64,000 nucleotides of DNA from a virus (lineage: Duplodnaviria; Caudoviricetes). The notes beneath the pieces are model-generated. The model saw only the letters and a program-made list of their open reading frames with translations, did not search any database and was not told where the DNA came from. The stretch's first letter is position 1; each line of letters opens with the position of its first letter. The stretch is taken from positions 64,001 through 128,000 of IMG/VR virus record IMGVR_UViG_3300022555_000003; one strand, 5' to 3'. Shown one piece after another: positions 1 through 64,000 of this stretch. The position numbers and the translations under genes were made by a program.

Positions 1-789
1 AAACCAGTTTGTGATGCACATTCGGATATGATTGTAGTTGAACCTGGCATTGGTTATGCTCATGGACACTTTGCCCAATGGCGTATTTATGAATCGTATG
101 CTATCCGATCAGCTATTGGTGGAGCTGAAGCTGTTGGAACTTGCAAAGAAAGTTGGTATCATGTTGTAATTCCAAATTACTTTGATCCCAATGATTTTAC
201 TTACTCAGACAAAAAAGACGATTACTTTCTATTTCTTGGTAGAGTTTATCCAGGTAAAGGTGCTGATGTAGCAATTCAAATTTGCCAAAAGATTGGTGCA
301 AAGATTATTCTTGCTGGTCAAGGACAACTTAGTGATTTTGGATATCACGCAATTCCTGGGCAAGTAGAACATATTGGATATGCTGATATAGATAAAAGAA
401 AAGAATTAATGTCAAAAGCAAAAGGATTTTTTCTTATCTCAATGTATAATGAGCCATTTGGTGGTGCAGCAGTAGAATCAATGTTTAGTGGTACTCCTAT
501 TATTACAAGTGACTGGGGAGTATTCCCTGAGTATAACGTTCAAGGACAAACTGGGTATAGATGCAGAACATTTGAACAATTTTGTTGGGCCGCAAATAAT
601 ATTGGTAACATTAAGCCAATCAATTGCCGTAACTTTGCAATGGATAATTACTCAATGGATCGAATTGGTGAAATGTATGACGAATATTTCACCATGGTAC
701 ACGACGTATATAATGGTAAGGGATGGTACGAAGAACATCCAGAACGCACTAACTTAAATTGGCTAAATAAATATTCAAGATTTGAATAA
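1..789 (+). CDS. Glycosyltransferase family 4 (GT-B), 5'-truncated by window edge
   Basis: Frame open from base 1; FLFLGRVYPGKG, EPFGGAAVESMFSGTPIITSDWG and GQTGY match GT4 C-terminal motifs. Confidence 0.85.
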   Translation, partial: KPVCDAHSDMIVVEPGIGYAHGHFAQWRIYESYAIRSAIGGAEAVGTCKESWYHVVIPNYFDPNDFTYSDKKDDYFLFLGRVYPGKGADVAIQICQKIGAKIILAGQGQLSDFGYHAIPGQVEHIGYADIDKRKELMSKAKGFFLISMYNEPFGGAAVESMFSGTPIITSDWGVFPEYNVQGQTGYRCRTFEQFCWAANNIGNIKPINCRNFAMDNYSMDRIGEMYDEYFTMVHDVYNGKGWYEEHPERTNLNWLNKYSRFE

Positions 790-795
790 GGACAT

Positions 796-1365
796 ATGAA
801 ATTTAATTACGTAGATATTGGAACATGTGATTTTGATACACACTTAACTAACTTACAATCAAACGAAAATATATTATTAGTAGAACCATTATTTTACTAT
901 TTGAAAAATTTACCTGATTTGTCAAATGCTATTAAATGCCCATTTGCGATATCAGATTATGTTGGGTACGATTACATCTATCATATATCTGAACAAGTGG
1001 CTATGTCATATGGTTTACCTGTTTGGGTCAGAGGATGTAATTCATTTGGAAGACCACACCCAACATTACTAACTCAATTTCCTTATGTACAACAAGAAAA
1101 AATTTGGGTTCCGGTTATTACCTTAGAAAAATTATTTGATATATATTCAGTAACTGAAATTGATAATATCAAGATTGATATTGAAGGTAACGATCATATA
1201 ATCTTAAAGCAATTATTACCAATAGTTGATAAGTTAAATATCAAAACTGTTGAATTTGAGTATATTGAATCTTTTGGGAATACAAAAATTTTAGACGAGT
1301 TAATAAAAGAGTTCAACTTTTTTAATTTAGTAATCAATGGTGATAATAGGATCTTATTAAGATGA
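796..1365 (+). CDS. FkbM-like SAM-dependent methyltransferase
   Basis: YVDIGTCDF, LLVEP and IKIDIEGND resemble FkbM family motifs. Confidence 0.7.
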   Translation: MKFNYVDIGTCDFDTHLTNLQSNENILLVEPLFYYLKNLPDLSNAIKCPFAISDYVGYDYIYHISEQVAMSYGLPVWVRGCNSFGRPHPTLLTQFPYVQQEKIWVPVITLEKLFDIYSVTEIDNIKIDIEGNDHIILKQLLPIVDKLNIKTVEFEYIESFGNTKILDELIKEFNFFNLVINGDNRILLR

Positions 1366-2258
1366 AAAGAGCAATATTTTTTATAAACAGAATGTGGGCA
1401 TTTGGAACCATTCATTATGGATTAATGCAAATGCTATTTCAACATGGATTTGATTGTGAAGTATTAGATTGGTCGATCTCTTATCAAGCCGACGAATTTA
1501 ATATGATGATTGATAATACTGATATATTCTTAACTACAACAGATGGAGTTGGTCCATTGATGTCGTATAATGTTCCATTTGAAAAGATATATGCAGTAGG
1601 TCATGGGCAATGGGACTTATTATTAGCAAATAAAGTAATTGGCAAAGATTTTTATAGTAAGTTAGGTGGGTACGGAGTTGTATCAAATATTCTAAAGGCG
1701 AAATCTATAGAATTTGGTATTGAGCGTGTTCCATCTGTTATACCATTTGGTATTAATACAGATAGATTTTATTCAAAAATTTCAAATCAACTTAATGTAG
1801 TTGCAACAGCTGGAGCATATGAATCATATAATTTTGCTGGCGAAGAAATTAAACGTGGTAGATTGACAGAACAAGCAGCACGCGAAGCTGGTTTATTATA
1901 TAAAAATAATAAAAAGTTTCACTACTTAACAATGCCTAGTTTTTACAGATCTGTTGATTGTGTAGTTATGTCGTCGGTTGAAGAAGGCGCTGGACTGCCA
2001 ATGATGGAAGCAGCAGCAGCTGGCAGATTAACAATTGGAACTCCAGTTGGTTATTATGCAGACAATTATCTTGTTAGTGGAGGAATATGTGTTCCAGTAG
2101 AAGCTAATGCATTTGTTACTGAATGCAGACAACAATTAAATTTCTTCAAAAGTTATCCACATGATTATTTCAAACACTGCAAACAGATTCAAGAATATGC
2201 GATGGATAATTATAAATGGACAAAATTTATTGATAAATGGATTAATTTTTTATCATGA
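1362..2258 (+). CDS. GT4-like glycosyltransferase
   Basis: FYRSVDCVVMSSVEEGAGLPMMEAAAAGRLTIGTPVG is a GT-B nucleotide-sugar binding signature. Confidence 0.8.
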   Translation: MKRAIFFINRMWAFGTIHYGLMQMLFQHGFDCEVLDWSISYQADEFNMMIDNTDIFLTTTDGVGPLMSYNVPFEKIYAVGHGQWDLLLANKVIGKDFYSKLGGYGVVSNILKAKSIEFGIERVPSVIPFGINTDRFYSKISNQLNVVATAGAYESYNFAGEEIKRGRLTEQAAREAGLLYKNNKKFHYLTMPSFYRSVDCVVMSSVEEGAGLPMMEAAAAGRLTIGTPVGYYADNYLVSGGICVPVEANAFVTECRQQLNFFKSYPHDYFKHCKQIQEYAMDNYKWTKFIDKWINFLS

Positions 2259-2764
2259 TGAATATAGAAAGATTTAATCAGATAGTAAAGAGCATAGAAG
2301 ATAATAATTTAACTATGGTTCTTATGAAACAAAGTGGTGTATTTAATAAACAATCTGATAGTAAACTATTTGATCTAACTACAAAAGAAAGAATACCGTT
2401 TTTTGTAATCAGTTCTGATGAACCCGTTGATGAAAGTTGGGTTTACTTTTTTGAGAAGAACAACAAAACATATGTTAAGAAAGTAGATAAGCAAACACTA
2501 ATTGATGATTTCTATTTGAATATACAAATGCCTTCTATAACTCAACTAGCAAAAAATGTAGTAAGTCAAGCTGTAGATACTGTTAAAACAGCAGTTACAA
2601 CTGGTCAGGTTTTTACTCCATTTGAAGATTTAACCAATAGACTCAAAGTATGCAACCAATGTGAGTTTTTAGTTGAAAAACGTTGTATTAAATGTGGTTG
2701 TTTTATGGAATATAAAGCAAAATTAATTTCTGCGAGTTGTCCGATTGGCCTTTGGCATAAATAG
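2255..2764 (+). CDS. Hypothetical protein with C-terminal Cys cluster (probable Zn-binding)
   Basis: RLKVCNQC..RCIKCGCFM..K...SCPIGLW. Confidence 0.6.
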   Translation: MMNIERFNQIVKSIEDNNLTMVLMKQSGVFNKQSDSKLFDLTTKERIPFFVISSDEPVDESWVYFFEKNNKTYVKKVDKQTLIDDFYLNIQMPSITQLAKNVVSQAVDTVKTAVTTGQVFTPFEDLTNRLKVCNQCEFLVEKRCIKCGCFMEYKAKLISASCPIGLWHK

Positions 2765-2768
2765 TTGT

Positions 2769-3212
2769 ATGCGATTTAAAGAATTTGAAGTTATAATACA
2801 TGGTGAATTTGAGACAGCTGAAGACGAATTAGATCTCAGAGGAACTTTCTCTAGACAGTTAGGAGTTTCTCAACAGCCACAAATTCCTCCTGTAGTTACC
2901 CAAGTTATTGCAAAAGAACCCGAATCAGAAGAACAAACTATTCAAGATATTGAAAATGGAGATGCCAAATGGGCTCCGCCATTGCAACAACAGTTAGATG
3001 CATTAAAACAAAGTGTTAATACTCCAACTATTATAGCTGCGAAAGAACCAATGATGGAAATGTGTAAAAAATGTGGGCATTTAATATTTGATAACATGAT
3101 ATCTGAAGGAAAACAAACGCAACTACAAGAAACATGGTCTAATATAGCTAAAAAATATACACACGGTTTAGAAAAATGTAAATCAAATTGTGAACCATTT
3201 AAGAATATATAA
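2769..3212 (+). CDS. Hypothetical late protein
   Basis: ATAAATA 5 nt before the ATG at 2769; N-terminus MRFKEF; start adjusted from ORF track. Confidence 0.55.
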
Positions 3213-3214
3213 TA

Positions 3215-5833
<2,619 letters not shown>

Positions 5834-5896
5834 AGGAGACTATTGTGTCATATTTTCCAACAATAAACATTAATCTATTAGAGGATAAATATTAAC

Positions 5897-6328
5897 ATGG
5901 CACTTAACTTCCCCAATTCTCCAACTCTAGGACAAGTATATACTTCAGGATTATTTTCGTGGGCATGGGATGGGACAGTATGGGCTTCTAATACCAGCAC
6001 AGTTTCAGGAGCAACTGGATTTACTGGTGCAACCGGTCCAATGTATCCAAGGACAACTACAGCAATAACTGGTGCAACTGGATTAATTCCAAGTAATGAT
6101 GTTGCACTTGTTGATTGTACACTTGGACCAGTTACATTGTCGTTGCCGCCAGTCGCAACAAGTACAAATGCAGTTCTTACTATTAAAAAAATTGATGGAA
6201 CTACGAATAATTTAACAGTAAAAGGAAATGGATCAGAATTAATTGATGGTAGTAATAAGCAAATAATTAGTTATCAATGGAGTAGTATTACAGTTATATG
6301 TAATGGTTCAAAATGGTTCATGGTATAA
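5897..6328 (+). CDS. Short tail-fibre-like virion protein
   Basis: N-terminus LNFPNSPTLGQVY..WAWDGTVW; short GAT tract; C-terminal domain paralogous to the end of 3215-5833. Confidence 0.65.
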   Translation: MALNFPNSPTLGQVYTSGLFSWAWDGTVWASNTSTVSGATGFTGATGPMYPRTTTAITGATGLIPSNDVALVDCTLGPVTLSLPPVATSTNAVLTIKKIDGTTNNLTVKGNGSELIDGSNKQIISYQWSSITVICNGSKWFMV

Positions 6329-6337
6329 GGAAAATAA

Positions 6338-7564
6338 ATGGCATACTTTAATCAAACACAAGCAAATTTTAATCAATCTAATATGTCAGCTTTTGGAACT
6401 CTTGAAACTGCTGAACTAACTCCAGTTATACAAGGTGATTTCGTTTATGGATTAAATTCTCAACTATGGAATACTGGTGTAGTTTCTGGTACTGGTGCAA
6501 CTGTTGATACTAATGTTAATCGATTACGTATTCAAAGTGGGACTGTATCAACAAATTATGCTTATATAACATCTAGAAGAATTATTAGATATAGAGCTGG
6601 TCAAGGAACATTAATACGATTTACACCATTATTTACAACAGGTGTAGCAAACAATGATCAATTCTGGGGAGTTGGTACTGTAGCAAGTAATGCTATTTTT
6701 GATGGCTATTTCTTTGGATATCACGGAACATCATTTGGTATTGGCTATTACAATTCAGGTGCTGCTATTAACTTTACAGCTCAAGCTTCTTGGAATGTAG
6801 ATCCAATGAATGGTACTGGTCCTTCTGGACTTACTTTAGATCCAACTAAAGGTTCTCCAGTAATGATTAAATATCCATACTTGGGTTATGGATCTATATT
6901 CTTTTTTGTTGAAACTCCGTCGGGCATATGGGCTCTTGTTCATACAATTCAATATCCAAATACATCAACTGCTACACAATTAAGTAACCCATCTATGCAA
7001 TTTATTGGATTTACTGCAAATAGTGGAAATACAACAAATGTCACTATGTATTGCGCTAGTGTAGGTGCTTTTGTTTGCGGTGAAAGAAATTTTATTGGAA
7101 ATCCTAAGTGGGCAATAGATAATAATAAAGCCGGTATTTCAACTACTGAAACATGTATTTTAAATTTGCAGAATTGCACTACATATAATACTAAAGTTAA
7201 TAGAGGTTTAGTTAGACTTCAGTCGCTATCCTTGGCAACTCCTACAAATAACACATTAATTACTCTTCGACTAAGAATTGGTGCAACTATAGGTGGATCT
7301 CCTTCATATACTGCAATAAGTGGAACTGGAGGCGGAGCAACAATTACTTCTAGTAACTCAATTGTGTCATTTGATACTGCTGGAACAACTGCTACTGCTG
7401 GAACTTATATTTTTGCTATGCAATCAGGAGCTCAAGGTTCTCCCGTTCTAGATTTAGCTACCTTTAATATAATTATTGCACCTGGAGAAATTTTAACCAT
7501 GAGTGCAATGGCTTCAGCAAGTTCAACAGTTGGTATTTCTGTTACTTGGACAGAAGATATTTAA
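6338..7564 (+). CDS. Putative virion structural protein (Thr/Gly/Ser-rich, beta-rich)
   Basis: 408-aa ORF next to fibre genes; composition only. Confidence 0.5.
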   Translation: MAYFNQTQANFNQSNMSAFGTLETAELTPVIQGDFVYGLNSQLWNTGVVSGTGATVDTNVNRLRIQSGTVSTNYAYITSRRIIRYRAGQGTLIRFTPLFTTGVANNDQFWGVGTVASNAIFDGYFFGYHGTSFGIGYYNSGAAINFTAQASWNVDPMNGTGPSGLTLDPTKGSPVMIKYPYLGYGSIFFFVETPSGIWALVHTIQYPNTSTATQLSNPSMQFIGFTANSGNTTNVTMYCASVGAFVCGERNFIGNPKWAIDNNKAGISTTETCILNLQNCTTYNTKVNRGLVRLQSLSLATPTNNTLITLRLRIGATIGGSPSYTAISGTGGGATITSSNSIVSFDTAGTTATAGTYIFAMQSGAQGSPVLDLATFNIIIAPGEILTMSAMASASSTVGISVTWTEDI

Positions 7565-7609
7565 TTTGAAATATACTATTAGTCTGTGCTATAATTAAAT
7601 ATAGTATAG

Positions 7610-9007
7610 ATGGAATACACAAATTCAGTCCAACAGTTATTTTTAGAGTTCATAATTCAAGACCCCGAATTGTTTGTTAGAATCAGCAATATTTATAACC
7701 CAGAAAATTTTAATAAAGGGTTAAGAAAAGTTGCATCTCTAATTAAAGACCATTCTCAAGAACATGATACTCTGCCAGATAAATCACAAATCAAAGCAAT
7801 CACTGGGTTTGACTTACAAGAAATTCCAGATTTAAATTCAGGCCATATTGATTGGTTTATGGATGAGTTTGAAAAATTCACTAAACGGCAAGAACTCGAA
7901 CGTGCTATCTTAAAAGCAGCCGACTTACTTGAAAAAGGTGATTATGGACCAGTTGAAAAATTAATTACAGATGCTGTTCAAATTAGTTTAACAAGAGATC
8001 TTGGTACTGATTATTTCGCTGATCCAAAAGCTAGATTGTTGCAAATTAGAAGTCAAAATGGACAGTTTAGTACTGGTTGGAAACAGTTAGATGAAGCAAT
8101 TTTTGGTGGATTTAATAGAAAAGAATTAGAAGTTATCATGGGAGTAAGTGGGTCTGGCAAATCTCTTGTATTAGGTAATCTAGCTGTAAATTGGATTTTA
8201 GCTAATTTAAATGGTTTTATTATCACTCTAGAATTATCTGAAGAATTATGCGCAATGCGTCTTGATGCCATGATGATCAGTAAATCAACTAAAGAACTAT
8301 ATAAAGATTTAGATGATACTGAACTAAAGATTAAAATGCTTGGTAAAAGATGCGGCCAATTATGTATTAAATATCTTCCTACCCAAAGCACAACTAATGA
8401 TATCAGAGCTTATATTAAAGAAATTCAAATTAAAACTGGAATGAAACCAGATTTTGTCATTGTTGATTATTTAGATTTGATGATGCCATCAACAGCCAAA
8501 ATTAACATGGAAAATGTTTTTATTAAAGATAAAATAGTTTCTGAAGAATTAAGAAATCTTGCAAACGAATTAAATATTGTGATTGTAAGTGCTTCTCAAA
8601 TCGGTCGACAAGGAACCGACGAAGTTGAATTTGGAGTTTCGGACATCAGCGGAGGAGTGAGTAAGATTTTTACTTCCGATAATATTTTAGCAATTTATAC
8701 AAGTAGATCAATGAGAGAACGTGGAAAATATCAACTTCAATTAGTGAAAACTAGAAATTCAACTGGTGTTAATAAGAAAATTGATTTAGATTATGATGTC
8801 AATACTATGCGTATTACAGACAATGGTCCATCTGGAGATGATAATTCTGCAACACCAGCCGCAACTAATATAATGAGCCAAATTAAAAACAAAAGTAGGG
8901 CTATTACTACTGAATCAATCAATAATAATTTGGGAAAAGTCCAAACTGAAGTAAAAGGGAACAAACTAAAAGAAATGTTAGCTGGATTAAAAAAGCATTC
9001 CGATTGA
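7610..9007 (+). CDS. dnaB: DnaB/T4 gp41-like replicative helicase
   Basis: Walker A GVSGSGKS; ITLELSEE; IVDYLDLM; VSASQIGR; KTRNSTG arginine finger region. Confidence 0.9.
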   Translation: MEYTNSVQQLFLEFIIQDPELFVRISNIYNPENFNKGLRKVASLIKDHSQEHDTLPDKSQIKAITGFDLQEIPDLNSGHIDWFMDEFEKFTKRQELERAILKAADLLEKGDYGPVEKLITDAVQISLTRDLGTDYFADPKARLLQIRSQNGQFSTGWKQLDEAIFGGFNRKELEVIMGVSGSGKSLVLGNLAVNWILANLNGFIITLELSEELCAMRLDAMMISKSTKELYKDLDDTELKIKMLGKRCGQLCIKYLPTQSTTNDIRAYIKEIQIKTGMKPDFVIVDYLDLMMPSTAKINMENVFIKDKIVSEELRNLANELNIVIVSASQIGRQGTDEVEFGVSDISGGVSKIFTSDNILAIYTSRSMRERGKYQLQLVKTRNSTGVNKKIDLDYDVNTMRITDNGPSGDDNSATPAATNIMSQIKNKSRAITTESINNNLGKVQTEVKGNKLKEMLAGLKKHSD

Positions 9008-9032
9008 TATTTCCCTGTAGATCTGCTATAAT
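9004..9032 (+). promoter_or_regulatory. Sigma70-like early/middle promoter with extended -10
   Basis: TTGATA-17 nt-TATAAT with TGn before the -10. Confidence 0.65.
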
Positions 9033-9043
9033 TAAAGAGTATA

Positions 9044-9445
9044 ATGCAGATCAAATCAATAGATGGAAACTTATTGAAAACAACTGACTCTAAAACTTTG
9101 GTAAGATCTAATTTGAGTTGGAGTGCGTTGTGCAATGCAAATTTTAAAAATGCAAATTTGAATGGTGCAAATTTAAAAGGATCCAATTTGTTTGGAGCAG
9201 ACTTGAGTGGAGCATCTTTAAAAGGTGCTTGTTTATCTTCTGCAATATTAAACTTTGCAAATTTGGAATGTGCAGATCTTATGAACGCAACTCTGTATAA
9301 TGCAGATTTGCGAAGTTCAAATTTAATTGGAATAAATTTTGAAAATGTAAAAGTAGATTCATTTACACGAATCGATTCAACAACACTACTTGATCAAAAT
9401 CAACTTACATATTTGTTACTCAAAGGAGTTAAATATGCAAATTAA
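9044..9445 (+). CDS. Capped pentapeptide-repeat protein, copy 1
   Basis: A(N/D)L-xx repeats between MQIKSIDG and [13 protein letters not shown]. Confidence 0.85.
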   Translation: MQIKSIDGNLLKTTDSKTLVRSNLSWSALCNANFKNANLNGANLKGSNLFGADLSGASLKGACLSSAILNFANLECADLMNATLYNADLRSSNLIGINFENVKVDSFTRIDSTTLLDQNQLTYLLLKGVKYAN

Positions 9446-9656
9446 AAACTTAAAAGGTCAATTAATACAACCAAACAAATATGAAACATTGTCTGGTATA
9501 AATTTGCGTTATTCCGACTTGCATGGTGCAGACTTGCGTGGTGCAAACTTACAAAATATCAAATTAAATAAAGATACTTTCATAAACGAAACAACATTAA
9601 TAGACGCAGAACAGCTTACATATTTAATACTCAAAGGACTCACATATGCAAATTAA
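9435..9656 (+). CDS. Capped pentapeptide-repeat protein, copy 2 (shortest)
   Basis: True start MQIKNLKG at 9435 after AAAGGAG; ends IDAEQLTYLILKG. Confidence 0.8.
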   Translation: MQIKNLKGQLIQPNKYETLSGINLRYSDLHGADLRGANLQNIKLNKDTFINETTLIDAEQLTYLILKGLTYAN

Positions 9657-10086
9657 AAACTTAGAAGGTCAAGTATTAAGTAATGTGTATTCTAAAAAAT
9701 TGTGTTGGTTAGACTTGTGTTATATAAATTTATGTGGTGCTGAATTATCTTGTCAGAATTTACACGATTCGAGATGTAAGAATACAAATTTTAGTTATGC
9801 AAATTTAAGCTTTACTATGTTACATGCTATAGAAGGAGAAGGTGCAAATTTTGCTTATGCAGATCTGCATAATGCAGATTTAAGACTGTCAAATTTGAAA
9901 AAAGCAAACTTTATTAATGCTAACTTATCTAATGCAGATTTACGAAATACAGATTTACGTGGTGCAGATTTTCGTGGTGCTAATTTAGAAAATGTAAAAA
10001 TAGACGCGAACATAAGTATTGATTCTTCAACATTATTTGATGAGGAACAATTAACATACTTAATTTTGAGAGGACTTATATTATGA
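9646..10086 (+). CDS. Capped pentapeptide-repeat protein, copy 3
   Basis: MQIKNLEG...ANLSNADLRNTDLRGADFRG...FDEEQLTYLILRG. Confidence 0.85.
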   Translation: MQIKNLEGQVLSNVYSKKLCWLDLCYINLCGAELSCQNLHDSRCKNTNFSYANLSFTMLHAIEGEGANFAYADLHNADLRLSNLKKANFINANLSNADLRNTDLRGADFRGANLENVKIDANISIDSSTLFDEEQLTYLILRGLIL

Positions 10087-10376
10087 CAGATAGAATATTT
10101 ATTATTATGTGGGATTTGACTGGGTTAGAGTGTGTTGTTGATATAACAGAAGACGAAAAAACTATCGTTTTTGAAACATTACAAGATAAATTTGAATGTT
10201 CTGTCAAGCTAAACCATATGATCGCGATGATGTTGGTGCGTGCAAGAGTAAATTCACATCGCAATTATGAAATATATACATTACAAACATCAAATATTTC
10301 AAAAGAAGATCTAGAAGGATTGTTTGAAGATGAACCTCAAATGATTGTCAACTTAATACGTGAAAAAAATATATAA
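10083..10376 (+). CDS. Hypothetical protein
   Basis: ORF coupled by ATGA overlap to the previous gene. Confidence 0.55.
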   Translation: MTDRIFIIMWDLTGLECVVDITEDEKTIVFETLQDKFECSVKLNHMIAMMLVRARVNSHRNYEIYTLQTSNISKEDLEGLFEDEPQMIVNLIREKNI

Positions 10377-10491
10377 GAAAGCATCACAAATGGAACAAAA
10401 AATTTTTTAACTAGTTCTGAGGCAAGTCCGCATCTCCTTATTAAGGATGCGGTAGTTCACTGGATAAATATTGTTTGAGGAGTAACAACCA

Positions 10492-10875
10492 TTGCAAAAT
10501 CTTGACCACAAACATATTCTAGTAACTGCTTCTGTAAAGAATCCACCTAGATCAGAAGAATTCATTATAGATTGGCTTAGACGATTGATAGCAGCAGTTG
10601 ACATGAAAATAGTTTCTGGTCCATACGCTAAATATGTTACAACTGCTGGGAATGAAGGATTGACTGCTATAGTTTCAATTGAAACTTCGCATTCTTCAAT
10701 TCATGTCTGGAGTGAAGAAGAAATTCCATTTATAAAATTTGATTTATACTCTTGTAAAACATTTGATCCTAGTGTTCCACTAAGTTTTATTAATGAATTT
10801 GAGCCACATTCGTTTGAATGGATATTACTTGATCGAAATAGTGGAATTAATGAAATTGCTCGGGGAAAAGGATAA
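10492..10875 (+). CDS. speD: Pyruvoyl-dependent S-adenosylmethionine decarboxylase-like proenzyme
   Basis: GLTAIVSIETSHSSIHVW..E...FDLYSCK matches the SpeD/SpeH self-cleavage region. Confidence 0.75.
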   Translation: MQNLDHKHILVTASVKNPPRSEEFIIDWLRRLIAAVDMKIVSGPYAKYVTTAGNEGLTAIVSIETSHSSIHVWSEEEIPFIKFDLYSCKTFDPSVPLSFINEFEPHSFEWILLDRNSGINEIARGKG

Positions 10876-10889
10876 ATACTAATAACAAG

Positions 10890-11138
10890 GTGAGTATTTT
10901 GAAGATATCTACGAGAACTATTTTAGAAGAAATAATTTCCGGTTTACCTGAGCACAACAGAAATTTATTAGTTGAATCACGCGGCAATCATATTATTGTT
11001 GGTGCTTTGAATTTCCTCAACAGTGTTAAGGAATCATACGGCGAACAAATTGCTGAAGAAATAGAACGTAGATTATTATCGAGTATTAAAAACAAAGACC
11101 CACAAAAATTCACTAGGGCAACTAAAAAAATTCTTTAA
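10890..11138 (+). CDS. Hypothetical protein
   Basis: GTG start with AAGG RBS after late-type ATAAATA at 10872. Confidence 0.55.
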   Translation: MSILKISTRTILEEIISGLPEHNRNLLVESRGNHIIVGALNFLNSVKESYGEQIAEEIERRLLSSIKNKDPQKFTRATKKIL

Positions 11139-11204
11139 TCACATACTTTTTGAATAGAAAAGATAAATAATAGTATAGCGTAAGCTAAAAGGAGATTTAA
11201 TAAA

Positions 11205-11600
11205 ATGGCTGAAGTAACCCGCGTACACGGTGGTGTTGGTATAGAAGGCGTAATTAATGGTTTAGCTGGTGCACAAGTTGGAGCATCTGTAAAGTTTTTA
11301 CTAGTAACAGTAAAAGAAGTTGGGACAGCCGCTCGCGATCTGCGTCCAGAAATGGCAGCAGGATTGGAGGGCGGTCTTGGACTAGCGGTAGAAGCAATTT
11401 TCCGCGTTTGCCCTCCAATCCTTGCATATTCTGTAGTTGATGATGCATCAGGTGTTATCAATCTAGTTGTTGACGGCCACGCTGTAACATATGATGCAGT
11501 TCAAGCTAATATTCGTGCGTTAGGCACAGTAGTTGGAGCTAATTCAATGGACGTTAGCGGAACAACTGTAGCAGAAGGCACAGTATTCGTAGTTGCGTAA
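11205..11600 (+). CDS. Hypothetical late (probably virion) protein
   Basis: ATAAATA at 11163, AAGGAG RBS, followed by a terminator-like hairpin. Confidence 0.55.
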   Translation: MAEVTRVHGGVGIEGVINGLAGAQVGASVKFLLVTVKEVGTAARDLRPEMAAGLEGGLGLAVEAIFRVCPPILAYSVVDDASGVINLVVDGHAVTYDAVQANIRALGTVVGANSMDVSGTTVAEGTVFVVA

Positions 11601-11618
11601 TATTTAAAGTATAAAAAG

Positions 11619-11656
11619 ATAGGACTATCGATATGTAAGTAGATGGTCCTATTTTC
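11619..11656 (+). terminator. Intrinsic terminator-like hairpin
   Basis: ATAGGACTATC / GATGGTCCTAT stem followed by TTT. Confidence 0.65.
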
Positions 11657-11699
11657 ATGAGTACCAACTCAGTAAATTATCTTTTGGATAAATACTTAT

Positions 11700-12137
<438 letters not shown>

Positions 12138-12150
12138 GTTATAAATTATT

Positions 12151-12939
12151 ATGTTAACACTTACAGCAACTAATACATTTAGTGGGGTAGCAGGGACCAC
12201 AACAGCTATTACTTATAGCATTTTTGGAATGACATTAAAAGATGGAGTAGAAACCTTTGGTGTTCTTGCACAAGGTCAGCTTAACACGTCAGCAGCAGTA
12301 TTATACACAGTTCCTGCTTCTACTTCTACTTTTATCAAAGAAGTTCATTTAGCTAATACAACAAGTAATAATGTTTCTGGTATAGTTCTTTATATAAATG
12401 GAACTGATTATATTAATCAAATTTCTGGAACTTTTAGTATTCCATCAAACGGTTCAGCAACATTAGATAGTAATGGCCGGCTTGTAGTTTGTGATTCAAA
12501 TGGTAGCACATTACAGTCAATAGCTAGCCAAACAGCAACCAATTTAACTGGAACACCAATACTTCCTAATGGAACTATGGCTGTAACTCAATTAGCTGCT
12601 GATTCTTCGACAAAATTAGCTACCACAGCTTATACTGATGCAGCAGTTACAGCATATAGTGTATCGCATTCTACAATTTATCAAATAACAGTTGATTTTG
12701 GAATAAAACCTATTAAAAGTGGGAATTTTACTATTACTGGTTCTGGATGGACAAAAGGAAAACAAGTATTAGTTGTTATGGCACCAAATAGACAAGGAAG
12801 TTTATTATATGATTCTATAGAGTTTGATCAAATAATTGCTACTGGAATTGTAATAAATAGTACAACAATAGAAGTACATTGGGGGAGCAGAACTTGGGTC
12901 TGCAATCAGTACACATTTAATTATTGGTTAGGAAATTAA
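12151..12939 (+). CDS. Putative tail/fibre-associated structural protein
   Basis: DSSTKLATTAY motif typical of phage fibre proteins; Thr/Ser-rich. Confidence 0.55.
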   Translation: MLTLTATNTFSGVAGTTTAITYSIFGMTLKDGVETFGVLAQGQLNTSAAVLYTVPASTSTFIKEVHLANTTSNNVSGIVLYINGTDYINQISGTFSIPSNGSATLDSNGRLVVCDSNGSTLQSIASQTATNLTGTPILPNGTMAVTQLAADSSTKLATTAYTDAAVTAYSVSHSTIYQITVDFGIKPIKSGNFTITGSGWTKGKQVLVVMAPNRQGSLLYDSIEFDQIIATGIVINSTTIEVHWGSRTWVCNQYTFNYWLGN

Positions 12940-12949
12940 GGAAAATAAA

Positions 12950-14440
12950 ATGGCACTTATTGAAAATGGTAATAATGCATCAGGAATTGTTAATGTTGAT
13001 GCAAATTTTGATTTAATGACAACAACACCACAAGTTAACACACGTTATGGTGGTGCAACAGGAACACCAAATTTTGTAGGTGCTTCTAGACTATTTTGTG
13101 AAAATGATCCTGGATTATTAACAGGTATTTCTTTATTGTCTTCACCATATGTAACATATGAAAATAATCTTCAAATTGGATCTTCAACTCCTTTGTTTGA
13201 TTATGAATTCAATGGTACTGCGCAAGACACATCGATGTGGTATTGTGCTTTTTCTACTATGACAATAACACAATCAGGTGGATTTCTTCTTTTAAATGCA
13301 AGTAACATTGGTACAACTGGTTCCGGTGCATATATAACGTCTAGACGATTTTTTAATTTAACAGCTAATGCTGGTTTAAAGTTTGGCACAGTTATTAATA
13401 TTACTCAAGCAGCGGCAGCAAATGAAATTTGGGCTATTGGTTTAGGCACGCCAGCATCAACAACTGCATTGCCAACTGACGGAGTATGGATTCAGTATTC
13501 TAGTGCTGGACTTTTTGGAGTTATAAGTTCAAATGGTGTAATCACACAAACAGGTGCATTACCAGTTGTCAGTCCAATTTCTATTCCTATTAATGCCAAT
13601 AAGTTATTGCAGATTCGAATTAATAATCGTGTAGTACATTTTCTGTATGATGGCAATTTTATAGGTTCTCTGCCAACACCAATTGGACTAGGAATGCCAT
13701 TTATGACTGCTTCTTTGCCGGTATTTGCTCAATATGTAAATACTGGTACTGTTTCTGGCGGAACATTTATGCAATTAAAAATTGGAATGATCGCTGTTGA
13801 TCAGTTTGACTCTCAACTTAGTAAACCATATTCACATATCCAAGCAGGAAAAGGTTTGATGGCATATCAAGGATTACAAGGCGGCACAATGGGATCAAGT
13901 GCTAAAATGCCAAATAATGCTGCACCTGACGCTGGTGCAGCATTAGCAAACGCATCTGCCGCATTTTTAGGTCTAGGTGGTCAATTTTCTTTTCAACCCA
14001 CATTAACATCTGGTTCAGATGGTATTCTTTGTTCTTATGCTAATCCAGTTGGTAGTATTAATCAGACTCCACGTACATTATATATTACTGGAGTTAAAAT
14101 TCAATCAGTAGTAACAATATTGTTTATTGGTGGTCCAGTTATTATGTTTTATTCGCTTGCATTTGGACACACAACAGTTTCTTTAGCACAAACAGAAACA
14201 ACAACATTTGCTACTGCTTCAACAAAAGCCCCTAGACGTATTCCGTTAGGATTAGAATCATTTGTGATTACTTCTCCAATAGGTCAATTATCAGGTACAC
14301 CTCCTGTTACAATGCAATTTACGTCTCCTGTTGTTATTAATCCTGGAGAATTTGTTGCAATTGCAGCAAAAAATATAGGAACAGTAACTTCAGCTGGTGT
14401 TATCACATCTTTAGTTACTTTTGATGGTTATTTTGAATAA
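12950..14440 (+). CDS. Putative virion structural protein
   Basis: 496-aa Gly/Thr/Ala-rich beta protein in the fibre operon. Confidence 0.5.
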   Translation: MALIENGNNASGIVNVDANFDLMTTTPQVNTRYGGATGTPNFVGASRLFCENDPGLLTGISLLSSPYVTYENNLQIGSSTPLFDYEFNGTAQDTSMWYCAFSTMTITQSGGFLLLNASNIGTTGSGAYITSRRFFNLTANAGLKFGTVINITQAAAANEIWAIGLGTPASTTALPTDGVWIQYSSAGLFGVISSNGVITQTGALPVVSPISIPINANKLLQIRINNRVVHFLYDGNFIGSLPTPIGLGMPFMTASLPVFAQYVNTGTVSGGTFMQLKIGMIAVDQFDSQLSKPYSHIQAGKGLMAYQGLQGGTMGSSAKMPNNAAPDAGAALANASAAFLGLGGQFSFQPTLTSGSDGILCSYANPVGSINQTPRTLYITGVKIQSVVTILFIGGPVIMFYSLAFGHTTVSLAQTETTTFATASTKAPRRIPLGLESFVITSPIGQLSGTPPVTMQFTSPVVINPGEFVAIAAKNIGTVTSAGVITSLVTFDGYFE

Positions 14441-14453
14441 ATAGTTTGTATTT

Positions 14454-14484
14454 TGATAGGGTCAAGTTAAAATTGACCCTATCA
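14454..14484. terminator. Perfect 12-bp hairpin (probable terminator)
   Basis: TGATAGGGTCAA-7 nt-TTGACCCTATCA just after the stop of 12950-14440. Confidence 0.6.
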
Positions 14485-14506
14485 CATGGCCGGTAAATAT
14501 TATTAG

Positions 14507-14947
14507 ATGTTAGAACAAGATTTTACCTTATACACATTATTTGATATAACCAAAACAGGCATAATAAAAACTTGTAATGCTGACTTTCCTACTTTTGTAG
14601 ATGAAGCAGATCAACTTATACGTAATAAAAGTGAATGGGATAAGAGTAGAAATCAACAACGAAATTGGGAAATAATAATCCAACTGTTAGGATTTAGAGC
14701 ACAGCCAATTATAAAATCTCCTCCAATGAAAATACTAAATTGTGATATTTTTAAATCAAATTTTGGCTTACAAACTGTTTGGAAGTTAGACTTTAGTTCA
14801 GAGCAACCAGGTGTATATTCACTTGACTTATTTATTAATGAATTTGATAATATTCCTATGATTACTAACTTAAATGAAACAACAAATTTTAATAAATCAA
14901 CATTAACAACACATGGAATAGAAAAAAATGTTTTATTTTTAAACTAA
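14507..14947 (+). CDS. Hypothetical protein
   Basis: ORF track; fits the gene packing. Confidence 0.55.
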   Translation: MLEQDFTLYTLFDITKTGIIKTCNADFPTFVDEADQLIRNKSEWDKSRNQQRNWEIIIQLLGFRAQPIIKSPPMKILNCDIFKSNFGLQTVWKLDFSSEQPGVYSLDLFINEFDNIPMITNLNETTNFNKSTLTTHGIEKNVLFLN

Positions 14948-14964
14948 TTTTGATAAATATTTAC

Positions 14965-15228
14965 ATGAGCACCATTACAGAATTAGAAAAAACAAACCTC
15001 GAAGCACACGTTGAAATTAGTGTTGAACGAGAAGAATTAATAAACATGCAATTGCATGATATTAAGATTCAAATGATTGAAACCAATGAAGAAATTAAGC
15101 GAATTAATGCGTTAATAACTGCTATAGTTAATCATAGACAGAATCAACTAATTACATGGGGAGCAGGTATTATTTCTGTTTTGATTAGTGCTGTAGCTTT
15201 TTTAACTTACACATTATTCAAAAAATGA
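14965..15228 (+). CDS. Small coiled-coil protein with C-terminal transmembrane helix
   Basis: C-terminal LITWGAGIISVLISAVAFLTYTLF; ATAAATA 5 nt before the ATG. Confidence 0.6.
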   Translation: MSTITELEKTNLEAHVEISVEREELINMQLHDIKIQMIETNEEIKRINALITAIVNHRQNQLITWGAGIISVLISAVAFLTYTLFKK

Positions 15229-15263
15229 TAAAGAAGATAAATAATAATATAGGAATATAAAAT

Positions 15264-16298
15264 ATGAACTTATCTGATCTAGAGTCGAGTAATTTGTCAA
15301 ATGATTTGGCTAAAATGTTGAAGAAGCAATTTGATATAACAATGCCAATAGATGACTTGTCTCCAAGCAAGGTTGTAAAATTACATGAAAGTATTCAGAA
15401 TAAGTTAGATAAATTTAGGAATACAAGTAAACTTTACTCGTCTGAACAAGATAAAAATTACATGGCATTACTAGTTATTGAACAAACATTGCGTGCAAAG
15501 TTATCAGAAGGATTAATTACAGACATAGGAAAAGGAATTTCAACAGTGACTGGTGCAATTAAGTCACATGTTCCTGGAGCAAATGTTCAATCACCTGTTC
15601 AACATGGAAGTGCAGTAGGACATGTTAAAAATGCTGCTGGTAAATTTGGACAACAAGTAAGTAGCCTAGCTCAAGCAAGTAAGTATGGTTTCGATAAGGT
15701 TGGTGATAAATCATCTATAAAAGACTTTGAAAAAGATCAAGCAGCTAAAAAAGTTAACTTATCAAAAGAAGATAGAAAACGTATACAACAATCGATAATT
15801 AATAAAGAGAAATTATCACCAGAAGATGAACAAAAATATAAATTATACCAGAAAGAAATTAATATGAAAAAACTTGACCCATCAATTCTAGAAGCAAAAT
15901 ATCGTAGACTTACAGAAAGTAGCATGGCAGATGCAGAAGTAATTCTTGCTGCTAAAGATTTAGTAGATAGAATTCAAGACATGGTTGAAACACTTGGAAA
16001 GATGGTAAACTCAGAGTTACCAGCCATTGGAGAATCAATCAGAGACGTAATGACATCAGAACAATCAGAAGCATATGTTAGTTCTGCAACATCAATAATT
16101 AATTCCGCACTTGAAAATATTCGTAACACAAAAGATGAGCTTGATAAATCAACACAGGTTTTAGCAGGCGAAGAAGCGGCCCCAGATTTAGAAATGGATG
16201 CTAATATGGATATGGACATGGATGATATGGACATAGAAGAACCGATTTTACCAAAGGCGAAGAAGACTACAACACCGTCAATCAGACGAAAAAGATAA
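15264..16298 (+). CDS. Hypothetical helical late protein with acidic tail
   Basis: ATAAATA at 15237, AGGA RBS; acidic MDMD tail. Confidence 0.6.
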   Translation: MNLSDLESSNLSNDLAKMLKKQFDITMPIDDLSPSKVVKLHESIQNKLDKFRNTSKLYSSEQDKNYMALLVIEQTLRAKLSEGLITDIGKGISTVTGAIKSHVPGANVQSPVQHGSAVGHVKNAAGKFGQQVSSLAQASKYGFDKVGDKSSIKDFEKDQAAKKVNLSKEDRKRIQQSIINKEKLSPEDEQKYKLYQKEINMKKLDPSILEAKYRRLTESSMADAEVILAAKDLVDRIQDMVETLGKMVNSELPAIGESIRDVMTSEQSEAYVSSATSIINSALENIRNTKDELDKSTQVLAGEEAAPDLEMDANMDMDMDDMDIEEPILPKAKKTTTPSIRRKR

Positions 16299-16299
16299 T

Positions 16300-16355
16300 G
16301 TAGTTCGCGGTGTTATAGCACCCAACTACTCTATTACTGTAAAGGAGTAACAGCA
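16300..16355 (+). promoter_or_regulatory. Structured leader of HNH endonuclease gene with RBS-occluding hairpin
   Basis: GUAGUU/AACUAC and GGUG/CACC stems; competing UACUCU/GGAGUA stem covers the AAGGAG RBS. Confidence 0.5.
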
Positions 16356-17074
16356 ATGATATTTATTGATAACGCATCAACAAAAAGATATTATGAAATA
16401 ATTGAAATGGCAAAATTATTTCCGCATTATGGATATACCGAAAAACATCATATAATACCAAGATCATTTTATAAATCAAAAAATAAAACTGGTTGGTTAG
16501 ATGGTAACCCAAATGACCCAAATGATCCAGATAATCTAGTTGTATTAACTGGCCGAGAACATTTTATATGCCATCAATTATTAACACAAATGTTATCTAA
16601 AGAACACCATGGTTATTATAAAATGTTACATGCATTCTTTGGTATGTGCAGAACAAGTTCTTCTCAAAAGAGTCGATATATCCCAACTCCAGATGAATAT
16701 GAAATAGCTCGCGAATTAAATGTAAAAGCGCAAAAAGCAAAACTTGGACAAAAATATAAACCAATGTCAAATGAGGGAAAGCTAATATGTCAAAAGCACA
16801 CATGGGTAAACGCAGATCTGCTGAGTCTGTATTGAAACAGCAAAAAACAAGACGCGAAAATAATTTTCGATTATCTGCTGAATCTATTGCTAAACGAACG
16901 GCAACCAGAAAATTAAATGATGGTTACAAATATTCTGCTGAAGCAAGAGCTAATATGTCAAAATCTCATATGGGTAAAAAGTTAACACCAGAATCAATAG
17001 CAAAAAGAGAAGCAACCAAAAAATTAAAACGAGAGATAAAAACTAATATATTAAAATCAAAATTGGATAAATAA
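16356..17074 (+). CDS. Free-standing HNH homing endonuclease with NUMOD3-like repeats, split by a -1 frame change at 16775-16781
   Basis: EKHHIIPRS...NLVVLTGREHFICH in 16356-16835; MSKAHMGK/MSKSHMGK repeats in 16787-17074; frames join at G GGA AAG. Confidence 0.75.
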
Positions 17075-17091
17075 TATTATAGGAATATAAA

Positions 17092-17571
17092 ATGTTTATT
17101 GTAGATAAAGACATAAGTAGAAAAATTATAATTTTCCTACAAATGTGGAGCCAAAAAGCTGGAAGATCGTCTGGCGGTGGCAAATCACAAATTAATAATA
17201 CCGAGATGAGCACCAAGTTATTTCTTCAAACAATATTAAAGAATATAACTGGTCTAGAATTATCATATTTTCAATTTAGCAAGTACTATGATACTGTTCC
17301 TGAGATTAAGAATCTAATTGGTAAATTAAATCAATCAGTTATACAAGTTAATCTTCCTGGTGAAGAAGATCATCAAGAAGTTGAAATGCCAGAAGAACCT
17401 GGTATAGACCATGAAGAAGAAGATATTACTGCGGAACCAATGGAACCAGAAGAACCTCTTGCAACTCCAACTCCTCCAATGCCACCAACTGAGTTAGGTC
17501 CTGAAGGTCCAAACTATAAAAGTATTGTAGCTAATATGGCTAAACGTGCAAGACAACGAAATACTAAGTGA
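17092..17571 (+). CDS. Hypothetical protein with Pro/Glu-rich linker
   Basis: ATAAATA at 17067, AGGA RBS. Confidence 0.55.
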   Translation: MFIVDKDISRKIIIFLQMWSQKAGRSSGGGKSQINNTEMSTKLFLQTILKNITGLELSYFQFSKYYDTVPEIKNLIGKLNQSVIQVNLPGEEDHQEVEMPEEPGIDHEEEDITAEPMEPEEPLATPTPPMPPTELGPEGPNYKSIVANMAKRARQRNTK

Positions 17572-17609
17572 CAAATTGCTTATAACCTGCTATACTATTA
17601 CTAGTGTAA

Positions 17610-18293
17610 ATGATAATAAACAATTTTAATTATTCTAAGTTAAGTAGATCCAACGTAGATGGAAAACGATTATATTTAACTCCATCCGGAAAAAATGTTC
17701 CGTCGGTTACTACAATTCTAGATGTTACTAAGCCAAAAGCAAATAAACTGGCATTACAAAATTGGCGTAAAAGACTTGGTCCTGCTAAATCAACAGAAGT
17801 AACAACTCATGCTGCAGGTATGGGAACACGTATGCATAAATATTTGGAAGAATATTTTGAAACTGATGTGTTACGAGTACCAGGTTCCCACCCATATAGT
17901 ATTCAAAGTAATAAAATGGCAAGTGTTATTATTAATGAATATATTTATCCTCATATATCTAAATGCTTTGGAACTGAAGTTTCACTTTTTTATCCAGAAA
18001 TTTATGCCGGAACAACTGATGCAGTTGCAAGTTGGGATAATGAATTAGCTATTATTGATTTTAAACAAACCAATAAGAAAAAGAAAGATGAATGGGTTGA
18101 AGATTATCGATTACAACTAAGTGCATATATTTTAGCCCACGATGAAGTTTATGGAACTAAGATTGGTAAAGGTGTTATTTTAATGTGTAGTCAAAATTTT
18201 GAACCACAACATTGGGTTATAGATGGATTAGAATTAGACAGATGTAAAGAAGCATGGGCTAGGCGCGTAGAAGAGTATTTTAATCTTGATTAG
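17610..18293 (+). CDS. PD-(D/E)XK RecB/Cas4-like exonuclease
   Basis: SVTTIL, GTRMHKYLE, YAGTTDAV, IIDFKQT, QLSAY; upstream GTGACA-17-TATACT. Confidence 0.8.
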   Translation: MIINNFNYSKLSRSNVDGKRLYLTPSGKNVPSVTTILDVTKPKANKLALQNWRKRLGPAKSTEVTTHAAGMGTRMHKYLEEYFETDVLRVPGSHPYSIQSNKMASVIINEYIYPHISKCFGTEVSLFYPEIYAGTTDAVASWDNELAIIDFKQTNKKKKDEWVEDYRLQLSAYILAHDEVYGTKIGKGVILMCSQNFEPQHWVIDGLELDRCKEAWARRVEEYFNLD

Positions 18294-18325
18294 AGTAGAG
18301 ATAAATAACATACAAGGATAATAAC

Positions 18326-18841
18326 ATGGCAGTTACACAGATTTCAAAAATTACTGTTCGTAGAGGTAAACGTGCAAACTTACCACAATTAAGTTATGGT
18401 GAAATTGGATGGGCTGTTGATACCCGACAATTATTTATTGGCAACGGTAGTTTAACTGATGGTGCCTCAGTGGAAGGCAACACTGAAATTTTAACTGAGC
18501 TAAGTGAATTAGTTGGAATACAAAATTCTGTAACGTCGGTTGTGTTAACTGATAATACTTTTGTTGCAACATCATTTTATACTTTTAGTATAAGTTATCA
18601 TCCAGCTGGGATGATTAAATACAGTATCGATCGTAATGGAGTTTACCAAGCTGGTACTATCCAATATGCATTTGATGGAACAAGTACACTAAACATAACT
18701 CACACAGGAACTCCAAGTACAACCGCTGTAGGAGTTACAATTACTGTAGCTATTGTTGGAACTACTGCAACATTTTCATATATTTCAACAAACACAGGAA
18801 ATGATGCAATAATTAAAATAAAGAGAGAAGATTATTTCTAA
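18326..18841 (+). CDS. Virion protein with Mtd_N-like N-terminus
   Basis: KITVRRG...LPQLSYGEIGWAVDTRQLFIGNG. Confidence 0.65.
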   Translation: MAVTQISKITVRRGKRANLPQLSYGEIGWAVDTRQLFIGNGSLTDGASVEGNTEILTELSELVGIQNSVTSVVLTDNTFVATSFYTFSISYHPAGMIKYSIDRNGVYQAGTIQYAFDGTSTLNITHTGTPSTTAVGVTITVAIVGTTATFSYISTNTGNDAIIKIKREDYF

Positions 18842-19278
18842 TGAACTGGTATCAGGACGTTGAATTAAGAATTACAGAATGGCGAAAGTTTAGGAATGAA
18901 TTACAAAGTACAGAAGATCTAATAGATGTTCAAAAACTTTGGTATTCTGCTCCGTATAAAAAAGTATCGCCACTTTTAGATGAAAATGACAATTGGCCAA
19001 CACCGTGGACAATTTTTAATAATATGAGTTATTGCGATTTAGCTAAAGCACTAGGGATGTTTTATACAATCGCATTAGCACCAAAATTATCAAAATTGCC
19101 ATTACAACTAAATCTAATGCATACATTCGAGGGAGAACGTATATGTGTGGTATCGGTTGACAACGGTAAGTTTGTGTTAAATTTCAACAAAGAAAAAATT
19201 ATAAATACATCGATGATTAGTGATGAGTATCAACTCACTACTAAATATGTCAAAACAGATTTTAAATTACTAAAATAA
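18841..19278 (+). CDS. Hypothetical protein
   Basis: Coupled ORF (TAATG overlap). Confidence 0.55.
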   Translation: MNWYQDVELRITEWRKFRNELQSTEDLIDVQKLWYSAPYKKVSPLLDENDNWPTPWTIFNNMSYCDLAKALGMFYTIALAPKLSKLPLQLNLMHTFEGERICVVSVDNGKFVLNFNKEKIINTSMISDEYQLTTKYVKTDFKLLK

Positions 19279-19290
19279 TGGAGAGTATTA

Positions 19291-19353
19291 ATGAATACGT
19301 ATTTGGAGAATTTTGTCTCTGAAAGTTTACCTTCTGAGTTTGTATATGACTAA
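19291..19353 (+). pseudogene. 20-codon remnant resembling the nrdJ 5' end
   Basis: GGAG RBS then MNTYLENFVSESLPSEFVYD*, similar to NrdJ start MNLEKYKSDILSYEFL; stop overlaps the endonuclease start. Confidence 0.45.
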
Positions 19354-20014
19354 TAACATTTATTATGTTTATCAATACTTAAGGACAGACAAAACGCCAT
19401 ATTATATTGGCAAAGGTAAAGATTATAGAGCATTTCAACCACACAATGTAGCAGTTCCAATAGATATTAATAATATTCAATTTATAGTAGAAAATGTAAA
19501 TGAAGAATATGCATTTTCATTGGAAAAATATTTGATTACATTGTATGGAAGAAAAGATAATGGAACCGGTATTTTACGAAATTTAACGAATGGGGAAGAA
19601 GGTAATTCAGGGTGTGTACATTCTGAAGAGTTTAAAAAGCAGAGATCAGAATATACAACAGGTAAAAATAATCCTATGTATGGGGTACATCGATTTGGAG
19701 AAAGTGCTCCAAATTTTGGAAAAAAACATACAAACGAAACCAAGAAAAAAATATCTGAATCTAGAAAAGGACAACCTGGACCAAGACTTGGAGCTATTTT
19801 ATCTGAAGAAACTAAGAAAAAGTTATCACTGGCTCGCAAAGGGAAGCCATTAACTGAAGATACAAAAAAGAAAATATCAATGAAATTATCAGGTGAAAAT
19901 AATCCTATGTATGGGGTTCATTTAAGTGGAGATAAAAATCATTTTTTTGGTAAAAAACATACAGACGAAACTAAGAAAAAAATATCAGAATCTAAGAAAA
20001 GGAATAAAAAATGA
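19346..20014 (+). CDS. Free-standing GIY-YIG homing endonuclease with NUMOD3-like repeats
   Basis: YYVYQY...PYYIGKG; E..LI..YGRKD.GTGILRN; repeated GENNPMYG / KKHTxETKKKISES. Confidence 0.85.
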   Translation: MTNNIYYVYQYLRTDKTPYYIGKGKDYRAFQPHNVAVPIDINNIQFIVENVNEEYAFSLEKYLITLYGRKDNGTGILRNLTNGEEGNSGCVHSEEFKKQRSEYTTGKNNPMYGVHRFGESAPNFGKKHTNETKKKISESRKGQPGPRLGAILSEETKKKLSLARKGKPLTEDTKKKISMKLSGENNPMYGVHLSGDKNHFFGKKHTDETKKKISESKKRNKK

Positions 20015-21957
20015 ATTTAGAAAAATATAAATCTGACATTTTATCATATGAATTTTTAAAACAATATGAAAATAAAACTCCACCATTTGGATTTAGTGGT
20101 TTAGGATATATTGTTTATAAACGAACATATGCAAGAAAAATAGAAGGTACAGATAGAACTGAAGAGTGGGCAGAAACTATAGCAAGATGTATAAATGCAG
20201 CACAATATCAAATCGATTCAAAATATACAATAGAAGAAGCACAAAGACTATTTGATCTGATTTTTAATCTAAAATGTAGTTTCGCAGGAAGGATGTTATG
20301 GCAACTCGGTACATCAACTGTTGATAGATTTGGAGCTAACTCTTTGTTGAACTGTTGGTTTACTACTATAAAAAAGACTGAAGATTTTTGCTTTTTATTT
20401 AACCAATTAATGTTAGGAGGTGGTGTTGGACTTTCAGTTAAGAAAGAAGATATCCACGAGTTACCTAAGATTAAAAAGAATGTAACTGTAACTCATAAGT
20501 TAACAAAAGATGCAGATTTTATTGTACCTGATTCAAGAGAAGGATGGGTCACTTTACTCAGAACTGTATTATCATCGTATTTTGATAATGGCAAGTCGTT
20601 TTCGTATTCAACAATTTTAGTTCGTGGATCAGGTGAAGCAATTTCAGGATTTGGTGGTACTGCTTCTGGTCCTAGAATTTTAATTGATGGGCTTATTAAA
20701 ATTTGTTCTGTTATTTCTAATAGAGAAGGTAAAAAATTACGATCTATAGATGTCTTAGATATATGTAATATTATTGGTTCAATAGTAGTTGCAGGAAATG
20801 TCAGGAGATCCGCGGAACTTGCTATTGGTGATCCAGATGATTTTCTTTTCTTACGTGCAAAACGATGGGATTTAGGTACTATTCCAAATTGGCGTGCGAT
20901 GTCTAATAACACAATTGAAGCTGATTCATATGATCAAATTTCTGAAGCAGTATGGGATGGATTTAAAGGTAATGGAGAACCATATGGGCTATTTAATTCA
21001 CCATTATCTCAAAAATATGGAAGACTTGGAGAAGAAAGAAAAGATAATTGTGAGGGACTGAATCCGTGCGCTGAAATCACCTTATCAGACAAAGAATGTT
21101 GTAATTTAGGTGAATTATATCTTAATAATATTGAAACAAAAGAAGAACTAATAGAATGCTCAACTCTATTATACAAGACTCAAAAAGCTGTATGTGCTAT
21201 GAATTTCCTACACGAAGAAACAAATGAAATAGTTCATAAGAACATGAGAATAGGTGTAGGAGTTACAGGTATTTGTCAGTCGCTTGAAAAAATTGAATGG
21301 TTAGACGCGGCTTATTTGAACTTAAGGAAATTTGATAAACAGTGGTCCAAACAAAATAAATGGCCTGAATCAATCAAACTAACTACCACAAAACCAAGTG
21401 GAACCTTGAGTTTATTGGCAGGATCAACACCTGGAGTTCATCCAGGTTTCTCTCGTTTTTTTATCAGACGAGTGCGTATGTCATCTGATGATAAATTAAT
21501 TCAATTTTGTAAAAATTTAGGATATCCTATTGAATATGCTAAGAATTTTGATGGAACTGAAAATTATGATACTTGTATTGTATCTTTTCCATGTAATTTT
21601 AGTGAAGGAACACTTCTAACAAAAGATATGAAAGCTACTGATCAGCTTAAACTAGTAAAGAAAATTCAAACTGTTTGGGCTGATAATTCAATTTCAGTAA
21701 CAGTGTATTATAAGAAAGAAGAATTACCTGAAATAAAAGAATGGCTTAAGGAAAATTATGAAACCTCAGTTAAATCAATTTCGTTTATGTTACATACTGG
21801 ACATGGTTTTTTACAAGCACCATATGAAGAGATTGATGAAATGAAATATAAATTATTAATTAGTAAATTAAAAACGTCAAAGTCAGAAGTAATTGAATTT
21901 TCAGATAAAGCTTTAGAAGGGCTTGAATGCGCTGCTGGAATTTGCCCTGTGAAATGA
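20011..21957 (+). CDS. nrdJ: Class II (adenosylcobalamin-dependent) ribonucleotide reductase
   Basis: YKRTYAR, NCWF, GGGVG, GNVRRSA, NPCAEI (thiyl Cys), KPSGTLSLL, C-terminal CAAGICPVK. Confidence 0.9.
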   Translation: MNLEKYKSDILSYEFLKQYENKTPPFGFSGLGYIVYKRTYARKIEGTDRTEEWAETIARCINAAQYQIDSKYTIEEAQRLFDLIFNLKCSFAGRMLWQLGTSTVDRFGANSLLNCWFTTIKKTEDFCFLFNQLMLGGGVGLSVKKEDIHELPKIKKNVTVTHKLTKDADFIVPDSREGWVTLLRTVLSSYFDNGKSFSYSTILVRGSGEAISGFGGTASGPRILIDGLIKICSVISNREGKKLRSIDVLDICNIIGSIVVAGNVRRSAELAIGDPDDFLFLRAKRWDLGTIPNWRAMSNNTIEADSYDQISEAVWDGFKGNGEPYGLFNSPLSQKYGRLGEERKDNCEGLNPCAEITLSDKECCNLGELYLNNIETKEELIECSTLLYKTQKAVCAMNFLHEETNEIVHKNMRIGVGVTGICQSLEKIEWLDAAYLNLRKFDKQWSKQNKWPESIKLTTTKPSGTLSLLAGSTPGVHPGFSRFFIRRVRMSSDDKLIQFCKNLGYPIEYAKNFDGTENYDTCIVSFPCNFSEGTLLTKDMKATDQLKLVKKIQTVWADNSISVTVYYKKEELPEIKEWLKENYETSVKSISFMLHTGHGFLQAPYEEIDEMKYKLLISKLKTSKSEVIEFSDKALEGLECAAGICPVK

Positions 21958-22019
21958 TTTATTGATTACAAAATAATTGATCCTAAGATTTGTCCGATAA
22001 AATAATTAAAAGAGGAAAT

Positions 22020-22322
22020 ATGAATTATACACCAAATGTTAGTGTAGTTTCGTTTAAGGTGATTGGCGGAGAAGAAATTGTTGCCAAATTTATTACAGAA
22101 GATGATGTTTCATTCACTATCTTTAAGCCACTTAGTATGGTAGCAAGTGAAAGAGGGTTAGCAATGACTCAAACTATGTTTAGCTCGAAGTTAGACAACG
22201 AGTTGAAGCTAAATAAGAATGCAGTTATTATGCACTCTCAATCACGAGATGAGATCGTTAATGGTTGGTACGAAGCAACTTCGGGAATTAAAACACCGAA
22301 GTCACAAATTTTAATGGGGTAA
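22020..22322 (+). CDS. Small conserved phage protein (Sm/SH3-like)
   Basis: SFKVIGGEEIVAK...KPLSMV pattern; GAGGA RBS before 22020. Confidence 0.5.
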   Translation: MNYTPNVSVVSFKVIGGEEIVAKFITEDDVSFTIFKPLSMVASERGLAMTQTMFSSKLDNELKLNKNAVIMHSQSRDEIVNGWYEATSGIKTPKSQILMG

Positions 22323-22329
22323 CAAAAAT

Positions 22330-22596
22330 ATGCCGGGGTGGCCAAGACTTGGAGATAAAGACAGTGCGGGAGCACCAATTATAGCTGGTGTTGCTACCAC
22401 TGTTTTTATAAATGGAAGACCAGCAGCTTTATTAGGAAGCAAATGTTCTCCTCACCCCGTCAATCATCCTATGTCATCATTGATAGGATGTTCTAAAACA
22501 ATAATATGTCAAGGTAAACCAGCTGGAATTCAATTCGGCGTCCAAAGTTGTGGGCATATTCAAATCCAAGCAAGTACGGATGTAATTATATCATGA
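22330..22596 (+). CDS. PAAR-domain baseplate spike tip protein (T4 gp5.4-like)
   Basis: RLGD, VFINGRPAALLGS, H..H, SCGH. Confidence 0.85.
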   Translation: MPGWPRLGDKDSAGAPIIAGVATTVFINGRPAALLGSKCSPHPVNHPMSSLIGCSKTIICQGKPAGIQFGVQSCGHIQIQASTDVIIS

Positions 22597-22733
22597 ATAC
22601 CGACACTAATCTCTTACTTTGTTTAGAAAAAATTAAAAAATCAAATGATAATGTTGAACTCAAACATCTAACTGAAGAGCTTACTGATATATTATTTAAG
22701 AAGCAGATACTTAATCAAACTCCTGATAAATAA
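22593..22733 (+). CDS. Small hypothetical protein
   Basis: ATGA-coupled to the PAAR gene. Confidence 0.4.
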   Translation: MNTDTNLLLCLEKIKKSNDNVELKHLTEELTDILFKKQILNQTPDK

Positions 22734-22739
22734 TATTGA

Positions 22740-24296
22740 ATGTATAACAACTTTTTTAGCGGCCTACAAATCAAAGCACTTACAGGAACCTTATTTGATG
22801 AAGGGATGGCCGCACCAGAAATTTCTACGTTAAGAACTAGATATGAATCATTAGCCGCAGTATCTAATTGGAGAGATGTATTCGGATCTTTAGCTACTGT
22901 TCCACAATATGATACATTGCAAACATTCAATGGTTTAGTTAATGCACAATGGACAAGTGGTAGTAATTGGGCATCTGGAATTACTGTTAGATATCTCCGA
23001 AATGTTTATGCAACAACTGGAACATTAACTCAGCCATTAACTCCATATGCCAATTTTAATGAAGAATTTACAGCAGGTTGGTGGTCGCCACTTCCAGTAG
23101 ATCCATACAGAATATTTTCAGTTGATCCTGGTCAATTATGGTATACAAAACAACTATTAGCTGTTAATAGTGGCGCATATACAGAACCTAAAGATTATAA
23201 ATTCTCTGATGATTTAACAACAATCACTTTTAGTAATCCTCCACTCATTGCTGATACTATTAATATTCAATTAAGACTACGTGATGTATTTTACACTGCT
23301 GGTGATGAATTTCCATATATGTTTGGATGTATTCCAACTGTTTTTACAGATAATTTAGGAAAAGGTAATTTGATTGATATCACTTACCCAAGAACTGTAT
23401 CTTTGTTTCCGCAAACAGTGGTTAGCTTTGATGGTAGCGACAATGCAATTGTAGTACCAACTCCATTTAATTGTTTAAATATTCCACACGGTTTAGAAAC
23501 AGGAAAATCAGTTAAATATACTGTTAGTGCAGGAAATGTAGCTATTGGCGGAATGAGTGCTGGAACTTTATACTTTGCGGTTGCAATAGATAGTTCAACT
23601 TTACAACTTTCACTTACTAGAGAAGATGCATTACTTGATAATCCGAAAGTTATTGAAATTACTGGAACAGGTATTGGAAATAGTCATCAAATATCTTTGA
23701 GTACGTATGGAATCAGAAAGTTTAGTTCTTTGTTGTCACAAGCAGTTGGATATGCAACAGCTAATAATTTAATAATGCCAAGTGCTGCCACCGCAACATT
23801 TAGTCAATTTGGTGATGCTAATTACTTAGTAACTGGTGGCCTTAGTGCAATGGGCGGAGTTAATCAAGCTGAATTTAATGCAGTTGGTCAAGCATTTTCT
23901 CAGACTGGCTCATTAGTAGATATGGGCGCTCCAAATGCAGCATTTAGTAATAATCAAGTATTAAGTTTATTACAAAGTAAAAATGCAGAATATGTTGGAA
24001 ATTCGCACTTAAAATTATTTGATCAAGTATTAAGCGACACACAAGGAACAAATATTATTTTAAATACTAATACATTAGATGCATTAAGGTCTCCTATTCC
24101 AAATGTATTTGCAGTTACTGATAGTATGATCGGTGTAACAACATTAACAAATAGTTCTCTTAATAAATTATTACCTAATTCGGGCGATAAATCTCTTAAA
24201 GATATTAATAACAATATTAATAATTTACTTACTCCCGAAGTAAACTTCCAAACACTTGGAGATCAGCTAGTTCCTTTTGATGGAGGAAAGGTATAA
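22740..24296 (+). CDS. Putative baseplate/tail structural protein
   Basis: HGLETGKSVKY...IGGMSAGTLYFAV..D...LQLS module seen in phage structural proteins; late promoter motif at 22726. Confidence 0.55.
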   Translation: MYNNFFSGLQIKALTGTLFDEGMAAPEISTLRTRYESLAAVSNWRDVFGSLATVPQYDTLQTFNGLVNAQWTSGSNWASGITVRYLRNVYATTGTLTQPLTPYANFNEEFTAGWWSPLPVDPYRIFSVDPGQLWYTKQLLAVNSGAYTEPKDYKFSDDLTTITFSNPPLIADTINIQLRLRDVFYTAGDEFPYMFGCIPTVFTDNLGKGNLIDITYPRTVSLFPQTVVSFDGSDNAIVVPTPFNCLNIPHGLETGKSVKYTVSAGNVAIGGMSAGTLYFAVAIDSSTLQLSLTREDALLDNPKVIEITGTGIGNSHQISLSTYGIRKFSSLLSQAVGYATANNLIMPSAATATFSQFGDANYLVTGGLSAMGGVNQAEFNAVGQAFSQTGSLVDMGAPNAAFSNNQVLSLLQSKNAEYVGNSHLKLFDQVLSDTQGTNIILNTNTLDALRSPIPNVFAVTDSMIGVTTLTNSSLNKLLPNSGDKSLKDINNNINNLLTPEVNFQTLGDQLVPFDGGKV

Positions 24297-25414
24297 TGAC
24301 TAATTTAAATGATGTAACTCCAGGGTTAACTAATAGCACACAAATTCTAAATAAAGCAGCACCTCAGTTATTAAATAAAGGAGGTTCGCTCCTAAATACA
24401 TTTGGTTCAAGTGCATTGCCTAATATACCGTCTGTAGTGAATGGTAAAGGTATATCGGGAATGATACCAACATCATTTGGTAAAATTTTACCAACAAATG
24501 TAGGAAGTTTAGCTAATGTAGACAAGACTATTGGACAACTTGGAGACAAATCATTAAGTTCATCAGATGTAAGTAGTTTAAAAAGACAATTTAACTTAAC
24601 TGGACCAGTAGGAGATAATGTCTCTAAATTTAGTGACTTATCTAATCCTACTAAAATATTTTCTAGTCCAGTTGCTGGAGTTAGTTCTTCTCCAGCTACA
24701 ATACTTAATTCAAATTTATCATCATTTGCAAGTAAGACAAGTCCAACACCAGGTATAGCTGCATTGCCAATGGATTTATCGTTGCCAAGTTTATTATCAA
24801 ATGGATTAAGTGGGATAAAAAGTGGAGGTTGTTTGGGATGTATGTCTGGAGGATTATCTGGAGGATTAGGAGCACTTGGTGGACTTGGAGGTCTAAGCTC
24901 TATTGCTGGAGTTAGTACAATTCCATCGTTACCAGGAATGCCAGCACCTCTTGCTGGACCACTCGAGAGTGTTTCTAAATTCACACCGCCTGGTTTATCT
25001 AGTTTACCTAGCCCGCCGTCTTTATCAGGAGTACCAGGATTGCCATCTACAGGAATTTCATCTAGTTTAACATCTCTACCAGGTGCTCCATCTCTACTTA
25101 GAGTACCAAGTATTCCAGGCGTTCCGTCAAGTTTAGCAACTATACCTGGTACACAAAATTTAACTAATAGTTTATCTAAACAATTACCTGGATCAACCAC
25201 AAATGTAATATCTACAATTGGAGCATCACCAAATAAAGCAATTCCATCAGCAACTTCATTGTTACCAAAAAGTGTATCTACTTTGTTGCCTAAAGGAACA
25301 TCTACCTTAACTCCTTCGGTTAATTCATTGCTGGGTTCTTTCGGTAATATTTCAAAACCTGTAATAAGTACAGTAAATACCGTTTTACCAAAATTTACAA
25401 AAGGAATTAAATAA
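24296..25414 (+). CDS. Low-complexity Ser/Pro/Gly/Leu-rich protein
   Basis: TAATG-coupled to neighbours; PSLPG-like repeats. Confidence 0.6.
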   Translation: MTNLNDVTPGLTNSTQILNKAAPQLLNKGGSLLNTFGSSALPNIPSVVNGKGISGMIPTSFGKILPTNVGSLANVDKTIGQLGDKSLSSSDVSSLKRQFNLTGPVGDNVSKFSDLSNPTKIFSSPVAGVSSSPATILNSNLSSFASKTSPTPGIAALPMDLSLPSLLSNGLSGIKSGGCLGCMSGGLSGGLGALGGLGGLSSIAGVSTIPSLPGMPAPLAGPLESVSKFTPPGLSSLPSPPSLSGVPGLPSTGISSSLTSLPGAPSLLRVPSIPGVPSSLATIPGTQNLTNSLSKQLPGSTTNVISTIGASPNKAIPSATSLLPKSVSTLLPKGTSTLTPSVNSLLGSFGNISKPVISTVNTVLPKFTKGIK

Positions 25415-26236
25415 ATGGCCGAATTTTTAAGTGAAGTTGGATTAGCGATGACTAAGATTAAAACTTTAGAAGGACTATCTAAAGTTTTAACATTATCTGA
25501 ACCTGTAACTTCAACTGAGTTCAATCAGCTAACAGATCGTTACGGAAAAGGCCAAGGAGATAATGCTAAACTAACCGCAGGAGATTGTTTAGGTAACACC
25601 AATTACGTAACAGTTCTGAATGATGTTATATCACTTATAATGGTCTTTCAAGGTGGAGCTACTATGAATGCAGTTCAATTAAAAGTACTATCACTTAAAA
25701 CTGCTATACTTGCAAATTCTTATGCGCCTTTTGGATCGTGGCACGAATTGATTATAGATTACAAAAATACAATTGACGCATTAGCTAAAACACTAAATGA
25801 AGAAACAATAGCACGTAAAAAAGATGGGCTGTGTCACCAATATAATTTATTAGCTGAATCACATAATACAAGTGCAAAGATTTATATTGATGCGCCTTTT
25901 TATCCAACAGCAATTAGTGATAAAAATCAAGCTTGTCCTGCTTTTTGTAAAGATTTACATTCAATTGGTGCCAACTCAGATAATTTTAATTCAGATATCA
26001 TAATAGAGGAATGTGGGCAGCTTGAATTAACAACAGGTCAAGCTATTATAGCTGCTGAAAGAGAAGGAAAAAATATAAACATATTAAATGATATTGGTAT
26101 TGTTACTGATTCATTTGCAAGTAACGGCAATGGCATTCAACCTAAAGAATCAGCACCAAAATTACCATCTGGTGGACGATGGTCACCACCAGTTGATAAA
26201 TATTCTTCTTTGCCAACTGGATCATCTAGTTTCTAA
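25415..26236 (+). CDS. Hypothetical protein
   Basis: Directly follows 24296-25414. Confidence 0.55.
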   Translation: MAEFLSEVGLAMTKIKTLEGLSKVLTLSEPVTSTEFNQLTDRYGKGQGDNAKLTAGDCLGNTNYVTVLNDVISLIMVFQGGATMNAVQLKVLSLKTAILANSYAPFGSWHELIIDYKNTIDALAKTLNEETIARKKDGLCHQYNLLAESHNTSAKIYIDAPFYPTAISDKNQACPAFCKDLHSIGANSDNFNSDIIIEECGQLELTTGQAIIAAEREGKNINILNDIGIVTDSFASNGNGIQPKESAPKLPSGGRWSPPVDKYSSLPTGSSSF

Positions 26237-26242
26237 CATATT

Positions 26243-26869
26243 ATGATACCTAATAACAGAAAAGAGTTTAATAAATCCTGGTTAGTAGAAATGCCTGAAG
26301 GCATTGGCAATATTGAAATATTTGATATGATCCACTATAATATTAAAGATCAGATTCGTAATGGTGCTAAAGTGAATAATGTTACAAATCAACTTAGAAA
26401 AATTGTAGGATCACAAACAGCTTATTATTGGTTTGAAAATAATGGAGAAATTATTCTTGGCGCTGAGTTCTCAATTAATTCACAAAACTATACAGTAAAT
26501 GCAGTAGCTAAGTCACCAAACTGGCGTAAAAAAACACCATATGCTACCGATTTATATAAAGCAGTATTAGATGATACAAACAAAAGTATTCGTATATTCA
26601 GAGATTATCAAATGAGTAATTCTGGATTAGATATGTGGAAAAAATTATTAGATAGTGGTTGTCATATTAGTGTATATGATAGTAAAAATCCTGGAGTATC
26701 TTTTAAAGAAATACACGATACAATAGAACTTGAAAATTACTTTAAAGACGATGATACTAATTTTCGTCGTTACCAATATGTATTAAGTGAAGGACAGGTT
26801 CATTTAGATGTAATTGGATTCTTTAATACCAGACGAATGAGAGAATTAAGTGGTATAAGTTTAATCTAA
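26243..26869 (+). CDS. Hypothetical protein, possibly GNAT-like fold
   Basis: LYKAVL...QMSNSGLDMWKKL resembles GNAT-like phage proteins; weak. Confidence 0.4.
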   Translation: MIPNNRKEFNKSWLVEMPEGIGNIEIFDMIHYNIKDQIRNGAKVNNVTNQLRKIVGSQTAYYWFENNGEIILGAEFSINSQNYTVNAVAKSPNWRKKTPYATDLYKAVLDDTNKSIRIFRDYQMSNSGLDMWKKLLDSGCHISVYDSKNPGVSFKEIHDTIELENYFKDDDTNFRRYQYVLSEGQVHLDVIGFFNTRRMRELSGISLI

Positions 26870-26896
26870 CGTTCGTATTTAAGTCCCAATTTGGAT

Positions 26897-27285
26897 TTAA
26901 TATGCATATTTTAAACCTTTGAGTATCAAATAAGTTAACTGTTCAGGATCAACATAAGTAGATCTAGAAATTTTAGTAAATGAATTTATTTCAACGCCTT
27001 CAAAATTTACACCACATAGATATGTTCCATATAAAATTGCTCCATTTAATGAAGCGCCAGATAGATTAACATTACCTAAATCAGCGAGACTTAAATCAAC
27101 ACCTGTTAAATTAGCACCACTTAAATTAGAATTCGATAAATTTGCATTTCTTAGAGAAGAATAGCTTAAATTGCATCCACGTAAATCTAAATCATTTAAT
27201 TTATACACCAAGATAAATCTGAGTTACAAAGAGTTTCATCGTTGATTGTATATAATAATACTCCTCTAATAGATGTAATAAACAT
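26897..27285 (-). pseudogene. Capped pentapeptide-repeat gene (copy 4) with a 1-nt frameshift near 27198
   Basis: Start MFITSIRGVLLYTINDETLCNSDLSWCIN* at 27285 continues one base out of frame as LNDLDLRGCNL...[18 protein letters not shown]. Confidence 0.7.
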
Positions 27286-27785
27286 TATTGTCTTGTTAAA
27301 AGTTCAGTGAATCTAATTAATTTGAAATCATCATCAAACAATGTTCCATCACACTGTAAACCATTATGCGTTCCGCTCCCATTTCCAAGATTAATTCCAG
27401 TATTTTTAAACATATTAAAACAACTAATACGGTGTTCACCTGAGTGTGTTAATTTTAGTCGGATGTACCAACCCGGATAATTTCGAGGAACATCTTTTTT
27501 ATATCCACCCCAATTAGTTTCTTTACCAATTGGTGCACTATGAGAATTAGAAACTTCGTCGGACCAAGTAAAGCTATAGAAATCAACTGAAATCGCACTC
27601 GGAAATTTTGAAGTGTCAATTTCTTTGTCTTTTTTAAAAGATTCATGATACCAGCCATTTGCTAAAAAATAATTCCAATGTTCAATTATAAATTCAACTA
27701 ATTCAACTCTTGATGCAACAGTATTTCGCATTTTCTCGAAAACTGGTTTAACTACCATTGGGATTTCATCACATGTTAAAATCAT
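27285..27785 (-). CDS. Hypothetical protein
   Basis: ORF track; TAATG coupling to the next minus-strand gene. Confidence 0.6.
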   Translation of the reverse strand: MILTCDEIPMVVKPVFEKMRNTVASRVELVEFIIEHWNYFLANGWYHESFKKDKEIDTSKFPSAISVDFYSFTWSDEVSNSHSAPIGKETNWGGYKKDVPRNYPGWYIRLKLTHSGEHRISCFNMFKNTGINLGNGSGTHNGLQCDGTLFDDDFKLIRFTELLTRQ

Positions 27786-27787
27786 AA

Positions 27788-28003
27788 TTAGTCTTTTTCT
27801 CTTTTTGATTTACGTCCTATGTGGTAATATCCGCACCAAGGGCAAGTGTAAATATTATAAGTTCGTCCAGGACGAATACACTCTAACGAATACGCTTGTT
27901 TTGTAGCAACCAATTGACTCACATATTTCAATTTGGTCAGACATTGATAAAATTCAGTAAGCCGATTTTTGTACAAATCAACATCTTTTCTATCAACTGG
28001 CAT
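27788..28003 (-). CDS. Small zinc-ribbon-like protein
   Basis: C....Y.......A.......YxCPWCGYYHIG. Confidence 0.6.
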   Translation of the reverse strand: MPVDRKDVDLYKNRLTEFYQCLTKLKYVSQLVATKQAYSLECIRPGRTYNIYTCPWCGYYHIGRKSKREKD

Positions 28004-28011
28004 AATTTTAC

Positions 28012-28170
28012 CTACTGCTCGTATTTTTCAAGCCACCGGATACCATAAGTTTCTGCATCATTCTTTTCAATCCAATCTTCAAGTGCAGCTTCATCTTCGA
28101 ACTTCTTTGTCCATCTAAGACAATTCATGCCCTTAATGCCGTATGCTTCAATAGTATTTTTGCGTTTCAT
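28012..28170 (-). CDS. Small hypothetical protein (52 aa, not in ORF track)
   Basis: MKRKNTIEAYGIKGMNCLRWTKKFEDEAALEDWIEKNDAETYGIRWLEKYEQ*. Confidence 0.55.
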   Translation of the reverse strand: MKRKNTIEAYGIKGMNCLRWTKKFEDEAALEDWIEKNDAETYGIRWLEKYEQ

Positions 28171-28286
28171 TTCGAGTCCATCCAATTTCCAAATTTTTCT
28201 AGAATTTTTTCGAACCCACCAGTAATCAATACCACTCCAGCACAGAATGCCAAAAAATACACAAGCGAAAGAAAGTCAGCTAACAT
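28149..28286 (-). CDS. Small membrane protein (45 aa, not in ORF track)
   Basis: AAGGAG RBS; MLADFLSLVYFLAFCAGVVLITGG hydrophobic stretch. Confidence 0.5.
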
Positions 28287-28343
28287 TTTAAATCTCCTTT
28301 TCTAGTACTCTTTAAGTATAGCAAACATAAAAATCATTGTCAA
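28283..28343 (-). promoter_or_regulatory. Leftward early promoter plus RBS cassette
   Basis: TTGACA-17-TATACT then TAAAGAGTACTAGAAAAGGAGATTTAAAATG, same as the + strand cassette at 28771-28810. Confidence 0.75.
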
Positions 28344-28351
28344 CGCCTATT

Positions 28352-28508
28352 CTAAGTCGTTTGTTTTCAGTGCTTAATTCAACACAAAACGTCGTATAAC
28401 GCAGTTTTTAACTGGAGTTGGGGCTCTTATACCAGATATGCCCTAAGAATTGCTTAAATGACGTTTTATTTTGGTTGACTTCTTCTCAACCAAACTGCTA
28501 TACTTAAA
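28352..28508 (+). repeat. 157-bp hairpin plus promoter cassette, copy 1
   Basis: Near-identical to 56143-56299; nested stems, then TTGACT-18-TATACT. Confidence 0.85.
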
Positions 28509-28510
28509 TT

Positions 28511-28753
28511 ATGCTTATTGAAGTTAAAACTGGTGTGTATGCATCTTTTGAATATGAAAACCAAGTTATTTTTTATCTTGGCAATCCCGCAGGCCCAGAA
28601 TATGAACGTGGGTATGATGGGTTTGATAAAATTATTGGTACATGGAATCCAGTGAATAAGACGGTGACTGTATACTTCAAAGTTGGCAGTATCGACTCAG
28701 AAACAATTGAAAATATCCCGACTTTTTTGGATGCAGTCCCGTTTATGATTTGA
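28511..28753 (+). CDS. Hypothetical early protein (probably leaderless)
   Basis: ATG 6 nt after TATACT. Confidence 0.55.
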   Translation: MLIEVKTGVYASFEYENQVIFYLGNPAGPEYERGYDGFDKIIGTWNPVNKTVTVYFKVGSIDSETIENIPTFLDAVPFMI

Positions 28754-28810
28754 CATTTGATTATCAAAACTGCTATACTTAAAGAGTACTAGAAAAGGAG
28801 ATTTAAAATG
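28750..28810 (+). promoter_or_regulatory. Early promoter plus RBS cassette
   Basis: TTGACA-18-TATACT, AAGGAG, ATG at 28808. Confidence 0.75.
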
Positions 28811-28975
28811 GGCGATTGGCGTTATAGGCAATGGTTGGTTTCTTATACTATTCCAGGACAATGTTTACAAAAGATGGTTGTGACAGCTGATGGCGTTAAT
28901 ACTGCAAGAGAGCTTGTCAAGGCAATGTTTGGTGGTAAGGTTATCATTGGATATATTGAGGAAGTTAGGAATTGA
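28808..28975 (+). CDS. Small hypothetical protein (55 aa, not in ORF track)
   Basis: MGDWRYRQWLVSY...TARELVKAMFGGKVIIGYIEEVRN* with own promoter and RBS. Confidence 0.65.
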   Translation: MGDWRYRQWLVSYTIPGQCLQKMVVTADGVNTARELVKAMFGGKVIIGYIEEVRN

Positions 28976-29035
28976 CATTTTGAATTCAAACTGCTATACT
29001 TAAAGAGTAGAGAAATAAACAGGAGATTTAAAATG
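28972..29035 (+). promoter_or_regulatory. Early promoter plus RBS cassette
   Basis: TTGACA-17-TATACT, AAAGAGTA, AGGAG, ATG at 29033. Confidence 0.75.
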
Positions 29036-29353
29036 TTTTTAGTTGGTGACAAAATGAATTACCGTTTTATTGGCTGGTGTCATGATCCAAAAGAAAATCA
29101 CGATAAAGTATGGGCGGTGATTATTATCAACAATAAGTATGGCGATTGTAAAGTTGCAACCATTTGGGGACGACGTGGCAAAACATTACAATCAAAAATT
29201 ATTGAAACTACGTCTTGGGATCTTGATACTTTAGTTAGATCAAAACAAAAGAAAGGCTACGAAAGTTATTCTAAAAGTCAACTAGATAATGTGTATCCAA
29301 ATTTCGAACAGGATTTGGAAATGACAACTAGTTGGGCAATGTTGAAATCATAA
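29033..29353 (+). CDS. WGR-domain protein
   Basis: HDKVW...VATIWGRRGKTLQSK...KQKKGY. Confidence 0.75.
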   Translation: MFLVGDKMNYRFIGWCHDPKENHDKVWAVIIINNKYGDCKVATIWGRRGKTLQSKIIETTSWDLDTLVRSKQKKGYESYSKSQLDNVYPNFEQDLEMTTSWAMLKS

Positions 29354-29354
29354 T

Positions 29355-29531
29355 ATGAAATACAAAATAGTAGTTTCATGTTATCGATATGTATTAGAAC
29401 AGATGGTAAATGACCATATTAAAGAAGGTTGGATTCCAACTGGCGGAGTCTATATTGAAGAATGCTCTACATCAGGTAGATATGGTCAAGCAATGATAAA
29501 TATGCTGCATAATCAAAATGAAAATTTGTAA
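29355..29531 (+). CDS. Small hypothetical protein (DUF1737-like; not in ORF track)
   Basis: YKIV...LEQMVNDHIKEGWIPTGGV...YGQAM. Confidence 0.5.
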   Translation: MKYKIVVSCYRYVLEQMVNDHIKEGWIPTGGVYIEECSTSGRYGQAMINMLHNQNENL

Positions 29532-29823
29532 TATATTAATTAGACATTCTAAAAAACGATCAAACTTTTGGGCAATAGTTGATTGCTCGGGTAACGATTA
29601 TGGTTATAAAAGATATGTTTATGTTTGGGGGAGAGTTGGTCACGCCAGTAGACATTTAGTGAAATTGAGTGACCTACTTTATAATAGAAAACTTCGTAGG
29701 GCCAAATATAATCATAATTATGATGATTTAAGTCCTAGCAATTCAACTTATAATACAATAGTTGATGATATCGGAAAGTATATAACTATTAAAACATTAG
29801 AAGGAAAAATTAAATCTAAATGA
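29518..29823 (+). CDS. Divergent WGR-like protein
   Basis: NFWAI...YVYVWGRVG. Confidence 0.5.
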   Translation: MKICNILIRHSKKRSNFWAIVDCSGNDYGYKRYVYVWGRVGHASRHLVKLSDLLYNRKLRRAKYNHNYDDLSPSNSTYNTIVDDIGKYITIKTLEGKIKSK

Positions 29824-31133
29824 TGAAACCATGGGAAGTAATTGAACAGTTGGACGCTACGCCATCGCGTACAAATAAAGAAGCAATTTTATTGAGTGAA
29901 GCCAAAGCTAACAATGATGAATTATTTGCTGGATTTATGCTGGCATACAATTCTTTTTTAACATTTGGATTAAAGCAAATTCCAGAAGCTACAGTTGATG
30001 GTCCGGGTATTGATTGGTTTGATTTTTTGAATCTAACTGACCAACTTATTGATCGAAAATTAACTGGAAATGCTGCAAGAGATGCAGTAGAAGTATTGAT
30101 GAAGAAGTCAACTGTCAGGGCTTGGAACAAGTGGTTTCGTCCAATTCTAATCCGTGATATGCGTTGCAGTACATCAGATTCTACAGTTAATAAGGTTGCT
30201 AAGAAATCCAATAAGCCCGAATATGCTATTCCACTATTTGAAGTTCAATTAGCATTTGATGGCGCAAATCACGCAGAAAAGATTGTTGGAAAGAAGATTA
30301 TTCAATCTAAGCTTGATGGTGTTCGTCTTATCACTATTGTGTATCCAACTGGTGTTGTTGAACAGTTTACCAGGAACGGAAAAGTGATGGATAATTTTCC
30401 ACATATCAGAGATCAATTTGCTTCAGTAGCAGATAAAATTGAGGAACCTTGGGTATTTGATGGTGAAATTATGTCTTCATCATTCCAAGATTTGATGAAG
30501 CAAACCCAACGTAAATCAAATATTCAAACAAAAGATTCAATTTTGAATTTGTTTGATTGTTTAAGTTTGGTAGATTTTAAGAAAGGCATTTGCACAGATT
30601 CGCAAGTAGCAAGAGCAGCATGTTTGGATTATTGGTACAATGAATGTAAAGATAAACTGCCAAATGTTAATGTATTGGGATATGAGATTGTCGACCTTAA
30701 TACTGACATTGGTCAAAAGCGATTTAACGAAATTAATAATTTGGCTATTGCTGCTGGGTTTGAAGGAATTCTAATTAAGGATCCCAATGCACCATATGAA
30801 TGCAAACGATCTGTTGCTTGGCTTAAACGAAAGCCGTTTATTACAGTAGATTTGACTGTAGTTGGTATTGAGGAAGGTACTGGTAAGTACGAAAAGATGA
30901 TGGGTGCATTAGTTTGTGAAGGTACCGATCAAAGACGTCTAATCCAAGTAAATGTTGGTAGCGGTTTTACTGACGAAGAACGAGATATTATTTGGAATAA
31001 TCAAAGTAATGTGTTAAATCAAATTGTAGAAATAAAAGCAGACGTAATAACAAAAAATCAAAATGGAACTTATAGTTTGCGCTTTCCACGATTTGAACGT
31101 TGGCGCGGTTTTGAGCCAGGAGAAAAGATGTGA
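29820..31133 (+). CDS. lig: ATP-dependent DNA ligase
   Basis: Motif I QSKLDGVR; FDGEI; FDCL; EGILIK; WLKRK; VNVGSGF; SLRFPRF. Confidence 0.93.
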   Translation: MMKPWEVIEQLDATPSRTNKEAILLSEAKANNDELFAGFMLAYNSFLTFGLKQIPEATVDGPGIDWFDFLNLTDQLIDRKLTGNAARDAVEVLMKKSTVRAWNKWFRPILIRDMRCSTSDSTVNKVAKKSNKPEYAIPLFEVQLAFDGANHAEKIVGKKIIQSKLDGVRLITIVYPTGVVEQFTRNGKVMDNFPHIRDQFASVADKIEEPWVFDGEIMSSSFQDLMKQTQRKSNIQTKDSILNLFDCLSLVDFKKGICTDSQVARAACLDYWYNECKDKLPNVNVLGYEIVDLNTDIGQKRFNEINNLAIAAGFEGILIKDPNAPYECKRSVAWLKRKPFITVDLTVVGIEEGTGKYEKMMGALVCEGTDQRRLIQVNVGSGFTDEERDIIWNNQSNVLNQIVEIKADVITKNQNGTYSLRFPRFERWRGFEPGEKM

Positions 31134-31324
31134 GCGTTAAAGATGGTCCATGGGATGCAAAGTTTACAGCGTCCTTGCTATTAAGTAATTTTGCTGAACA
31201 ATTTACTCCAGAAATTAAACATTATACAATCGAACAAGGTAATTTGATACATTTCTATGCAGATAAAATTGCAAAAGAATTGTGCGAAACACCTGGTAAG
31301 TATAAGTATACAGAAAGAAAATAG
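31130..31324 (+). CDS. Hypothetical protein
   Basis: GTGA-coupled to the ligase gene. Confidence 0.45.
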   Translation: MSVKDGPWDAKFTASLLLSNFAEQFTPEIKHYTIEQGNLIHFYADKIAKELCETPGKYKYTERK

Positions 31325-31325
31325 T

Positions 31326-31544
31326 ATGTTTGAACAATTAATACAGGAAGGATATTATATCATGGAAGTACCAAAGTTAGCACAAGAAGTTTTTAATGTA
31401 TTTGGAGTAGGAGAAAATTCCAATGGTCCATTGGAAGCTGTCCGACTAGAGATTATTGGCCGTAACTGGCTTAATTTTTGGGCATTGTCTCAAGAAGAGT
31501 ACGAATTCATTAAGTTTCATAATAATTATGTAAATCAGTTCTAA
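31326..31544 (+). CDS. Hypothetical protein
   Basis: Start MFEQ adjusted from ORF track. Confidence 0.45.
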   Translation: MFEQLIQEGYYIMEVPKLAQEVFNVFGVGENSNGPLEAVRLEIIGRNWLNFWALSQEEYEFIKFHNNYVNQF

Positions 31545-31609
31545 AAAGATATTTGCGATCCTCAGTGTGATTTCAAACTATTGATAAATAATAGTAAAGA
31601 GGATCGCGA

Positions 31610-33130
31610 ATGTCTTATATACTCAATAAAACAGATGGTGAAGTTTTAATAACTTTAGCGGATGGTACGATAGATACTTCTACATCATTATCATTGATTG
31701 GTAGAAATGTTTCATCTTATGGCGAACGACAAAATGAAAATTTCATAAAATTACTAGAAAATTTTGCTAATTCGGCAGTGCCGCCAGGAGCAGATTATCT
31801 ATCTGGACAAGTATGGTACGATACTACACTTGGAATAAAGCAATTAAAAGTTTATAACGGATCCAAGTGGCTAGGCATTGGATCAATCACAAAAGCTGCA
31901 CCAGAACCTACCTTACCTATTCGCCCATTGGATCCAAATTCTGCATATTATGATAATGGTGATATGTGGTATAATACAACTACTAGACAATTATATATAA
32001 ATGATAATTTTATATGGAAATTGATCGGACCATTAGCTCCAGTAGGAATAAATGGCGTTGAAATTATTGCTGAAGTAATAACTGATATCTTTGCTGTTGA
32101 TCACGTTGTGTTAAGCTTTTATATTAATACCAGTAGATTAGCAATGTTTAGTCCAGATGAAGTATTTACTCCAGCAGCACCAGGACAATCTGGTTATGCA
32201 ACTATTAGTAGTGGATTAAATTTTAATACTAATTTTGGTAATATAACCATAAGTGGATTAGCAAGTCTTGGTGTTCTAGGTACAGTAACAGCAGGCAATT
32301 TATCTACAAGTGGAACATTACTTGTTACAGGTAACGCAACAGTTGGTAATATTTCTTCTGGCGCTGGTTCATTTAGTGGTGCAATAACTGGCTCAACTAC
32401 AATTAATATTACTGGAAATGCAACTGTTGGAAATTTAACATCTAATGCTAAAATAACTTCTTCAACCCTAATTGTTACAGGAAATGCAACTGTTGGTAAT
32501 ATTTCAACTGGAATTGGTCTCTTTTCTGGAGCAATAACTGGGTCAACAACAATTAATATTAGTGGAGTTGCAACTGTTGGAAGTTTAGTTTCAGGTGCAG
32601 CAGCATTTGGTGGTGCAATAACTGGCGCAACAACACTTGGAATTACAGGAAACGCAACTGTTGGAAATTTAACTGCTTCATCAATAGTTGGATCAATAAT
32701 AACAGCAACCCAACCACAAATAACAACAGTTGGAACGTTAAATGGATTAAATGTAACGGGCGGAATAGTTGCAAGTCAATCAATTAGATCAACAACATTA
32801 GTAACAAATACAGCAGGTGGCACAGTATCATTAAGTGCAACCACAACAAATCATCAATTAAATATTACTGGTGCTGTTTCTTTATTGACAATCACAGATT
32901 TAACTAATCCTGGTCAAACTATGAGAATTATGTTAATTGGTACAGAGAATGGTGTAACATTTGATTCTTCAAATAATATATATTGGCCAAATAATGCAGT
33001 TCCAAATTTTACTAACGGAAGTAGAGGAATAACAATTGTGACATTAACTAAACCATCGTCTTCAGGATATCCTATAACTGGTGCACGTACTTCTAATGAT
33101 ATTCTTCTAGCAACTTATGTGAGCTATTAA
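31610..33130 (+). CDS. Baseplate/tail fibre protein with repeat shaft
   Basis: LIGRN..YGE.QNENF..LLENFA, GQVWYDT..LKVYNG; repeated ITGNATVGN units; late promoter motif at 31584. Confidence 0.7.
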   Translation: MSYILNKTDGEVLITLADGTIDTSTSLSLIGRNVSSYGERQNENFIKLLENFANSAVPPGADYLSGQVWYDTTLGIKQLKVYNGSKWLGIGSITKAAPEPTLPIRPLDPNSAYYDNGDMWYNTTTRQLYINDNFIWKLIGPLAPVGINGVEIIAEVITDIFAVDHVVLSFYINTSRLAMFSPDEVFTPAAPGQSGYATISSGLNFNTNFGNITISGLASLGVLGTVTAGNLSTSGTLLVTGNATVGNISSGAGSFSGAITGSTTINITGNATVGNLTSNAKITSSTLIVTGNATVGNISTGIGLFSGAITGSTTINISGVATVGSLVSGAAAFGGAITGATTLGITGNATVGNLTASSIVGSIITATQPQITTVGTLNGLNVTGGIVASQSIRSTTLVTNTAGGTVSLSATTTNHQLNITGAVSLLTITDLTNPGQTMRIMLIGTENGVTFDSSNNIYWPNNAVPNFTNGSRGITIVTLTKPSSSGYPITGARTSNDILLATYVSY

Positions 33131-33132
33131 TT

Positions 33133-36100
33133 ATGCCAAATCAAGGTGATACTATTGAAATTCAATGTTGCAGTGGAGATTCACTGATATTAATATATGC
33201 TTATGGTCCTTTTAACGATTTTTTACAAGAGGGATCATACTCTGGAGTTACCGCTCCATACAGGAGTGGATATTACGGGTATGGTTGGATTATAGCTAGC
33301 GGGTCTTGTCCTGAAGGTGACACTGGAGAAAATTGTAATGCTGGTCCAACTGCACCAACAATAAGTATTTTTCCTAGTCAATTATATTTTGACGCATATC
33401 GAACAGGTATAATCCATGTTATACAATCTCCAACAAATTATGATTGGACTGGTACAGTTTCAGGCGGTGCTCCTTGGCTACATATTGCACAAAAATATCA
33501 TGATCCAAATCCAAATAATGTCAATGCAGATTATGTATATTTAAGTGTAGATATTAATACAACGCAATCTATTAGAACTGCAACAATTTCTGTTGGAGAT
33601 AATATATGTACAATTACACAAGCTGCCGCTCCTCCTCCACCAGCCCTTTCAGTAACATTAAATATAAATTCAGATCTAGCTGGTGCTGAAGTTTCGTTGT
33701 CTGGTGATGTTTTAGTAACTCCAGACACAGGTTTAGCTAGTTGGGATGTACAAGTTGTTTGCGATAATACTAGTTGGGTATCTTATACTATTGTAGGAAA
33801 TACATTTACTTGGCACGTACAACCTAATACAGATACTTCTTCTAGAAACGTATCATTTTATATCGGAAATAATGCTCAATATGCAAATGGAGGAACTAAA
33901 ACATTTGTCTTAGAACAAGCAGGTTTGATAACTGACCCTAATATCGGTGATACTTTAACAATACCATGTTGCGATCTTGTTAACGATTTAATTGTAACTT
34001 GGGCTTATGATACAACTCCTAAATTAAAAATTGGAGATAATCCAGTAATACATCATAATCCAATTTATAGTTACAACGGTTTATCTACAGGTTGGTCAAT
34101 TACTACGCCTTGTCCTGTTATAGGTGATATTGGTAATTGCGATCAAAACAATCCAAATTACAATACTGTAACCGCATTAAATGCGACAAGTTTGTCATTT
34201 GAAGCAGCAGGAAGAAACAATTTTCCAATACTTGTTAGCACATTTCCTCAGACTTACTCAGACTGGAAAATAGTTTATACTGAAACTTGGCTAAGATTTA
34301 GTAATAAAGAAGTTGTAGTAAATGGATATCAAATATTTCTTACTGTTGATGCTAATACTACATACTATCCTAGATCAGCTATGGTTCAAATTGGTGAACA
34401 AACATTAACAATATCTCAAGTTGGACAAATTAAACCTCCTACACCTAATGTAACTGTGAGTCCTCAAATAGGTAATATTCCAGCATATGGTGGAACCATA
34501 AGTTTAAGTATTACTCCAACTGTAGTTGGTCATTCGTGGTATATAGACGTAATAGATAAAGATTGGTTCTCTGTAAGTCCAAAGAATGGCCTTGGAAATA
34601 CAACTGAAACAGTTACTATAACTGTTCTCCCAAGTGATGGAAATCCAAGAAGAGGAGAAATATTAATCAACACTCCCTTTGTTGATGAATATGGTAGAAA
34701 CGTTTACAACCAAGTTGATTTCAAAGTATATCAGGAAGAAGGCGCTGCATCTCCAACTACAATGCCTCACAATGATGGTGATATATTAACTATTCCTTGT
34801 TGTCAAGCTGGTTACAATATGACTTTTGTATGGAGACAAGGTCCTTGGCAAATGTTACCAGGCGGGCAACTTATAAATACAAATGGTTATTTACAAATAA
34901 ATGATCCTGTATATCAAGTAACAGATGCATTGTTAGCAGGTTCATATCCTACAGTGGGACCATTTGATGGTCCTTGGTTAACAAACAACAGCCCTGGTGC
35001 AATAAATTTTCATCAAACTACTCAAACAGTTCCTAGTACTTCTTCAACAGTTGGTGAACGTGTGCAAGTATGGCAAATGGTAAGTGGCGTCCTTACATTA
35101 GTTACAACTACATTAGCTGTCCCTCCAGTAGCACCTGAAGGTGGATCAGATCCTATGGGATCTTGTTGGGGATGGTTTTTACAAAATGAATGCCCAGTTG
35201 GTTCTGATAAAGGATTAGACTGTGGTGGAATCCCAACCACAGATTTCAATTTTATGCCAGTTACATTTATCAATGATAGAACTGGCCCACCAACTTATGC
35301 TGAATCTGGAGGAGTATTATACACTTTAGTTGGAACAAAAACTCTTGTAAAATCGTTAACAGCATATGTATTAAATGGTAATTCACAACTAGTACCTAGA
35401 CCAGCTACACAAATTGATTTGGGTAGCTCGGCACCAACATTTTTCTCACATGTACTTGTTAAACCAAAATTTGTTACTAAACAAAACGTGTTATATATTG
35501 AATGGACAATAATTAATAAAACATATATTCCATACATAGAATGGTATAATATGCCAGCACCAATAACTGTTCATATTCCTTATAATACTGATACTCTTAT
35601 TGATTTATCGAGCCAAGTACTTGATACAGGTAATCCAGATTCGTCAAGCGATACATATTTTTCAGTATATAATGGCGGAACATTTTTACAACATGGACAT
35701 TTTATATCTTGGAATGGATTAGGTGGGGTATATAGACCAGACAATGGTTATACAGGATTAGATAATTTCTGGTATTATTGGAAAGTAAATGCTGACAAGG
35801 TTGGGGCCGTAAATATTATCATTGATCCCCCAACAGTGACAGATTTACAAGCAGCTACTTATACAGCAACTATTCCTTATCCAGATCTTTCTGTTTCAAT
35901 TGATTTATTAACTTTAGTTAGTGCGTCAGTTCAAGGACAGCGAGTATCGAATCGAACTGGTAGTTTTAGTATAGCTGATATTAATAATATTTCATCAGCA
36001 ACAGCAACTTTAGTTGGTTCGGTTTTAACATATACTCTTACAGGTCCAAGAAATAGTTATACAACAGCGTTGAGTGATGTTGTTAGATATACTTTCGTAG

Positions 36101-38706
36101 ATACTAGTAATGCATTAACTCCCGCGTCTAATAATATAACTATTTTAGTTGCACCATATATTCCACCACCACCAACTCCAACTATTAATTCTTTTACAGC
36201 AACACCACAGAATGTTTGTACTGGTGCAACCACTACTTTATCTTGGTCAACTGTTGATGCTACTCAATGTAGTATAGATGGTCTAGCGGCGATTGCAACT
36301 CAAGGTTCTATTTCAACAGTTGGTCCAATTTCAGTTCCAACAACTTATACATTACATGCTTATAATCAATATGGATCTACTACAGCAACAGTTGTAGTAA
36401 CACCAAATATATCAAACCCGGTTGCCACAGACTTAACAGTTACAACAAATTTTTGGGATGGTATATCTTCTCCTAGACCAATAGCACATATTTTTCCAAT
36501 CTATACTGGAAGTGTTACTGGAGCTTCAATTGTAACTCCTCCAACAAAAGGTTATTTAGTTGGTACTTTAAATATAGATTCACCAATTGCATATTATGTT
36601 AATAGTTATGCAACTGGAACTGATACATTTACATATAAAGTTTCTGGTCCGTGTGGAGATAGCGCACCAGCTAATATTACTGTAACGATTACTCCAGGAA
36701 CAGTTCCAATTATAAGTGCAGGCAATATAACATGTAATTATGGTACTATTGGATCAGTAGGTGGAACAGTTTCAGCAGCGATTGCAAGTTCAGTATATAT
36801 AAGTTCTTTCCCAACTCATGGTGCTGTTACCTTTGATAATACTGGTTTACCATCAAACACATTTATTGTAAATTATACACCATATTTTGGTTTTATTGGG
36901 AATGATACATTTTCTATAGTTGCAGCAGGAATAGCAGGTGAAAGTAATATAGTAATTATTCCAGTAACTGTAATAGCACCTCCTTGCTCAGTACCTATTA
37001 GTACAAGTACTTCAACTCCATATAATACACCAGTACCTATTGTGTTCACCTACACAGGTTATGCAAGTGGAGTTGAAATTGTAAGTGGACCAGCAGCATT
37101 TCAAGGAGTATTAACTGGACCAGTAGTAGGCAATTTATACTTATGGAACTTTACTCCAGCTGCAAGTGGTTATTCAGGTGTAGTTGGTATTTCTTTTAGA
37201 ACATATAATGCAGATCATTCAATGCTATGCAGTTCAGTTGGAACTGTATCAGTTACAGTTGGTGCAGCACCTGTTATTAGTAGACCAACTCATGTATTAT
37301 TTGATTCAGCTGCTGGTCAAGGATCTGCAGTTACATATCAAACTGAATCTTGGACAATGACAGGTAATTATGGAAGTTACGTTGGTGATTACACAGTAAA
37401 AGTAGAATGTTTAAATGATAGTTATACCGGTGGAAATATTGATGCGTTAACTGCGGCACACGTAATTGGTATTAGACGAACTAGAGGAATAGTAGTTTCT
37501 AATTCTTCAGGTAATACGCTAACAGATGTACAAGATGGTGATATTATTGAAGTAAGAGTTATAACTGCAACACAAATAGCAAATATAAATAGAACACTTA
37601 ATTTTAAAGTTTCGGTTTCAGGACGAACAGATACCTATATTGGAATGGATCCTTTATATCTAGGATACAGTGATTTTTCAAATTTCAATATTATTACAAA
37701 TTCAGGTGACATTGTACCAGATGCATTTGACTTCTTTGATCAATCCAATTTAGAAATTAGCACAGCATTAAACACAAATACAGTAACAATTACTGGTGTT
37801 GATGTTAACTTATATGTACCAATTAGAGTTACACCAAGTGCAAATATTATTGTAAATGATGTACAGTTTGGTGATAGTACAACTGTTCAAAAATTTGATG
37901 TAGTAAAGATTAGAGCACTAACAAGTGGTTCTTATAATACAGATATAGTGTATACTGTATTGATGGGAACAACTACTCCTGGTGGAAACGCGTCAGCGGT
38001 TGTTGATACTTTTACTTATTCAACAAGACCACCACATGGAACTTGTATTAAAGATATGGATTTTGGTATAAAAACAGGTTTGGAATTAAATACAAACACT
38101 TTAACAAATTCAGTTACTTGGATTAGTCCAGATTTGCCTAGTCTAGGTTTTAGTGTAAATAATGGCGCAAGTATTTGGATAAATGGTTCAAATCTAGGTG
38201 TTAGTAGTGCAACAGTAAACAGTGGTGCAACTATAGCATTTGAAGGATTAACTTCTCCAGTATATAATACACCAGTTAAATATACAGTTTCAGTAAGTCC
38301 TAATAATTTAACTTGTGGTGTTAATCCAGTTACTGGTAATAGTAGAACTGGTGAGTTTGTTTTTGTTACAAGACCAAAAAGAACAACTGTAACATTAGGT
38401 GTATTCACAGATATTATTAATCAGCAACTTTCAACAACAGTTACAAGTAACACAATTACTATTGATGGAAATATTGATGGAACAACTGCTATCACTTTAA
38501 CAGGTGGTGGACAACTTAGTATAAACGGAAATTTGAGCGGAACTAGTAATGTAGTAAATAATAATGATGAAGTTGCAATTGTAGCAACTACAAATATTGA
38601 TTATTATACAACCAATACATATTCGGTACATTGTGGTGCAATAACATCGAACTGGAATGTACGAACTAAGAGCAACGACGATTTATTATTACTTTCAGTG
38701 GACTAA
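33133..38706 (+). CDS. 1857-aa multidomain adhesin/tail protein with BACON-like and Ig/cadherin-like repeats
   Basis: Four W(L/V/F)xx...VxxN...R.A.I...Q.G BACON-like units; three GDxxxIxCC Cys modules; YTP..GF.G.DTF Ig-like units. Confidence 0.7.
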   Translation: MPNQGDTIEIQCCSGDSLILIYAYGPFNDFLQEGSYSGVTAPYRSGYYGYGWIIASGSCPEGDTGENCNAGPTAPTISIFPSQLYFDAYRTGIIHVIQSPTNYDWTGTVSGGAPWLHIAQKYHDPNPNNVNADYVYLSVDINTTQSIRTATISVGDNICTITQAAAPPPPALSVTLNINSDLAGAEVSLSGDVLVTPDTGLASWDVQVVCDNTSWVSYTIVGNTFTWHVQPNTDTSSRNVSFYIGNNAQYANGGTKTFVLEQAGLITDPNIGDTLTIPCCDLVNDLIVTWAYDTTPKLKIGDNPVIHHNPIYSYNGLSTGWSITTPCPVIGDIGNCDQNNPNYNTVTALNATSLSFEAAGRNNFPILVSTFPQTYSDWKIVYTETWLRFSNKEVVVNGYQIFLTVDANTTYYPRSAMVQIGEQTLTISQVGQIKPPTPNVTVSPQIGNIPAYGGTISLSITPTVVGHSWYIDVIDKDWFSVSPKNGLGNTTETVTITVLPSDGNPRRGEILINTPFVDEYGRNVYNQVDFKVYQEEGAASPTTMPHNDGDILTIPCCQAGYNMTFVWRQGPWQMLPGGQLINTNGYLQINDPVYQVTDALLAGSYPTVGPFDGPWLTNNSPGAINFHQTTQTVPSTSSTVGERVQVWQMVSGVLTLVTTTLAVPPVAPEGGSDPMGSCWGWFLQNECPVGSDKGLDCGGIPTTDFNFMPVTFINDRTGPPTYAESGGVLYTLVGTKTLVKSLTAYVLNGNSQLVPRPATQIDLGSSAPTFFSHVLVKPKFVTKQNVLYIEWTIINKTYIPYIEWYNMPAPITVHIPYNTDTLIDLSSQVLDTGNPDSSSDTYFSVYNGGTFLQHGHFISWNGLGGVYRPDNGYTGLDNFWYYWKVNADKVGAVNIIIDPPTVTDLQAATYTATIPYPDLSVSIDLLTLVSASVQGQRVSNRTGSFSIADINNISSATATLVGSVLTYTLTGPRNSYTTALSDVVRYTFVDTSNALTPASNNITILVAPYIPPPPTPTINSFTATPQNVCTGATTTLSWSTVDATQCSIDGLAAIATQGSISTVGPISVPTTYTLHAYNQYGSTTATVVVTPNISNPVATDLTVTTNFWDGISSPRPIAHIFPIYTGSVTGASIVTPPTKGYLVGTLNIDSPIAYYVNSYATGTDTFTYKVSGPCGDSAPANITVTITPGTVPIISAGNITCNYGTIGSVGGTVSAAIASSVYISSFPTHGAVTFDNTGLPSNTFIVNYTPYFGFIGNDTFSIVAAGIAGESNIVIIPVTVIAPPCSVPISTSTSTPYNTPVPIVFTYTGYASGVEIVSGPAAFQGVLTGPVVGNLYLWNFTPAASGYSGVVGISFRTYNADHSMLCSSVGTVSVTVGAAPVISRPTHVLFDSAAGQGSAVTYQTESWTMTGNYGSYVGDYTVKVECLNDSYTGGNIDALTAAHVIGIRRTRGIVVSNSSGNTLTDVQDGDIIEVRVITATQIANINRTLNFKVSVSGRTDTYIGMDPLYLGYSDFSNFNIITNSGDIVPDAFDFFDQSNLEISTALNTNTVTITGVDVNLYVPIRVTPSANIIVNDVQFGDSTTVQKFDVVKIRALTSGSYNTDIVYTVLMGTTTPGGNASAVVDTFTYSTRPPHGTCIKDMDFGIKTGLELNTNTLTNSVTWISPDLPSLGFSVNNGASIWINGSNLGVSSATVNSGATIAFEGLTSPVYNTPVKYTVSVSPNNLTCGVNPVTGNSRTGEFVFVTRPKRTTVTLGVFTDIINQQLSTTVTSNTITIDGNIDGTTAITLTGGGQLSINGNLSGTSNVVNNNDEVAIVATTNIDYYTTNTYSVHCGAITSNWNVRTKSNDDLLLLSVD

Positions 38707-38796
38707 ATGGAAACTTTGCTTTTATTAACATTAGTTGCAATTTTTTGTTGGCATTATCTTACAAATCCGATACGTTTTGAATTTAAGGAGTTATGA

Positions 38797-40185
38797 ATGT
38801 TAGACTATTCTGCTTTGCTAATTGCATTATTGATTAGTACAGTAAGTGCCTATTATAGTATTAGTGGATTAATGGCCATATTTTCGACCGCTCAAATACC
38901 TATTATTATTATGGGTGGTGCGTTAGAATTAGGTAAAGTTATTACCACAATGTGGGTTAGAAAAAATTGGAGTATTCTTGGTTATGCTAGTAAAAGTTAT
39001 CTTGTAGCATGTATCATAATATTAATGCTTGTCACAAGTTTAGGTACTTTTGGATTTTTGTCAAAGAGCCATTTGGATCAAGGTGTACCATCAGCTGATG
39101 CACAAGATCAAGTTTCTTTATTTGATGAAAAAATTAAAAATGAAAGAGAAACAATAACATTAAATCGTAACTTGATGGCACAAATGGATAATGCAGTAAC
39201 AGAAATATTAGGTAGAAGCAAAGATCAAAATGGAGCAGAACGCGCAACAGTAATTAGACGAACTCAAAGTAATGATAGAACGAGATTACAAAAAGAAAAT
39301 GATTTATCTCAGCAGAAGATTCAACAGTTGCAAGCTGATAGAGCTCCAATTGCATCTAAGGTAAGAAAAATTGAAGCTGAAGTTGGTCCTATAAAATATG
39401 TAGCTGCAATGATTTATGGTGATAATCCGAGCATTGATTTGTTAGAGCGAGCAGTTAGGTGGATTATCATTATTATTATAATTGTATTTGATCCACTTGC
39501 ATTAACTTTATTATTAGCTGTGAGCAAAAAAATTGAGCTTTCAAAAATTCAAAAAGAAGATACTGTCCAAACAGAAGTAATCAAAGAAGTTCTGGTAGAA
39601 GTAATCAAAGAAGTGGAAGTAATTAAAGAAGTAGCAGGTCCAGAACGAATTGTAGAAGTAATCAAAGAAGTGGAAGTAATTAAAGAAGTAGTAGGTCCAG
39701 AACGAATTGTAGAAGTAATTAAAGAAGTGGAAGTGGTAGGTCCAGAACGAATTGTAGAAGTAATTAAAGAAGTGGAAGTGGTAGGTCCAGAACGAATTGT
39801 AGAAGTAATCAAAGAAGTGGAAGTGGTAGGTCCAGAACGAATTGTAGAAGTAATCAAAGAAGTTTCAGCAGAAGTAAGTCAAGAAGAAAATCCGTTGTTA
39901 GTTAAATTGCGTGAATTAGCAGGTCATGTAGATTTGTTAGATACTGAAAGTTCTTACAATTCTAAATTTGGAACTGCATTTCCTAGAAATCCTAGACGTG
40001 GAGATACATTTTTAAGAGTAGACACAGACCCAAATACATTATATAGATTCAATGGTCAATCTTGGTTTTCAGTTGCTGATTTGAATGCTACTAGATTATT
40101 ACAATTGATTTTGTCGGGTGATTTAACATTAGAAGATTTAACCCCAGTTCAAGTTCAAATGGTTAAAAGTATCATGAAAAAATAA
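38797..40185 (+). CDS. Membrane protein with coiled coil and EVIKEV tandem repeats
   Basis: N-terminal TM helices, coiled coil, TM at WIIIIIIIVFDPLA, repeat tract, C-terminal P.RGDTFLRVD domain. Confidence 0.65.
   Translation: MLDYSALLIALLISTVSAYYSISGLMAIFSTAQIPIIIMGGALELGKVITTMWVRKNWSILGYASKSYLVACIIILMLVTSLGTFGFLSKSHLDQGVPSADAQDQVSLFDEKIKNERETITLNRNLMAQMDNAVTEILGRSKDQNGAERATVIRRTQSNDRTRLQKENDLSQQKIQQLQADRAPIASKVRKIEAEVGPIKYVAAMIYGDNPSIDLLERAVRWIIIIIIIVFDPLALTLLLAVSKKIELSKIQKEDTVQTEVIKEVLVEVIKEVEVIKEVAGPERIVEVIKEVEVIKEVVGPERIVEVIKEVEVVGPERIVEVIKEVEVVGPERIVEVIKEVEVVGPERIVEVIKEVSAEVSQEENPLLVKLRELAGHVDLLDTESSYNSKFGTAFPRNPRRGDTFLRVDTDPNTLYRFNGQSWFSVADLNATRLLQLILSGDLTLEDLTPVQVQMVKSIMKK
39574..39863 (+). 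repeat. Coding tandem repeat (mostly 45-nt units, VEVIKEVEVVGPERI)
   Basis: Directly visible repeated gaagtaat(c/t)aaagaagt and ggtccagaacgaatt. Confidence 0.9.
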
Positions 40186-40243
40186 AATATTGTGCGAAGA
40201 TAGTAGCTAAAGGTAAATATATGTAATGCGGAAAGAAACAACA

Positions 40244-41467
40244 ATGCCTAATAAATGCAGCTTTTGCAATAAAACTCGCGAAGAAGCTACCAAGTTGATC
40301 ATTAGCGGTGCTACCGCAGCAATTTGCGATGAGTGCGTTGAATTGTGCTCAAATTTATTAATAAATCAGCAAAATGTAAATATTAAAAAAGACAAAAAAC
40401 TTGCAAAACACACTAACCCAATTAGAATAAAACAGTATCTGGACCAATTTGTTATTGGTCAAGAAGATGCTAAGATTGCAATTAGTGTTGGGGTTGCAAA
40501 TCATTATAAGAGATTATTTTATACAAGTGCAATTGCAATTGAGAAAAGTAATATATTATTACATGGACCAACAGGAACAGGGAAAACGCTATTAGCCAAA
40601 ACAATTGCAGATTTCTTAGATGTTCCTTTTATTATTGCTAATGCAACTGGACTTACCGAAGCTGGATATGTTGGCGATGATGTTGAAAGTATTCTAAGTA
40701 GATTATTATTAGCAGCAGATGGTGATATCGAAAAAGCACAACACGGCATTATCTTTTTAGATGAAATTGATAAAATTGGTAAAAAAAACGACGGATCAAC
40801 TGCTAACAGAGACATAACTGGAGAAGGTGTACAACAAGCATTATTGAAAATAATTGAGGGCGCTGTTATTTCAGTACCAACAGATGGCGGCAAAAAACAT
40901 GCTGGTTCATCTGTTGTCGATATTGACACAACAGGAATATTATTTATTGCTAGTGGTTCATTTGTTGGTTTATCAGATGTTATAACAAGACGCAATAAAG
41001 AAAACTCAATTGGTTTTGGATCTACAAAAGTAAATAAAGTCCAGTCTTCAACAGCATCAGTAGACGATTTAATTAAGTTTGGTATGATTCCAGAATTTAT
41101 GGGTAGGTTCCCAGTTATTGTTTATACTAATGTGTTAACAACACCCGAATTGATAAAAGTATTAACTAGTACTAAAAATAACTTAATTAGTCAATATAAA
41201 TTTTATTTTACAATTGATGGAATTGAAATTTGCTTTACACAAGAAGCATTAGAAAGTATTGCTGGAAAAGCAAGCATATTGAAAACAGGCGCAAGGGCAC
41301 TAAAAAATATTTTAGAAAATAGTTTGATGCCACATTTATTTGCATTACCAAAATATAAAGAACAAAAAGTAGTGGAAATTACATTTACCGCAGGTGTTTT
41401 CAACACAAATGCATCACCAGAATTTTCATATAAATCAAAAGCTAAACAAGTTTTAACAGCAGGTTAA
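40244..41467 (+). CDS. clpX: ClpX ATP-dependent protease ATPase subunit
   Basis: CSFC...ICDECV Zn finger; VIGQEDAK; GPTGTGKT; EAGYVGDDVE; FLDEIDKI; RDITGEGVQQALLK; TGARAL. Confidence 0.95.
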   Translation: MPNKCSFCNKTREEATKLIISGATAAICDECVELCSNLLINQQNVNIKKDKKLAKHTNPIRIKQYLDQFVIGQEDAKIAISVGVANHYKRLFYTSAIAIEKSNILLHGPTGTGKTLLAKTIADFLDVPFIIANATGLTEAGYVGDDVESILSRLLLAADGDIEKAQHGIIFLDEIDKIGKKNDGSTANRDITGEGVQQALLKIIEGAVISVPTDGGKKHAGSSVVDIDTTGILFIASGSFVGLSDVITRRNKENSIGFGSTKVNKVQSSTASVDDLIKFGMIPEFMGRFPVIVYTNVLTTPELIKVLTSTKNNLISQYKFYFTIDGIEICFTQEALESIAGKASILKTGARALKNILENSLMPHLFALPKYKEQKVVEITFTAGVFNTNASPEFSYKSKAKQVLTAG

Positions 41468-41494
41468 TTTTCAAAGGTAAGGTACTAAATCAAA

Positions 41495-41743
41495 ATGAAA
41501 GAAAGAGATGGAATTGTTGTTGATGTTCTAAATGGAGATCTAGAGCGTGCATTAAAGAAGCTCAAGAAAAAAGTCAATAACGAAGGGATTATGCAGATCC
41601 TTAAAGATAAAGAAGGTTTTATTAAACCAAGCGAAATGAAACGACGTGATAGAGCAAGATCTATTAGCAAGGCTAAGAAACAAGCCAGACTAGATAATTC
41701 AGATTTTTACACTCAAGAATATACAGAAAAAACAAAAAATTAA
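41495..41743 (+). CDS. rpsU: Ribosomal protein bS21
   Basis: VDVLNGDLERALKKLKKKV..EGI...K..E.F.KPSE.KRR. Confidence 0.85.
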   Translation: MKERDGIVVDVLNGDLERALKKLKKKVNNEGIMQILKDKEGFIKPSEMKRRDRARSISKAKKQARLDNSDFYTQEYTEKTKN

Positions 41744-41793
41744 TTTTACCAAAAAGTTAAAATTTTATATTAAATTGTGTTATAATAAATACA

Positions 41794-41850
41794 GTAAGGT
41801 GCTCATTATGAGGCCTTACAATTAAATACTTGCTTAAGGAGAAGTTATTT
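41794..41850 (+). promoter_or_regulatory. ROSE-like RNA thermometer candidate in hsp20 5' UTR
   Basis: Hairpin GUAAGG/CCUUAC then ACUU-G-CUU/GAG-AAGU containing UUGCU paired to the AGGAG RBS. Confidence 0.5.
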
Positions 41851-42285
41851 ATGAAAAATACATTTACATATACTACGTTTCCAAATTTTGGAAAATATTT
41901 TATTGGGTTTGATCGAATATTTGATTCAGCTAACCAATGGACAAATATTCCACAGACTGGATATCCTCCATATAACGTAATCCAAACTACAGATGACAAA
42001 TTTCAAATTGAATTATCTGTGGCTGGATTCAATGAAGATGAATTGACCATTTCTCTTGATAACAGAATTTTAATTATTTCTGGAAATCAAGAGCAAAAAG
42101 ATGAAAATATTCAATATGTACATCGTGGGTTAAGTCATCGAAAATTCCAACGTGAATTTCAACTTGAAGAACATATTGAAGTAAAATCAGCAGCAGTAAA
42201 AAATGGAATTTTGAGAGTTGATTTAGAGAGGATTATTCCTGAAGAATTAAAGCCTCGTAGTATTGCAATTACATTTACAAAGTAG
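41851..42285 (+). CDS. hsp20: Small heat-shock protein Hsp20 (IbpA-like)
   Basis: GFDRIF, GYPPYNV, IELSVAGF, YVHRGLSHRKFQREFQL, NGILRVDL..IIPEE.KPR.I.I. Confidence 0.93.
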   Translation: MKNTFTYTTFPNFGKYFIGFDRIFDSANQWTNIPQTGYPPYNVIQTTDDKFQIELSVAGFNEDELTISLDNRILIISGNQEQKDENIQYVHRGLSHRKFQREFQLEEHIEVKSAAVKNGILRVDLERIIPEELKPRSIAITFTK

Positions 42286-42293
42286 TATAATTA

Positions 42294-42320
42294 GTTAAGG
42301 GGATAACTTCCCCCTTTAAC
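42294..42320 (+). terminator. Terminator-like hairpin after hsp20
   Basis: GTTAAGGGG / CCCCTTTAAC. Confidence 0.5.
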
Positions 42321-42331
42321 AACAATAAAAT

Positions 42332-42637
42332 ATGACTGATACAATTGAAAAAACCAAAATTATTAATAATACAGATCTTTCAGAACCATCACAATATAAA
42401 GTTATTTATATCAATGATGAAATAACCACTTTCGAGTTTGTTATTTCATCATTAATGGAAATCTTTAACTATAACGAAGAAACAAGTTATTCTATTGCTA
42501 AAAAAGTTCATGATGATGGTAGTGGAGTTGTTGCAGTCATGCCATATGAACTTGCTGAACAGAAAGTTCTAGAAGCAACCATTTTAGCAAGAGTATATGG
42601 ATTTCCATTGGTTGTCAAAATAGAAGCTGAAAATTAA
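42332..42637 (+). CDS. clpS: ClpS N-degron adaptor
   Basis: YKVIYINDEITTFEFV..LMEIF...VHDDGSGVV...AEQK...FPL. Confidence 0.9.
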   Translation: MTDTIEKTKIINNTDLSEPSQYKVIYINDEITTFEFVISSLMEIFNYNEETSYSIAKKVHDDGSGVVAVMPYELAEQKVLEATILARVYGFPLVVKIEAEN

Positions 42638-42682
42638 TCCTTTGTTATACTACCTGGTAAATAGTTATAAAGGAAATAAATA

Positions 42683-43792
42683 ATGTTTAAAAAAATTTTT
42701 AATTATTTCAGGCCTGTTCCTGAATCTATTCCATATATAAATGTCTTATTGGTATATAAGAATATGTCACCAGTAAGAGATTCTTGTTCACATGTTGGAT
42801 TAGGTGTGACTGCAATGAATCTTTGTAAAAATCTACTAAATTCTGGTATTCAAGTAGAAGTAAAGTCTGTATTCGACGGCTACGAATTAAGAGATAAATT
42901 TTTACCTAATTCAGAATATACTCATGTAGTTATGTTAGCACCTTGGGTAGATACACCTTTCTTACAAGGGTTATTAAGAAAATTTCCTTTAATTTCTTTT
43001 TCAGTTGTATATCATAGTAATGTAGGATTTCTTCAAGCAGATAGATATGCTGTAAAGTTAATTAGAGAACAAATAGAATTAGAATTATCTAATCATAATT
43101 TCCATGTTGCATGTAATTCTTTAAGATTAACCAATGCAATCATTGATACCTTCAGAAGACCTGCGGTATGCTTACCTAATATGTATTTTTTAGAAAAAGA
43201 ACCAACATATCCACGAGTAATTCAATATGGTGACACACTGAAAATTGGTGTATTTGGTGCTATGCGGCCACAAAAGAATATGCTATCTGCAGTTTGGGCA
43301 GGTATTCAAATGTCAACAATGCTGAATGCTGAATGTGAAATTTCTATTAATGCAGGTAGAGTAGAAGGTGGCGAATCTGTTCTGGGTGCAATAAATGAAT
43401 TAGTGAAAGATGTAGATAAAGTAACTTTGAAAAATATTGGGTGGGTAACATGGCCTAGATTTCGAGAGATTGTAAAACATCAACACTTATTAATTTCTCC
43501 TTCATATACAGAAAGTTTTTGTAATGTTACTGCTGATGGTATTGCGGAAGGAGTTCCAAGTGTTGTTACTCAAGCAATGCCATGGGCACCAAAAGAATGG
43601 AAAGCAGATCCAGATAGTGTAGAAAGTATTGTTAGAGTTGGTTTTGATGTTATGTTGAACAATAAGATACGTCGAAAAGGATATCAAAAATTAGTAGATC
43701 ACAATATATTTGCTATTAAACAATGGAAAGAATATTTGATTAATACTGGAGTACACAAAAATAAAGATCATGATGGAAGAGACAAATATTAA
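42683..43792 (+). CDS. GT-B (GT4-like) glycosyltransferase
   Basis: IGVFGAMRPQKN; PSYTESFCNVTADGIAEGVPSVV. Confidence 0.65.
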   Translation: MFKKIFNYFRPVPESIPYINVLLVYKNMSPVRDSCSHVGLGVTAMNLCKNLLNSGIQVEVKSVFDGYELRDKFLPNSEYTHVVMLAPWVDTPFLQGLLRKFPLISFSVVYHSNVGFLQADRYAVKLIREQIELELSNHNFHVACNSLRLTNAIIDTFRRPAVCLPNMYFLEKEPTYPRVIQYGDTLKIGVFGAMRPQKNMLSAVWAGIQMSTMLNAECEISINAGRVEGGESVLGAINELVKDVDKVTLKNIGWVTWPRFREIVKHQHLLISPSYTESFCNVTADGIAEGVPSVVTQAMPWAPKEWKADPDSVESIVRVGFDVMLNNKIRRKGYQKLVDHNIFAIKQWKEYLINTGVHKNKDHDGRDKY

Positions 43793-44138
43793 AAAAGAAA
43801 AAACTTTTATTGCTACAATTTATGTTGGGCTCCAAAAAGGATACGCTGGTTCTTGGTGCTCAAAAGATACCGCGGTGCGAATAATTCAAGCTTATGTAAA
43901 TGAAGTTGGTTTATGTGTTACCGTTAAGGATACCACGTTTATATACAGTCTTGGTGGAGAAGATGGTTTAGAAATCGGACTAACTAATTATCCAAGATTT
44001 CCGTCATCTCCAGAAAAAATTGTAAATCTTTCCTTAGAGTTGGCAGATTTGCTAATGAAAGAATTGTGCCAAAATCGAGTAACAGTTGTTACAACAGATA
44101 CAACTTATATGTTAACTAATCATATTCAATACGATTAA
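43770..44138 (+). CDS. Hypothetical protein
   Basis: ORF track. Confidence 0.55.
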   Translation: MMEETNIKKEKTFIATIYVGLQKGYAGSWCSKDTAVRIIQAYVNEVGLCVTVKDTTFIYSLGGEDGLEIGLTNYPRFPSSPEKIVNLSLELADLLMKELCQNRVTVVTTDTTYMLTNHIQYD

Positions 44139-44141
44139 TAG

Positions 44142-44170
44142 TTGACATAATAGAACAAGTTTAGTATAAT
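44142..44170 (+). promoter_or_regulatory. Sigma70-consensus promoter
   Basis: TTGACA-17-TATAAT. Confidence 0.75.
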
Positions 44171-44200
44171 TAAATAGTAAGTAAAAGAGGAAATAATAAT

Positions 44201-44461
44201 ATGCTTGATGTAAAGAACTACAATGTTACAACAGAATCAGATGTAGAAGTTACTGAACTATGGGCTGGTGAGACCTTTTTAGGAATGCTAGAAAATGTAG
44301 ACGGCGAGGAAGTTGAAGGGCTGTTTCTAGTATTAGGAGATACTGTAGTATGTCTCGAATCTGTAGAGTCTGAATTTCCTTCCCGTGCTGATATGGAAGG
44401 CGTCCGGATTGTAAATTACAAGGACTGTAAGGCAGTAGTTACAGTTAGCAACATTAGCTAA
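44201..44461 (+). CDS. Small acidic hypothetical protein
   Basis: Own promoter, GAGG RBS and downstream hairpin; strongly Glu/Asp-rich. Confidence 0.6.
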   Translation: MLDVKNYNVTTESDVEVTELWAGETFLGMLENVDGEEVEGLFLVLGDTVVCLESVESEFPSRADMEGVRIVNYKDCKAVVTVSNIS

Positions 44462-44487
44462 TTATATTATAATTAGTTTATTAGATG

Positions 44488-44525
44488 GGTAATACATTGC
44501 TCCACGACAATGTATTACCTATTTT
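44488..44525 (+). terminator. Intrinsic terminator-like hairpin
   Basis: GGTAATACATTG-8 nt-CAATGTATTACC then TATTTT. Confidence 0.65.
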
Positions 44526-44542
44526 GATTTAAGGAGTATACA

Positions 44543-44755
44543 ATGAACATTTATACTATTCCTGGCGCAAAAGTTATTTTCTCATATCCTACAAATGGTT
44601 ATGATGGAGACAATCTTATAGGAAGACAATATTTAACAGTTGGGTACGAATATACTGTTCAAAGAGTGAGCATCGGAAGATCATCTTCTAGAGTATATTT
44701 GAAAGAAGTTCCTGACATTGGGTTTAATACATGTATGTTTGAGGATATTATATGA
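44543..44755 (+). CDS. Hypothetical protein
   Basis: AAGGAG RBS. Confidence 0.55.
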   Translation: MNIYTIPGAKVIFSYPTNGYDGDNLIGRQYLTVGYEYTVQRVSIGRSSSRVYLKEVPDIGFNTCMFEDII

Positions 44756-45240
44756 ACGAAAAGTTTACATTTTTTTGGAGCGGACCATTTTCACAGTGGT
44801 ATCATTCTCCGTTTGAGAGTGGCGGAGTTACATTTCAAAATGCAGAAATGTATATGATGTATTATAAAGCAATACGCTTTAATGATAAAGAAACTGCTGA
44901 ACAAATATTAGTAGCTCCTACGCCAAAAGAAGTTAAAGCATTAGGTCGTAAAGTTGCAAATTTTGATAAGTCTGCATGGGATGACATTGCGCCACTCATT
45001 GTATATGAAGGGAACAAACTTAAATTCCAAACACATTCAGATATTAGAAAACTTTTACTTGATACAATAGGAACAACTTTAGTAGAAGCATCTCCATTTG
45101 ATACAATCTGGGGAATTGGTTTAAGTGAAGACAACCCAAATGCATTGCAACGTGAAACGTGGAGAGGTACAAATTGGTTAGGTGAAATTCTTACTCTTGT
45201 AAGAGAAGATCTAATGGAAAATTATGATAACTCAAAATGA
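44752..45240 (+). CDS. NADAR (YbiA-like) family protein
   Basis: FFWSGPFSQW, AEMYMMYYKA..F.D, KALGRKV..FD...W, KF, LVEASPFDTIWGIG, GTNWLGEIL. Confidence 0.9.
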   Translation: MNEKFTFFWSGPFSQWYHSPFESGGVTFQNAEMYMMYYKAIRFNDKETAEQILVAPTPKEVKALGRKVANFDKSAWDDIAPLIVYEGNKLKFQTHSDIRKLLLDTIGTTLVEASPFDTIWGIGLSEDNPNALQRETWRGTNWLGEILTLVREDLMENYDNSK

Positions 45241-45525
45241 AACTATTTTTGCTGGTATACTGCTCGTGATTTGTCTAGGTAGAATTATTTGGGTGCATTG
45301 GCATAATTATAAAGTTAGAAAAAACAAACAAATCGAAAAGTATTTGCTATAATTGTGAATATTATAAATTTCATTTACATAAAGCTGATCAATGTGAACA
45401 TCCAAAACACATAATTAAAGAGAAAGAAACTACAAATTATATTATAGGAGACGTAATTCCTGAGTGGTACAGATCACAAAATTGTTCTTTATTCAATAGA
45501 GATGGAAAGTGTCCAGTTTTCAAAT

Positions 45526-46308
45526 CTACACAATTACTTTCAGCGGCTGATATTTCAAACCAGTAGAATTTTTAACATTGCCACGTGGATTGCTAACAAA
45601 TTCACAATCATTTATAGTAGTTTTCATTGGCTTGTGATGGCCATATACCCAAGTACTAATTTTATGATTTTTATCTTCTGATTCGATATACTTTTGTGAA
45701 TTGCTACTAAGCTTAGAACAATCAGCATCAAATATCAAATTTTTATCTGGTACTGTATGGCTAATCATTACAATATTTGTAATATCTGGAGAGTTCTGCA
45801 TTTTTTTAACAGAATGTTGTAAATATTCCAAATCGTTATTATGAATAGTATATAGTTTCATATCATCCATCCAACTACCAGAATCTAATGTTCCGTTGTT
45901 ATTACTATTTTCTGGTCCCCACCAAAGATTTGCTGCCAAAAAGCTTGTTGAATTAATGATTAAAATATGTTCAAATAAATAACTCATATTTTCAATTTTT
46001 GATAGTTTATTTCCAAGATAATCTCTATTACTTTGAATATTATCAAAATTGTTTTGGTGTTCTAAATCTCCATCAATATATAAAACATGTTTATACACTG
46101 AAGAAATCTGCTTTAGTTCATATACTGTTCGATCCAGATCTGAACTAACGTCACCAGCTACTACTGCAATCAAACTGGTTGGGAATGCTTTCCAATTAAT
46201 ACTGGTTGGCCATTCTTCAACATATAAGTCGGAAATCAAATCAAACGATAATAGGGGATGTTGGCTACGCATTTTAATAGAACTCCTTTGTTCTTTTGAT
46301 ATTGACAT
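45526..46308 (-). CDS. Calcineurin-like metallophosphoesterase with degenerate metal ligands
   Basis: FDLISDLY, VVAGDV, IDGDLEH, ISHTVP, WVYGHH, FVSNPRG; start uncertain. Confidence 0.7.
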   Translation of the reverse strand: MSISKEQRSSIKMRSQHPLLSFDLISDLYVEEWPTSINWKAFPTSLIAVVAGDVSSDLDRTVYELKQISSVYKHVLYIDGDLEHQNNFDNIQSNRDYLGNKLSKIENMSYLFEHILIINSTSFLAANLWWGPENSNNNGTLDSGSWMDDMKLYTIHNNDLEYLQHSVKKMQNSPDITNIVMISHTVPDKNLIFDADCSKLSSNSQKYIESEDKNHKISTWVYGHHKPMKTTINDCEFVSNPRGNVKNSTGLKYQPLKVIV

Positions 46309-46483
46309 TTATCATATAATCTGTTATACTAAAGATATGGATGTCAAACTTGCTGGCTGCTATTGGGAAGTTGGCTACGCATTTTAATAGAACTCCTTTG
46401 TTCTTTTGATATTGATATTTATCATATAATCTGTTATACTAAAGATATGGATGTCAAACTTGCTGGCTGCTATTGGGATGTTG
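46255..46483 (+). repeat. 110-bp direct tandem duplication containing a promoter
   Basis: 46255-46364 repeated at 46365-46474 plus a 9-nt tail; TTGACA (copy 1) vs TTGATA (copy 2)-17-TATACT. Confidence 0.9.
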
Positions 46484-46671
46484 AATACAAACGGGACGGA
46501 GTCATGTTGAGTTTAGATTCAACGTTGCTGTTTCACCCAGCATATCAAACAGCATATCAAAATATAAGAGAATTTATACTATTAACTGAAATTGGCAAGC
46601 AGGTAAGTTTTAGACAAATTTGGTTATATAAAGCTGAATATTTAGAATTACTAATTTTGAGCAAGAGTTAA
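46447..46671 (+). CDS. Hypothetical protein (probably leaderless)
   Basis: ATG 6 nt after TATACT (46435-46440). Confidence 0.5.
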   Translation: MDVKLAGCYWDVEYKRDGVMLSLDSTLLFHPAYQTAYQNIREFILLTEIGKQVSFRQIWLYKAEYLELLILSKS

Positions 46672-46697
46672 CATTGGGACAGAAATTTATTTTTGAC

Positions 46698-46853
46698 ATG
46701 ACATCAGGTATAATCCTAGATTGGAATTGGTGGATTATGAGTGGTCCAGAAATTGACACATGGATTGTTAAAAATTATATTATTCGAACTGGTTCAGTAT
46801 TATACTTTCCAAACGAAGAAGTAAAAGTGTTGTTTGTACTTAAATGGTTATGA
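46698..46853 (+). CDS. LxW(G)-tail miniprotein, divergent member (not in ORF track)
   Basis: ...EIDTWIVKNY...YFPNEEVKVLFVLKWL*. Confidence 0.55.
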   Translation: MTSGIILDWNWWIMSGPEIDTWIVKNYIIRTGSVLYFPNEEVKVLFVLKWL

Positions 46854-47179
46854 ATTTAGAAAATAGAATTATATATAGCAATTATAATAATATAACGGAA
46901 ATATTATACCAAAAATTTGTATATTTAATAGTATCAAGAGGAGTTCCTGCAGTCTCGTTTGATTACTATGTTAAACATAGTTATTCTCTTATAAATTTGT
47001 TAATTAATTTAAAACTTCCATTTGTATTGATTACTAATTACAAATCTTCAGATATACTAGATAAAATTTATTGGTGTGAAGACGTATTTGATGATGCTTT
47101 TATTTGGACTCAAGATCAAATATTTTTTGAAAAAGAAGAACAAGTTACTTTATTCCATCTAAGATGGGGTGGCAAATGA
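46850..47179 (+). CDS. LxWG-tail protein, long member
   Basis: Ends FFEKEEQVTLFHLRWGGK*. Confidence 0.6.
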   Translation: MNLENRIIYSNYNNITEILYQKFVYLIVSRGVPAVSFDYYVKHSYSLINLLINLKLPFVLITNYKSSDILDKIYWCEDVFDDAFIWTQDQIFFEKEEQVTLFHLRWGGK

Positions 47180-47361
47180 GTATTGCATTTGATATCCATT
47201 GTAAGTATAACGGTACTAAGTTAGCACAAATAATTGATTGGCTAGAAACTAATGTGGGAGCTCAACATTATCAATGGATATGGGGTTGCAAAGAAGGAAC
47301 CGTTTTTATATTAGACGAAAAAGTAGCGTTGGCGTTTGCATTGGTGTGGGGTGTGAAATAA
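47176..47361 (+). CDS. LxWG-tail miniprotein
   Basis: IDWLETNVG..QWIW...ILDEKVALAFALVWGVK. Confidence 0.75.
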   Translation: MSIAFDIHCKYNGTKLAQIIDWLETNVGAQHYQWIWGCKEGTVFILDEKVALAFALVWGVK

Positions 47362-47549
47362 TTGTTGGATACAGTAATCAATATAGAAGTGAAGTCATTG
47401 ATTGGTTGCATGAAAACGTCGGGAGTTATGGAAAAGGATGGTATTGGCCAGCGTATAGTCCAGTTAATACTATAATAACAGGTCCTGTAGTTAACATCGT
47501 TCAAGAAAGTCATGCAATAGCATTTTTATTAACTTGGGGAGGAAAATGA
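47346..47549 (+). CDS. LxWG-tail miniprotein (start uncertain)
   Basis: IDWLHENVGSYGKGWYW...QESHAIAFLLTWGGK. Confidence 0.7.
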   Translation: MGCEIIVGYSNQYRSEVIDWLHENVGSYGKGWYWPAYSPVNTIITGPVVNIVQESHAIAFLLTWGGK

Positions 47550-47734
47550 CCATCAATAATATCAGAGATGATAAAGACTATCCACCTGTCAACTCACCCG
47601 AGATAACAACCTGGTTGTATGATAATATAGGTCGGTATGGTGATGGGTGGCGATGGGATCACACAGTAATCAATAGCCCTATTCAAATTGATGACGAGAA
47701 AAATATTACAGCATTTTTATTGAGATGGGGATAA
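47546..47734 (+). CDS. LxWG-tail miniprotein
   Basis: TWLYDNIGRYGDGWRW...IDDEKNITAFLLRWG. Confidence 0.75.
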   Translation: MTINNIRDDKDYPPVNSPEITTWLYDNIGRYGDGWRWDHTVINSPIQIDDEKNITAFLLRWG

Positions 47735-47737
47735 AAT

Positions 47738-47917
47738 ATGCTAGTTAAATATAATGTAATGCAAAATCAAACCCAAATTATTAACTGGTTAATTGAGAAT
47801 GTAGGGAAGTATAATTGTGGTTGGTCGTGGGTTCAACCAATATCTACAGATTATTTTATTCAAATTGACAATGAAAAAGATGCGATAGCATTTTTATTAA
47901 GATGGAGTGAAGAATGA
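47738..47917 (+). CDS. LxW-tail miniprotein (not in ORF track)
   Basis: INWLIENVGKYNCGWSW...IDNEKDAIAFLLRWSEE*. Confidence 0.75.
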   Translation: MLVKYNVMQNQTQIINWLIENVGKYNCGWSWVQPISTDYFIQIDNEKDAIAFLLRWSEE

Positions 47918-48089
47918 TATTATTGAATACAGCACACATCACAAATTAAACGATATAATCAAATGGTTACATAAAAATATAGGTTCATACGATCTTGGAT
48001 GGCGTTGGGATAACAGTACTCCTGATAATAATAATGTTTGCATAGATGATGAGAAGAATGCTGTAATATTTGCGTTACTTTGGAAATAA
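47907..48089 (+). CDS. LxW-tail miniprotein
   Basis: IKWLHKNIGSYDLGWRW...IDDEKNAVIFALLWK. Confidence 0.75.
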   Translation: MKNDIIEYSTHHKLNDIIKWLHKNIGSYDLGWRWDNSTPDNNNVCIDDEKNAVIFALLWK

Positions 48090-48090
48090 G

Positions 48091-48276
48091 ATGAGAGTTG
48101 AATTTAAAGACAAGACAGATTTATACAACCTAATCGATTGGTTATATGAAAATATAGGTCCTTTAGAATCTAAGGAGTGGAGATGGGAATTAAAACCTAC
48201 ACCATTCAATAATTTTATCTACATCAAAAATAAAAAACATGTCACAGCATTCTTACTGAGATGGGGTGGAAAGTGA
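48091..48276 (+). CDS. LxWG-tail miniprotein
   Basis: IDWLYENIGP...WRW...IKNKKHVTAFLLRWGGK. Confidence 0.75.
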   Translation: MRVEFKDKTDLYNLIDWLYENIGPLESKEWRWELKPTPFNNFIYIKNKKHVTAFLLRWGGK

Positions 48277-48440
48277 TAATTGATTACAGAAAGTATCCAA
48301 GTGAACAAGACATCAAAATAGTTGTTTGGTTAAATGAAAATATAGGTTCTCATGGCCATGGTTGGTATTGGACATATAATCATTCTCTTTATATAGACGA
48401 TGAAAGTAATGGAATAGCATTTTTATTAAATTGGGCATAA
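48273..48440 (+). CDS. LxW-tail miniprotein (not in ORF track)
   Basis: VWLNENIGSHGHGWYW...IDDESNGIAFLLNWA*. Confidence 0.7.
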   Translation: MIIDYRKYPSEQDIKIVVWLNENIGSHGHGWYWTYNHSLYIDDESNGIAFLLNWA

Positions 48441-48446
48441 TATATT

Positions 48447-48483
48447 TTGACAAGCTTATAACTACCTGCTATACTTAAAGAGT
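48447..48483 (+). promoter_or_regulatory. Early promoter
   Basis: TTGACA-17-TATACT followed by TAAAGAGTA. Confidence 0.75.
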
Positions 48484-48558
48484 AATAATTATTGTAACAA
48501 GATAATTTATTAACGATAAGATCTATCCACAAAGGATAGAAAAGGAAATTGAAACACA

Positions 48559-48798
48559 ATGCCATTTACGCAAATTCGTAGTACACAGAATGATTTTTTA
48601 GTTAATTATCTACGGGGTACTAATGTAGAACTAAGTTCCGCTCAGGCGAGCAGCCTGTACGGTATTCGGAACTTACGGGCTCGTATTAGTGAGCTTCGTG
48701 GTATGGGCCTTCGCGTTCGTACTCGTATTAACACAACCAATCATACTTCATATGCAGTTTCTGCACGTGATATTTTTGGGAGCAGAGCTCAGCTCTAA
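48559..48798 (+). CDS. Small winged-helix DNA-binding protein
   Basis: LS..QA..LYGIRNLRARISELR..GL.V. Confidence 0.65.
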   Translation: MPFTQIRSTQNDFLVNYLRGTNVELSSAQASSLYGIRNLRARISELRGMGLRVRTRINTTNHTSYAVSARDIFGSRAQL

Positions 48799-48806
48799 TT
48801 TAGAAC

Positions 48807-48841
48807 AAATGGCGGTAGGTTAGAAAGGCTTACCGCCATTT
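48807..48841 (+). terminator. Terminator-like hairpin
   Basis: AAATGGCGGTA / TACCGCCATTT. Confidence 0.65.
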
Positions 48842-48844
48842 GAA

Positions 48845-49183
48845 TTGGTGAATATTATGATACATTTTGATACAGCATTTGGAAAAGTTGGTATTTCTTT
48901 TCAACACAATTTACCAACAGTTAAAGTGGTAACTCAAAACAATCGACTAGCAAGTACTAAAATTAAAGTATTTCCAGGAAATACTAATTGTTTGCTAACC
49001 ATTGAGCAAGATGGATGTACAAATGAATTTGCTGGTAGTTCAACCCTTCATCCTGAGGACCAGTATAATAACGAAATTGGACGTAGACTTTCTTTAGAAC
49101 GTGCAATTCATGAAGCAAAGTTTGCATTTCAACTACGTGATCAGAATGTAAGAGAAATTTGGTCAAAGTATTACGCTCGATAA
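48845..49183 (+). CDS. Hypothetical protein (phage Gp49-like motif)
   Basis: GSSTLHPEDQYNNEIGRRLSL; start uncertain. Confidence 0.45.
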   Translation: MVNIMIHFDTAFGKVGISFQHNLPTVKVVTQNNRLASTKIKVFPGNTNCLLTIEQDGCTNEFAGSSTLHPEDQYNNEIGRRLSLERAIHEAKFAFQLRDQNVREIWSKYYAR

Positions 49184-49195
49184 ATTGAGGAGATT

Positions 49196-49507
49196 ATGGT
49201 AACTGTTCATACTATTAAGTTAACTCGCGCTGAAGGAACTGTTATCAAATGTCAGTATCCAGTCTATGAAAAAACATTTGAAGATGCAACTAAAGTATTA
49301 GTAGACTGGAGTAAAACAGCTCCGTTGTCACAATTTGGACATCATAAAGTTGATTTTGTTATATATTTTTCAGATGGGTATGATTATGTTGGAACGTATC
49401 CATTAACGCAAGATGGTTTTCATTCCTTAAAAGAATATTGCAAATCAAATATTGGTTGGGCGAGATTCAATCAATCAAACGAAATTTTAGATACTTATTT
49501 TAATTAA
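49196..49507 (+). CDS. Hypothetical protein
   Basis: GAGGAG RBS. Confidence 0.6.
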   Translation: MVTVHTIKLTRAEGTVIKCQYPVYEKTFEDATKVLVDWSKTAPLSQFGHHKVDFVIYFSDGYDYVGTYPLTQDGFHSLKEYCKSNIGWARFNQSNEILDTYFN

Positions 49508-49508
49508 T

Positions 49509-49706
49509 ATGCCTACAAAAATTGAATTATCAAGATTACAATTAGCTGATGATGCCCATAAATTAGAAGTTAAGGCATTGAAAGATACGATTGAACGTCA
49601 AAAGAAAACAATTGTTTTTCTTACGAGAGTTGCGTGCATGGCAACAAGAAAAATGCGAGAAGCTGCTGATGGTTTAGAATTCGATATTGAACGAGGAACA
49701 GAATGA
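49509..49706 (+). CDS. Hypothetical coiled-coil protein
   Basis: ORF track. Confidence 0.5.
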   Translation: MPTKIELSRLQLADDAHKLEVKALKDTIERQKKTIVFLTRVACMATRKMREAADGLEFDIERGTE

Positions 49707-50119
49707 AATTATTAATATTATTTATTATTCTAATTTCTGTTGGATATAGCCAACAGATAGTAACTTTAACAACCCCAAAAGGACAATTAGTTGTACAACT
49801 AGATGATTCACTTTTTATAGATACTAGTGTTACACCTCCAAAGTTAAAGGTAAGACCTGTAACAAAGGATGTTCTTCGAGTATACAACATGAAATCAACT
49901 CAAAATTATTTTGATTTAGTTGATCCATCTGGTGGTGTTGTTGATACTTCAACTGTTGAATTTATGAGAAATGGATTAACACTTACAAATTCCATAGATT
50001 ATACTATCAAAGGAACAGTATTAACATGTATAGTTTCTTCATGTACTGTAGTTGCTTCAGATGTTATTCGTATCAAATTTAAAGCAAGTATTAAATATCC
50101 ATTATCAAAAAGTCTATAA
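49703..50119 (+). CDS. Putative secreted protein
   Basis: Signal peptide-like MKLLILFIILISVGYS-Q. Confidence 0.6.
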   Translation: MKLLILFIILISVGYSQQIVTLTTPKGQLVVQLDDSLFIDTSVTPPKLKVRPVTKDVLRVYNMKSTQNYFDLVDPSGGVVDTSTVEFMRNGLTLTNSIDYTIKGTVLTCIVSSCTVVASDVIRIKFKASIKYPLSKSL

Positions 50120-50126
50120 TTATAAA

Positions 50127-51110
50127 ATGAATAAACTATTATTAGTATTACTATTGAGTTTTCCATTATGGTCTCAGACATTAGTTAAACAAGAACAACT
50201 TCAATCACAGACTCATCTATCAAATGAAGGAGATTGGTGTCCAGTTTCTATTTTTACCCGAACTTCAGATACTATAATTACTTTCACTAAGGATGCTCCA
50301 ACTACAAGATCTTGTTTCTTACATTTCTCACTTACTTCAACTATTCTATGGACTAAATCAGATACAATTATGATTTTGGATAATTCGACTCCGTTAAATG
50401 ATCTTGTATTTTTTTACTGGTTAGGTCCTGATCTTCATATATCTTCGAGAACTCCTTTTTTCTCTTGTACGATTTGTAAAATTGATGCTCCACGTGTTTT
50501 AGATGTATTTCCAGCAAATGCTTTAATAGCTGGTATGTACAATGTTATTAACGGAAGATGGGATTTATCTGGCCATCCAATTTTTAATCAACATCAAATA
50601 ATTGGGTCTCCAATGGCAATTACTTATATTCCAAATCAAGGTTATACTTTTACTTTTGATATTACTAATCCTAAAGTAGTAGCAGCAACAGAGGCAATCA
50701 ATAATCTAGCTCCTACTGTTAATAAGTCTCTAACTATGATCCAAAATGCTACAACTACTGGAATTAATGAAGTTCAAACTCATGTAAAAAAAGCTGGAGC
50801 AATGCCTTCAGATGTTAATATTCAAAAAGCACAAACTCAATTATTAGAAATACAAACAAAAATAGCAGATTTAAATAATCAAATTAAAATAATAAATCCA
50901 CAAAGTATATATCGTCGTGACCAATATGATTCACAACAGATGAATTTAATACAATCATATATGATAAATTTAGGTATGAAACGCAAAGTCGAAATACCTA
51001 AAACATCAACTTCTACTTGTATTTTAGGTGATTGGTCAATCTCAAATACCTTTCTTTATCTTTGTACTGAAAATTGGAGAAGAATACCTCTTGATAATTC
51101 TACATGGTAA
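50127..51110 (+). CDS. Putative secreted protein with coiled coil
   Basis: Signal peptide-like MNKLLLVLLLSFPLWS-Q; start adjusted. Confidence 0.6.
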   Translation: MNKLLLVLLLSFPLWSQTLVKQEQLQSQTHLSNEGDWCPVSIFTRTSDTIITFTKDAPTTRSCFLHFSLTSTILWTKSDTIMILDNSTPLNDLVFFYWLGPDLHISSRTPFFSCTICKIDAPRVLDVFPANALIAGMYNVINGRWDLSGHPIFNQHQIIGSPMAITYIPNQGYTFTFDITNPKVVAATEAINNLAPTVNKSLTMIQNATTTGINEVQTHVKKAGAMPSDVNIQKAQTQLLEIQTKIADLNNQIKIINPQSIYRRDQYDSQQMNLIQSYMINLGMKRKVEIPKTSTSTCILGDWSISNTFLYLCTENWRRIPLDNSTW

Positions 51111-51469
51111 TGAAGATTAAAACAAAACACGGTGATGTACTTTTTGAATTTGCTGGTGATACATTAGTTGGCGCTCAATTAGAATATGCATATTTAAATT
51201 ACGCATATTTGCGTGATAAGAACTTACAAGATGCCAACTTTAAAAATGCATATTTATATGGGGTTGATTTTCGAGATGCAAATTTGAGTGGAGCGGATAT
51301 GCGTGGCGCATATTTATGTAAAGCAGATCTGCGTGGCGCCAAACTAGATGGCGTATTAATAAATGATATGACACAAATTAGTTCAGCGACCAAACTTGAT
51401 CCCGAACATCTTACATATCTGTTGCTCAAAGGGATTAAATTTTCGAAATATTCTAAATATGATTATTAG
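51110..51469 (+). CDS. Capped pentapeptide-repeat protein, copy 5
   Basis: MKIKTKHG...[13 protein letters not shown]. Confidence 0.85.
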
Positions 51470-51935
51470 AACATTAAAGAATGTAGTACGGCATACATTA
51501 CCATCTGATACATTTGTTGGTGCAGAGTTAAGTTATCTAAATTTAAATGACGCAGATTTACAAGGTGCAGATTTAAGCAAAGCATACATGTATTATACAA
51601 GGCTAGGTAGTGCAGATTTAAGTTATTCAATTTTATATAGAACAAATTTATATTGTGCTACTTTAATTGGTGCAAATTTATATTGTGCTGATCTACATGA
51701 AGTCAATTTACGTGGAGCAGATCTAAGTGATGTGGATTTACGTGGAGCAAATTTAGAATGTGCCAATTTATGTGGCGTCAATTTGACTGGTGCAGATTTA
51801 CGTGGAGCTAATTTTACAGGTGTAGAAATAAATCGCAACACAACATTTCATGAAACTACTAGATTCGATCCTGAGCTAATCACATATTTGATCCTAAAAG
51901 GATTAACATATTTCCCTTTTGCTGTCAACTGTTAA
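51459..51935 (+). CDS. Capped pentapeptide-repeat protein, copy 6
   Basis: MIIRTLKN...[13 protein letters not shown]; start adjusted. Confidence 0.85.
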
Positions 51936-51979
51936 TTTATAATAATTTTAGTTGACATATAGCTGGTCGAACTGCTATA

Positions 51980-52267
51980 ATGGAAAACAAATTAACAGTT
52001 TCAACAGTACGGGAAGCATTACAATATTATATTGGTGTGTCAAGACTAAAAACTGGTGAAATTATAATCCGCAAAGGATTTTATTATCACCACGGATATG
52101 ACTGCCGTCAACTAGCTGATTTTGTTACCGAGAAGCTGCAAGCTGCTGGAATTAAAGCAGTTATTGTTGATAGGGGAGAGAAATGGAAGCCTTTTAGGGG
52201 CGGTTCAACACTTGCCAACAGTAGCCATTGGTTTGTTATAGTTAAAGCGCTGGTTGACATTTCCTAA
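51980..52267 (+). CDS. Hypothetical protein
   Basis: ORF track; its ATG overlaps the -10 box of TTGACA-18-TATAAT, so start uncertain. Confidence 0.5.
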   Translation: MENKLTVSTVREALQYYIGVSRLKTGEIIIRKGFYYHHGYDCRQLADFVTEKLQAAGIKAVIVDRGEKWKPFRGGSTLANSSHWFVIVKALVDIS

Positions 52268-52290
52268 CCAAACTGCTATACTTAAAGAGT
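52254..52290 (+). promoter_or_regulatory. Early promoter
   Basis: TTGACA-17-TATACT-TAAAGAGTA. Confidence 0.75.
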
Positions 52291-52297
52291 AAACATT

Positions 52298-52522
52298 ATG
52301 ACATTGCGAAAAACAGTAGAAATTAAAAAAGTTGTTGACAAAGCAAACGAGATGTTGAAAAATTCAACATGTTCTCCAGCTGAACGAAACATGCTTTCTT
52401 CGTTTATTGGTTCATTGCTCCATGACATTGACATGTATCAAGGATTTACATATTTGGACATGCCATATAAACCAGGTGTCACAGATGAATCGCGTAGGCA
52501 TTATTTTCTTAGATGCTATTAA
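52298..52522 (+). CDS. Hypothetical protein
   Basis: Follows early promoter. Confidence 0.55.
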   Translation: MTLRKTVEIKKVVDKANEMLKNSTCSPAERNMLSSFIGSLLHDIDMYQGFTYLDMPYKPGVTDESRRHYFLRCY

Positions 52523-52526
52523 GTAT

Positions 52527-52688
52527 TATTTTCAAAGCGCACAAAAAGTTATTGGGAAGGGTGATCTCCAACTCAGTAATAAATGTTCAGGGGTTCGACT
52601 CCCTTGTCAGCGTTACAGCTGAACGGGTCCATGTAGAATTAGTGGCCACTGAGTCTCATACATTGAATTTTGGTGCGCTTTGAAAATA
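52527..52688 (+). ncRNA. Candidate structured RNA with 16-bp closing helix and tRNA T-arm
   Basis: TATTTTCAAAGCGCAC (52527-52542) is the exact reverse complement of 52673-52688; internal AGGGG-TTCGACT-CCCTT. Confidence 0.55.
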
Positions 52689-52690
52689 TT

Positions 52691-52981
52691 ATGAAAATTT
52701 TTACGGATGAAATCGACAGCAGAGCAGAATTGTTTGTTAATGACAATTTTAGCAATCCAACAGACAACGTCAGATTGATTGTCAAAACAGCTATGCTCAT
52801 TGGGGCGTCTATCACAGTAGAATACAATAGCAACTGTTCAAATATTAGTTCAAAAATCTCAGAAATTAGTATTGACGGCAGAAAAAGATGCTATTATGTA
52901 TTAGGTGTTTATTGTCCGTATGATGTAGTTAATGAAGCAATATGTGATTCATGTATTGCTTGTGGACGACTTGGAGATTAA
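52691..52981 (+). CDS. Hypothetical protein with C-terminal Cys cluster
   Basis: C...YCP...CDSCIAC; start uncertain. Confidence 0.45.
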   Translation: MKIFTDEIDSRAELFVNDNFSNPTDNVRLIVKTAMLIGASITVEYNSNCSNISSKISEISIDGRKRCYYVLGVYCPYDVVNEAICDSCIACGRLGD

Positions 52982-52985
52982 AAAT

Positions 52986-54002
52986 ATGAGCGACATAACA
53001 CGAAAATTAGCGACAGTTAGAAAAATTTCAAATATTACTGCAATCCCAGACGCAGACAACATTGTCTGCGCTCAGGTTGATGGATGGAAGGTTGTTGTCC
53101 TAAAGGATCAATTTAGGATTGGCGAGTATGCAGTGTACTTTGAAATTGATTCTTGGATTCCAAAAGACATTGCTCCGTTCCTAACTAAGCCTGGACAACC
53201 TGCCAAAGAATATGAAGGCGTTGTTGGTAATCGGCTTAAGACTATTCGATTGAGAAATCAATTATCTCAAGGACTGTTGATGCCGTTATCTGTTCTACCT
53301 TCAGACGTTAATTATGAACTTGGTTCAGATGTCACAGACTTGTTAGGCATTCTCAAATATGAAGCTCCTGTACCGAACGAAATCGCAGCTCAAGTAAAAG
53401 GTCACTTTCCAAATTTCATTGGCAAAACTGATCAAGAACGTTGCCAAAATTTAACGAACGAAATTGAACAATGGTCATCGGATCCAACAATGACATGGGA
53501 AGTAACAGAAAAGATCGATGGAAAATCTATCACATTTTTTCAAAGAAATGGTGAGGTTAGTTACTGTGGACGGAACTACGAGTTCAAAGATGTAACAACT
53601 CATTCTATTTCTAATGTTAATATTGAAACAATGTTTGCTGATAAAAGTCTGAACATTGCAATTCAAGGCGAAAAAGTTGGACCAGGAATTCAGAACAACA
53701 AGTACAAACTAAACAAGCACTTCTTTTATGTGTTTGATATTTTTGATATCGACAATCAAACGTATTTCACACCAGCAGATCGGCAGAAATATGTTATGGA
53801 CCATAATCTGTTGCATGTTCCAATCTTAAATAAAACTGCTAATTTGAAATCAGTTGATGAACTGTTAGCAGACGCAGACGGCAAATCAATTGTTTGCTCA
53901 ACACTGGACCGTGAAGGAATGGTATTTAAGGCTAACAATGGACGAGGTAATTTTAAGGCAATCTCAAATAAATTTCTTTTGAAATATTCTGACAGAGATT
54001 AA
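52986..54002 (+). CDS. RNA ligase, Rnl2-like DRB0094 family
   Basis: N-terminal RKLATVRKI...AVYFEIDSWIP; motif I TEKIDGKS; QGEKVGPGIQ; FDIF; REGMVFK; FKAISNKFLLK. Confidence 0.9.
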   Translation: MSDITRKLATVRKISNITAIPDADNIVCAQVDGWKVVVLKDQFRIGEYAVYFEIDSWIPKDIAPFLTKPGQPAKEYEGVVGNRLKTIRLRNQLSQGLLMPLSVLPSDVNYELGSDVTDLLGILKYEAPVPNEIAAQVKGHFPNFIGKTDQERCQNLTNEIEQWSSDPTMTWEVTEKIDGKSITFFQRNGEVSYCGRNYEFKDVTTHSISNVNIETMFADKSLNIAIQGEKVGPGIQNNKYKLNKHFFYVFDIFDIDNQTYFTPADRQKYVMDHNLLHVPILNKTANLKSVDELLADADGKSIVCSTLDREGMVFKANNGRGNFKAISNKFLLKYSDRD

Positions 54003-54003
54003 A

Positions 54004-54210
54004 ATGCAAGGTGAAATAATTCCTATTTCAGTAGAAAAACATTTAAACACTTTTTTAGAGCTCGTTGAGTTTGAAACTTGGATGACTAATCACATTGGTC
54101 GTAAACATTATTCATGGGAGAGGATGTATTTTGACTTAATAATTAATGTATGTTATTTCAAAGTTCGTAGTAAGAAAAAACGACTGTGGGTTTTACTTAG
54201 ATGGGGTTAA
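54004..54210 (+). CDS. LxWG-tail miniprotein (basic subtype)
   Basis: TWMTNHIGRKHYSW...VRSKKKRLWVLLRWG. Confidence 0.7.
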   Translation: MQGEIIPISVEKHLNTFLELVEFETWMTNHIGRKHYSWERMYFDLIINVCYFKVRSKKKRLWVLLRWG

Positions 54211-54211
54211 T

Positions 54212-54418
54212 ATGTCCAGGAATATTATCAAAATTAAAATGCTAGATAATACACGATGGTTTGATCAAATGGTTATTATCGATGATTGGATGTCAGAAAA
54301 TATTGGACGGAGAGGATATACCTGGAGGAGAATTGGTAGGGATTTTGTTAACCATGAAATGTCTTATTCAATTCGAAGTAAGAAAAAAGCTACTTGGGTA
54401 TCACTAAAGTGGGGCTAA
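54212..54418 (+). CDS. LxWG-tail miniprotein (basic subtype)
   Basis: DWMSENIGRRGYTW...IRSKKKATWVSLKWG. Confidence 0.7.
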   Translation: MSRNIIKIKMLDNTRWFDQMVIIDDWMSENIGRRGYTWRRIGRDFVNHEMSYSIRSKKKATWVSLKWG

Positions 54419-54676
54419 ATGTCAGTACATATTCCTAATAGACCAAATTTGACATTTGCAGAACATTGTAAACATTTTGACATCACATATAGATTTCTAA
54501 AATATAAAGGAAATACATATCTTATTGTGACAAGTCAAGCAGGTTATATTGACATGTTTTACTATCACAACTACATCATACGTCCATATTTTCCAAATGC
54601 AAAAATTACAAAACATAATAGGTTTCAAACGTCTTTCAAGCTTGGATCAATTTTTGATATTATGAGTCAACTTTAA
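54419..54676 (+). CDS. Hypothetical protein
   Basis: ORF track; abuts previous stop. Confidence 0.5.
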   Translation: MSVHIPNRPNLTFAEHCKHFDITYRFLKYKGNTYLIVTSQAGYIDMFYYHNYIIRPYFPNAKITKHNRFQTSFKLGSIFDIMSQL

Positions 54677-54677
54677 T

Positions 54678-55109
54678 ATGGAAATAAGATCTAGACTTGG
54701 TAAGGTATTATATAAATCAAATTCCATAACATTAGATTATTCAGACTTAAATAATTTAGATTTGCGTGAAGCACAGTTAAGCTATTGTAATTTACGTCTT
54801 ATAAATTTCAGCGGAGCAAACTTGAGTGGTGCTGATTTGTTTGATTCATATTTACATTTATCTAATTTAACTAATGCAGATTTAAGTTATGCAAATTTAT
54901 TTGCAACAGAAGTAATTGAGGTTGATTTTTGTGGAGCAGATTTAAGTTATGCTAATTTGGAGTCTGCAATATTATGTGATTCAGATTTACGTGGAGCAAA
55001 ATTAGACGGTGTCAAAGTAAACGACAGAACTAGAATTAATTCATCTACTAAACTTGATCCAGAACAACTCACATACTTAATACTCGTGGGACTCAAATAT
55101 GGAGATTAG
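54678..55109 (+). CDS. Capped pentapeptide-repeat protein, copy 7
   Basis: MEIRSRLG...LDPEQLTYLILVG. Confidence 0.85.
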   Translation: MEIRSRLGKVLYKSNSITLDYSDLNNLDLREAQLSYCNLRLINFSGANLSGADLFDSYLHLSNLTNADLSYANLFATEVIEVDFCGADLSYANLESAILCDSDLRGAKLDGVKVNDRTRINSSTKLDPEQLTYLILVGLKYGD

Positions 55110-55620
55110 ATCTAAATTAGGAAACGTATTGTGTAATGTTGATAGCTCTATATTAGCTGGAGCGGATTTAAGTCATCACACATTACAAAATGCAGATTTA
55201 CGTGGAGCAAAATTAGACGGTGCAGATCTATCAAACGCTGATTTAAGAAGTGCAACTCTTCGCGAAGCTGATTTTAGTAATGCAGATTTACACCATGCAA
55301 ATCTTCATTATGCAAATTTACACGATTCAAATTTTAGTAATGCCAATTTAAATTTTGCTAATTTACATTCCACAGATATATATGGTGCAAATTTTAGAGG
55401 TGCTGATTTATCCAGAGCTAGATTGGATAATTCAGACATGATGTATTCAGATTTTCGTTTTGCAAATTTAACTGGTACAAATTTGAGAGGAGCAGATCTA
55501 AGAGGAGCAAATTTAGACGATATAAAAATTAATCAAGAAACAGTAATTAATTCAGCTACTAAACTTGATCCAGAAAAGCTAACATATTTTATTTTGTCAG
55601 GTGTCCATTATGGTAATTAA
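55099..55620 (+). CDS. Capped pentapeptide-repeat protein, copy 8
   Basis: MEIRSKLG...LDPEKLTYFILSG. Confidence 0.85.
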   Translation: MEIRSKLGNVLCNVDSSILAGADLSHHTLQNADLRGAKLDGADLSNADLRSATLREADFSNADLHHANLHYANLHDSNFSNANLNFANLHSTDIYGANFRGADLSRARLDNSDMMYSDFRFANLTGTNLRGADLRGANLDDIKINQETVINSATKLDPEKLTYFILSGVHYGN

Positions 55621-56146
55621 ATCATTAACTGGCGAAAACATATACAGCACTCACTTCACTACATTAGTTAATGCAGATTTAAGTCTATTAAATTTAGATT
55701 GGGCAGATTTTCATAACAGAGATTTAAGTGAAGCAGATTTACATGGATCTGATTTACGAAGTTCAAATTTGAGTGGAGCACGTTTTCGTGGTGCCAATTT
55801 ATGCGATACAGATTTGTATAATGCAGATTTGAGTTGTGCAGATCTAAGCGGAGCAAATTTAACTGGTGCAGCTTTACATTATGCAGAGTTGCGCTATGCA
55901 AATTTGTATAATGCAGATTTGAGTTGTGCAGATCTAAGCGGAGCAATTTTATCTGAAGCAATACTATGTAATGCTAATTTATCAAATGTAGATTTATGTA
56001 GTGTGGATTTGAGGTTTGCGAATTTAAAGGGTGCAATCTTAGAGGGAATAAAAATAGATGAATTTACCTGAATTGATTCAACTACGCATATTGAGCCTGA
56101 ACAGTTAACATACCTGTTTCTCAAAGGGCTTAAATATAGAGGCTAA
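55610..56146 (+). pseudogene. Capped pentapeptide-repeat gene, copy 9, with in-frame TGA at 56069-56071
   Basis: After TGA the frame continues IDSTTHIEPEQLTYLFLKGLKYRG*; copy 1 has CGA (Arg) at this position. Confidence 0.75.
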
Positions 56147-56299
56147 GTCGTTTGTTTTCAGTGCTTAACTCGACACAAAACGTCGTATAACGCAGTTTTT
56201 AACTGGAGTTGGGGCTCTTGTACCAGATATGCCCTAAGAATTGCTTAAACGACGTTTTATTTTGGTTGACATTTAACCAACCAAAATGCTATACTTAAA
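56143..56299 (+). repeat. 157-bp hairpin plus promoter cassette, copy 2
   Basis: Near-identical to 28352-28508; TTGACA-18-TATACT. Confidence 0.85.
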
Positions 56300-56304
56300 G
56301 AGTA

Positions 56305-56772
56305 ATGAAAACCTACACAGAAGCTGAAATTAGACACAAACTAGCAACTGATGAGCGTTGGGTACGAAGGGCACTCATTAGATTGTACGAACGCCAAACA
56401 CAATCTGAGCAGAGCGCAGAGTCCACTCAAAATCACAACTGCAAGGGCTTTGCTCCGTGCGACGCTAAATGGTTTTCTCGTTTGGCAGTGTTCGTAACAA
56501 AGTACCCCAAAAAGCAGTTGACTCCAAAACAGTTGGCGTTGGTTTGGCGTCCATTTAAGAACCAGCCCGCCATAACAAAGTATGCTGGTCAGCTTATGAA
56601 GGTGATGGCAGAAGACGCAGCGGTAAAGCCAACAGTAGCCCAAATGAATTCAGCTTGCATTAGGTGTGGTGAAGAGCAGCCCATGTGTAAGTGCGAACGG
56701 AAAGCAATGGATGTTGAACACGAACGGTTGATGGAAGAAAAGGCGTTCATGTCCGAAATGATGTATTCATAA
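56305..56772 (+). CDS. Hypothetical early protein
   Basis: ATG 9 nt after TATACT; QT..EQ....T..HN..GF...DA motif; visibly more GC-rich than flanks. Confidence 0.65.
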   Translation: MKTYTEAEIRHKLATDERWVRRALIRLYERQTQSEQSAESTQNHNCKGFAPCDAKWFSRLAVFVTKYPKKQLTPKQLALVWRPFKNQPAITKYAGQLMKVMAEDAAVKPTVAQMNSACIRCGEEQPMCKCERKAMDVEHERLMEEKAFMSEMMYS

Positions 56773-56775
56773 TTT

Positions 56776-56946
56776 ATGGTCCAACCAATCACAAAAGTTT
56801 CTTTAAATAAAGTTATTTCTGGAGTTATCAAAGATTCGATAAGAACGCATGGTGACATCACGCCACAAACAATGTCATCGTTCTCAAAAAGGTTAACTGG
56901 AGAGATGACTGCTGTATTACGTAGAGCTGGTTTCGAGGTTAATTGA
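56776..56946 (+). CDS. Small hypothetical protein (not in ORF track)
   Basis: MVQPITKVSLNKVISGVIKDSIRTHGDI...FEVN*. Confidence 0.45.
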   Translation: MVQPITKVSLNKVISGVIKDSIRTHGDITPQTMSSFSKRLTGEMTAVLRRAGFEVN

Positions 56947-57131
56947 TGTACGTTAAAACACAATTCGAAAAAGATTCTCTGATTGTTCGATACGAGCACG
57001 AACTTGTTTGGTTGAAAAATAAAATTGAGGAATTGAAATTGAAGCTAGATAAAAAACCATCAACTTCAAAACAAATTAAAGACTTGCAACGTCAAATTCG
57101 CCAAACTGAAGTTTTCATTGCATTCATTTGA
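56946..57131 (+). CDS. Small coiled-coil protein
   Basis: TGATG coupling. Confidence 0.45.
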   Translation: MYVKTQFEKDSLIVRYEHELVWLKNKIEELKLKLDKKPSTSKQIKDLQRQIRQTEVFIAFI

Positions 57132-57162
57132 AAATATAAAAAAGATATGTTATAATAGTATT

Positions 57163-57527
57163 ATGAAATGTTTATTGTTAATGTTGTTTTCTGTAGGAGC
57201 ATTGGCGCAATCGTTTGATATCTCAGACAAGAAGTTATTTTATTATTCGGTTGCAGCTCATGGTACTGGAACATATATCTAGATGCTTGGTCATCTTGGA
57301 ATCAAAATGAGGCCAATCAAACACTCCAAGGTGCAAACGGTAAATTTGATGCAAAAGGTGTTGCTATCAAAAGTGCATTCTTTGCTGGAACAACTGTTGT
57401 TGAGCTATTAATTCTGAAAAAGTATCATCCAAAATGGTTGGTAAAGACTTTTACTGTTGCCAACTTTGCTTTAGGTGGAGAATATACTGCAATAGCTATT
57501 AGTAACAAGTACAGACAAAACAATTAA
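57163..57527 (+). pseudogene. Secreted/membrane protein gene broken by an extra AT in ACATATATCTAG (about 57277)
   Basis: Signal peptide MKCLLLMLFSVGALA-Q; removing 2 nt joins ...GTGTY to LDAWSSWNQNEAN...KGVAIK...SNKYRQNN*. Confidence 0.6.
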
Positions 57528-57529
57528 TA

Positions 57530-57919
57530 ATGCAAATCAAATCCAAATCTGGTAAAATACTACATACATTTGATGATAAGACAGATCTGTATGGAGCAAA
57601 TTTAGATCGATTACATTTGCACAATGCAGATTTACGTGGAGCAGATTTGACTTGGGCAACTTTATGTCACACAAATCTGAATGACGCCGATTTAAGCCAT
57701 TCAAATTTGTGGTGGGCAGATTTGAGTTTTACATTGATGAGTGGTACAAATCTACATGGAGCAAATTTAGATTGTGTAAACATGTATTGTGCGGATCTAC
57801 GTGGAGCAAATTTAGAAAATATAGTACTAAACGAAAATACTAATATTGGTCCATCAACTAAACTTGATCCTGAGCAGCTTACATATTTGATGTTAAGAGG
57901 AATTAGATATGGAGATTAA
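57530..57919 (+). CDS. Capped pentapeptide-repeat protein, copy 10
   Basis: MQIKSKSG...LDPEQLTYLMLRG. Confidence 0.85.
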   Translation: MQIKSKSGKILHTFDDKTDLYGANLDRLHLHNADLRGADLTWATLCHTNLNDADLSHSNLWWADLSFTLMSGTNLHGANLDCVNMYCADLRGANLENIVLNENTNIGPSTKLDPEQLTYLMLRGIRYGD

Positions 57920-58355
57920 AACAAAATTTGGTGCAGTAATATTTATAACATTTAATGATACATTGGTTGGTGAAAATTTATGGGGAGCCGACTTTAGTCA
58001 TGCAGATTTCAATGGTATGAATTTAAGTTATGTAAATTTGTGTGAATCAAATTTATATTCTGTAAATTTCTGTCAAGCAGATTTAAGTGGAGCAGACTTA
58101 CTTGGAGCAAACTTATGTAAATCTGATTTACGTGGAGCTAATTTATTTGGAGCAGATTTATTTTGTACAAATCTAATAGGTGCTAATTTAAGTGGAGCAA
58201 ATTTATGTAATGTTGATTTACGTGGAGTCGATTTACGTGGAGCAAAGTTAGATAATGTTATAATAGATCGATTTACAAGAATTAGCAGTACAACTAAAAT
58301 AAGTAAAAAACAACTTACTTATCTATTATTAATTGGTCTCAAATATGCAAATTAA
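57909..58355 (+). CDS. Capped pentapeptide-repeat protein, copy 11
   Basis: MEIKTKFG...ISKKQLTYLLLIG. Confidence 0.85.
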   Translation: MEIKTKFGAVIFITFNDTLVGENLWGADFSHADFNGMNLSYVNLCESNLYSVNFCQADLSGADLLGANLCKSDLRGANLFGADLFCTNLIGANLSGANLCNVDLRGVDLRGAKLDNVIIDRFTRISSTTKISKKQLTYLLLIGLKYAN

Positions 58356-58695
58356 CACAACAATAAGATCATTAACTGGTGAATTATTGCATGTTGGTCC
58401 CGAACTAATTCTATCCAATTTGGATTTAAGTTATGCTAATTTATATGGTAGACGTTTGAGTTTTACATTGATGAGTGGTACAAATCTACTTGGGGCAGAT
58501 TTATTTGGAGCAAACTTACGTGGTGCAGATTTAAGTGGTGCAGATTTAAGTGGTGCTGATATGCGGCAAGCAGATCTACGTGGAGCAAAGTTAGATAATG
58601 TGAAAATAGATGACGATACAAGAATTAGCAGTACAACTAAAATAAGTAAAAAACAACTTACATATTTACTTTTGTTGGGCCTTAATTATGGGTAG
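58345..58695 (+). CDS. Capped pentapeptide-repeat protein, copy 12
   Basis: MQINTTIRSLTG...ISKKQLTYLLLLG. Confidence 0.85.
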   Translation: MQINTTIRSLTGELLHVGPELILSNLDLSYANLYGRRLSFTLMSGTNLLGADLFGANLRGADLSGADLSGADMRQADLRGAKLDNVKIDDDTRISSTTKISKKQLTYLLLLGLNYG

Positions 58696-58726
58696 CATAA
58701 ATAAAATTGTAGATAGGAAATTAATT

Positions 58727-58798
58727 GCGAGGTTCGTCTAATCAGGACGCCACCCATTCCCGGTGGAAATGGAAGTTGAACGCTTTCACTTCGCTCCA
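58727..58798 (+). tRNA. Non-canonical tRNA with Gly-type acceptor end and atypical loops
   Basis: Acceptor GCGAGGU/ACUUCGC, U73, encoded CCA; D stem GUC/GAC; anticodon stem CCACC/GGUGG, loop CAUUCCC; T stem GGAAG/CUUUC, loop UUGAACG. Confidence 0.75.
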
Positions 58799-58805
58799 AA
58801 CAAAC

Positions 58806-58994
58806 ATGCCTTTATATGAATATCGATGTTCGAAATGTAATAAATTATTAGAATTGTTTAGACCAATGGATAATCACCCAGCGTGCTGTCCAACTTGCTA
58901 TGAACCTAAGGGACTAGTTTTATTACCAAGCAGAAGTTCTTTTAAATTGAAAGGTACCGGTTGGTATCAGACTGATTACGCTGGAAAGAAATGA
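58806..58994 (+). CDS. FmdB-family zinc-ribbon protein
   Basis: MPLYEYRCSKC...CPTC...SSFKLKGTGWYQTDY. Confidence 0.85.
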   Translation: MPLYEYRCSKCNKLLELFRPMDNHPACCPTCYEPKGLVLLPSRSSFKLKGTGWYQTDYAGKK

Positions 58995-59380
58995 GTTTGT
59001 GCTCAATAATTGGCGATTCAATAGCAGTGGGAATAGCTCAGTTTAGACCTGATTGTGTTTCTTTTGCTAAACAAGGTGTAGCATTATATTCAATAAATAA
59101 TCAATTATTTCACGTGAGTAAAAATACAAATACACTTATTATAAGCACAGGAAGTAATGATTCATACCTAACTGTAACAGATGTAGTTAATTTTAGATCA
59201 CAAATTACAGCTAAAGAAGTTATTTGGATTTTACCAATGAAAAAAGCCAATAAGAAGATTATAAAACAAGTATCAAATCAATTTAAAGATTCATTTATAG
59301 ATTTTTCAACAGTAGTAAGTACAGACCGGATTCATCCAACATTTAAAGGATATAAGCGGATAGCTGAGCTAACAAAATGA
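58991..59380 (+). CDS. SGNH/GDSL hydrolase-like protein
   Basis: IIGDSIAVG, STGSND, DRIHP. Confidence 0.75.
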   Translation: MSLCSIIGDSIAVGIAQFRPDCVSFAKQGVALYSINNQLFHVSKNTNTLIISTGSNDSYLTVTDVVNFRSQITAKEVIWILPMKKANKKIIKQVSNQFKDSFIDFSTVVSTDRIHPTFKGYKRIAELTK

Positions 59381-59676
59381 GAGTATTAACAGCAAGAGAA
59401 TTATTAAGCAAGAAACTTGTGTTTGGAGATCCCAAACAAATTGAAGCATTAACTGTATTAAGAGTATTAAATCATCTTAACGAATTAAAGCAAAAATATC
59501 CAAATATTGATTATACTTGTGATGAATGTGATGGTTCGGGTTATTTCTATGATAATGACACAGATGATTGTGATGTCTGTGACGGTAAAGGTCATGTTGA
59601 ATTATTTAATTTGGAATATGTAGATCAATATCAAATTGAAGATCAAATTCAATTTATAATGGAACATTGTAAGTAA
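59377..59676 (+). CDS. Protein with DnaJ-type zinc-finger motifs
   Basis: CDECDGSG...CDVCDGKG. Confidence 0.65.
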   Translation: MRVLTARELLSKKLVFGDPKQIEALTVLRVLNHLNELKQKYPNIDYTCDECDGSGYFYDNDTDDCDVCDGKGHVELFNLEYVDQYQIEDQIQFIMEHCK

Positions 59677-59690
59677 ATTAAGTCCTAAAG

Positions 59691-59705
59691 ATAAATACTT
59701 ATATG
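59691..59705 (+). promoter_or_regulatory. T4-like late promoter motif ATAAATA (representative copy)
   Basis: Same motif at 2757, 5885, 10872, 11163, 11688, 14953, 15237, 17067, 18301, 22726, 31584, 41785 and 58697, mostly just before structural-type genes; resembles the T4 gp55 promoter TATAAATA. Confidence 0.7.
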
Positions 59706-61181
59706 ATATTACGAGAACTCTATGAGCAATTATCTGAAGGAATCAACGACCCTCATAATTTTAAAGCACTTATTACAATAGGGGCCCCTGGTTCAGGAAA
59801 ATCTAGTGTTGTTAAAATATTAACAGCTGGTAGTGGTTTAACTAAGGTTGATCCAGATCAATTTTATGAAATGTTTAAATCACGACACGGATATAAAGAA
59901 TTTGAAACCCCTCCTGACATTGAAAAAGATCCAGACTGGGAAAAAGCCAAGTTATCACAGCGCTCCAGACGAGCAAATCTATTAGAAGCCCATCGTGGTA
60001 TAATTCTAGATACAACTGGAAGATATGTAGAAGCTGTAATTAGAGATATATCTAGATTACGTAGCGAAGGGTATGATGTCGCTATGTTATATGTTGATGT
60101 GTCAACAAAAACTGCTATAGATAGACAACAATTAAGAAGCCGAAAAGTAAATCCTGACATTGTTGAACAATTTCACAATGAAGTAAAAGCTAATATATCA
60201 GAATATAAATCAATATTAGGTGATAATTTTGTAATATATAATAATGATTTAGGTAATATTGATACTAGCGACCCAAATAGATTTAAATCTAATATACCAA
60301 ATACAACTCCTAGAAAATGGATTACTAAATGGCTTAACACACCAGTTAATAATGAAAAAGCGAATAAATGGAGAGCAACACAGAAACCAGCTGCTGGAAG
60401 ACGTGATAATCCATTACATGAAACCATTACTGTGCCGTCTGATCCATCTAGTGATGCAAATATACAAGAACTAGCAGATATAATCAAAAAAAAATGTAGT
60501 AAATATCTAGAGTCTGTTCAACCAGGTCAATTTCTATGGCATGGAACTAGTAGTAAAACAAAAGATATGGTGTATGCATCGAAAAGTCGTGCTGTTAGAA
60601 TACCAGTTGACAGTGATAAATTTATAACATCTTTGTTTGATAAAGCATTAAATGAACATGGGTTTATTGCTACCAGAAGTAATAGTATATTTGTAATTGG
60701 CGACAAAAACGCCGCTGAAGAGTATGGAACATTATATGCTATTTTTCCAATAAACGGTTTTAATTTTACCTGGTCTATGTCACACAATGATGTAATATTA
60801 AGTAAAAATACTGGATTAAGATATAAATTATTTAATCCCGAAAAATTACAACAAATCTTGAAGAATAAACTCGCTCACTGTTCTTCAATTGATATAGCAA
60901 ATAAAGATAACATCAATCAGTTTTTAAAAGGTAATATTAAAAAATTGTACGGAATAACCTTCACTCCTAAAGAAATTCAAACAATGTTTGATAGTGATGT
61001 AGCAATGAAGAATTTCAATTTTTCAAAAGAAAACTTATCAAAAGCAATTAATAGCGAAAATGAAATATATTTAAGTGGAAAATATATTGCTATACGTGGT
61101 GGACTAGTTTTATCTAGGGTATGCTCTATATTATTCCCAATGGTAAAACCTCCACATATAAAGAAAAGGCGTCATTCATGA
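59703..61181 (+). CDS. Zeta-toxin-like P-loop kinase fused to ADP-ribosyltransferase-like domain
   Basis: GAPGSGKS, IILDTTG, LYVDVS..TA..R in N-half; LWHG..RSNSIFV..YG..YAIFP..FTWS..ENEIY in C-half. Confidence 0.65.
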   Translation: MILRELYEQLSEGINDPHNFKALITIGAPGSGKSSVVKILTAGSGLTKVDPDQFYEMFKSRHGYKEFETPPDIEKDPDWEKAKLSQRSRRANLLEAHRGIILDTTGRYVEAVIRDISRLRSEGYDVAMLYVDVSTKTAIDRQQLRSRKVNPDIVEQFHNEVKANISEYKSILGDNFVIYNNDLGNIDTSDPNRFKSNIPNTTPRKWITKWLNTPVNNEKANKWRATQKPAAGRRDNPLHETITVPSDPSSDANIQELADIIKKKCSKYLESVQPGQFLWHGTSSKTKDMVYASKSRAVRIPVDSDKFITSLFDKALNEHGFIATRSNSIFVIGDKNAAEEYGTLYAIFPINGFNFTWSMSHNDVILSKNTGLRYKLFNPEKLQQILKNKLAHCSSIDIANKDNINQFLKGNIKKLYGITFTPKEIQTMFDSDVAMKNFNFSKENLSKAINSENEIYLSGKYIAIRGGLVLSRVCSILFPMVKPPHIKKRRHS

Positions 61182-62092
61182 GAATTTTTGAAGTATCAGA
61201 AAAAACTCAATTAATAGATTCTGATGTTTTTAGAAAAGCTCTAAATTTATTAAAAGAACATAATATTGGGTCTAGGGCATTCAATTTTGCTATATCTCCA
61301 TTGGTCGACGAATTAATATTTGATTGTCATCAATTTTATAATACATTAATAACGCAGAGTAGCAAGTTCTTAAACGAAATGAAAAATTCTGGAACTTTAC
61401 CATTTAGAGGAAGTGAAAGTGCTTCTGTCGAAAACGGTATTGGTATTTTTCAATCAGCATCCATTGAGAATCGTCGTCCAATGTCAAGTGTATCTACTTT
61501 ACAAACTCAACTAAGTGCAGCAATGTCGTCAGCTGGGATTAAAGCTACAAGAAGTAATAGTATATTCACAACAGGAAGATATGAACACGCTAATTCATAT
61601 GGTATAGTTAGTGTTATATTTCCAAAAAATACAGCCAATTTTAGTTGGTCTGATTCAGAAGATTACAAAGATATTATATTAAATTTACGTGATGAGGGTG
61701 TAACTAATACATTTAAAGATTCTGAAATATATAAGAAAGCACTATCATTAGTAAAAACTTATCCAGAAAAATACGATTTAAATAGATTACTTAGTAAAAA
61801 ATGTGGAGAAGCTTCTATTTCATATTATGATTTTAAATTCAAGCATAAAGACATTGCTAGTATGTCTGGTTTTTATAAGCATCAATTTGAAGAATTTATA
61901 CATCTAGATACTATTAGACTTCTTAAAGAAATGAATATTAAGACTTCAAACTTTTCAGCAGCATTAGATGCAGCTGGAGAAATTTTAATTAATGGAGAAT
62001 ATATCAGTATACGAACAGATTCATATATTATATTAAATTATATTTTTCCTGATCTACCTCGACTTCCGTCTCCACCATTTGATCAATATTAA
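61178..62092 (+). CDS. ADP-ribosyltransferase-like paralog
   Basis: PFRG...ATRSNSIFTT..YG..VIFP..FSWS...GEILINGEYISI. Confidence 0.55.
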   Translation: MRIFEVSEKTQLIDSDVFRKALNLLKEHNIGSRAFNFAISPLVDELIFDCHQFYNTLITQSSKFLNEMKNSGTLPFRGSESASVENGIGIFQSASIENRRPMSSVSTLQTQLSAAMSSAGIKATRSNSIFTTGRYEHANSYGIVSVIFPKNTANFSWSDSEDYKDIILNLRDEGVTNTFKDSEIYKKALSLVKTYPEKYDLNRLLSKKCGEASISYYDFKFKHKDIASMSGFYKHQFEEFIHLDTIRLLKEMNIKTSNFSAALDAAGEILINGEYISIRTDSYIILNYIFPDLPRLPSPPFDQY

Positions 62093-62100
62093 GGATAATT

Positions 62101-62991
62101 ATGATACTAAACGAATTACTAGCGCCTGGTGAAAAGAAACCATTAACATTCAGAAGTGATAGGCGTGCGCTTGACAAGTCTAGTAGTGATAAAATAATGC
62201 AAATTTACGATCCGATAATTCAACACATTTTTACTGATTGTAGCAGATTCTTAGAAGAGATAAAAGGTACAAAATGTTTATGCTATCATGGTTCCAATGA
62301 TGTTAGGAAAAATAATTCTCCAATTTTTATGGGAAAATCAATGAATGATCGACGGGCTAGAAATTCATCTACATTATCAACAATGATATTTAATAATGCA
62401 CTATCTAAGATTGGTATTAAAGCAAACAGAAGTAACAGTTTATTTGTGGTGTCTGACTATACCGCAGCAAAAGGATATGGAAATAAAGTTTATGTAATAT
62501 TTCCAAAAAATACTTCTGATTATTGTTGGACTAAGTATCTAGACTTGATTTTACCTGGTGTTTCATATCTGCCAGTTGATAATAAAATAGATTATTCAGA
62601 TGAATACAAACTACTTATTAAAATGGCATCTGCACTGCCTGAAAGTATTGAAAAAGAAAATCTATTAGAAAAAATTAAAGAGTTACCAGAAAAAAATCTA
62701 GAAGAAATATTAGAAACTTTAAAGTATGATATCAAATGGGAAGAGACTGGGGCAGACCTATTAGAAAAATCGGGCATGGATGAATTATTAAATGAAGAGA
62801 ACCCAAAATTAATAAAGTATTTTCCAATGGATACTGCTTCTTTTGTTGAGAAGTATCAACCAAAAAATACAGATTTACAAACAGCATTAATAAGAGCTGT
62901 AGAAATATATATACATGGTGAATACATAGCAATTGAAGTATCTATGTACGAGAATTTACGAAAATATTATCCGGAGTTACCAACAGAATGA
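62101..62991 (+). CDS. ADP-ribosyltransferase-like paralog
   Basis: CYHG...ANRSNSLFVV..YG..VYVIFP..YCWT...VEIYIHGEYIAI. Confidence 0.55.
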   Translation: MILNELLAPGEKKPLTFRSDRRALDKSSSDKIMQIYDPIIQHIFTDCSRFLEEIKGTKCLCYHGSNDVRKNNSPIFMGKSMNDRRARNSSTLSTMIFNNALSKIGIKANRSNSLFVVSDYTAAKGYGNKVYVIFPKNTSDYCWTKYLDLILPGVSYLPVDNKIDYSDEYKLLIKMASALPESIEKENLLEKIKELPEKNLEEILETLKYDIKWEETGADLLEKSGMDELLNEENPKLIKYFPMDTASFVEKYQPKNTDLQTALIRAVEIYIHGEYIAIEVSMYENLRKYYPELPTE

Positions 62992-63845
62992 GACTACTAG
63001 AATTTTCAAATACAACAATCATACCGAAATCAAGTCAATATTCTGATTTAAAAAATATTACTGTTGAGATATTAACTCCACTTGTTAATCAGATCAATGA
63101 TAACTGTGGTGATTGTCTAGAAGCGATGCATGTGTCACAATGTACAGCATGGCGAGGCTTTAGGAATCAATTTGACTTAGCTTTTTCTGCAGAGTCAGTT
63201 GAAAATAGAAGAGTTAAAGATAGTGATCCAATTCTAACTGCTAAAGTTGATAGTATATTACAAAAAAATGGAATAGAAGCTCGTAGGAGTAACAGCATAT
63301 TTGTTACAAGTAAACAAGGATTAGCATCTGTTTATGGAAGAGTCTATGCTATATTCCCATATGATTATGCAGAATTTAGTTGGTCATCCAATGAAAAGTT
63401 TGACGATGTAGTACTTAATCCACGTGATTCCGGTATGTCAAGATGGTTAATAAATCAGTTAAAAAATTATGAAGTATTTAGAAATATATTTAATAATGTA
63501 CATAATAATCCTGATAATGAATATAGTAAAAAAGACAGAACATATATATTAAATATACTAAAACAAATAAGTGAAGAAGATTACGCCACAGCAGAAGTTA
63601 GTTTGCGGTCATTATCGTTAGCATTTAGCGATTTAGCTGATGAACTTGGTTATGATGATGATACTTTTATTCAATATTTTTCAATAGATGAAAAAGCAAT
63701 GATGAATGATTTACGAATTAAAACTACTGACTTTGCAAGTGCTCTATCTAATGAAGGTGAAATTTTAATAAATGGGGAATATATTGCAGTAAGTGAAAAA
63801 TTATACTTACGAATACAAGAACTTTTTCCAGGGATTTTTAGATAA
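62988..63845 (+). CDS. ADP-ribosyltransferase-like paralog
   Basis: AWRG...ARRSNSIFVT..YG.VYAIFP..FSWS...EGEILINGEYIAV. Confidence 0.55.
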   Translation: MRLLEFSNTTIIPKSSQYSDLKNITVEILTPLVNQINDNCGDCLEAMHVSQCTAWRGFRNQFDLAFSAESVENRRVKDSDPILTAKVDSILQKNGIEARRSNSIFVTSKQGLASVYGRVYAIFPYDYAEFSWSSNEKFDDVVLNPRDSGMSRWLINQLKNYEVFRNIFNNVHNNPDNEYSKKDRTYILNILKQISEEDYATAEVSLRSLSLAFSDLADELGYDDDTFIQYFSIDEKAMMNDLRIKTTDFASALSNEGEILINGEYIAVSEKLYLRIQELFPGIFR

Positions 63846-64000
63846 TGAAACTACTAGAATTTTCTATGTATGTTATTAATAATGACATAGAATCTATATC
63901 AAAATTTGACACCATTGTAAGAGGTATGATTGATGTTAATTTTACTGATAAAGAAATATGGCATGAACAACATACCAGTCATTGGAAATCATTGAAAGAC
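63845..64000 (+). CDS. 3'-truncated ORF with the same MKLLEFS N-terminus
   Basis: TAATG-coupled; open to window end. Confidence 0.55.
   Translation, partial: MKLLEFSMYVINNDIESISKFDTIVRGMIDVNFTDKEIWHEQHTSHWKSLKD

Follow-up and report, generated by a model that had tools for sequence, protein, structure and literature searches.

Qnr proteins are about 210-220 residues long, and surface loops A and B interrupt their helix. The topoisomerase-binding pentapeptide-repeat proteins (PRPs), that is MfpA, Qnr and relatives, are built of eight coils and function as dimers joined head to head; the contact is made through the C-terminal helix in MfpA, EfsQnr, QnrB1, AhQnr, AlbG and PENT (PMC8145042). In phages, the PRP genes of near-identical Caulobacter phages differ by a 375-bp deletion (PMC11053796), and T4-type phages carry promoter-early stem-loop (PeSL) cassettes (Arbiol 2010, PMC2839356; Comeau 2014, PMC4122927).

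The window analyzed here is a 64-kb stretch of a 242,080-bp record (74% complete according to CheckV) from an uncultured freshwater jumbo phage, whose helicase is nearest to those of PA5oct- and Atu_ph07-type jumbo phages. This phage is the source of a family of 19 PRP copies at nine loci, 12 of which lie inside the window (Table 1). A preliminary description of the window had reported these 12 copies in five loci, and ORFs and translations recovered each of them at the same start; the total lengths, given there as 73 to about 178 aa, were measured at 73-178 residues. Searched against the genome translated in six frames, a profile built from the PRP copies gave E-values of 1e-28 to 1e-57, a signal far beyond chance, and all 10 copies tested matched PF00805 (E 4e-7 to 1e-38; 29.9-130.6 bits, against a Pfam cut-off of 20.2). 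By convention, a PRP has no fewer than 8 A(D/N)LxX pentapeptides in unbroken succession and scores above the Pfam gathering threshold; the 73-aa copy, with 5 canonical units and an irregular cap coil, falls below this number and passes Pfam.

Table 1. Coordinates of the PRP copies and associated elements in the window.
Feature	Position	Strand	Details and basis
Sigma-70-type promoter, extended -10	9004..9032	+	TTGATA-N17-TGCTATAAT; array A begins 12 nt downstream
PRP copy, 133 aa, 17 pentapeptides	9044..9445	+	First of array A; ORF; PF00805 E 1.2e-28; repeat parse
Shortest PRP copy, 73 aa, caps enclosing 5 pentapeptides	9435..9656	+	Array A; ORF, Pfam, repeat parse
PRP copy, 146 aa, 20 pentapeptides	9646..10086	+	Array A; ORF, Pfam, repeat parse
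Relic of a further PRP copy	26866..26907	-	MHIKSKLGLKYER-stop; N-cap fused straight to C-terminal tail
Frameshifted PRP copy	26897..27285	-	N-cap ORF and body in different frames
Sigma-70-type promoter	28315..28343	-	Heads the minus-strand unit ending with copy 27285 (putative operon assignment)
PRP copy, 119 aa, 13 pentapeptides	51110..51469	+	Array C; ORF, Pfam, repeat parse
PRP copy, 158 aa, 21 pentapeptides	51459..51935	+	Array C; ORF, Pfam, repeat parse
Promoter after copy 51459	51952-51981		Promoter-pattern match
PRP copy, 143 aa, 19 pentapeptides	54678..55109	+	Array D; Pfam; AlphaFold-modelled copy; Foldseek
PRP copy, 173 aa, 25 pentapeptides	55099..55620	+	Array D; PF00805 E 1.3e-38; repeat parse
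PRP copy, 178 codons, 26 pentapeptides, in-frame TGA	55610..56146	+	Array D; translation, paralog comparison
Composite hairpin, U-run and promoter element, PeSL-like	56144..56310	+	Begins at the array D stop codon
PRP copy, 129 aa, 16 pentapeptides	57530..57919	+	Array E; ORF, Pfam, repeat parse
PRP copy, 148 aa, 20 pentapeptides	57909..58355	+	Array E; ORF, Pfam, repeat parse
PRP copy, 116 aa, 13 pentapeptides	58345..58695	+	Array E; ORF; repeat parse

All 12 copies in the window carry the C-cap motif T-x-I-x-S-x-T-x-(L)-D-P-E-Q-L-T-Y-L-x-L-x-G, as had been described; the N-cap motif M-x-I-K/R-S/T-x-x-G-x-x-L, described as common to all, is canonical in most copies but modified in those starting at 51459, 58345 and 27285, the second of which has four extra residues. 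Neither cap matches any entry in Pfam, NCBIfam or PDB. A C-cap profile search, which the preliminary description had proposed, retrieved 8 of 1.84 billion protein representatives (E<=1e-10), all of them from the studied phage or near relatives. The capped PRP family is genuine and nearly confined to this lineage.

Between the caps, 309 pentapeptides were parsed in 18 copies; each copy has 5-26 of them in a row (about 1.25-6.5 coils), without a single loop insertion. Inward-facing positions are fixed, with Leu at the center of 84% of the units and Ala/Ser at i-2, while the outward-facing positions i+1 and i+2 vary freely (entropy of 0.91 bits at the center versus 3.1-3.6 at i+1 and i+2, 18 copies). 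Copies differ in length in steps of five residues: Met1 and the C anchor lie 61 to 166 residues apart, and in 12 of 17 copies this spacing leaves a remainder of 1 on division by five. The earlier picture of a diversified repertoire of PRP beta-helices, with common caps but variable solenoid length and surface residues, holds in this respect. The monomer structure prediction that had also been proposed gave, for copy 54678, a capped right-handed solenoid (AlphaFold pLDDT 94.9, pTM 0.88), in which strands at residues 2-5 and 10-13 are followed by the solenoid, with repeat strands five residues apart, and by a helix at 128-136. The 73-aa copy 9435 was predicted to have the identical architecture (pLDDT 82.6). 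In these models the N-cap is a two-stranded hairpin and the C-cap a single irregular coil and a helix of 9 residues, about 25 residues following the last canonical repeat. Modeling thus depicts each PRP as a small rigid rod, an unbroken right-handed quadrilateral solenoid with both ends closed by caps.

With the predicted model of copy 54678 as the query, the best Foldseek matches were PRP structures only, with a probability of 1.00 to 2J8K, 3DU1, 2BM4, 2XTW and others; by TM-score the best was 2J8K (0.67, rmsd 3.6, 111 columns). Like Np275/Np276 of Nostoc punctiforme (PDB 2J8I, 2J8K), Rfr23, Rfr32 and Alr5209, the phage proteins are very short and consist of a solenoid and end caps only. However, the cap sequences of these small cyanobacterial PRPs are unrelated to those of the phage, the proteins are cellular, and they do not form a phage family with conserved hairpin and coil-helix caps. 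Among the NCBIfam models Alr5209 scored best, at 58-96 bits against a cut-off of 125. PRP-DUF5758 of mycobacteriophages and orf232 of P22-like phages, early-operon PRPs with a conserved end domain, are likewise phage-encoded, and a PRP-DUF5758 viral cluster was among the matches of an Atlas structure search. The studied PRPs, however, lack its extra C-terminal domain and end in one coil and a helix. Membership of PRP-DUF5758 (PF19062) was rejected, as Pfam assigned the 10 copies to pentapeptide families with only weak Decapeptide/CfAFP matches besides. PRPs of cultured phages found by tblastn are longer and have other ends, and the repeat arrays of PRP-DUF5758, of orf232 and of the PRP gene of Caulobacter Riverwalk-type phages resemble the present ones in that their length shifts in frame between close relatives.

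The same right-handed quadrilateral beta-helix is found in MfpA, QnrB1/AhQnr, EfsQnr, AlbG and McbG (PDB 2BM4, 6ZT4, 2XTW, 3PSS, 2W7Z, 2XT2), and the A(D/N)LxX repeats, C-terminal alpha-helix closure and small single-domain build are those of MfpA/Qnr/AlbG-type proteins. Family models nonetheless rejected an assignment to Qnr (NCBIfam NF033086 and allele families; 30.5-56.6 bits for five copies against a cut-off of 240) or MfpA (NCBIfam NF000349; 27.7-44.1 bits against 360), and the Qnr architecture does not apply either, the copies having 73-178 residues and a register unbroken from N-cap to C-cap. We weighed the reading that the PRPs are Qnr/MfpA-like mimics of the T- or G-segment that bind host gyrase or topoisomerase IV to modulate or protect it. 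The fold and helical cap shared with MfpA, Qnr, AlbG and EfsQnr speak for it, as do several acidic members (net charge -7 to -12, pI 4.3-4.8). The phage record yielded no type II topoisomerase gene, which would leave the phage dependent on host enzymes, although at 74% completeness its absence is weak evidence. Contrary to the likeness to gyrase binders drawn in the preliminary description, the proteins have about 1-6.5 coils rather than eight, lack Qnr-type loops and score 28-57 bits against cut-offs of 240-360. Nor did DNA mimicry, also proposed there, stand as a family property: sequence-derived net charges of the 19 copies run from +2 to -12 (pI 4.3 to 8.5), with 4 copies net positive and 5 within one charge of neutral, instead of a strongly and uniformly negative, DNA-like surface. 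The presence of 19 diverged copies in one phage genome also sets the family apart from MfpA/Qnr-type proteins and is hard to square with a single conserved target. We consider this reading unlikely.

All 7 tandem junctions within the window have an 11-nt overlap, as between copy 9435 and the PRP gene preceding it, in which the same bases encode the C-terminal Y-A/G-N/D-stop of one copy and the M-Q/E-I-K of the next. This dual coding forces part of the cap conservation. The suggestion that the caps are docking or oligomerization modules is not supported: AlphaFold has the caps closing the solenoid ends, and dual coding explains part of their conservation. Docking of copies end to end, or as C-cap homo- or heterodimers, into rods of combinatorial length would fit the head-to-head dimerization of the helix-capped PRPs cited above, the hydrophobic-rich predicted cap helix (L-T-Y-L-I-L-x-G-L) and the co-translated, roughly equimolar products that the overlaps would yield. 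With both caps packed onto the monomer's own solenoid ends in the models, we regard it as quite unlikely.

Three of the 19 copies are disrupted (one by a nonsense codon, two by frameshifts), and there is also one relic, so not every member is needed. In copy 55610, a TGA at 56069-56071 lies in frame directly ahead of the C-cap helix, where paralogs carry Arg; it is also present in a contig from another sample that is identical over 13.6 kb. In the minus-strand copy 27285, the N-cap ORF (27285-27196, 29 aa) runs into a stop at 27198-27196, and a different frame encodes the body (27211-26897, 104 aa from TTG; PF00805 E 8.8e-22). The relic overlaps the stop of this copy, the third disrupted copy is frameshifted and located outside the window, and the TGA ending copy 9646 overlaps the next ATG. 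These disruptions, together with the recombination-prone repeated elements that adjoin the arrays, could be taken to mean that the family has no adaptive role and is repeat-rich DNA that unequal recombination has expanded in a plastic region and that is tolerated. Yet 16 copies keep open frames at a mean C-cap DNA identity of about 63%, the pentapeptide register is maintained exactly, and a relative at 67-86% DNA identity still has capped copies, at shifted positions. In the C-cap, moreover, nonsynonymous differences are fewer than synonymous ones (pS 0.60 versus pN 0.32 among paralog pairs; 0.39/0.12 and 0.37/0.09 in the two closest pairs), which points to selection on the caps. An absence of any role seems to us improbable.

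The 63% identity further implies that the copies are old and that the array is not turning over fast everywhere now; the C-cap DNA of copies 58345 and 57909 is 83% identical. In a 98.8%-identical contig one copy is shorter by exactly 30 nt, or two pentapeptides, and identical repeat segments are common to different paralogs. Little population variation is visible, because assemblies from several samples are 99.98-100% identical. These comparisons show that the family evolves by birth and death. Tandem duplication adds units, each sharing the 11 nt at its 3' end with the start of the one that follows; pentapeptide blocks are gained, lost and swapped in frame among paralogs; and copies decay.

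The sequence TTGACA-N17/18-TGnTATACT occurs 9 times in the window, versus 0.66 expected, and 32 times genome-wide, and 6 of these 32 promoters adjoin PRP arrays. The composite of hairpin, U-run and promoter recurs across the genome as well: a repeat of about 165 nt begins at the stop codon that closes three of the PRP arrays, and it also precedes a fourth. PRP arrays are often at the end of a unit, beside this terminator-promoter repeat. As in T4-type PeSLs, a terminator-like hairpin and a sigma-70-type early promoter are repeated in plastic regions and flank accessory genes, but the repeat of the studied phage has no sequence relationship to those of T4. Because the arrays lie in sigma-70-type promoter units beside such repeats, they are probably expressed early and moved as cassettes, and one comparison with a relative suggests recombination at the PeSL-like elements.

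Location also bears on a reading in which the N-cap acts as a leader for capsid targeting, with the PRPs packed into the head and injected along with the DNA. The N-termini do start with M-x-I-K/R, but their fifth residue is Ser, Thr or Asn rather than Glu, and residues 2-13 form a beta-hairpin within the predicted fold (pLDDT about 90); the genes also lie behind sigma-70-type promoters, outside the late structural block. We hold this to be very improbable. An assignment as T4-type CTS-tagged internal proteins was rejected, as the N-termini (M-Q/E/K-I-K/R-S/T-x-x-G) contain no I/L-x-E prohead-protease site.

Our preferred interpretation, to which we give an even chance, is a lineage-specific multigene family of small cytoplasmic PRP beta-helix proteins that evolve by birth and death as early host-interaction binders. 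The host-type sigma-70 promoters suggest that the arrays are probably expressed early, and the proteins would most likely serve as a set of inert binders or decoys, each with a target determined by its surface and length. Binder or decoy is a default reading for a capped repeat scaffold. Candidate targets would be host proteins handled in takeover, among them proteins of defence or DNA handling; at most, the longer acidic members (such as 55099, 55610 and the copy at genome position 150744-151178) might be DNA mimics. The place of the genes in sigma-70-type promoter units, and a family that is both expanding and decaying, make a role in anti-defence or host takeover plausible. A more ambitious version, which we rate as rather unlikely, is that the phage encodes a library of solenoid binders, continually re-sorted by unequal crossing-over and by block exchange between paralogs and moved by PeSL-like cassettes, whose length and surface would track a set of host defence or DNA-handling proteins. 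Several of its members would then mimic nucleic acids, each tuned in length to counter a different host system. If true, this library would be the repeat-protein counterpart of the ankyrin and LRR host-range families of large eukaryotic viruses.

All 12 pentapeptide-repeat protein (PRP) copies that the preliminary description had placed in five loci of the window were recovered at their starts by an ORF listing and six-frame motif scans, and each of the 10 copies scanned against Pfam matched PF00805 (E-values from 4e-7 to 1e-38). A search of the entire record in six-frame translation, with a profile of the copies, raised the count to 19 copies in nine loci, which together occupy about 3% of the phage genome (see the table; copies are named by start position). 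The record is a single sequence of 242,080 bp with a G+C content of 33%, of which the window covers positions 64001-128000, and the genes of the window include a DnaB-like helicase, a SAM decarboxylase and RNA ligases, along with many small genes with no assigned function. Nearest to the helicase are its counterparts in jumbo phages of the PA5oct and Atu_ph07 types (41-46% identity). DNA of the phage is present in freshwater and lake metagenomes from 4 studies (2016-2020), with contigs from other samples 99.98-100% identical to the genome.

PRP copies, neighbouring genes and terminator-promoter repeats, in window or genome coordinates as indicated
Feature	Frame	Position	Strand	Remarks
PRP array A	window	starts 9044, 9435, 9646	+	
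PRP copy	window	start 27285	-	single; frameshifted
PRP array C	window	starts 51110, 51459	+	
PRP array D	window	starts 54678, 55099, 55610	+	
PRP array E	window	starts 57530, 57909, 58345	+	
PRP copy	genome	42651-43076	+	outside window, genome profile search
PRP copy	genome	138622-138203	-	outside window, genome profile search
PRP copy	genome	151494-151168	-	outside window, genome profile search
PRP copy	genome	151178-150741	-	outside window, genome profile search
PRP copy	genome	231240-231602	+	outside window, genome profile search
PRP copy	genome	231586-231942	+	outside window; frameshift beside A-run removes C-cap
PRP copy	genome	231961-232467	+	outside window, genome profile search
RNA ligase	window	52932-54002		phrog_968, E 3e-83; between arrays C and D
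Zeta_toxin/AAA_33-domain protein, 492 aa	window	59703-61181		after array E
RF-1/GGQ-type-domain protein, 120 aa	locus L002; genome	52-414; ~137852-138214	-	PF00472 in stored annotation; adjoins PRP copy
~165-nt hairpin/U-run/promoter repeats	window	56144-56310, 28352-28508		
~165-nt hairpin/U-run/promoter repeats	genome	43073-43226, 150743-150584, 137841-137676, 231083-231247		

The copies share one architecture. For copy 54678, an AlphaFold2 model made with the paralog alignment (pLDDT 94.9, pTM 0.88) consists of a beta-hairpin (residues 2-5/10-13), a solenoid with a strand spacing of 5 residues and a helix (128-136), and an identical plan is predicted for the 73-residue copy (pLDDT 82.6). 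Foldseek matches in the PDB are pentapeptide-repeat structures, with a top TM-score of 0.67 for the Np275/Np276 fusion 2J8K. Parsing 18 copies backward from the C-terminal anchor yielded a total of 309 pentapeptides, 5 to 26 in each, without a single loop insertion in the solenoids of these 18. Units follow the consensus A(D/N)L(S/R)G; Leu occupies the centre in 84% of them (entropy 0.91 bits), and variation is found at positions i+1 (3.55 bits) and i+2 (3.08 bits). Measured from Met1 to the Thr-Tyr of the C-terminal cap (C-cap), the distance in the 12 canonical copies is 61, 96, 101, 121, 126, 131, 136, 136, 141, 156, 161 or 166 residues; all these values equal 1 modulo 5, and length therefore changes by whole pentapeptides. 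The C-cap itself is a single irregular coil, N-L-E-N-V-K-I-D-x-x-T-R-I-x-S-T-T-K-L, followed by the helix D-P-E-Q-L-T-Y-L-I-L-K-G. A reading of the copies as antifreeze proteins, which rests on a weak CfAFP match (E 0.009), was dismissed as repeat noise.

Pfam and NCBIfam matches end ahead of the C-cap, and a 36-position C-cap profile returned only chance-level matches from the PDB, to left-handed beta-helix enzymes. An exhaustive comparison of this profile with 1.84 billion representatives gave 12 proteins at E<=0.001, 8 of them at E<=1e-10, which are the phage's own products, fragments of these, or products of near relatives; a word-index search for homologues of the C-terminal 48 residues gave no candidate. 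Among 79 related IMG/VR loci, 78 encode generic pentapeptide proteins without the caps, and only one other IMG/VR contig holds capped copies, three in number, at 67-86% DNA identity. Megablast of the arrays against cultured phages produced trivial matches only. The tblastn matches that extend to the C-terminus, in Microcystis MaMV, Acinetobacter Acba phages and Caulobacter RW, were set aside as longer proteins with different ends. Since the C-terminal T-P-E-Q helix of one of the Microcystis phage PRPs, MaMV 11L, loosely resembles the C-cap, the latter is probably a lineage-specific version of a common closure of PRP helices rather than a new domain.

Within arrays, neighbouring genes overlap by exactly 11 nt (ATG-SAR-ATT-AA) at 7 of 7 tandem junctions in the window and at one outside it. 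This overlap is read twice, as ...Y-A/G-N/D-stop of the upstream gene and as M-Q/E-I-K of the next, so part of the apparent conservation of the caps is forced by dual coding. The motif is still present at the array ends, and the layout of the junctions points to tandem duplication of one unit, with translational coupling. Judged by their divergence, the copies are old, because the mean DNA identity of the C-cap is 63%, with 83-84% in just two adjacent pairs. Non-synonymous differences in the C-cap are fewer than synonymous ones (0.32 versus 0.60 over all pairs; 0.12/0.39 and 0.09/0.37 in the closest pairs), which indicates that it is under purifying selection.

Repeat number also varies between close relatives. 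On a 98.8%-identical contig, copy 151494 is shorter by exactly 30 nt, or two pentapeptides; adjacent copies have near-identical repeat blocks in common (e.g., 97% over 69 nt), and an L-S-F-T-L-M-S-G-T-N-L segment is common to copies 57530 and 58345. A diverged relative with capped copies has two PRP genes, versus one here, on the opposite side of the RF-1-domain gene. In a comparable case, near-identical Caulobacter phages differ by the in-frame deletion of 375 bp from a PRP gene (PMC11053796). Contigs of four sequencing runs gave mostly paralog cross-mapping when compared with the arrays. One run, from a single lake sample, contained an in-frame 90-nt skip in copy 55610 (window 55811-55902) and a 343-nt skip joining copies 57909 and 58345 in frame (window 58273-58617). 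Each of the two joints falls on an exact repeat of 45 nt, with a depth of approximately 5x, and they may be assembly artefacts if they are not real variants arising by unequal recombination.

Gene decay is seen as well. In copy 27285, the N-cap frame reads MFITSIRGVLLYTINDETLCNSDLSWCIN-stop, and the body follows from 27211 in a different frame. Copy 55610 has a TGA at 56069-56071, giving F-T-stop-I-D versus F-T-R-I-D in its paralogs, and the same TGA is found in a contig from another sample; recoding was ruled out, as copy 9646 terminates at TGA, making this a normal stop in the phage genome. A 13-codon ORF (MHIKSKLGLKYER-stop; window 26866-26907, minus strand), in which a PRP N-cap is fused straight to the C-terminal tail, overlaps the stop of the frameshifted copy 27285 and is probably the remnant of a deleted copy. 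Three disrupted copies and one relic thus argue that the family evolves by birth and death.

Promoters of the form TTGACA-N17/18-TGnTATACT occur 9 times in the window versus 0.66 expected, and a slightly relaxed pattern occurs 32 times genome-wide; no enrichment was seen for the T4 late promoter TATAAATA, with 7 occurrences in the window versus 14 expected. One promoter of the TTGACA class lies 12 nt upstream of array A, one directly upstream of the array at genome position 231240, and four less than 200 nt downstream of arrays. The units that hold array D, array E and copy 27285 are headed by promoters of this class. The stop codon of the final PRP gene in three arrays marks the start of a ~165-nt repeat, in which a long hairpin (AAAACGTCGT...ACGACGTTTT) precedes a U-run and a TTGACA-N17/18-TGnTATACT promoter, in that order. 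This repeat is dispersed across accessory regions and is similar to PeSLs, the terminator-promoter cassettes with which T4-type phages shuffle accessory genes (PMC2839356, PMC4122927). From this arrangement we infer that the PRP arrays would be expressed early and share in the mobility of the cassettes. Separately, window 46255-46483 holds a 110-nt tandem duplicate (97% identity), in which both units contain a sigma-70-type promoter as well as the beginning of a small ORF.

A second ligase, of the T4 Rnl1 type, follows the array at genome position 231240; together with the ligase and the Zeta_toxin/AAA_33 protein of the window, it may constitute a set of RNA-repair genes interspersed among the PRP arrays. 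Directly upstream of array D, two small paralogs of 68 and 90 aa (window 54004-54210 and 54146-54418) both end in ...SKKK-x-x-W-V-x-L-x-W-G, a local duplication. Long collagen-like G-x-y tracts with periods of 9/18/27/36 nt are found in an 872-aa ORF (window 3215-5833, plus strand), and a second array has eight 33-nt units (window 11829-12094).

Pentapeptide-repeat proteins are abundant, and function is known for just a handful of them. The copies had initially been likened to the gyrase binders MfpA and Qnr and proposed to be DNA mimics, a likeness that finds no support for the family as a whole: net charge lies between +2 and -12 and pI between 4.3 and 8.5, the solenoids have ~1.25-6.5 coils versus eight, and scores against the Qnr and MfpA models amount to roughly one-tenth to one-quarter of the cut-offs. 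MfpA, Qnr, EfsQnr, AlbG and PENT are eight-coil head-to-head dimers (PMC8145042). A homodimer prediction for copy 54678 (two copies, paralog alignment) scored 0.00, the mark being 0.42, a value that counts neither for nor against a dimer. No type II topoisomerase gene was found in the record, an absence of little weight at 74% completeness (CheckV). DNA mimicry is possible for the long acidic members only. A reading of the PRP N-cap as a head-packaging leader was rejected, as neither sequence nor predicted fold fits. We see roughly an even chance that the PRPs would form a repertoire of inert rods, made early and acting as binders or decoys, in which surface and length would determine the target and mimicry would be confined to the long acidic members; for any particular target, the chance falls below even.

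In the literature consulted, we found no phage-encoded PRP with an assigned role, and the phrase "pentapeptide repeat" is absent from a catalogue of 268 anti-defence proteins of phages (a 2025 preprint). While the fold and the PRP superfamily are already known, new features are the number of copies (19), their form as capped mini-solenoids of as few as 73 residues with no added domain, the restriction of the cap to this lineage, the dual coding of 11 nt at gene junctions and the link to terminator-promoter repeats. If the copies have no target, the family is merely a lineage-specific curiosity. If they bind different host proteins, these 19 capped mini-solenoids, a natural series on one scaffold with 5 to 26 repeats and differing surfaces, would offer a compact system for a surface and length specificity code of PRPs, and would also supply new inhibitors of host enzymes or defences. 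The growth and movement of such families in jumbo phages are illustrated by the 11-nt junctions and the terminator-promoter repeats.

Follow-up and report, generated by a model that had tools for sequence, protein, structure and literature searches.

A hyperplastic accessory region with repeated early promoters, and an adjoining enzyme module that is probably virion-packaged, in an uncultured T4-like jumbo phage

The DNA analysed here is a window of 64,000 nt from the 242-kb genome of a T4-like jumbo phage, and all coordinates are window positions. Its last 20 kb is a genuine plastic (hyperplastic) accessory region, with putative early genes behind repeated strong promoters. The first-pass annotation had read the block at 44698-64000 as a single island. 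Its plus-strand block continues to ~65382, beyond the window edge, and two modules of different probable expression class fit better: A, a putative early block at ~44.1-59.7 kb, and B, an enzyme cluster from 59.7 to ~65.4 kb. Module A contains the following features.

44142..44170, plus strand: perfect sigma70-type promoter (TTGACA-17-TATAAT) at the start of the predicted early accessory block
44752..45240, plus strand: NADAR-domain protein of YbiA type (PF08719, E 3e-49; TIGR02464, 8e-48)
45526..46308, minus strand: metallophosphoesterase-like protein, the sole minus-strand gene in the block (phrog_1649, 6e-18)
46255..46474, unstranded: tandem 110-nt duplication, 98% identical
46674..48440, plus strand: miniprotein array 1, genes overlapping head to tail
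within 47164-48440, plus strand: seven firm members of array 1, at 47164, 47367, 47546, 47738, 47907, 48091 and 48261
48447..48485, plus strand: shared-family early promoter, TTGACA-17-TGcTATACT then TTAAAGAGTA
48559..48798, plus strand: winged-helix HTH_39 protein (PF14090, 1.4e-9)
49703..51110, plus strand: two proteins with N-terminal signal-peptide-like segments
51104..51935, plus strand: pentapeptide-repeat genes 1 and 2 (PF00805), with N- and C-terminal caps in common
51952-51981, plus strand: further perfect promoter
52254..52292, plus strand: shared-family early promoter
52525..52690, plus strand: unique structured element with three hairpins enclosed by a closing stem of 16 bp
52932..54002, plus strand: ATP-dependent RNA ligase of Rnl5 (Naegleria/Deinococcus) type (PHA02142 OB and RNA_ligase domains)
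54004..54418, plus strand: miniprotein array 1b, two divergent members (HMM E 1e-8 and 2e-11)
54678..56146, plus strand: pentapeptide-repeat genes 3-5, with start/stop overlaps of 11 nt
56140..56309, plus strand: full PeSL-like cassette of hairpin, T-run, early promoter and RBS
56305..56772, plus strand: phrog_21015 protein (PHROG match), function without assignment
57128-57156, plus strand: promoter ahead of the signal-peptide ORF at 57164
57164..57528, plus strand: signal-peptide ORF, then a start-less ORF in another frame
57530..58695, plus strand: pentapeptide-repeat genes 6-8 (PF00805)
58725..59676, plus strand: Zn-ribbon protein, SGNH-like mini-hydrolase and CxxCxGxG zinc-finger protein

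A promoter counted as strong when 11 or all 12 positions agreed with TTGACA-N16-18-TATAAT. Nine such sigma70-type promoters lie in 44-64 kb, all on the plus strand, compared to 2.25 ± 1.4 expected from Markov shuffles, which bears out the earlier description of repeated early promoters punctuating the region. They have an extended consensus in common; one full hairpin cassette lies inside the region and the remaining promoters have no hairpin. Transcription of module A would be early, driven by this family of near-consensus promoters.

The cargo of module A may be small host-interaction proteins: eight pentapeptide beta-solenoids, 9-11 miniproteins and the YbiA-type NADAR. Most of the features listed in the first-pass annotation were present, including all eight pentapeptide copies (PF00805, E 1e-20 to 6e-42). 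The encoded beta-solenoids, of graded length, are probable DNA mimics, and the closest relatives of their genes often lie at other loci of the genome. Pentapeptide gene 5 carries an in-frame TGA at 56069-56071, where its paralogs mostly have Arg, and its conserved tail runs on past this codon to a TAA at 56144. Nine of the eleven reported miniproteins are firm: the seven at 47164-48440, of ~60 aa with the motif W-L/M-x-E/D-N-I/V-G...W-x-W...L-x-W, and the two at 54004-54418, found with an HMM built without them. ORFs 46674 and 46844 are marginal, bearing motif fragments alone and being missed by the HMM search. An AF2 model of a miniprotein (pLDDT 87) has a beta-alpha-beta-beta-alpha fold with generic matches (Z about 5), and these 60-aa proteins are lineage-specific. 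The SGNH hydrolase of the earlier reading corresponds to an SGNH-like gene at 58991-59380, with GDS, GSND and DRIH blocks and a sub-threshold Pfam match. The second protein of 49703..51110 matches a tail-protein PHROG over a short stretch at its C-terminus. The split at 57164..57528 either reflects a frameshift or an error in the assembly, or marks a broken gene. The 110-nt duplication takes in the phosphoesterase gene's 5′ end, a promoter on the plus strand and the initial codons of ORF 46447-46671; it contains a truncated ORF copy.

When the ORFs were screened against the PADLOC defence library, the NADAR matched (PDC-M42C, 3e-41) and all others remained unmatched. Across PADLOC and the literature the link to defence concerns the NADAR alone; no anti-defence role is on record for the pentapeptide proteins or the miniproteins. 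Hydrolysis of ADP-ribosyl-guanine in DNA is the reaction of YbiA-type NADARs, and NADARs of phages act against DarTG1 (PMC11125620, PMC11257639); AdfN/gp30.3 is a phage NADAR against DarTG1 (PMC11257639), and a YbiA-type NADAR is the antitoxin of YarT (PMC11125620). The protein described here, in a T4-like phage, is likewise a stand-alone NADAR domain, and its family suggests the same hydrolytic activity. Unlike AdfN/gp30.3, it belongs to the YbiA/riboflavin-type clade (TIGR02464), and BLASTP between it and the T4 protein found no significant similarity (E 0.085). By analogy, a counter-defence role of the region is plausible.

T4 Pnk and Rnl repair tRNA against anticodon nucleases, bacterial Pnkp-type enzymes are kinase/phosphoesterase/ligase proteins, and Rnl5 is a nick sealer in Naegleria. 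The phosphoesterase and RNA ligase reported for the region were both upheld. ORF 45526-46308, recognized by its metallo-phosphoesterase PHROG, had no match in Pfam; its motifs I, III and V are non-canonical and partly substituted, with several canonical metal ligands missing. The ligase matches the Naegleria Rnl5 structure 5cot at 6e-78 and retains the K-x-D-G motif. The RNA-repair set of module A would consist of the metallophosphoesterase-like protein for end healing and the Rnl5 ligase for sealing, with the P-loop kinase of module B as a possible third component; the match of this kinase to T4 Pnk, for which the T4 pseT annotation was consulted, is limited to the surroundings of the P-loop. 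As in T4 Pnk and Rnl or bacterial Pnkp, kinase, phosphoesterase-like protein and ligase occur together, here within 15 kb. Unlike in those systems, the three genes are scattered, the phosphoesterase gene being on the opposite strand and the kinase being joined to an ART-like domain, and the phosphoesterase motifs are degenerate; the ligase differs from those of T4 in being of Rnl5 type, neither Rnl1 nor Rnl2.

These non-canonical motifs are among the observations expected if the region were largely evolutionary debris, in which ORFans and decaying duplicates are carried by promoter-containing repeats with little selected function. The in-frame stop in one pentapeptide gene, the split ORF at 57164-57528, the truncated ORF copy within the duplication and the two marginal miniprotein-like ORFs point the same way. 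Nevertheless, open frames and conserved motifs are kept across paralogs of 25-45% identity, the miniprotein model is confident, the catalytic motif of the ligase is retained and the leader of module B (below) is conserved in unrelated phages. We consider this reading very improbable.

Two tRNA-like elements had also been proposed, and neither was sustained: ARAGORN found no tRNA in the window, Rfam gave no match even at E<=10, and the 20 tRNAs called by ARAGORN in the genome all lie outside the window. The first candidate, rejected as a tRNA, is the unique structured element at 52525..52690 (MFE -56 kcal/mol, z -4.98), which has a T-arm-like hairpin with the signature GGTTCGACTCC and matches neither ARAGORN nor Rfam models. 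GGTTCGA.TCC has six other matches in the genome, five of them within called tRNA genes, and the element was absent upstream of 136 related ligase genes. The second, also rejected, is a copy of the hairpin-plus-promoter cassette. There are ~10 copies in the genome, another being at 28349-28518, and they have in common a conserved outer stem, a T-run, TTGACA-N17/18-TGcTATACT and AAAGAG. The cassette begins at the stop codon of a pentapeptide gene. Its hairpin stem is kept in sequence with no compensatory changes and without sign of selection on the structure itself. In one copy a tRNA-Ser fills the hairpin slot.

In T4-type phages, PeSLs are stem-loops with near-perfect sigma70 promoters that cluster in hyperplastic regions and are associated with indels (Arbiol et al. 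2010, PMC2839356; Comeau et al. 2014, PMC4122927). The cassette likewise has a stem-loop/terminator immediately upstream of a near-consensus sigma70 early promoter and many conserved copies per genome, placed among small variable ORFs between core genes where gene content varies between relatives. Unlike in PeSLs, the hairpin is much longer (~80 nt; its outer stem of 14 bp is conserved and its interior varies), and the cassette has a conserved 5′ box and often adjoins a pentapeptide gene stop codon. By its build, as seen in this one genome, the cassette appears PeSL-like.

Module B begins directly downstream and runs past the window edge.

59690..59697, plus strand: GATAAATA, a motif resembling the T4 late promoter, separated by 5 nt from the ATG of the first leader-bearing gene
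59703..61181, plus strand: fusion of a P-loop kinase (residues about 20-170) with an ART-like domain; the protein starts M-I-L-R-E
61178-62092, 62101-62991 and 62988-63845, plus strand: three ART-like paralogs, with starts M-R/I-L/I-x-E
63845..64000, plus strand: 76-aa leader-bearing ORF, start only

The module would comprise the kinase-ART-like fusion, the three ART-like proteins, the small protein and, beyond the window, a 234-aa protein followed by an HExxH protein. The 234-aa protein looks nucleotidyltransferase-like by eye and has no NCBIfam match. In the fusion protein (492 aa), the N-terminal kinase is of AAA_33/Zeta_toxin type and the C-terminal domain is paralogous to the next three genes. 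Of the previous call of a kinase-ART fusion with three further ART-like genes, the kinase, the paralogy and an R...S-x-S...E pattern, invariant across 14 ART-like paralogs, held. The ART fold itself is weakly supported: structural matches of the model (pLDDT 67) were almost all ART-fold proteins but at Z 2.3-3.5, and Foldseek, PDB sequence profiles and hhalign against T4 Alt yielded nothing significant (Alt probability 0.3%).

An M-R/K-L/I-x-E leader, with which every protein of module B starts, is present on five consecutive window ORFs and at least 29 ORFs genome-wide. The GATAAATA motif stands with the same spacing ahead of ~29 ORFs genome-wide, other leader-bearing genes included; the exact T4 late-promoter octamer showed no enrichment in the genome. 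Among unrelated phage contigs, 48 of 98 ART-family ORFs retain the leader compared to 30 of 405 other ORFs. In sequence it agrees with L/I-x-E, the motif cleaved by the T4 prohead protease. In T4, gp21 cuts behind L/I-x-E, and diverse internal proteins, anti-restriction ones among them, are loaded by means of N-terminal capsid-targeting sequences (PMC9026906, PMC3012670). As with T4 Alt and IPI-III, the N-terminal L/I-x-E motif is found on diverse cargo with the leader alone in common (PMC9026906, PMC3012670); as with Alt, most members show an ADP-ribosyltransferase-type R/S/E pattern, and a late-promoter-like motif precedes the cluster. Unlike Alt, to which there is no detectable sequence similarity, the family has 18 paralogs rather than one, one of them kinase-fused, and its packaging is predicted from leaders; the leader/propeptide has 5 residues, versus 10 in the targeting sequence of T4 internal proteins. 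Leader-bearing proteins would most likely be made late, head-loaded and injected with the DNA, as are T4 Alt and the internal proteins, and the module B enzymes are probably virion-packaged.

According to its annotation, T4 Alt is an ADP-ribosyltransferase of RNA polymerase and enters the host along with the DNA, which agrees with a reading of the arrays as serving host take-over, not immunity evasion. Pentapeptide proteins would then modulate gyrase, topoisomerase or further DNA enzymes, and miniproteins would adjust complexes of the host or of the phage. The targets of the ART-like proteins would be RNA polymerase or the translation machinery, modified as by T4 Alt, ModA and ModB. Pentapeptide proteins are indeed common: unrelated phages contribute 218 records, and the genome of Microcystis phage MaMV-DC has them in as many as 8 places. 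Moreover, none of the three families has a PADLOC or anti-defence match. One conserved housekeeping target hardly explains so many diverged copies, however, and an anti-restriction protein is among the T4 internal proteins that are loaded in this way (PMC3012670). The probability of this reading appears low.

The arrays, described earlier as three independent ones, are not confined to the region: all three families were found genome-wide, with about 19, 17 or more, and 18 (ART-like) members. The highest pairwise amino acid identity was 45% among the miniproteins and 35% among the ART-like proteins of the region, and 58% among pentapeptide genes genome-wide; judged by this divergence, the families are old and not recently amplified. 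The sole recent duplication is the non-genic 110-nt tandem repeat. In a distant relative (46-64% amino acid identity), an RNA ligase occupies the slot of the seven-copy miniprotein array and four miniproteins lie elsewhere. Since ligase and miniproteins are carried in different slots, the region is plastic. In 41 further phage loci, the ART-like family is represented by 1 to 7 copies within 20 kb; together, these slot differences and copy variation indicate that the arrays are not fixed in size and order, as far as relatives were covered.

Poxvirus genomic accordions are recent, near-identical and reversible amplifications. The present region resembles them in that a large DNA virus carries host-interaction genes as tandem arrays, and differs in that every copy is deeply diverged. 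If it were one counter-defence island acting as such an accordion, with recent selectable amplification of three arrays yielding variants against host immune proteins, one could cite the head-to-tail overlaps that keep translational coupling, the variable ART-like copy number, the 110-nt duplication as a sign of active unequal recombination, and the nonsense codon in a pentapeptide copy, as expected under gene birth and death. Against this, the paralogs are never close, their families are scattered over the entire genome, defence evidence touches the NADAR alone and the region divides into two modules of different probable expression class. Because even the best-matching copies reach no more than 45-58% identity and the families are old, a recent accordion is unsupported, and we rate its probability lower still than that of host take-over. 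What stands of the first-pass interpretation is the plastic accessory region with repeated early promoters, not the accordion-like amplification.

The region is of a type already known among phages. Recombination between cassette repeats would be the likely route by which gene cassettes, pentapeptide genes above all, spread and were reshuffled. Taken together, these results make it reasonably probable that this uncultured T4-like jumbo phage carries a hyperplastic region with an early module A and a late, virion-packaged enzyme module B.

The 242,080-bp record is a single contig, and the window (its bases 64001-128000) is AT-rich (~32% GC). In a six-frame self-comparison, the ends of the record (genome 1-326 versus 240966-242078) matched in inverted orientation, which may reflect inverted terminal repeats or an artefact of assembly. 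Genes for a DnaB-type helicase, a class II ribonucleotide reductase, an ATP-dependent DNA ligase and ClpX precede the accessory gene block studied here. This block begins at 44.1 kb and is considered as two modules, A (44.1-59.7 kb) and B (59.7 to ~65.4 kb, past the window edge). Searches of Pfam, PHROG, NCBIfam and PDB confirmed most of the genes that a first-pass annotation had listed in it, among them the NADAR gene, the pentapeptide genes, the RNA ligase and a P-loop kinase fused to a paralog domain.

Genes of the accessory block with domain or motif assignments
44752-45240: NADAR; PF08719, full-length, E 3e-49, 167.9 bits (cut-off 35.1)
45526-46308, minus strand (the lone such gene in the region): metallophosphoesterase-like; phrog_1649, 6e-18
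RNA ligase, Rnl5 (Naegleria/Deinococcus) type: PF21189 (N-terminal OB) and PF09414; 5cot, 6e-78; TIGR02306 above cut-off
SGNH-like protein, 129 aa: GDS (block I), GxND (III) and DxxH (V) all present
59703-61181, 492-aa protein: N-terminal P-loop kinase (AAA_33/Zeta_toxin; polynucleotide-kinase PHROG, 2e-7) and C-terminal domain with paralogs in the next three genes
Past the window edge: a 76-aa ORF, a 234-aa protein, an HExxH protein and then the first minus-strand gene

The ligase keeps the adenylyltransferase motif K-x-D-G, with K-I-D-G aligned to 5cot. The SGNH-like protein scored below threshold in Pfam (17.6 bits, cut-off 23.6) and had no NCBIfam match. The phosphoesterase-like protein, which matched neither Pfam nor NCBIfam, was compared with the calcineurin-type motifs DxH, GDxxDR, GNH(D/E), H and GHxH; it has D-L-Y at motif I, G-D-L-E at motif III and G-H-H-K at motif V, such that the metal-binding motifs are substituted. 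The kinase and ADP-ribosyltransferase (ART)-like parts of the 492-aa fusion match separate segments of the 788-position profile phrog_12810 in reversed order, and ART-kinase fusions therefore seem recurrent in other phages.

Eight genes, in groups of two, three and three, encode tandem A(D/N)LXX pentapeptide repeats above the curated cut-off (PF00805, 71-141 bits versus 20.2). Adjacent members overlap by 11 nt (55099-55109, 55610-55620, 57909-57919 and 58345-58355), the last codons of one gene (Y-G-D/N-stop) including the ATG of the next; a tandem duplicate would thus remain translationally coupled. The fifth gene contains an in-frame TGA (56069-56071) where four of the five paralogs compared encode arginine, and a conserved C-terminal tail continues in frame to a TAA at 56144. 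The TGA reflects a nonsense mutation, read-through or an error of assembly. Separately, at 57164-57528 a 39-aa signal-peptide ORF ends at a TAG and is followed in another frame by a start-less, coding-like ORF of ~80 aa, an arrangement that may represent a frameshift, programmed or not.

The repeated early promoters proposed for the region were recovered. Between 44 and 64 kb, nine sites match at least 11 of 12 promoter positions, all on the plus strand, compared to 2.25 +/- 1.4 in shuffled sequences. Using 56140-56310 as an nhmmer query against the genome, we found ~10 copies of a cassette in which such a promoter follows a hairpin.

Parts of the repeated cassette and related promoters
Part 1: 5' box, TAAGTC-TTTGTTTTC
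Part 2: conserved 14-bp outer stem, AAAACGTCGT...ACGACGTTTT, with variable interior
Part 3: T-run
Part 4: TTGACA-N17/18-TGcTATACT
Part 5: TTAAAGAGTA just before ATG
Promoter-only versions: 48447 and 52254
Further near-perfect promoters: 44142, 46302/46412, 51952 and 57128

The stop codon of a pentapeptide gene marks where the cassette starts, and the copy in this block carries the hairpin, the T-run and TTGACA-N18-TATACT at 56177-56295, with an expected early start at 56266. One copy has a tRNA-Ser in the hairpin's place. At genome positions 51376-51400 and 50761-50790 (L089), the 5' box TTTGTTTTC of two cassette copies is present as its reverse complement, GAAAACAAA. A covarying RNA was considered as an explanation of the hairpin and rejected, with no compensatory changes seen among the aligned copies; it is the sequence of the stem that is conserved, which is what a repeat spread by recombination should show.

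Promoter-early stem-loops (PeSLs) of T4-type phages combine a stem-loop with a near-perfect sigma70 promoter, are concentrated in hyperplastic regions and have been proposed to mediate cassette shuffling (PMC2839356, PMC4122927). Here too, a stem-loop/terminator lies directly upstream of a sigma70-type early promoter. The likeness extends to the repetition of the conserved cassette and to the clustering of strong promoters in three stretches of the genome, at 39-56, 108-121 and 135-160 kb. In its sequence architecture the cassette matches the published PeSL and is a candidate for one, the defining mark of a PeSL being indels that the repeats bound in close relatives. With this promoter content, 44.1-59.7 kb would be expressed early.

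Two tRNA-like elements had also been suggested, and these were not borne out. ARAGORN at default settings detected no tRNA in the window (20 tRNAs and one tmRNA lie elsewhere in the genome), and relaxed thresholds gave scattered noise inside coding genes. Rfam returned no match at E<=1 over 40-64 kb, nor at E<=10 over 52480-52740. Two non-coding stretches, 52525-52690 and 56072-56265, probably prompted the suggestion, the second being one copy of the cassette. The first, unique in the genome and located just upstream of the RNA ligase, folds far better than shuffled sequences (z -4.98), with a 16-bp closing stem around three hairpins. One hairpin carries the T-arm-like GGTTCGACTCC; five of the six other genome matches to GGTTCGA.TCC fall within called tRNA genes. 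This layout resembles that of tRNA-like Y RNAs, although no Rfam model matched. An nhmmer search found no homolog of the element, and a role as a conserved partner of the ligase was rejected, as no T-loop-like motif or tRNA was present within 700 nt upstream in 136 related ligase loci.

Paralog families were defined by all-against-all BLASTP of the genome, which contains ~19 pentapeptide genes, 18 ART-like genes (14 of them forming a single minus-strand array at 192-205 kb) and at least 17 miniproteins, including a second array at genome 53-54.7 kb. The first-pass annotation had viewed the region as an accordion-like counter-defence island, in which gene amplification supplies variants. Near-identical tandem copies are absent: the highest pairwise amino acid identity is 45% among the region's miniproteins, 35% among its four ART-like genes and 58% among pentapeptide genes, and the nearest relative of a pentapeptide gene is often at another locus. 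These low identities and dispersed relatives fit old duplication and dispersal, and we rejected recent amplification. Signs of current turnover are the in-frame TGA, the split ORF at 57164-57528 and a 110-nt tandem duplication (46255-46474, 98% identical) that repeats a divergent promoter region and has produced a shortened second copy of the first part of ORF 46447-46671. Self-comparison revealed two other small-ORF paralog families, one of 11 members (genome 38.3-39.6 kb and 160-161.3 kb) and one of 10 (61.9-76.2 kb); arrays of paralogs characterise the genome as a whole.

Plasticity of the region was, by contrast, upheld among distant relatives. Megablast against phages gave no useful DNA match, neither the kinase-ART protein nor the cassette pattern gave any match in IMG/VR, and the best RNA ligase identity in IMG/VR and metagenomes was only 50%. 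The arrays were not shared by the RNA-ligase neighbourhoods of 80 IMG/VR loci. In the best relative, the distant phage L001 (46-64% amino acid identity), the RNA ligase is flanked by homologs of genome genes 51776 and 55867, a slot that holds a seven-copy miniprotein array in this genome; four tandem miniproteins of L001 lie at a different site. Relocated genes were seen only in this distant comparison. The ART-like family is present at 41 IMG/VR loci with one to seven copies per 20 kb, and 218 phage records include pentapeptide proteins, several of these records having more than one copy. Array content and order are thus not fixed across these relatives.

The miniproteins, ~60 aa long with conserved Trp, Asn, Gly, Trp, Leu and Trp positions, are a real family. 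Nine of the 11 members originally counted are firm, whereas the two left-most ORFs (46674 and 46844) keep fragments of the pattern and were not recovered by the family HMM. Outside this lineage the family is almost absent, a few other large phages having scattered copies. Roughly 50-60 public contigs encode miniproteins identical to those of this genome. Searches for a function gave no Pfam or PHROG match and only viral hypotheticals in a protein atlas; at the level of fold, the matches (ferredoxin-, KH-, RRM- or ACT-like, Z ~5) were generic.

For the ART-like genes, the motif part of the earlier assignment stood. Fourteen aligned paralogs share an invariant Arg (R84, in L-Y-R-G), Ser (S113, in N-S-x-F-T-T/S-S) and Glu (E268, in H-E-I/V-L), and the order R, S-x-S, E is the R-S-E order of ADP-ribosyltransferases (Alt/ModA/ModB, cholera-toxin group). 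An AlphaFold model based on the aligned paralogs was mediocre (pLDDT 67) and gave no Foldseek match at E<=0.001. Exhaustive structural alignment (VIA-align) placed mostly ART-fold proteins on top (DarT, Arr, diphtheria toxin, exotoxin A, cholix, PARPs, Tpt1, CteC and ParT), with Z scores of only 2.3-3.5. The family profile found no ART among PDB sequences, and hhalign with T4 Alt gave a probability of 0.3%. The family thus appears ART-like by motif, with weak structural support from the model, and lies outside the Alt family.

From 59703 on, every ORF in the window (59703, 61178, 62101, 62988 and 63845) begins with the leader M-R/K/I-L/I-x-E. The series runs on past the edge, where the 234-aa protein is nucleotidyltransferase-like by eye and had no NCBIfam match. 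The leader is kept in 48 of 98 ART-family members (49%) from unrelated phages, compared to 30 of 405 other ORFs (7%). In T4, the prohead protease cleaves at L/I-x-E, and short N-terminal capsid-targeting sequences load diverse internal proteins (PMC9026906, PMC3012670); the module B leader, a putative propeptide, likewise ends in L/I-x-E, as in T4-type proteins processed by gp21. The sequence GATAAATA lies at 59690-59697, 5 nt before the ATG of the first leader gene, and with a spacing of 5-6 nt precedes the ATG of ~29 ORFs across the genome, further leader genes among them; another such site lies at about 64300. The T4 late octamer in its exact form, TATAAATA, shows no enrichment (33 versus ~77 expected, two strands); only the variant GATAAATA-N5-ATG is recurrent. 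If GATAAATA is a late promoter, these mRNAs would be almost leaderless. From these signals we infer that module B would be expressed late and its products packaged.

T4 Pnk and Rnl repair cleaved RNA. By analogy, a joint role in such repair is possible for the kinase, the phosphoesterase-like protein and the Rnl5 ligase. The three are dispersed and partly degenerate. Compared with the T4 alt / 30 / 30.3 / pseT neighbourhood, gene types are similar, the order differs and the sequences are dissimilar.

The NADAR protein is of the YbiA type (best NCBIfam match TIGR02464, 8e-48), with no significant BLASTP similarity to T4 AdfN/gp30.3 (E 0.085). YbiA-type enzymes remove ADP-ribose from guanine in DNA, one being the antitoxin of an ART toxin (YarT-YbiA) (PMC11125620), and diverse phage NADARs counter DarTG1 (PMC11257639). 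When the ORFs were screened against a defence library (PADLOC), NADAR was matched and no other ORF was. By analogy, a counter-defence role for the region is plausible; functions of the pentapeptide proteins and miniproteins are ones that we infer. A rather improbable scenario, by analogy with DarT, is that ART-like proteins, loaded into the capsid through a 5-residue M-R-L/I-x-E propeptide and injected, would ADP-ribosylate host DNA or RNA, that early NADAR would provide self-protection, and that the kinase fusion and other leader-bearing enzymes would form the rest of the injected kit. This scenario draws on DarT leading the weak structural matches, on NADAR and an ART cluster sharing one accessory region, and on YbiA-type antitoxins (PMC11125620); if true, the phage would carry its own toxin/antidote pair, comparable to YarT-YbiA.

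Hyperplastic regions, PeSLs and capsid-targeted effectors, the organising principles in question, are known from earlier work on T4-type phages, and the value of the region is mainly as a catalogue and a set of screening candidates. It provides a concrete, testable map of accessory gene organisation in a T4-like jumbo phage. Within it, a long-hairpin, PeSL-like cassette tied to pentapeptide genes, a leader-tagged, probably injected enzyme cluster with a kinase-ART-like fusion and a lineage-bound 60-aa family are each a candidate source of new host-interference proteins.

Follow-up and report, generated by a model that had tools for sequence, protein, structure and literature searches.

A conserved tRNA-like RNA gene in a phage genome, apparently derived from tRNA-Glu and lacking the features of decoding tRNAs

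Phage tRNA genes are now read either as supplements to codon usage or as nuclease-resistant replacements for host tRNAs. The staphylococcal non-proteinogenic tRNA-Gly species, which act as donors for Fem, have weak-looking pairs in the T stem. Among phage enzymes, Mom uses Gly-tRNA-Gly as a co-substrate (PMC13219725). Nuclease-resistant phage tRNAs (PMC10264068; PMC11555353; PMC12445682) carry changes concentrated in the anticodon arm, occur in phages with RNA-repair enzymes and are read as counter-defence: they decode, and they replace the host tRNA that has been cleaved. Other RNAs are tRNA-shaped without being adaptors, i.e., the YrlA-type Y RNAs (with Ro60 and RtcB) and mascRNA, which are processed by tRNA enzymes; YrlA is linked to RNA-repair operons, and in mascRNA the anticodon loop is the unconstrained part of the molecule.

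Here, we describe a gene for a tRNA-like RNA that resembles each of these in part. Like the nuclease-resistant tRNAs, it is phage-encoded, has its changes concentrated in the anticodon arm and occurs in a phage with an RNA-repair enzyme; however, replacement of a cleaved host tRNA by this RNA is not plausible because U33, purine 37 and a fixed 7-nt anticodon loop are absent. With the staphylococcal tRNA-Gly and the Mom co-substrate it shares G1-C72, C2-G71, U73, a D loop that has lost G18-G19, weak-looking pairs in the T stem and a proposed use outside the ribosome, but those are true tRNA-Gly with a normal UCC loop, whereas the body is here of the Glu type and no Fem or Mom gene was found in the phage record (estimated to be 74% complete). 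Unlike YrlA and mascRNA, it is a full four-arm cloverleaf without a Y-RNA stem, and the same 74% complete record gave no hit to Ro60/TROVE (PF05731); the partner ligase of YrlA is RtcB, whereas the ligase associated with the present element is of the Rnl2 type. No matching family exists in Rfam 15, nor did literature searches return a described family of such tRNA look-alikes.

The window (the whole stretch of DNA that was analysed, 64,000 nt) belongs to an IMG/VR virus record of 242 kb that has inverted terminal repeats and in which the element lies at G000:C1:122727-122798. The same phage turns up in the freshwater and lake metagenomes of four studies, and the DNA contigs of four runs are identical across the element. 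Judged by DnaB, the cultured phages closest to it are PA5oct-like and Atu_ph07-like jumbo phages (approximately 45% identity). The features of the locus, in window coordinates, are as follows.

52932-54002, plus strand: Rnl2-type RNA ligase (PF09414 and PF21189), ending 4.7 kb upstream of the element and associated with it by context
58333-58695, plus strand: upstream gene, which closes an array of pentapeptide-repeat genes (PF00805)
58697-58704, plus strand: CATAAATA, a one-base variant of the promoter-like motif GATAAATA, 22 nt upstream of G1
58727-58798, plus strand: the element, a putative tRNA-Glu-derived, non-decoding tRNA-like RNA gene of 72 nt with encoded CCA; 21-pair cloverleaf, homologue in contig L053, covariance model R1
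58727-58733, plus strand: 5′ strand of the acceptor stem, pairing with 58788-58794 (7 bp, one G.U)
58736-58748, plus strand: D arm, GUCU / AAUCA / GGAC, a 4-bp stem of the tRNA-Glu type with a 5-nt loop without G18-G19
58750-58766, plus strand: anticodon-arm equivalent with a 5-bp stem, CCACC/GGUGG, identical to a widespread tRNA-Glu(UUC) stem
58755-58761, plus strand: anticodon-equivalent loop CAUUCCC, with A33, C37 and UUC central
58767-58770, plus strand: variable loop AAAU, 4 nt, with A46 present, residue 47 absent and U48 pairing with A15
58771-58787, plus strand: T arm, GGAAG / UUGAACG / CUUUC, with G56 and G60 replacing the universal C56 and U60
58788-58798, plus strand: 3′ strand of the acceptor stem, then the discriminator U73 and the encoded CCA; no difference between the window and L053
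58806-58994, plus strand: downstream gene for a 62-aa Zn-ribbon (FmdB-type) protein (PF09723)

The element occupies most of the 110-nt gap between the pentapeptide-repeat gene and the Zn-ribbon gene, within an accessory region that also contains NADAR, pentapeptide arrays and kinase/ART-like genes. A 492-aa neighbour considered as the polynucleotide kinase of a repair system turned out to be a Zeta-like kinase fused to an ART-like domain.

The cloverleaf has all 21 of its 21 pairs and ends in U73-CCA. The acceptor stem is built from G1-C72, C2-G71, G3-C70, A4-U69, G5.U68, G6-C67 and U7-A66, the T stem from G49-C65, G50.U64, A51-U63, A52-U62 and G53-C61. It is the minimum free energy fold (-24.6 kcal/mol, z -2.3). 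The preliminary description of this DNA, made from its letters, had listed four intact stems, the acceptor end with U73 and CCA, the non-canonical loops and the A-U pair at 51-63, all of which hold; the folded loop CAUUCCC likewise bears out its statement that U33 and a purine at 37 are missing and that UUC is central. The fold is real and more than chance. A strict scan for tRNA geometry with 21 of 21 pairs returned eight sites in the 242-kb genome, namely seven true tRNAs and the element, while the same scan of 40 shuffled genomes gave one site and none with CCA; the chance expectation of a 21-pair cloverleaf is therefore ~0.025 per shuffled genome. No second copy of the element was found in the phage genome.

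Standard annotation passes over this RNA. ARAGORN with default settings does not call it, in line with the non-canonical loops, and it was unmatched in a search with the Rfam tRNA family RF00005 (gathering threshold, 29 bits) even at E<=10: both miss the element because G18-G19, U33, purine 37 and C56 are absent. A call as tRNA-Glu(UUC) that ARAGORN makes under relaxed settings was set aside as evidence, as there are ~105 such calls per shuffled genome.

The relationship of the element to known tRNAs was examined with the covariance model R1, built from two copies (the window copy and its homologue in L053). In the whole E. coli K-12 chromosome, R1 has exactly four matches, which are the tRNA-Glu genes gltT/U/V/W (46.6 bits, E ~2e-11; one of the four is annotated gltT); no other E. 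coli K-12 tRNA was matched, and no tRNA-Gly at E<=10. Similarity to the phage's own tRNA-Gly is low. A further comparison took in 77 canonical tRNA-Glu(UUC) genes with the anticodon stem of the element. At positions outside the search pattern, the element matches all or nearly all of these genes, at U8, C9, G10-U13 and A46 as well as at G53, U54, U55, A58 and in the 4-nt variable loop. The 77 genes have the D stem of the element, but with a loop of 8-9 nt that includes GG. The element differs from every one of them in the D-loop GG, U33, A37, C56, U60, the acceptor pair 2-71 (C-G in the element) and acceptor positions 4-6, and has U73 where their discriminator is G or A, never U.

The core determinants of tRNA-Glu are U11-A24, U13-G22:A46 and the missing residue 47 (PMC9976931). 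The element has all of these, the second as U13.G22/A46. It thereby resembles bacterial tRNA-Glu(UUC) with its “augmented D helix” (e.g., E. coli gltT), which has the same U8-C9, the same stem (G10-U11-C12-U13/G22-G23-A24-C25) and the same U13.G22/A46 triple; both are without residue 47, both have a CCRCC/GGYGG anticodon stem and, as regards the window copy, a central UUC, and G53-C61, U54, U55 and A58 are common to the two. What sets the element apart from bacterial tRNA-Glu(UUC) is its 5-nt D loop without GG, A33, C37, G56, G60, U73, C2-G71, the AGG at acceptor positions 4-6 and the varying loop length among its relatives. The anticodon-loop determinants of GluRS (U34, U35, C36, A37) are incomplete, with C37 in the window and no UUC in L053.

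Bacterial glycine identity resides, in the acceptor arm, in G1-C72, C2-G71 and U73 (PMC9976931). This GlyRS set is present in the element, and L053 has the window's G1-C72, C2-G71, G3-C70, U73 and CCA unchanged. The likeness to glycine identity elements given in the preliminary description thus stands for the acceptor end alone. It is limited to the window/L053 lineage, the wider family carrying A73, C73 or G73. The glycine framing is further undermined by R1, which finds tRNA-Glu only, and by the failure to find FemAB or Mom in the phage record. The body of the element is evidently of the tRNA-Glu and not of the tRNA-Gly type, its glycine likeness being confined to the acceptor end, and the RNA derives from a tRNA-Glu.

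A neighbouring 129-aa protein (62% identity) led us to L053, a 4-kb JGI contig of a related phage with the same gene order. It carries a homologous element at 1867-1937, 85% identical to that in the window (61 of 72 positions). The element is the best-conserved stretch of the locus: between the two phages, the flanking genes are 48% identical at four-fold degenerate sites and 64% over their coding DNA, both exceeded by the element (P ~1.6e-10 and P ~1e-4, respectively). In the stems, 41 of the 42 pair cells are standard, and only pair 7-66 is broken. One pair, 49-65, has changed on both sides, from G-C to A-U, and one-sided compatible changes turned C-G into U.G and G.U into G-C; the tertiary 15-48 pair is A/U in the window and G/C in L053. 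The sole indel falls in the anticodon loop, which is CAUUCCC (7 nt) in the window and CAUCCA (6 nt) in L053. An in-frame TTG ORF (58725-58994) runs through the element in the window, but was rejected as a coding sequence: in L053 it suffers a frameshift and a TGA stop, so that coding does not account for the conservation. The two copies show purifying selection on the element since the two phage lineages split, and a common ancestor that already had the short D loop, A33 and G56, kept ever since. The claim that this is not a decayed tRNA is borne out, with conservation above the neutral level and stems kept by compensatory changes both in L053 and in the wider family.

Several other searches for relatives were less productive. 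Searched by BLAST in phage records and in genomes of E. coli, the element gave nothing useful, and a model search of 49 related jumbo-phage records (DnaB 44-56% identical) gave no match. G046 has the gene for the 129-aa neighbour, but in an unrelated context with no tRNA there; H64 was rejected since its locus is not syntenic; and L056, with a relative of the Zn-ribbon gene (such relatives being 52-53% identical), has an ordinary Shine-Dalgarno leader and no element. Exact and IUPAC scans of the viral contigs with the anticodon arm, the D arm, the acceptor plus D arm or the T arm returned chance hits or none, and a first scan of the metagenome contigs for family members found nothing.

A scan with the short D arm and the start of the anticodon stem, run on viral and on metagenome contigs, did reveal relatives. 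The viral contigs hold three further cloverleaf-like sequences (L232/L234, L231/L235 and the weaker L230), the metagenome contigs 16 model hits in 10 contigs, or 12 distinct sequences; the lowest-scoring of these 16 hits, L250 3313-3385, is the canonical tRNA-Glu(UUC) of its contig. Family members have a 5-nt D loop without GG, a 4-nt variable loop and mostly non-canonical T loops, and an encoded NCCA end in nearly all of them (L230 is without). The T loop of L245/L277 is identical to the UUGAACG of the window. The anticodon arms are abnormal, with loops of 6 nt (CCUCAA, CUUCAA), of 7 nt without U33 (CAUUAAG) or of 8, 10 or 13 nt, or else with a broken stem. ARAGORN calls none of the elements with the short D arm, and several contigs carry two or three diverged copies in tandem.

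The stems of the family covary. Across five sequences, 13 of the 21 pairs change on both sides; the corresponding count for the 12 independent sequences from metagenomes is 14 of 21, including three of the five anticodon-stem pairs. None of 500 shuffles reached the observed values in either set, and slid controls gave at most four double-sided pairs in the first and nine in the second; both alignments had been fitted to the model, and covariation is to be expected of any set derived from tRNAs. All seven acceptor pairs show double-sided changes across the family, and the tertiary 15-48 pair is complementary in five out of five sequences, with three pair types. The invariance of the D arm is by construction, as the search pattern fixes it. 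By these sequences, the element belongs to an unannotated family of tRNA-like RNAs in phage and metagenome contigs.

Some members deserve separate mention. Four GC-rich contigs (L272 291-974, L284 2134-2487, L295 38-796 and L279 306-528) hold tandem arrays of two to three diverged members, with T loops of 8 nt and 6-nt anticodon-equivalent loops (CCUCAA/CUUCAA) in which the opal-suppressor anticodon UCA is in register when counted from the 5′ side. The 13-nt loop of L245 663-740 (= L277 2012-2089) holds the palindrome GUAACGUUAC, by which two molecules could pair. A member with an 8-nt loop (L241 5659-5731) is flanked by the gene for a GatA-like amidase (PF01425) and that for an NAD-dependent DNA ligase; that contig is bacterial-looking, and the family may extend beyond phages.

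An Rnl2-type RNA ligase recurs near the elements. In lineage G051, the family member is 215 nt upstream of a PF09414 ligase gene, and in G050 it is 4.4 kb downstream of one; wherever a phage lineage offered enough context (the window, G050 and G051), a PF09414 ligase thus occurs within 5 kb, in three out of three. Among control viral records, which are smaller, unrelated phage contigs, 0 of 43 have a PF09414 ligase, as against 3 of 4 (Fisher P ~2.5e-4). Phages with tRNAs are more likely to carry RNA ligases anyway. Directly upstream of the ligase gene in the window there is a 162-nt structured RNA (52527-52688; MFE -55.3 kcal/mol, z -4.8) with a 16-bp closing helix, a canonical T arm and no Rfam match; no kinship between it and the element was found.

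We favour the reading that the element encodes a trans-acting mimic of tRNA-Glu in a phage-host conflict over tRNAs, transcribed and processed like a tRNA, and would put its probability at roughly 0.45. Transcription would start at a GATAAATA-type promoter of the element itself and continue into the downstream genes; like the ordinary tRNAs of the phage, the RNA would be freed by RNase P and 3′ trimming, and the excised RNA would act in trans as the mimic. It might then serve as an uncleavable decoy for, or a competitive inhibitor of, a host enzyme recognising the tRNA body, e.g., a tRNA-targeting defence nuclease, or alternatively as the partner RNA of the neighbouring Rnl2-type RNA-repair ligase. 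By the comparisons above, selection has kept the Glu core (the D stem, U13.G22/A46, the lack of residue 47 and the 15-48 pair), the acceptor stem, the T stem and CCA; lost are the nucleotides universal to decoding tRNAs (G18-G19, U33, purine 37, C56) and the fixed 7-nt loop. A nuclease decoy would fit the context, with an RNA-repair ligase nearby in three lineages, but we know of no bacterial defence nuclease specific for tRNA-Glu. A single protein partner that reads the anticodon loop throughout is unlikely because these loops are heterogeneous across the family. Counting against a mimic are that the association with the ligase rests on three lineages and that the element, 7 nt from the next start codon, is placed so as to suit a role in cis.

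A broader version of this idea is possible but doubtful: that of a dedicated phage family of tRNA-Glu mimics with disabled anticodons working with Rnl2-type ligases, whether as nuclease decoys or inhibitors or as an RNA cofactor or scaffold of the ligase, for which Y RNA with Ro60/RtcB would be the analogue. If true, it would amount to a principle of counter-defence distinct from the supply of replacement tRNAs.

The promoter-like motif bears on the transcription of the element. GATAAATA is enriched upstream of the genes and canonical tRNAs of this phage, with 39 of its 65 copies at most 60 nt upstream of ORF starts; 14 copies are at exactly -13 (GATAAATAnnnnnATG), e.g., at 59690-59705 of the window (G000:C1:123690). 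In L053, a consensus GATAAATA is located 17 nt upstream of the element. A late-promoter motif had been reported at 58697: a motif-like site (CATAAATA) is indeed present there, but it is one base off the enriched form. In many late genes, GATAAATA stands 5 nt before the ATG, implying late mRNAs that would be leaderless or nearly so. The missing Shine-Dalgarno sequence at the Zn-ribbon gene was considered as a special feature and dismissed: many genes of the phage are without one. As to the host, this sparing use of Shine-Dalgarno sequences and a GC content of 33% give no more than hints.

The main rival of the mimic reading is a processing signal in cis: the tRNA shape would recruit RNase P and 3′ trimming to cut the pentapeptide/Zn-ribbon transcript, and the excised RNA would have no job of its own. 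The position of the element speaks for it. In the 110-nt gap, CCA is followed after 7 nt (window) or 8 nt (L053) by the ATG of the Zn-ribbon gene, in the same arrangement, so that the downstream mRNA, once cut free, would have an A-rich leader of 7-8 nt, similar to the near-leaderless late mRNAs of the phage; in L231, 20 nt separate the member from the ORF that follows, and variable loops fit a role in which loop identity is irrelevant. RNase P requires hardly more than the acceptor and T arms. Nevertheless, the element preserves its Glu-type D arm, its anticodon stem (three of five pairs compensatory) and its tertiary pair 15-48; punctuation does not readily explain tandem arrays of two to three copies (L272, L284, L295) or the L250 copy, which sits within a 12-gene tRNA array; and C56G alters the elbow that RNase P contacts. 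We consider the cis signal unlikely.

Less probable again is an aminoacylated donor for non-ribosomal chemistry, a role close to that in the preliminary description: the RNA would be charged by GlyRS (through the acceptor) or by GluRS (through the core), escape EF-Tu and the ribosome and feed a transferase. The invariant acceptor end (G1-C72, C2-G71, G3-C70, U73 and CCA) matches bacterial glycine identity (PMC9976931), the weak look of the T-stem pairs G50.U64 and A51-U63 recalls the staphylococcal non-proteinogenic tRNA-Gly, and Mom is a phage enzyme that uses Gly-tRNA-Gly (PMC13219725). Both loops also contain UCC; with respect to C35/C36 of tRNA-Gly, L053 has U34 C35 C36 in register only when its 6-nt loop is counted from the 5′ side, but the window has U35 C36 in register, so that C35 is missing there. 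The Glu-type body does not suit GlyRS; for GluRS, position 37 (where A is expected) and the L053 anticodon are wrong; and acceptor identity varies across the family (A73, C73, G73). Finally, a search for Fem-like or other transferases that might use such a donor came back negative: the phage record (74% complete) gave no hit to FemAB (PF02388), GluRS/GlnRS or GluTR, and Mom (Mu Mom protein, PF25680) is absent from G000 (this record), G050, G051 and G052.

That the RNA still decodes, as an odd tRNA-Glu(UUC) that is, e.g., resistant to a host anticodon nuclease, is distinctly improbable. The window copy does have a 7-nt loop with UUC central on a Glu-type body, and phage tRNAs that escape nucleases through altered anticodon arms are documented (PMC10264068, PMC11555353, PMC12445682). 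A decoding tRNA has a conserved 7-nt loop with U33 and a purine at 37; here, the loops are CAUUCCC and, in the otherwise well-conserved L053 copy, the 6-nt CAUCCA without UUC. Nor can the G18-G19:U55-C56 contact form between the D loop AAUCA and the T loop UUGAACG with G at position 56; a swapped C19-G56 elbow pair was considered and rejected, for L234 has the same D loop with C56. A role as translational adaptor thus appears very unlikely because of the loop indel, A33, C37, the lack of G18-G19 and C56, and the canonical tRNA-Glu(UUC) elsewhere in the same phage genome, to which the lack of an RF00005 match at E<=10 adds. Since the loop length differs between homologues (7 versus 6 nt), the non-ribosomal role put forward in the preliminary description is likely.

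A tRNA pseudogene in slow decay, a chance structure or a coding sequence, for which the silence of the standard tRNA finders and the TTG ORF across the window element might speak, is the most improbable reading and already largely refuted by conservation far above neutral, compensatory stem changes, a chance expectation of 0.025 per genome and the broken ORF in L053.

A conserved, non-decoding family of tRNA-shaped RNAs near RNA-repair ligases would point to a third use of tRNA genes by phages, that is, tRNA mimicry. Such genes are systematically left unannotated, being missed by the standard tRNA finders and Rfam. If the mimic reading is right, they would offer a handle on host enzymes that recognise the tRNA body as opposed to the anticodon, and a testable new player in tRNA-targeting antiphage defence.

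Three further observations concern the same genome. In the pentapeptide-repeat array (57640-58620 of the window), contigs of several lake runs join different places (e.g., 58206 to 58521), which suggests copy-number or recombination variants of the array, or assembly collapse of its repeats. On the minus strand at G000:C1:143244-143331, outside the window, ARAGORN predicts an 88-nt tRNA-Gly(UCC) with a long variable region, a GCG.../...CGC-U-CCA end and encoded CCA, which is absent from the RF00005 matches. On the plus strand at G000:C1:235496-235856, likewise outside the window, it predicts a permuted tmRNA with a tag peptide ending in ...NEDVLA*.
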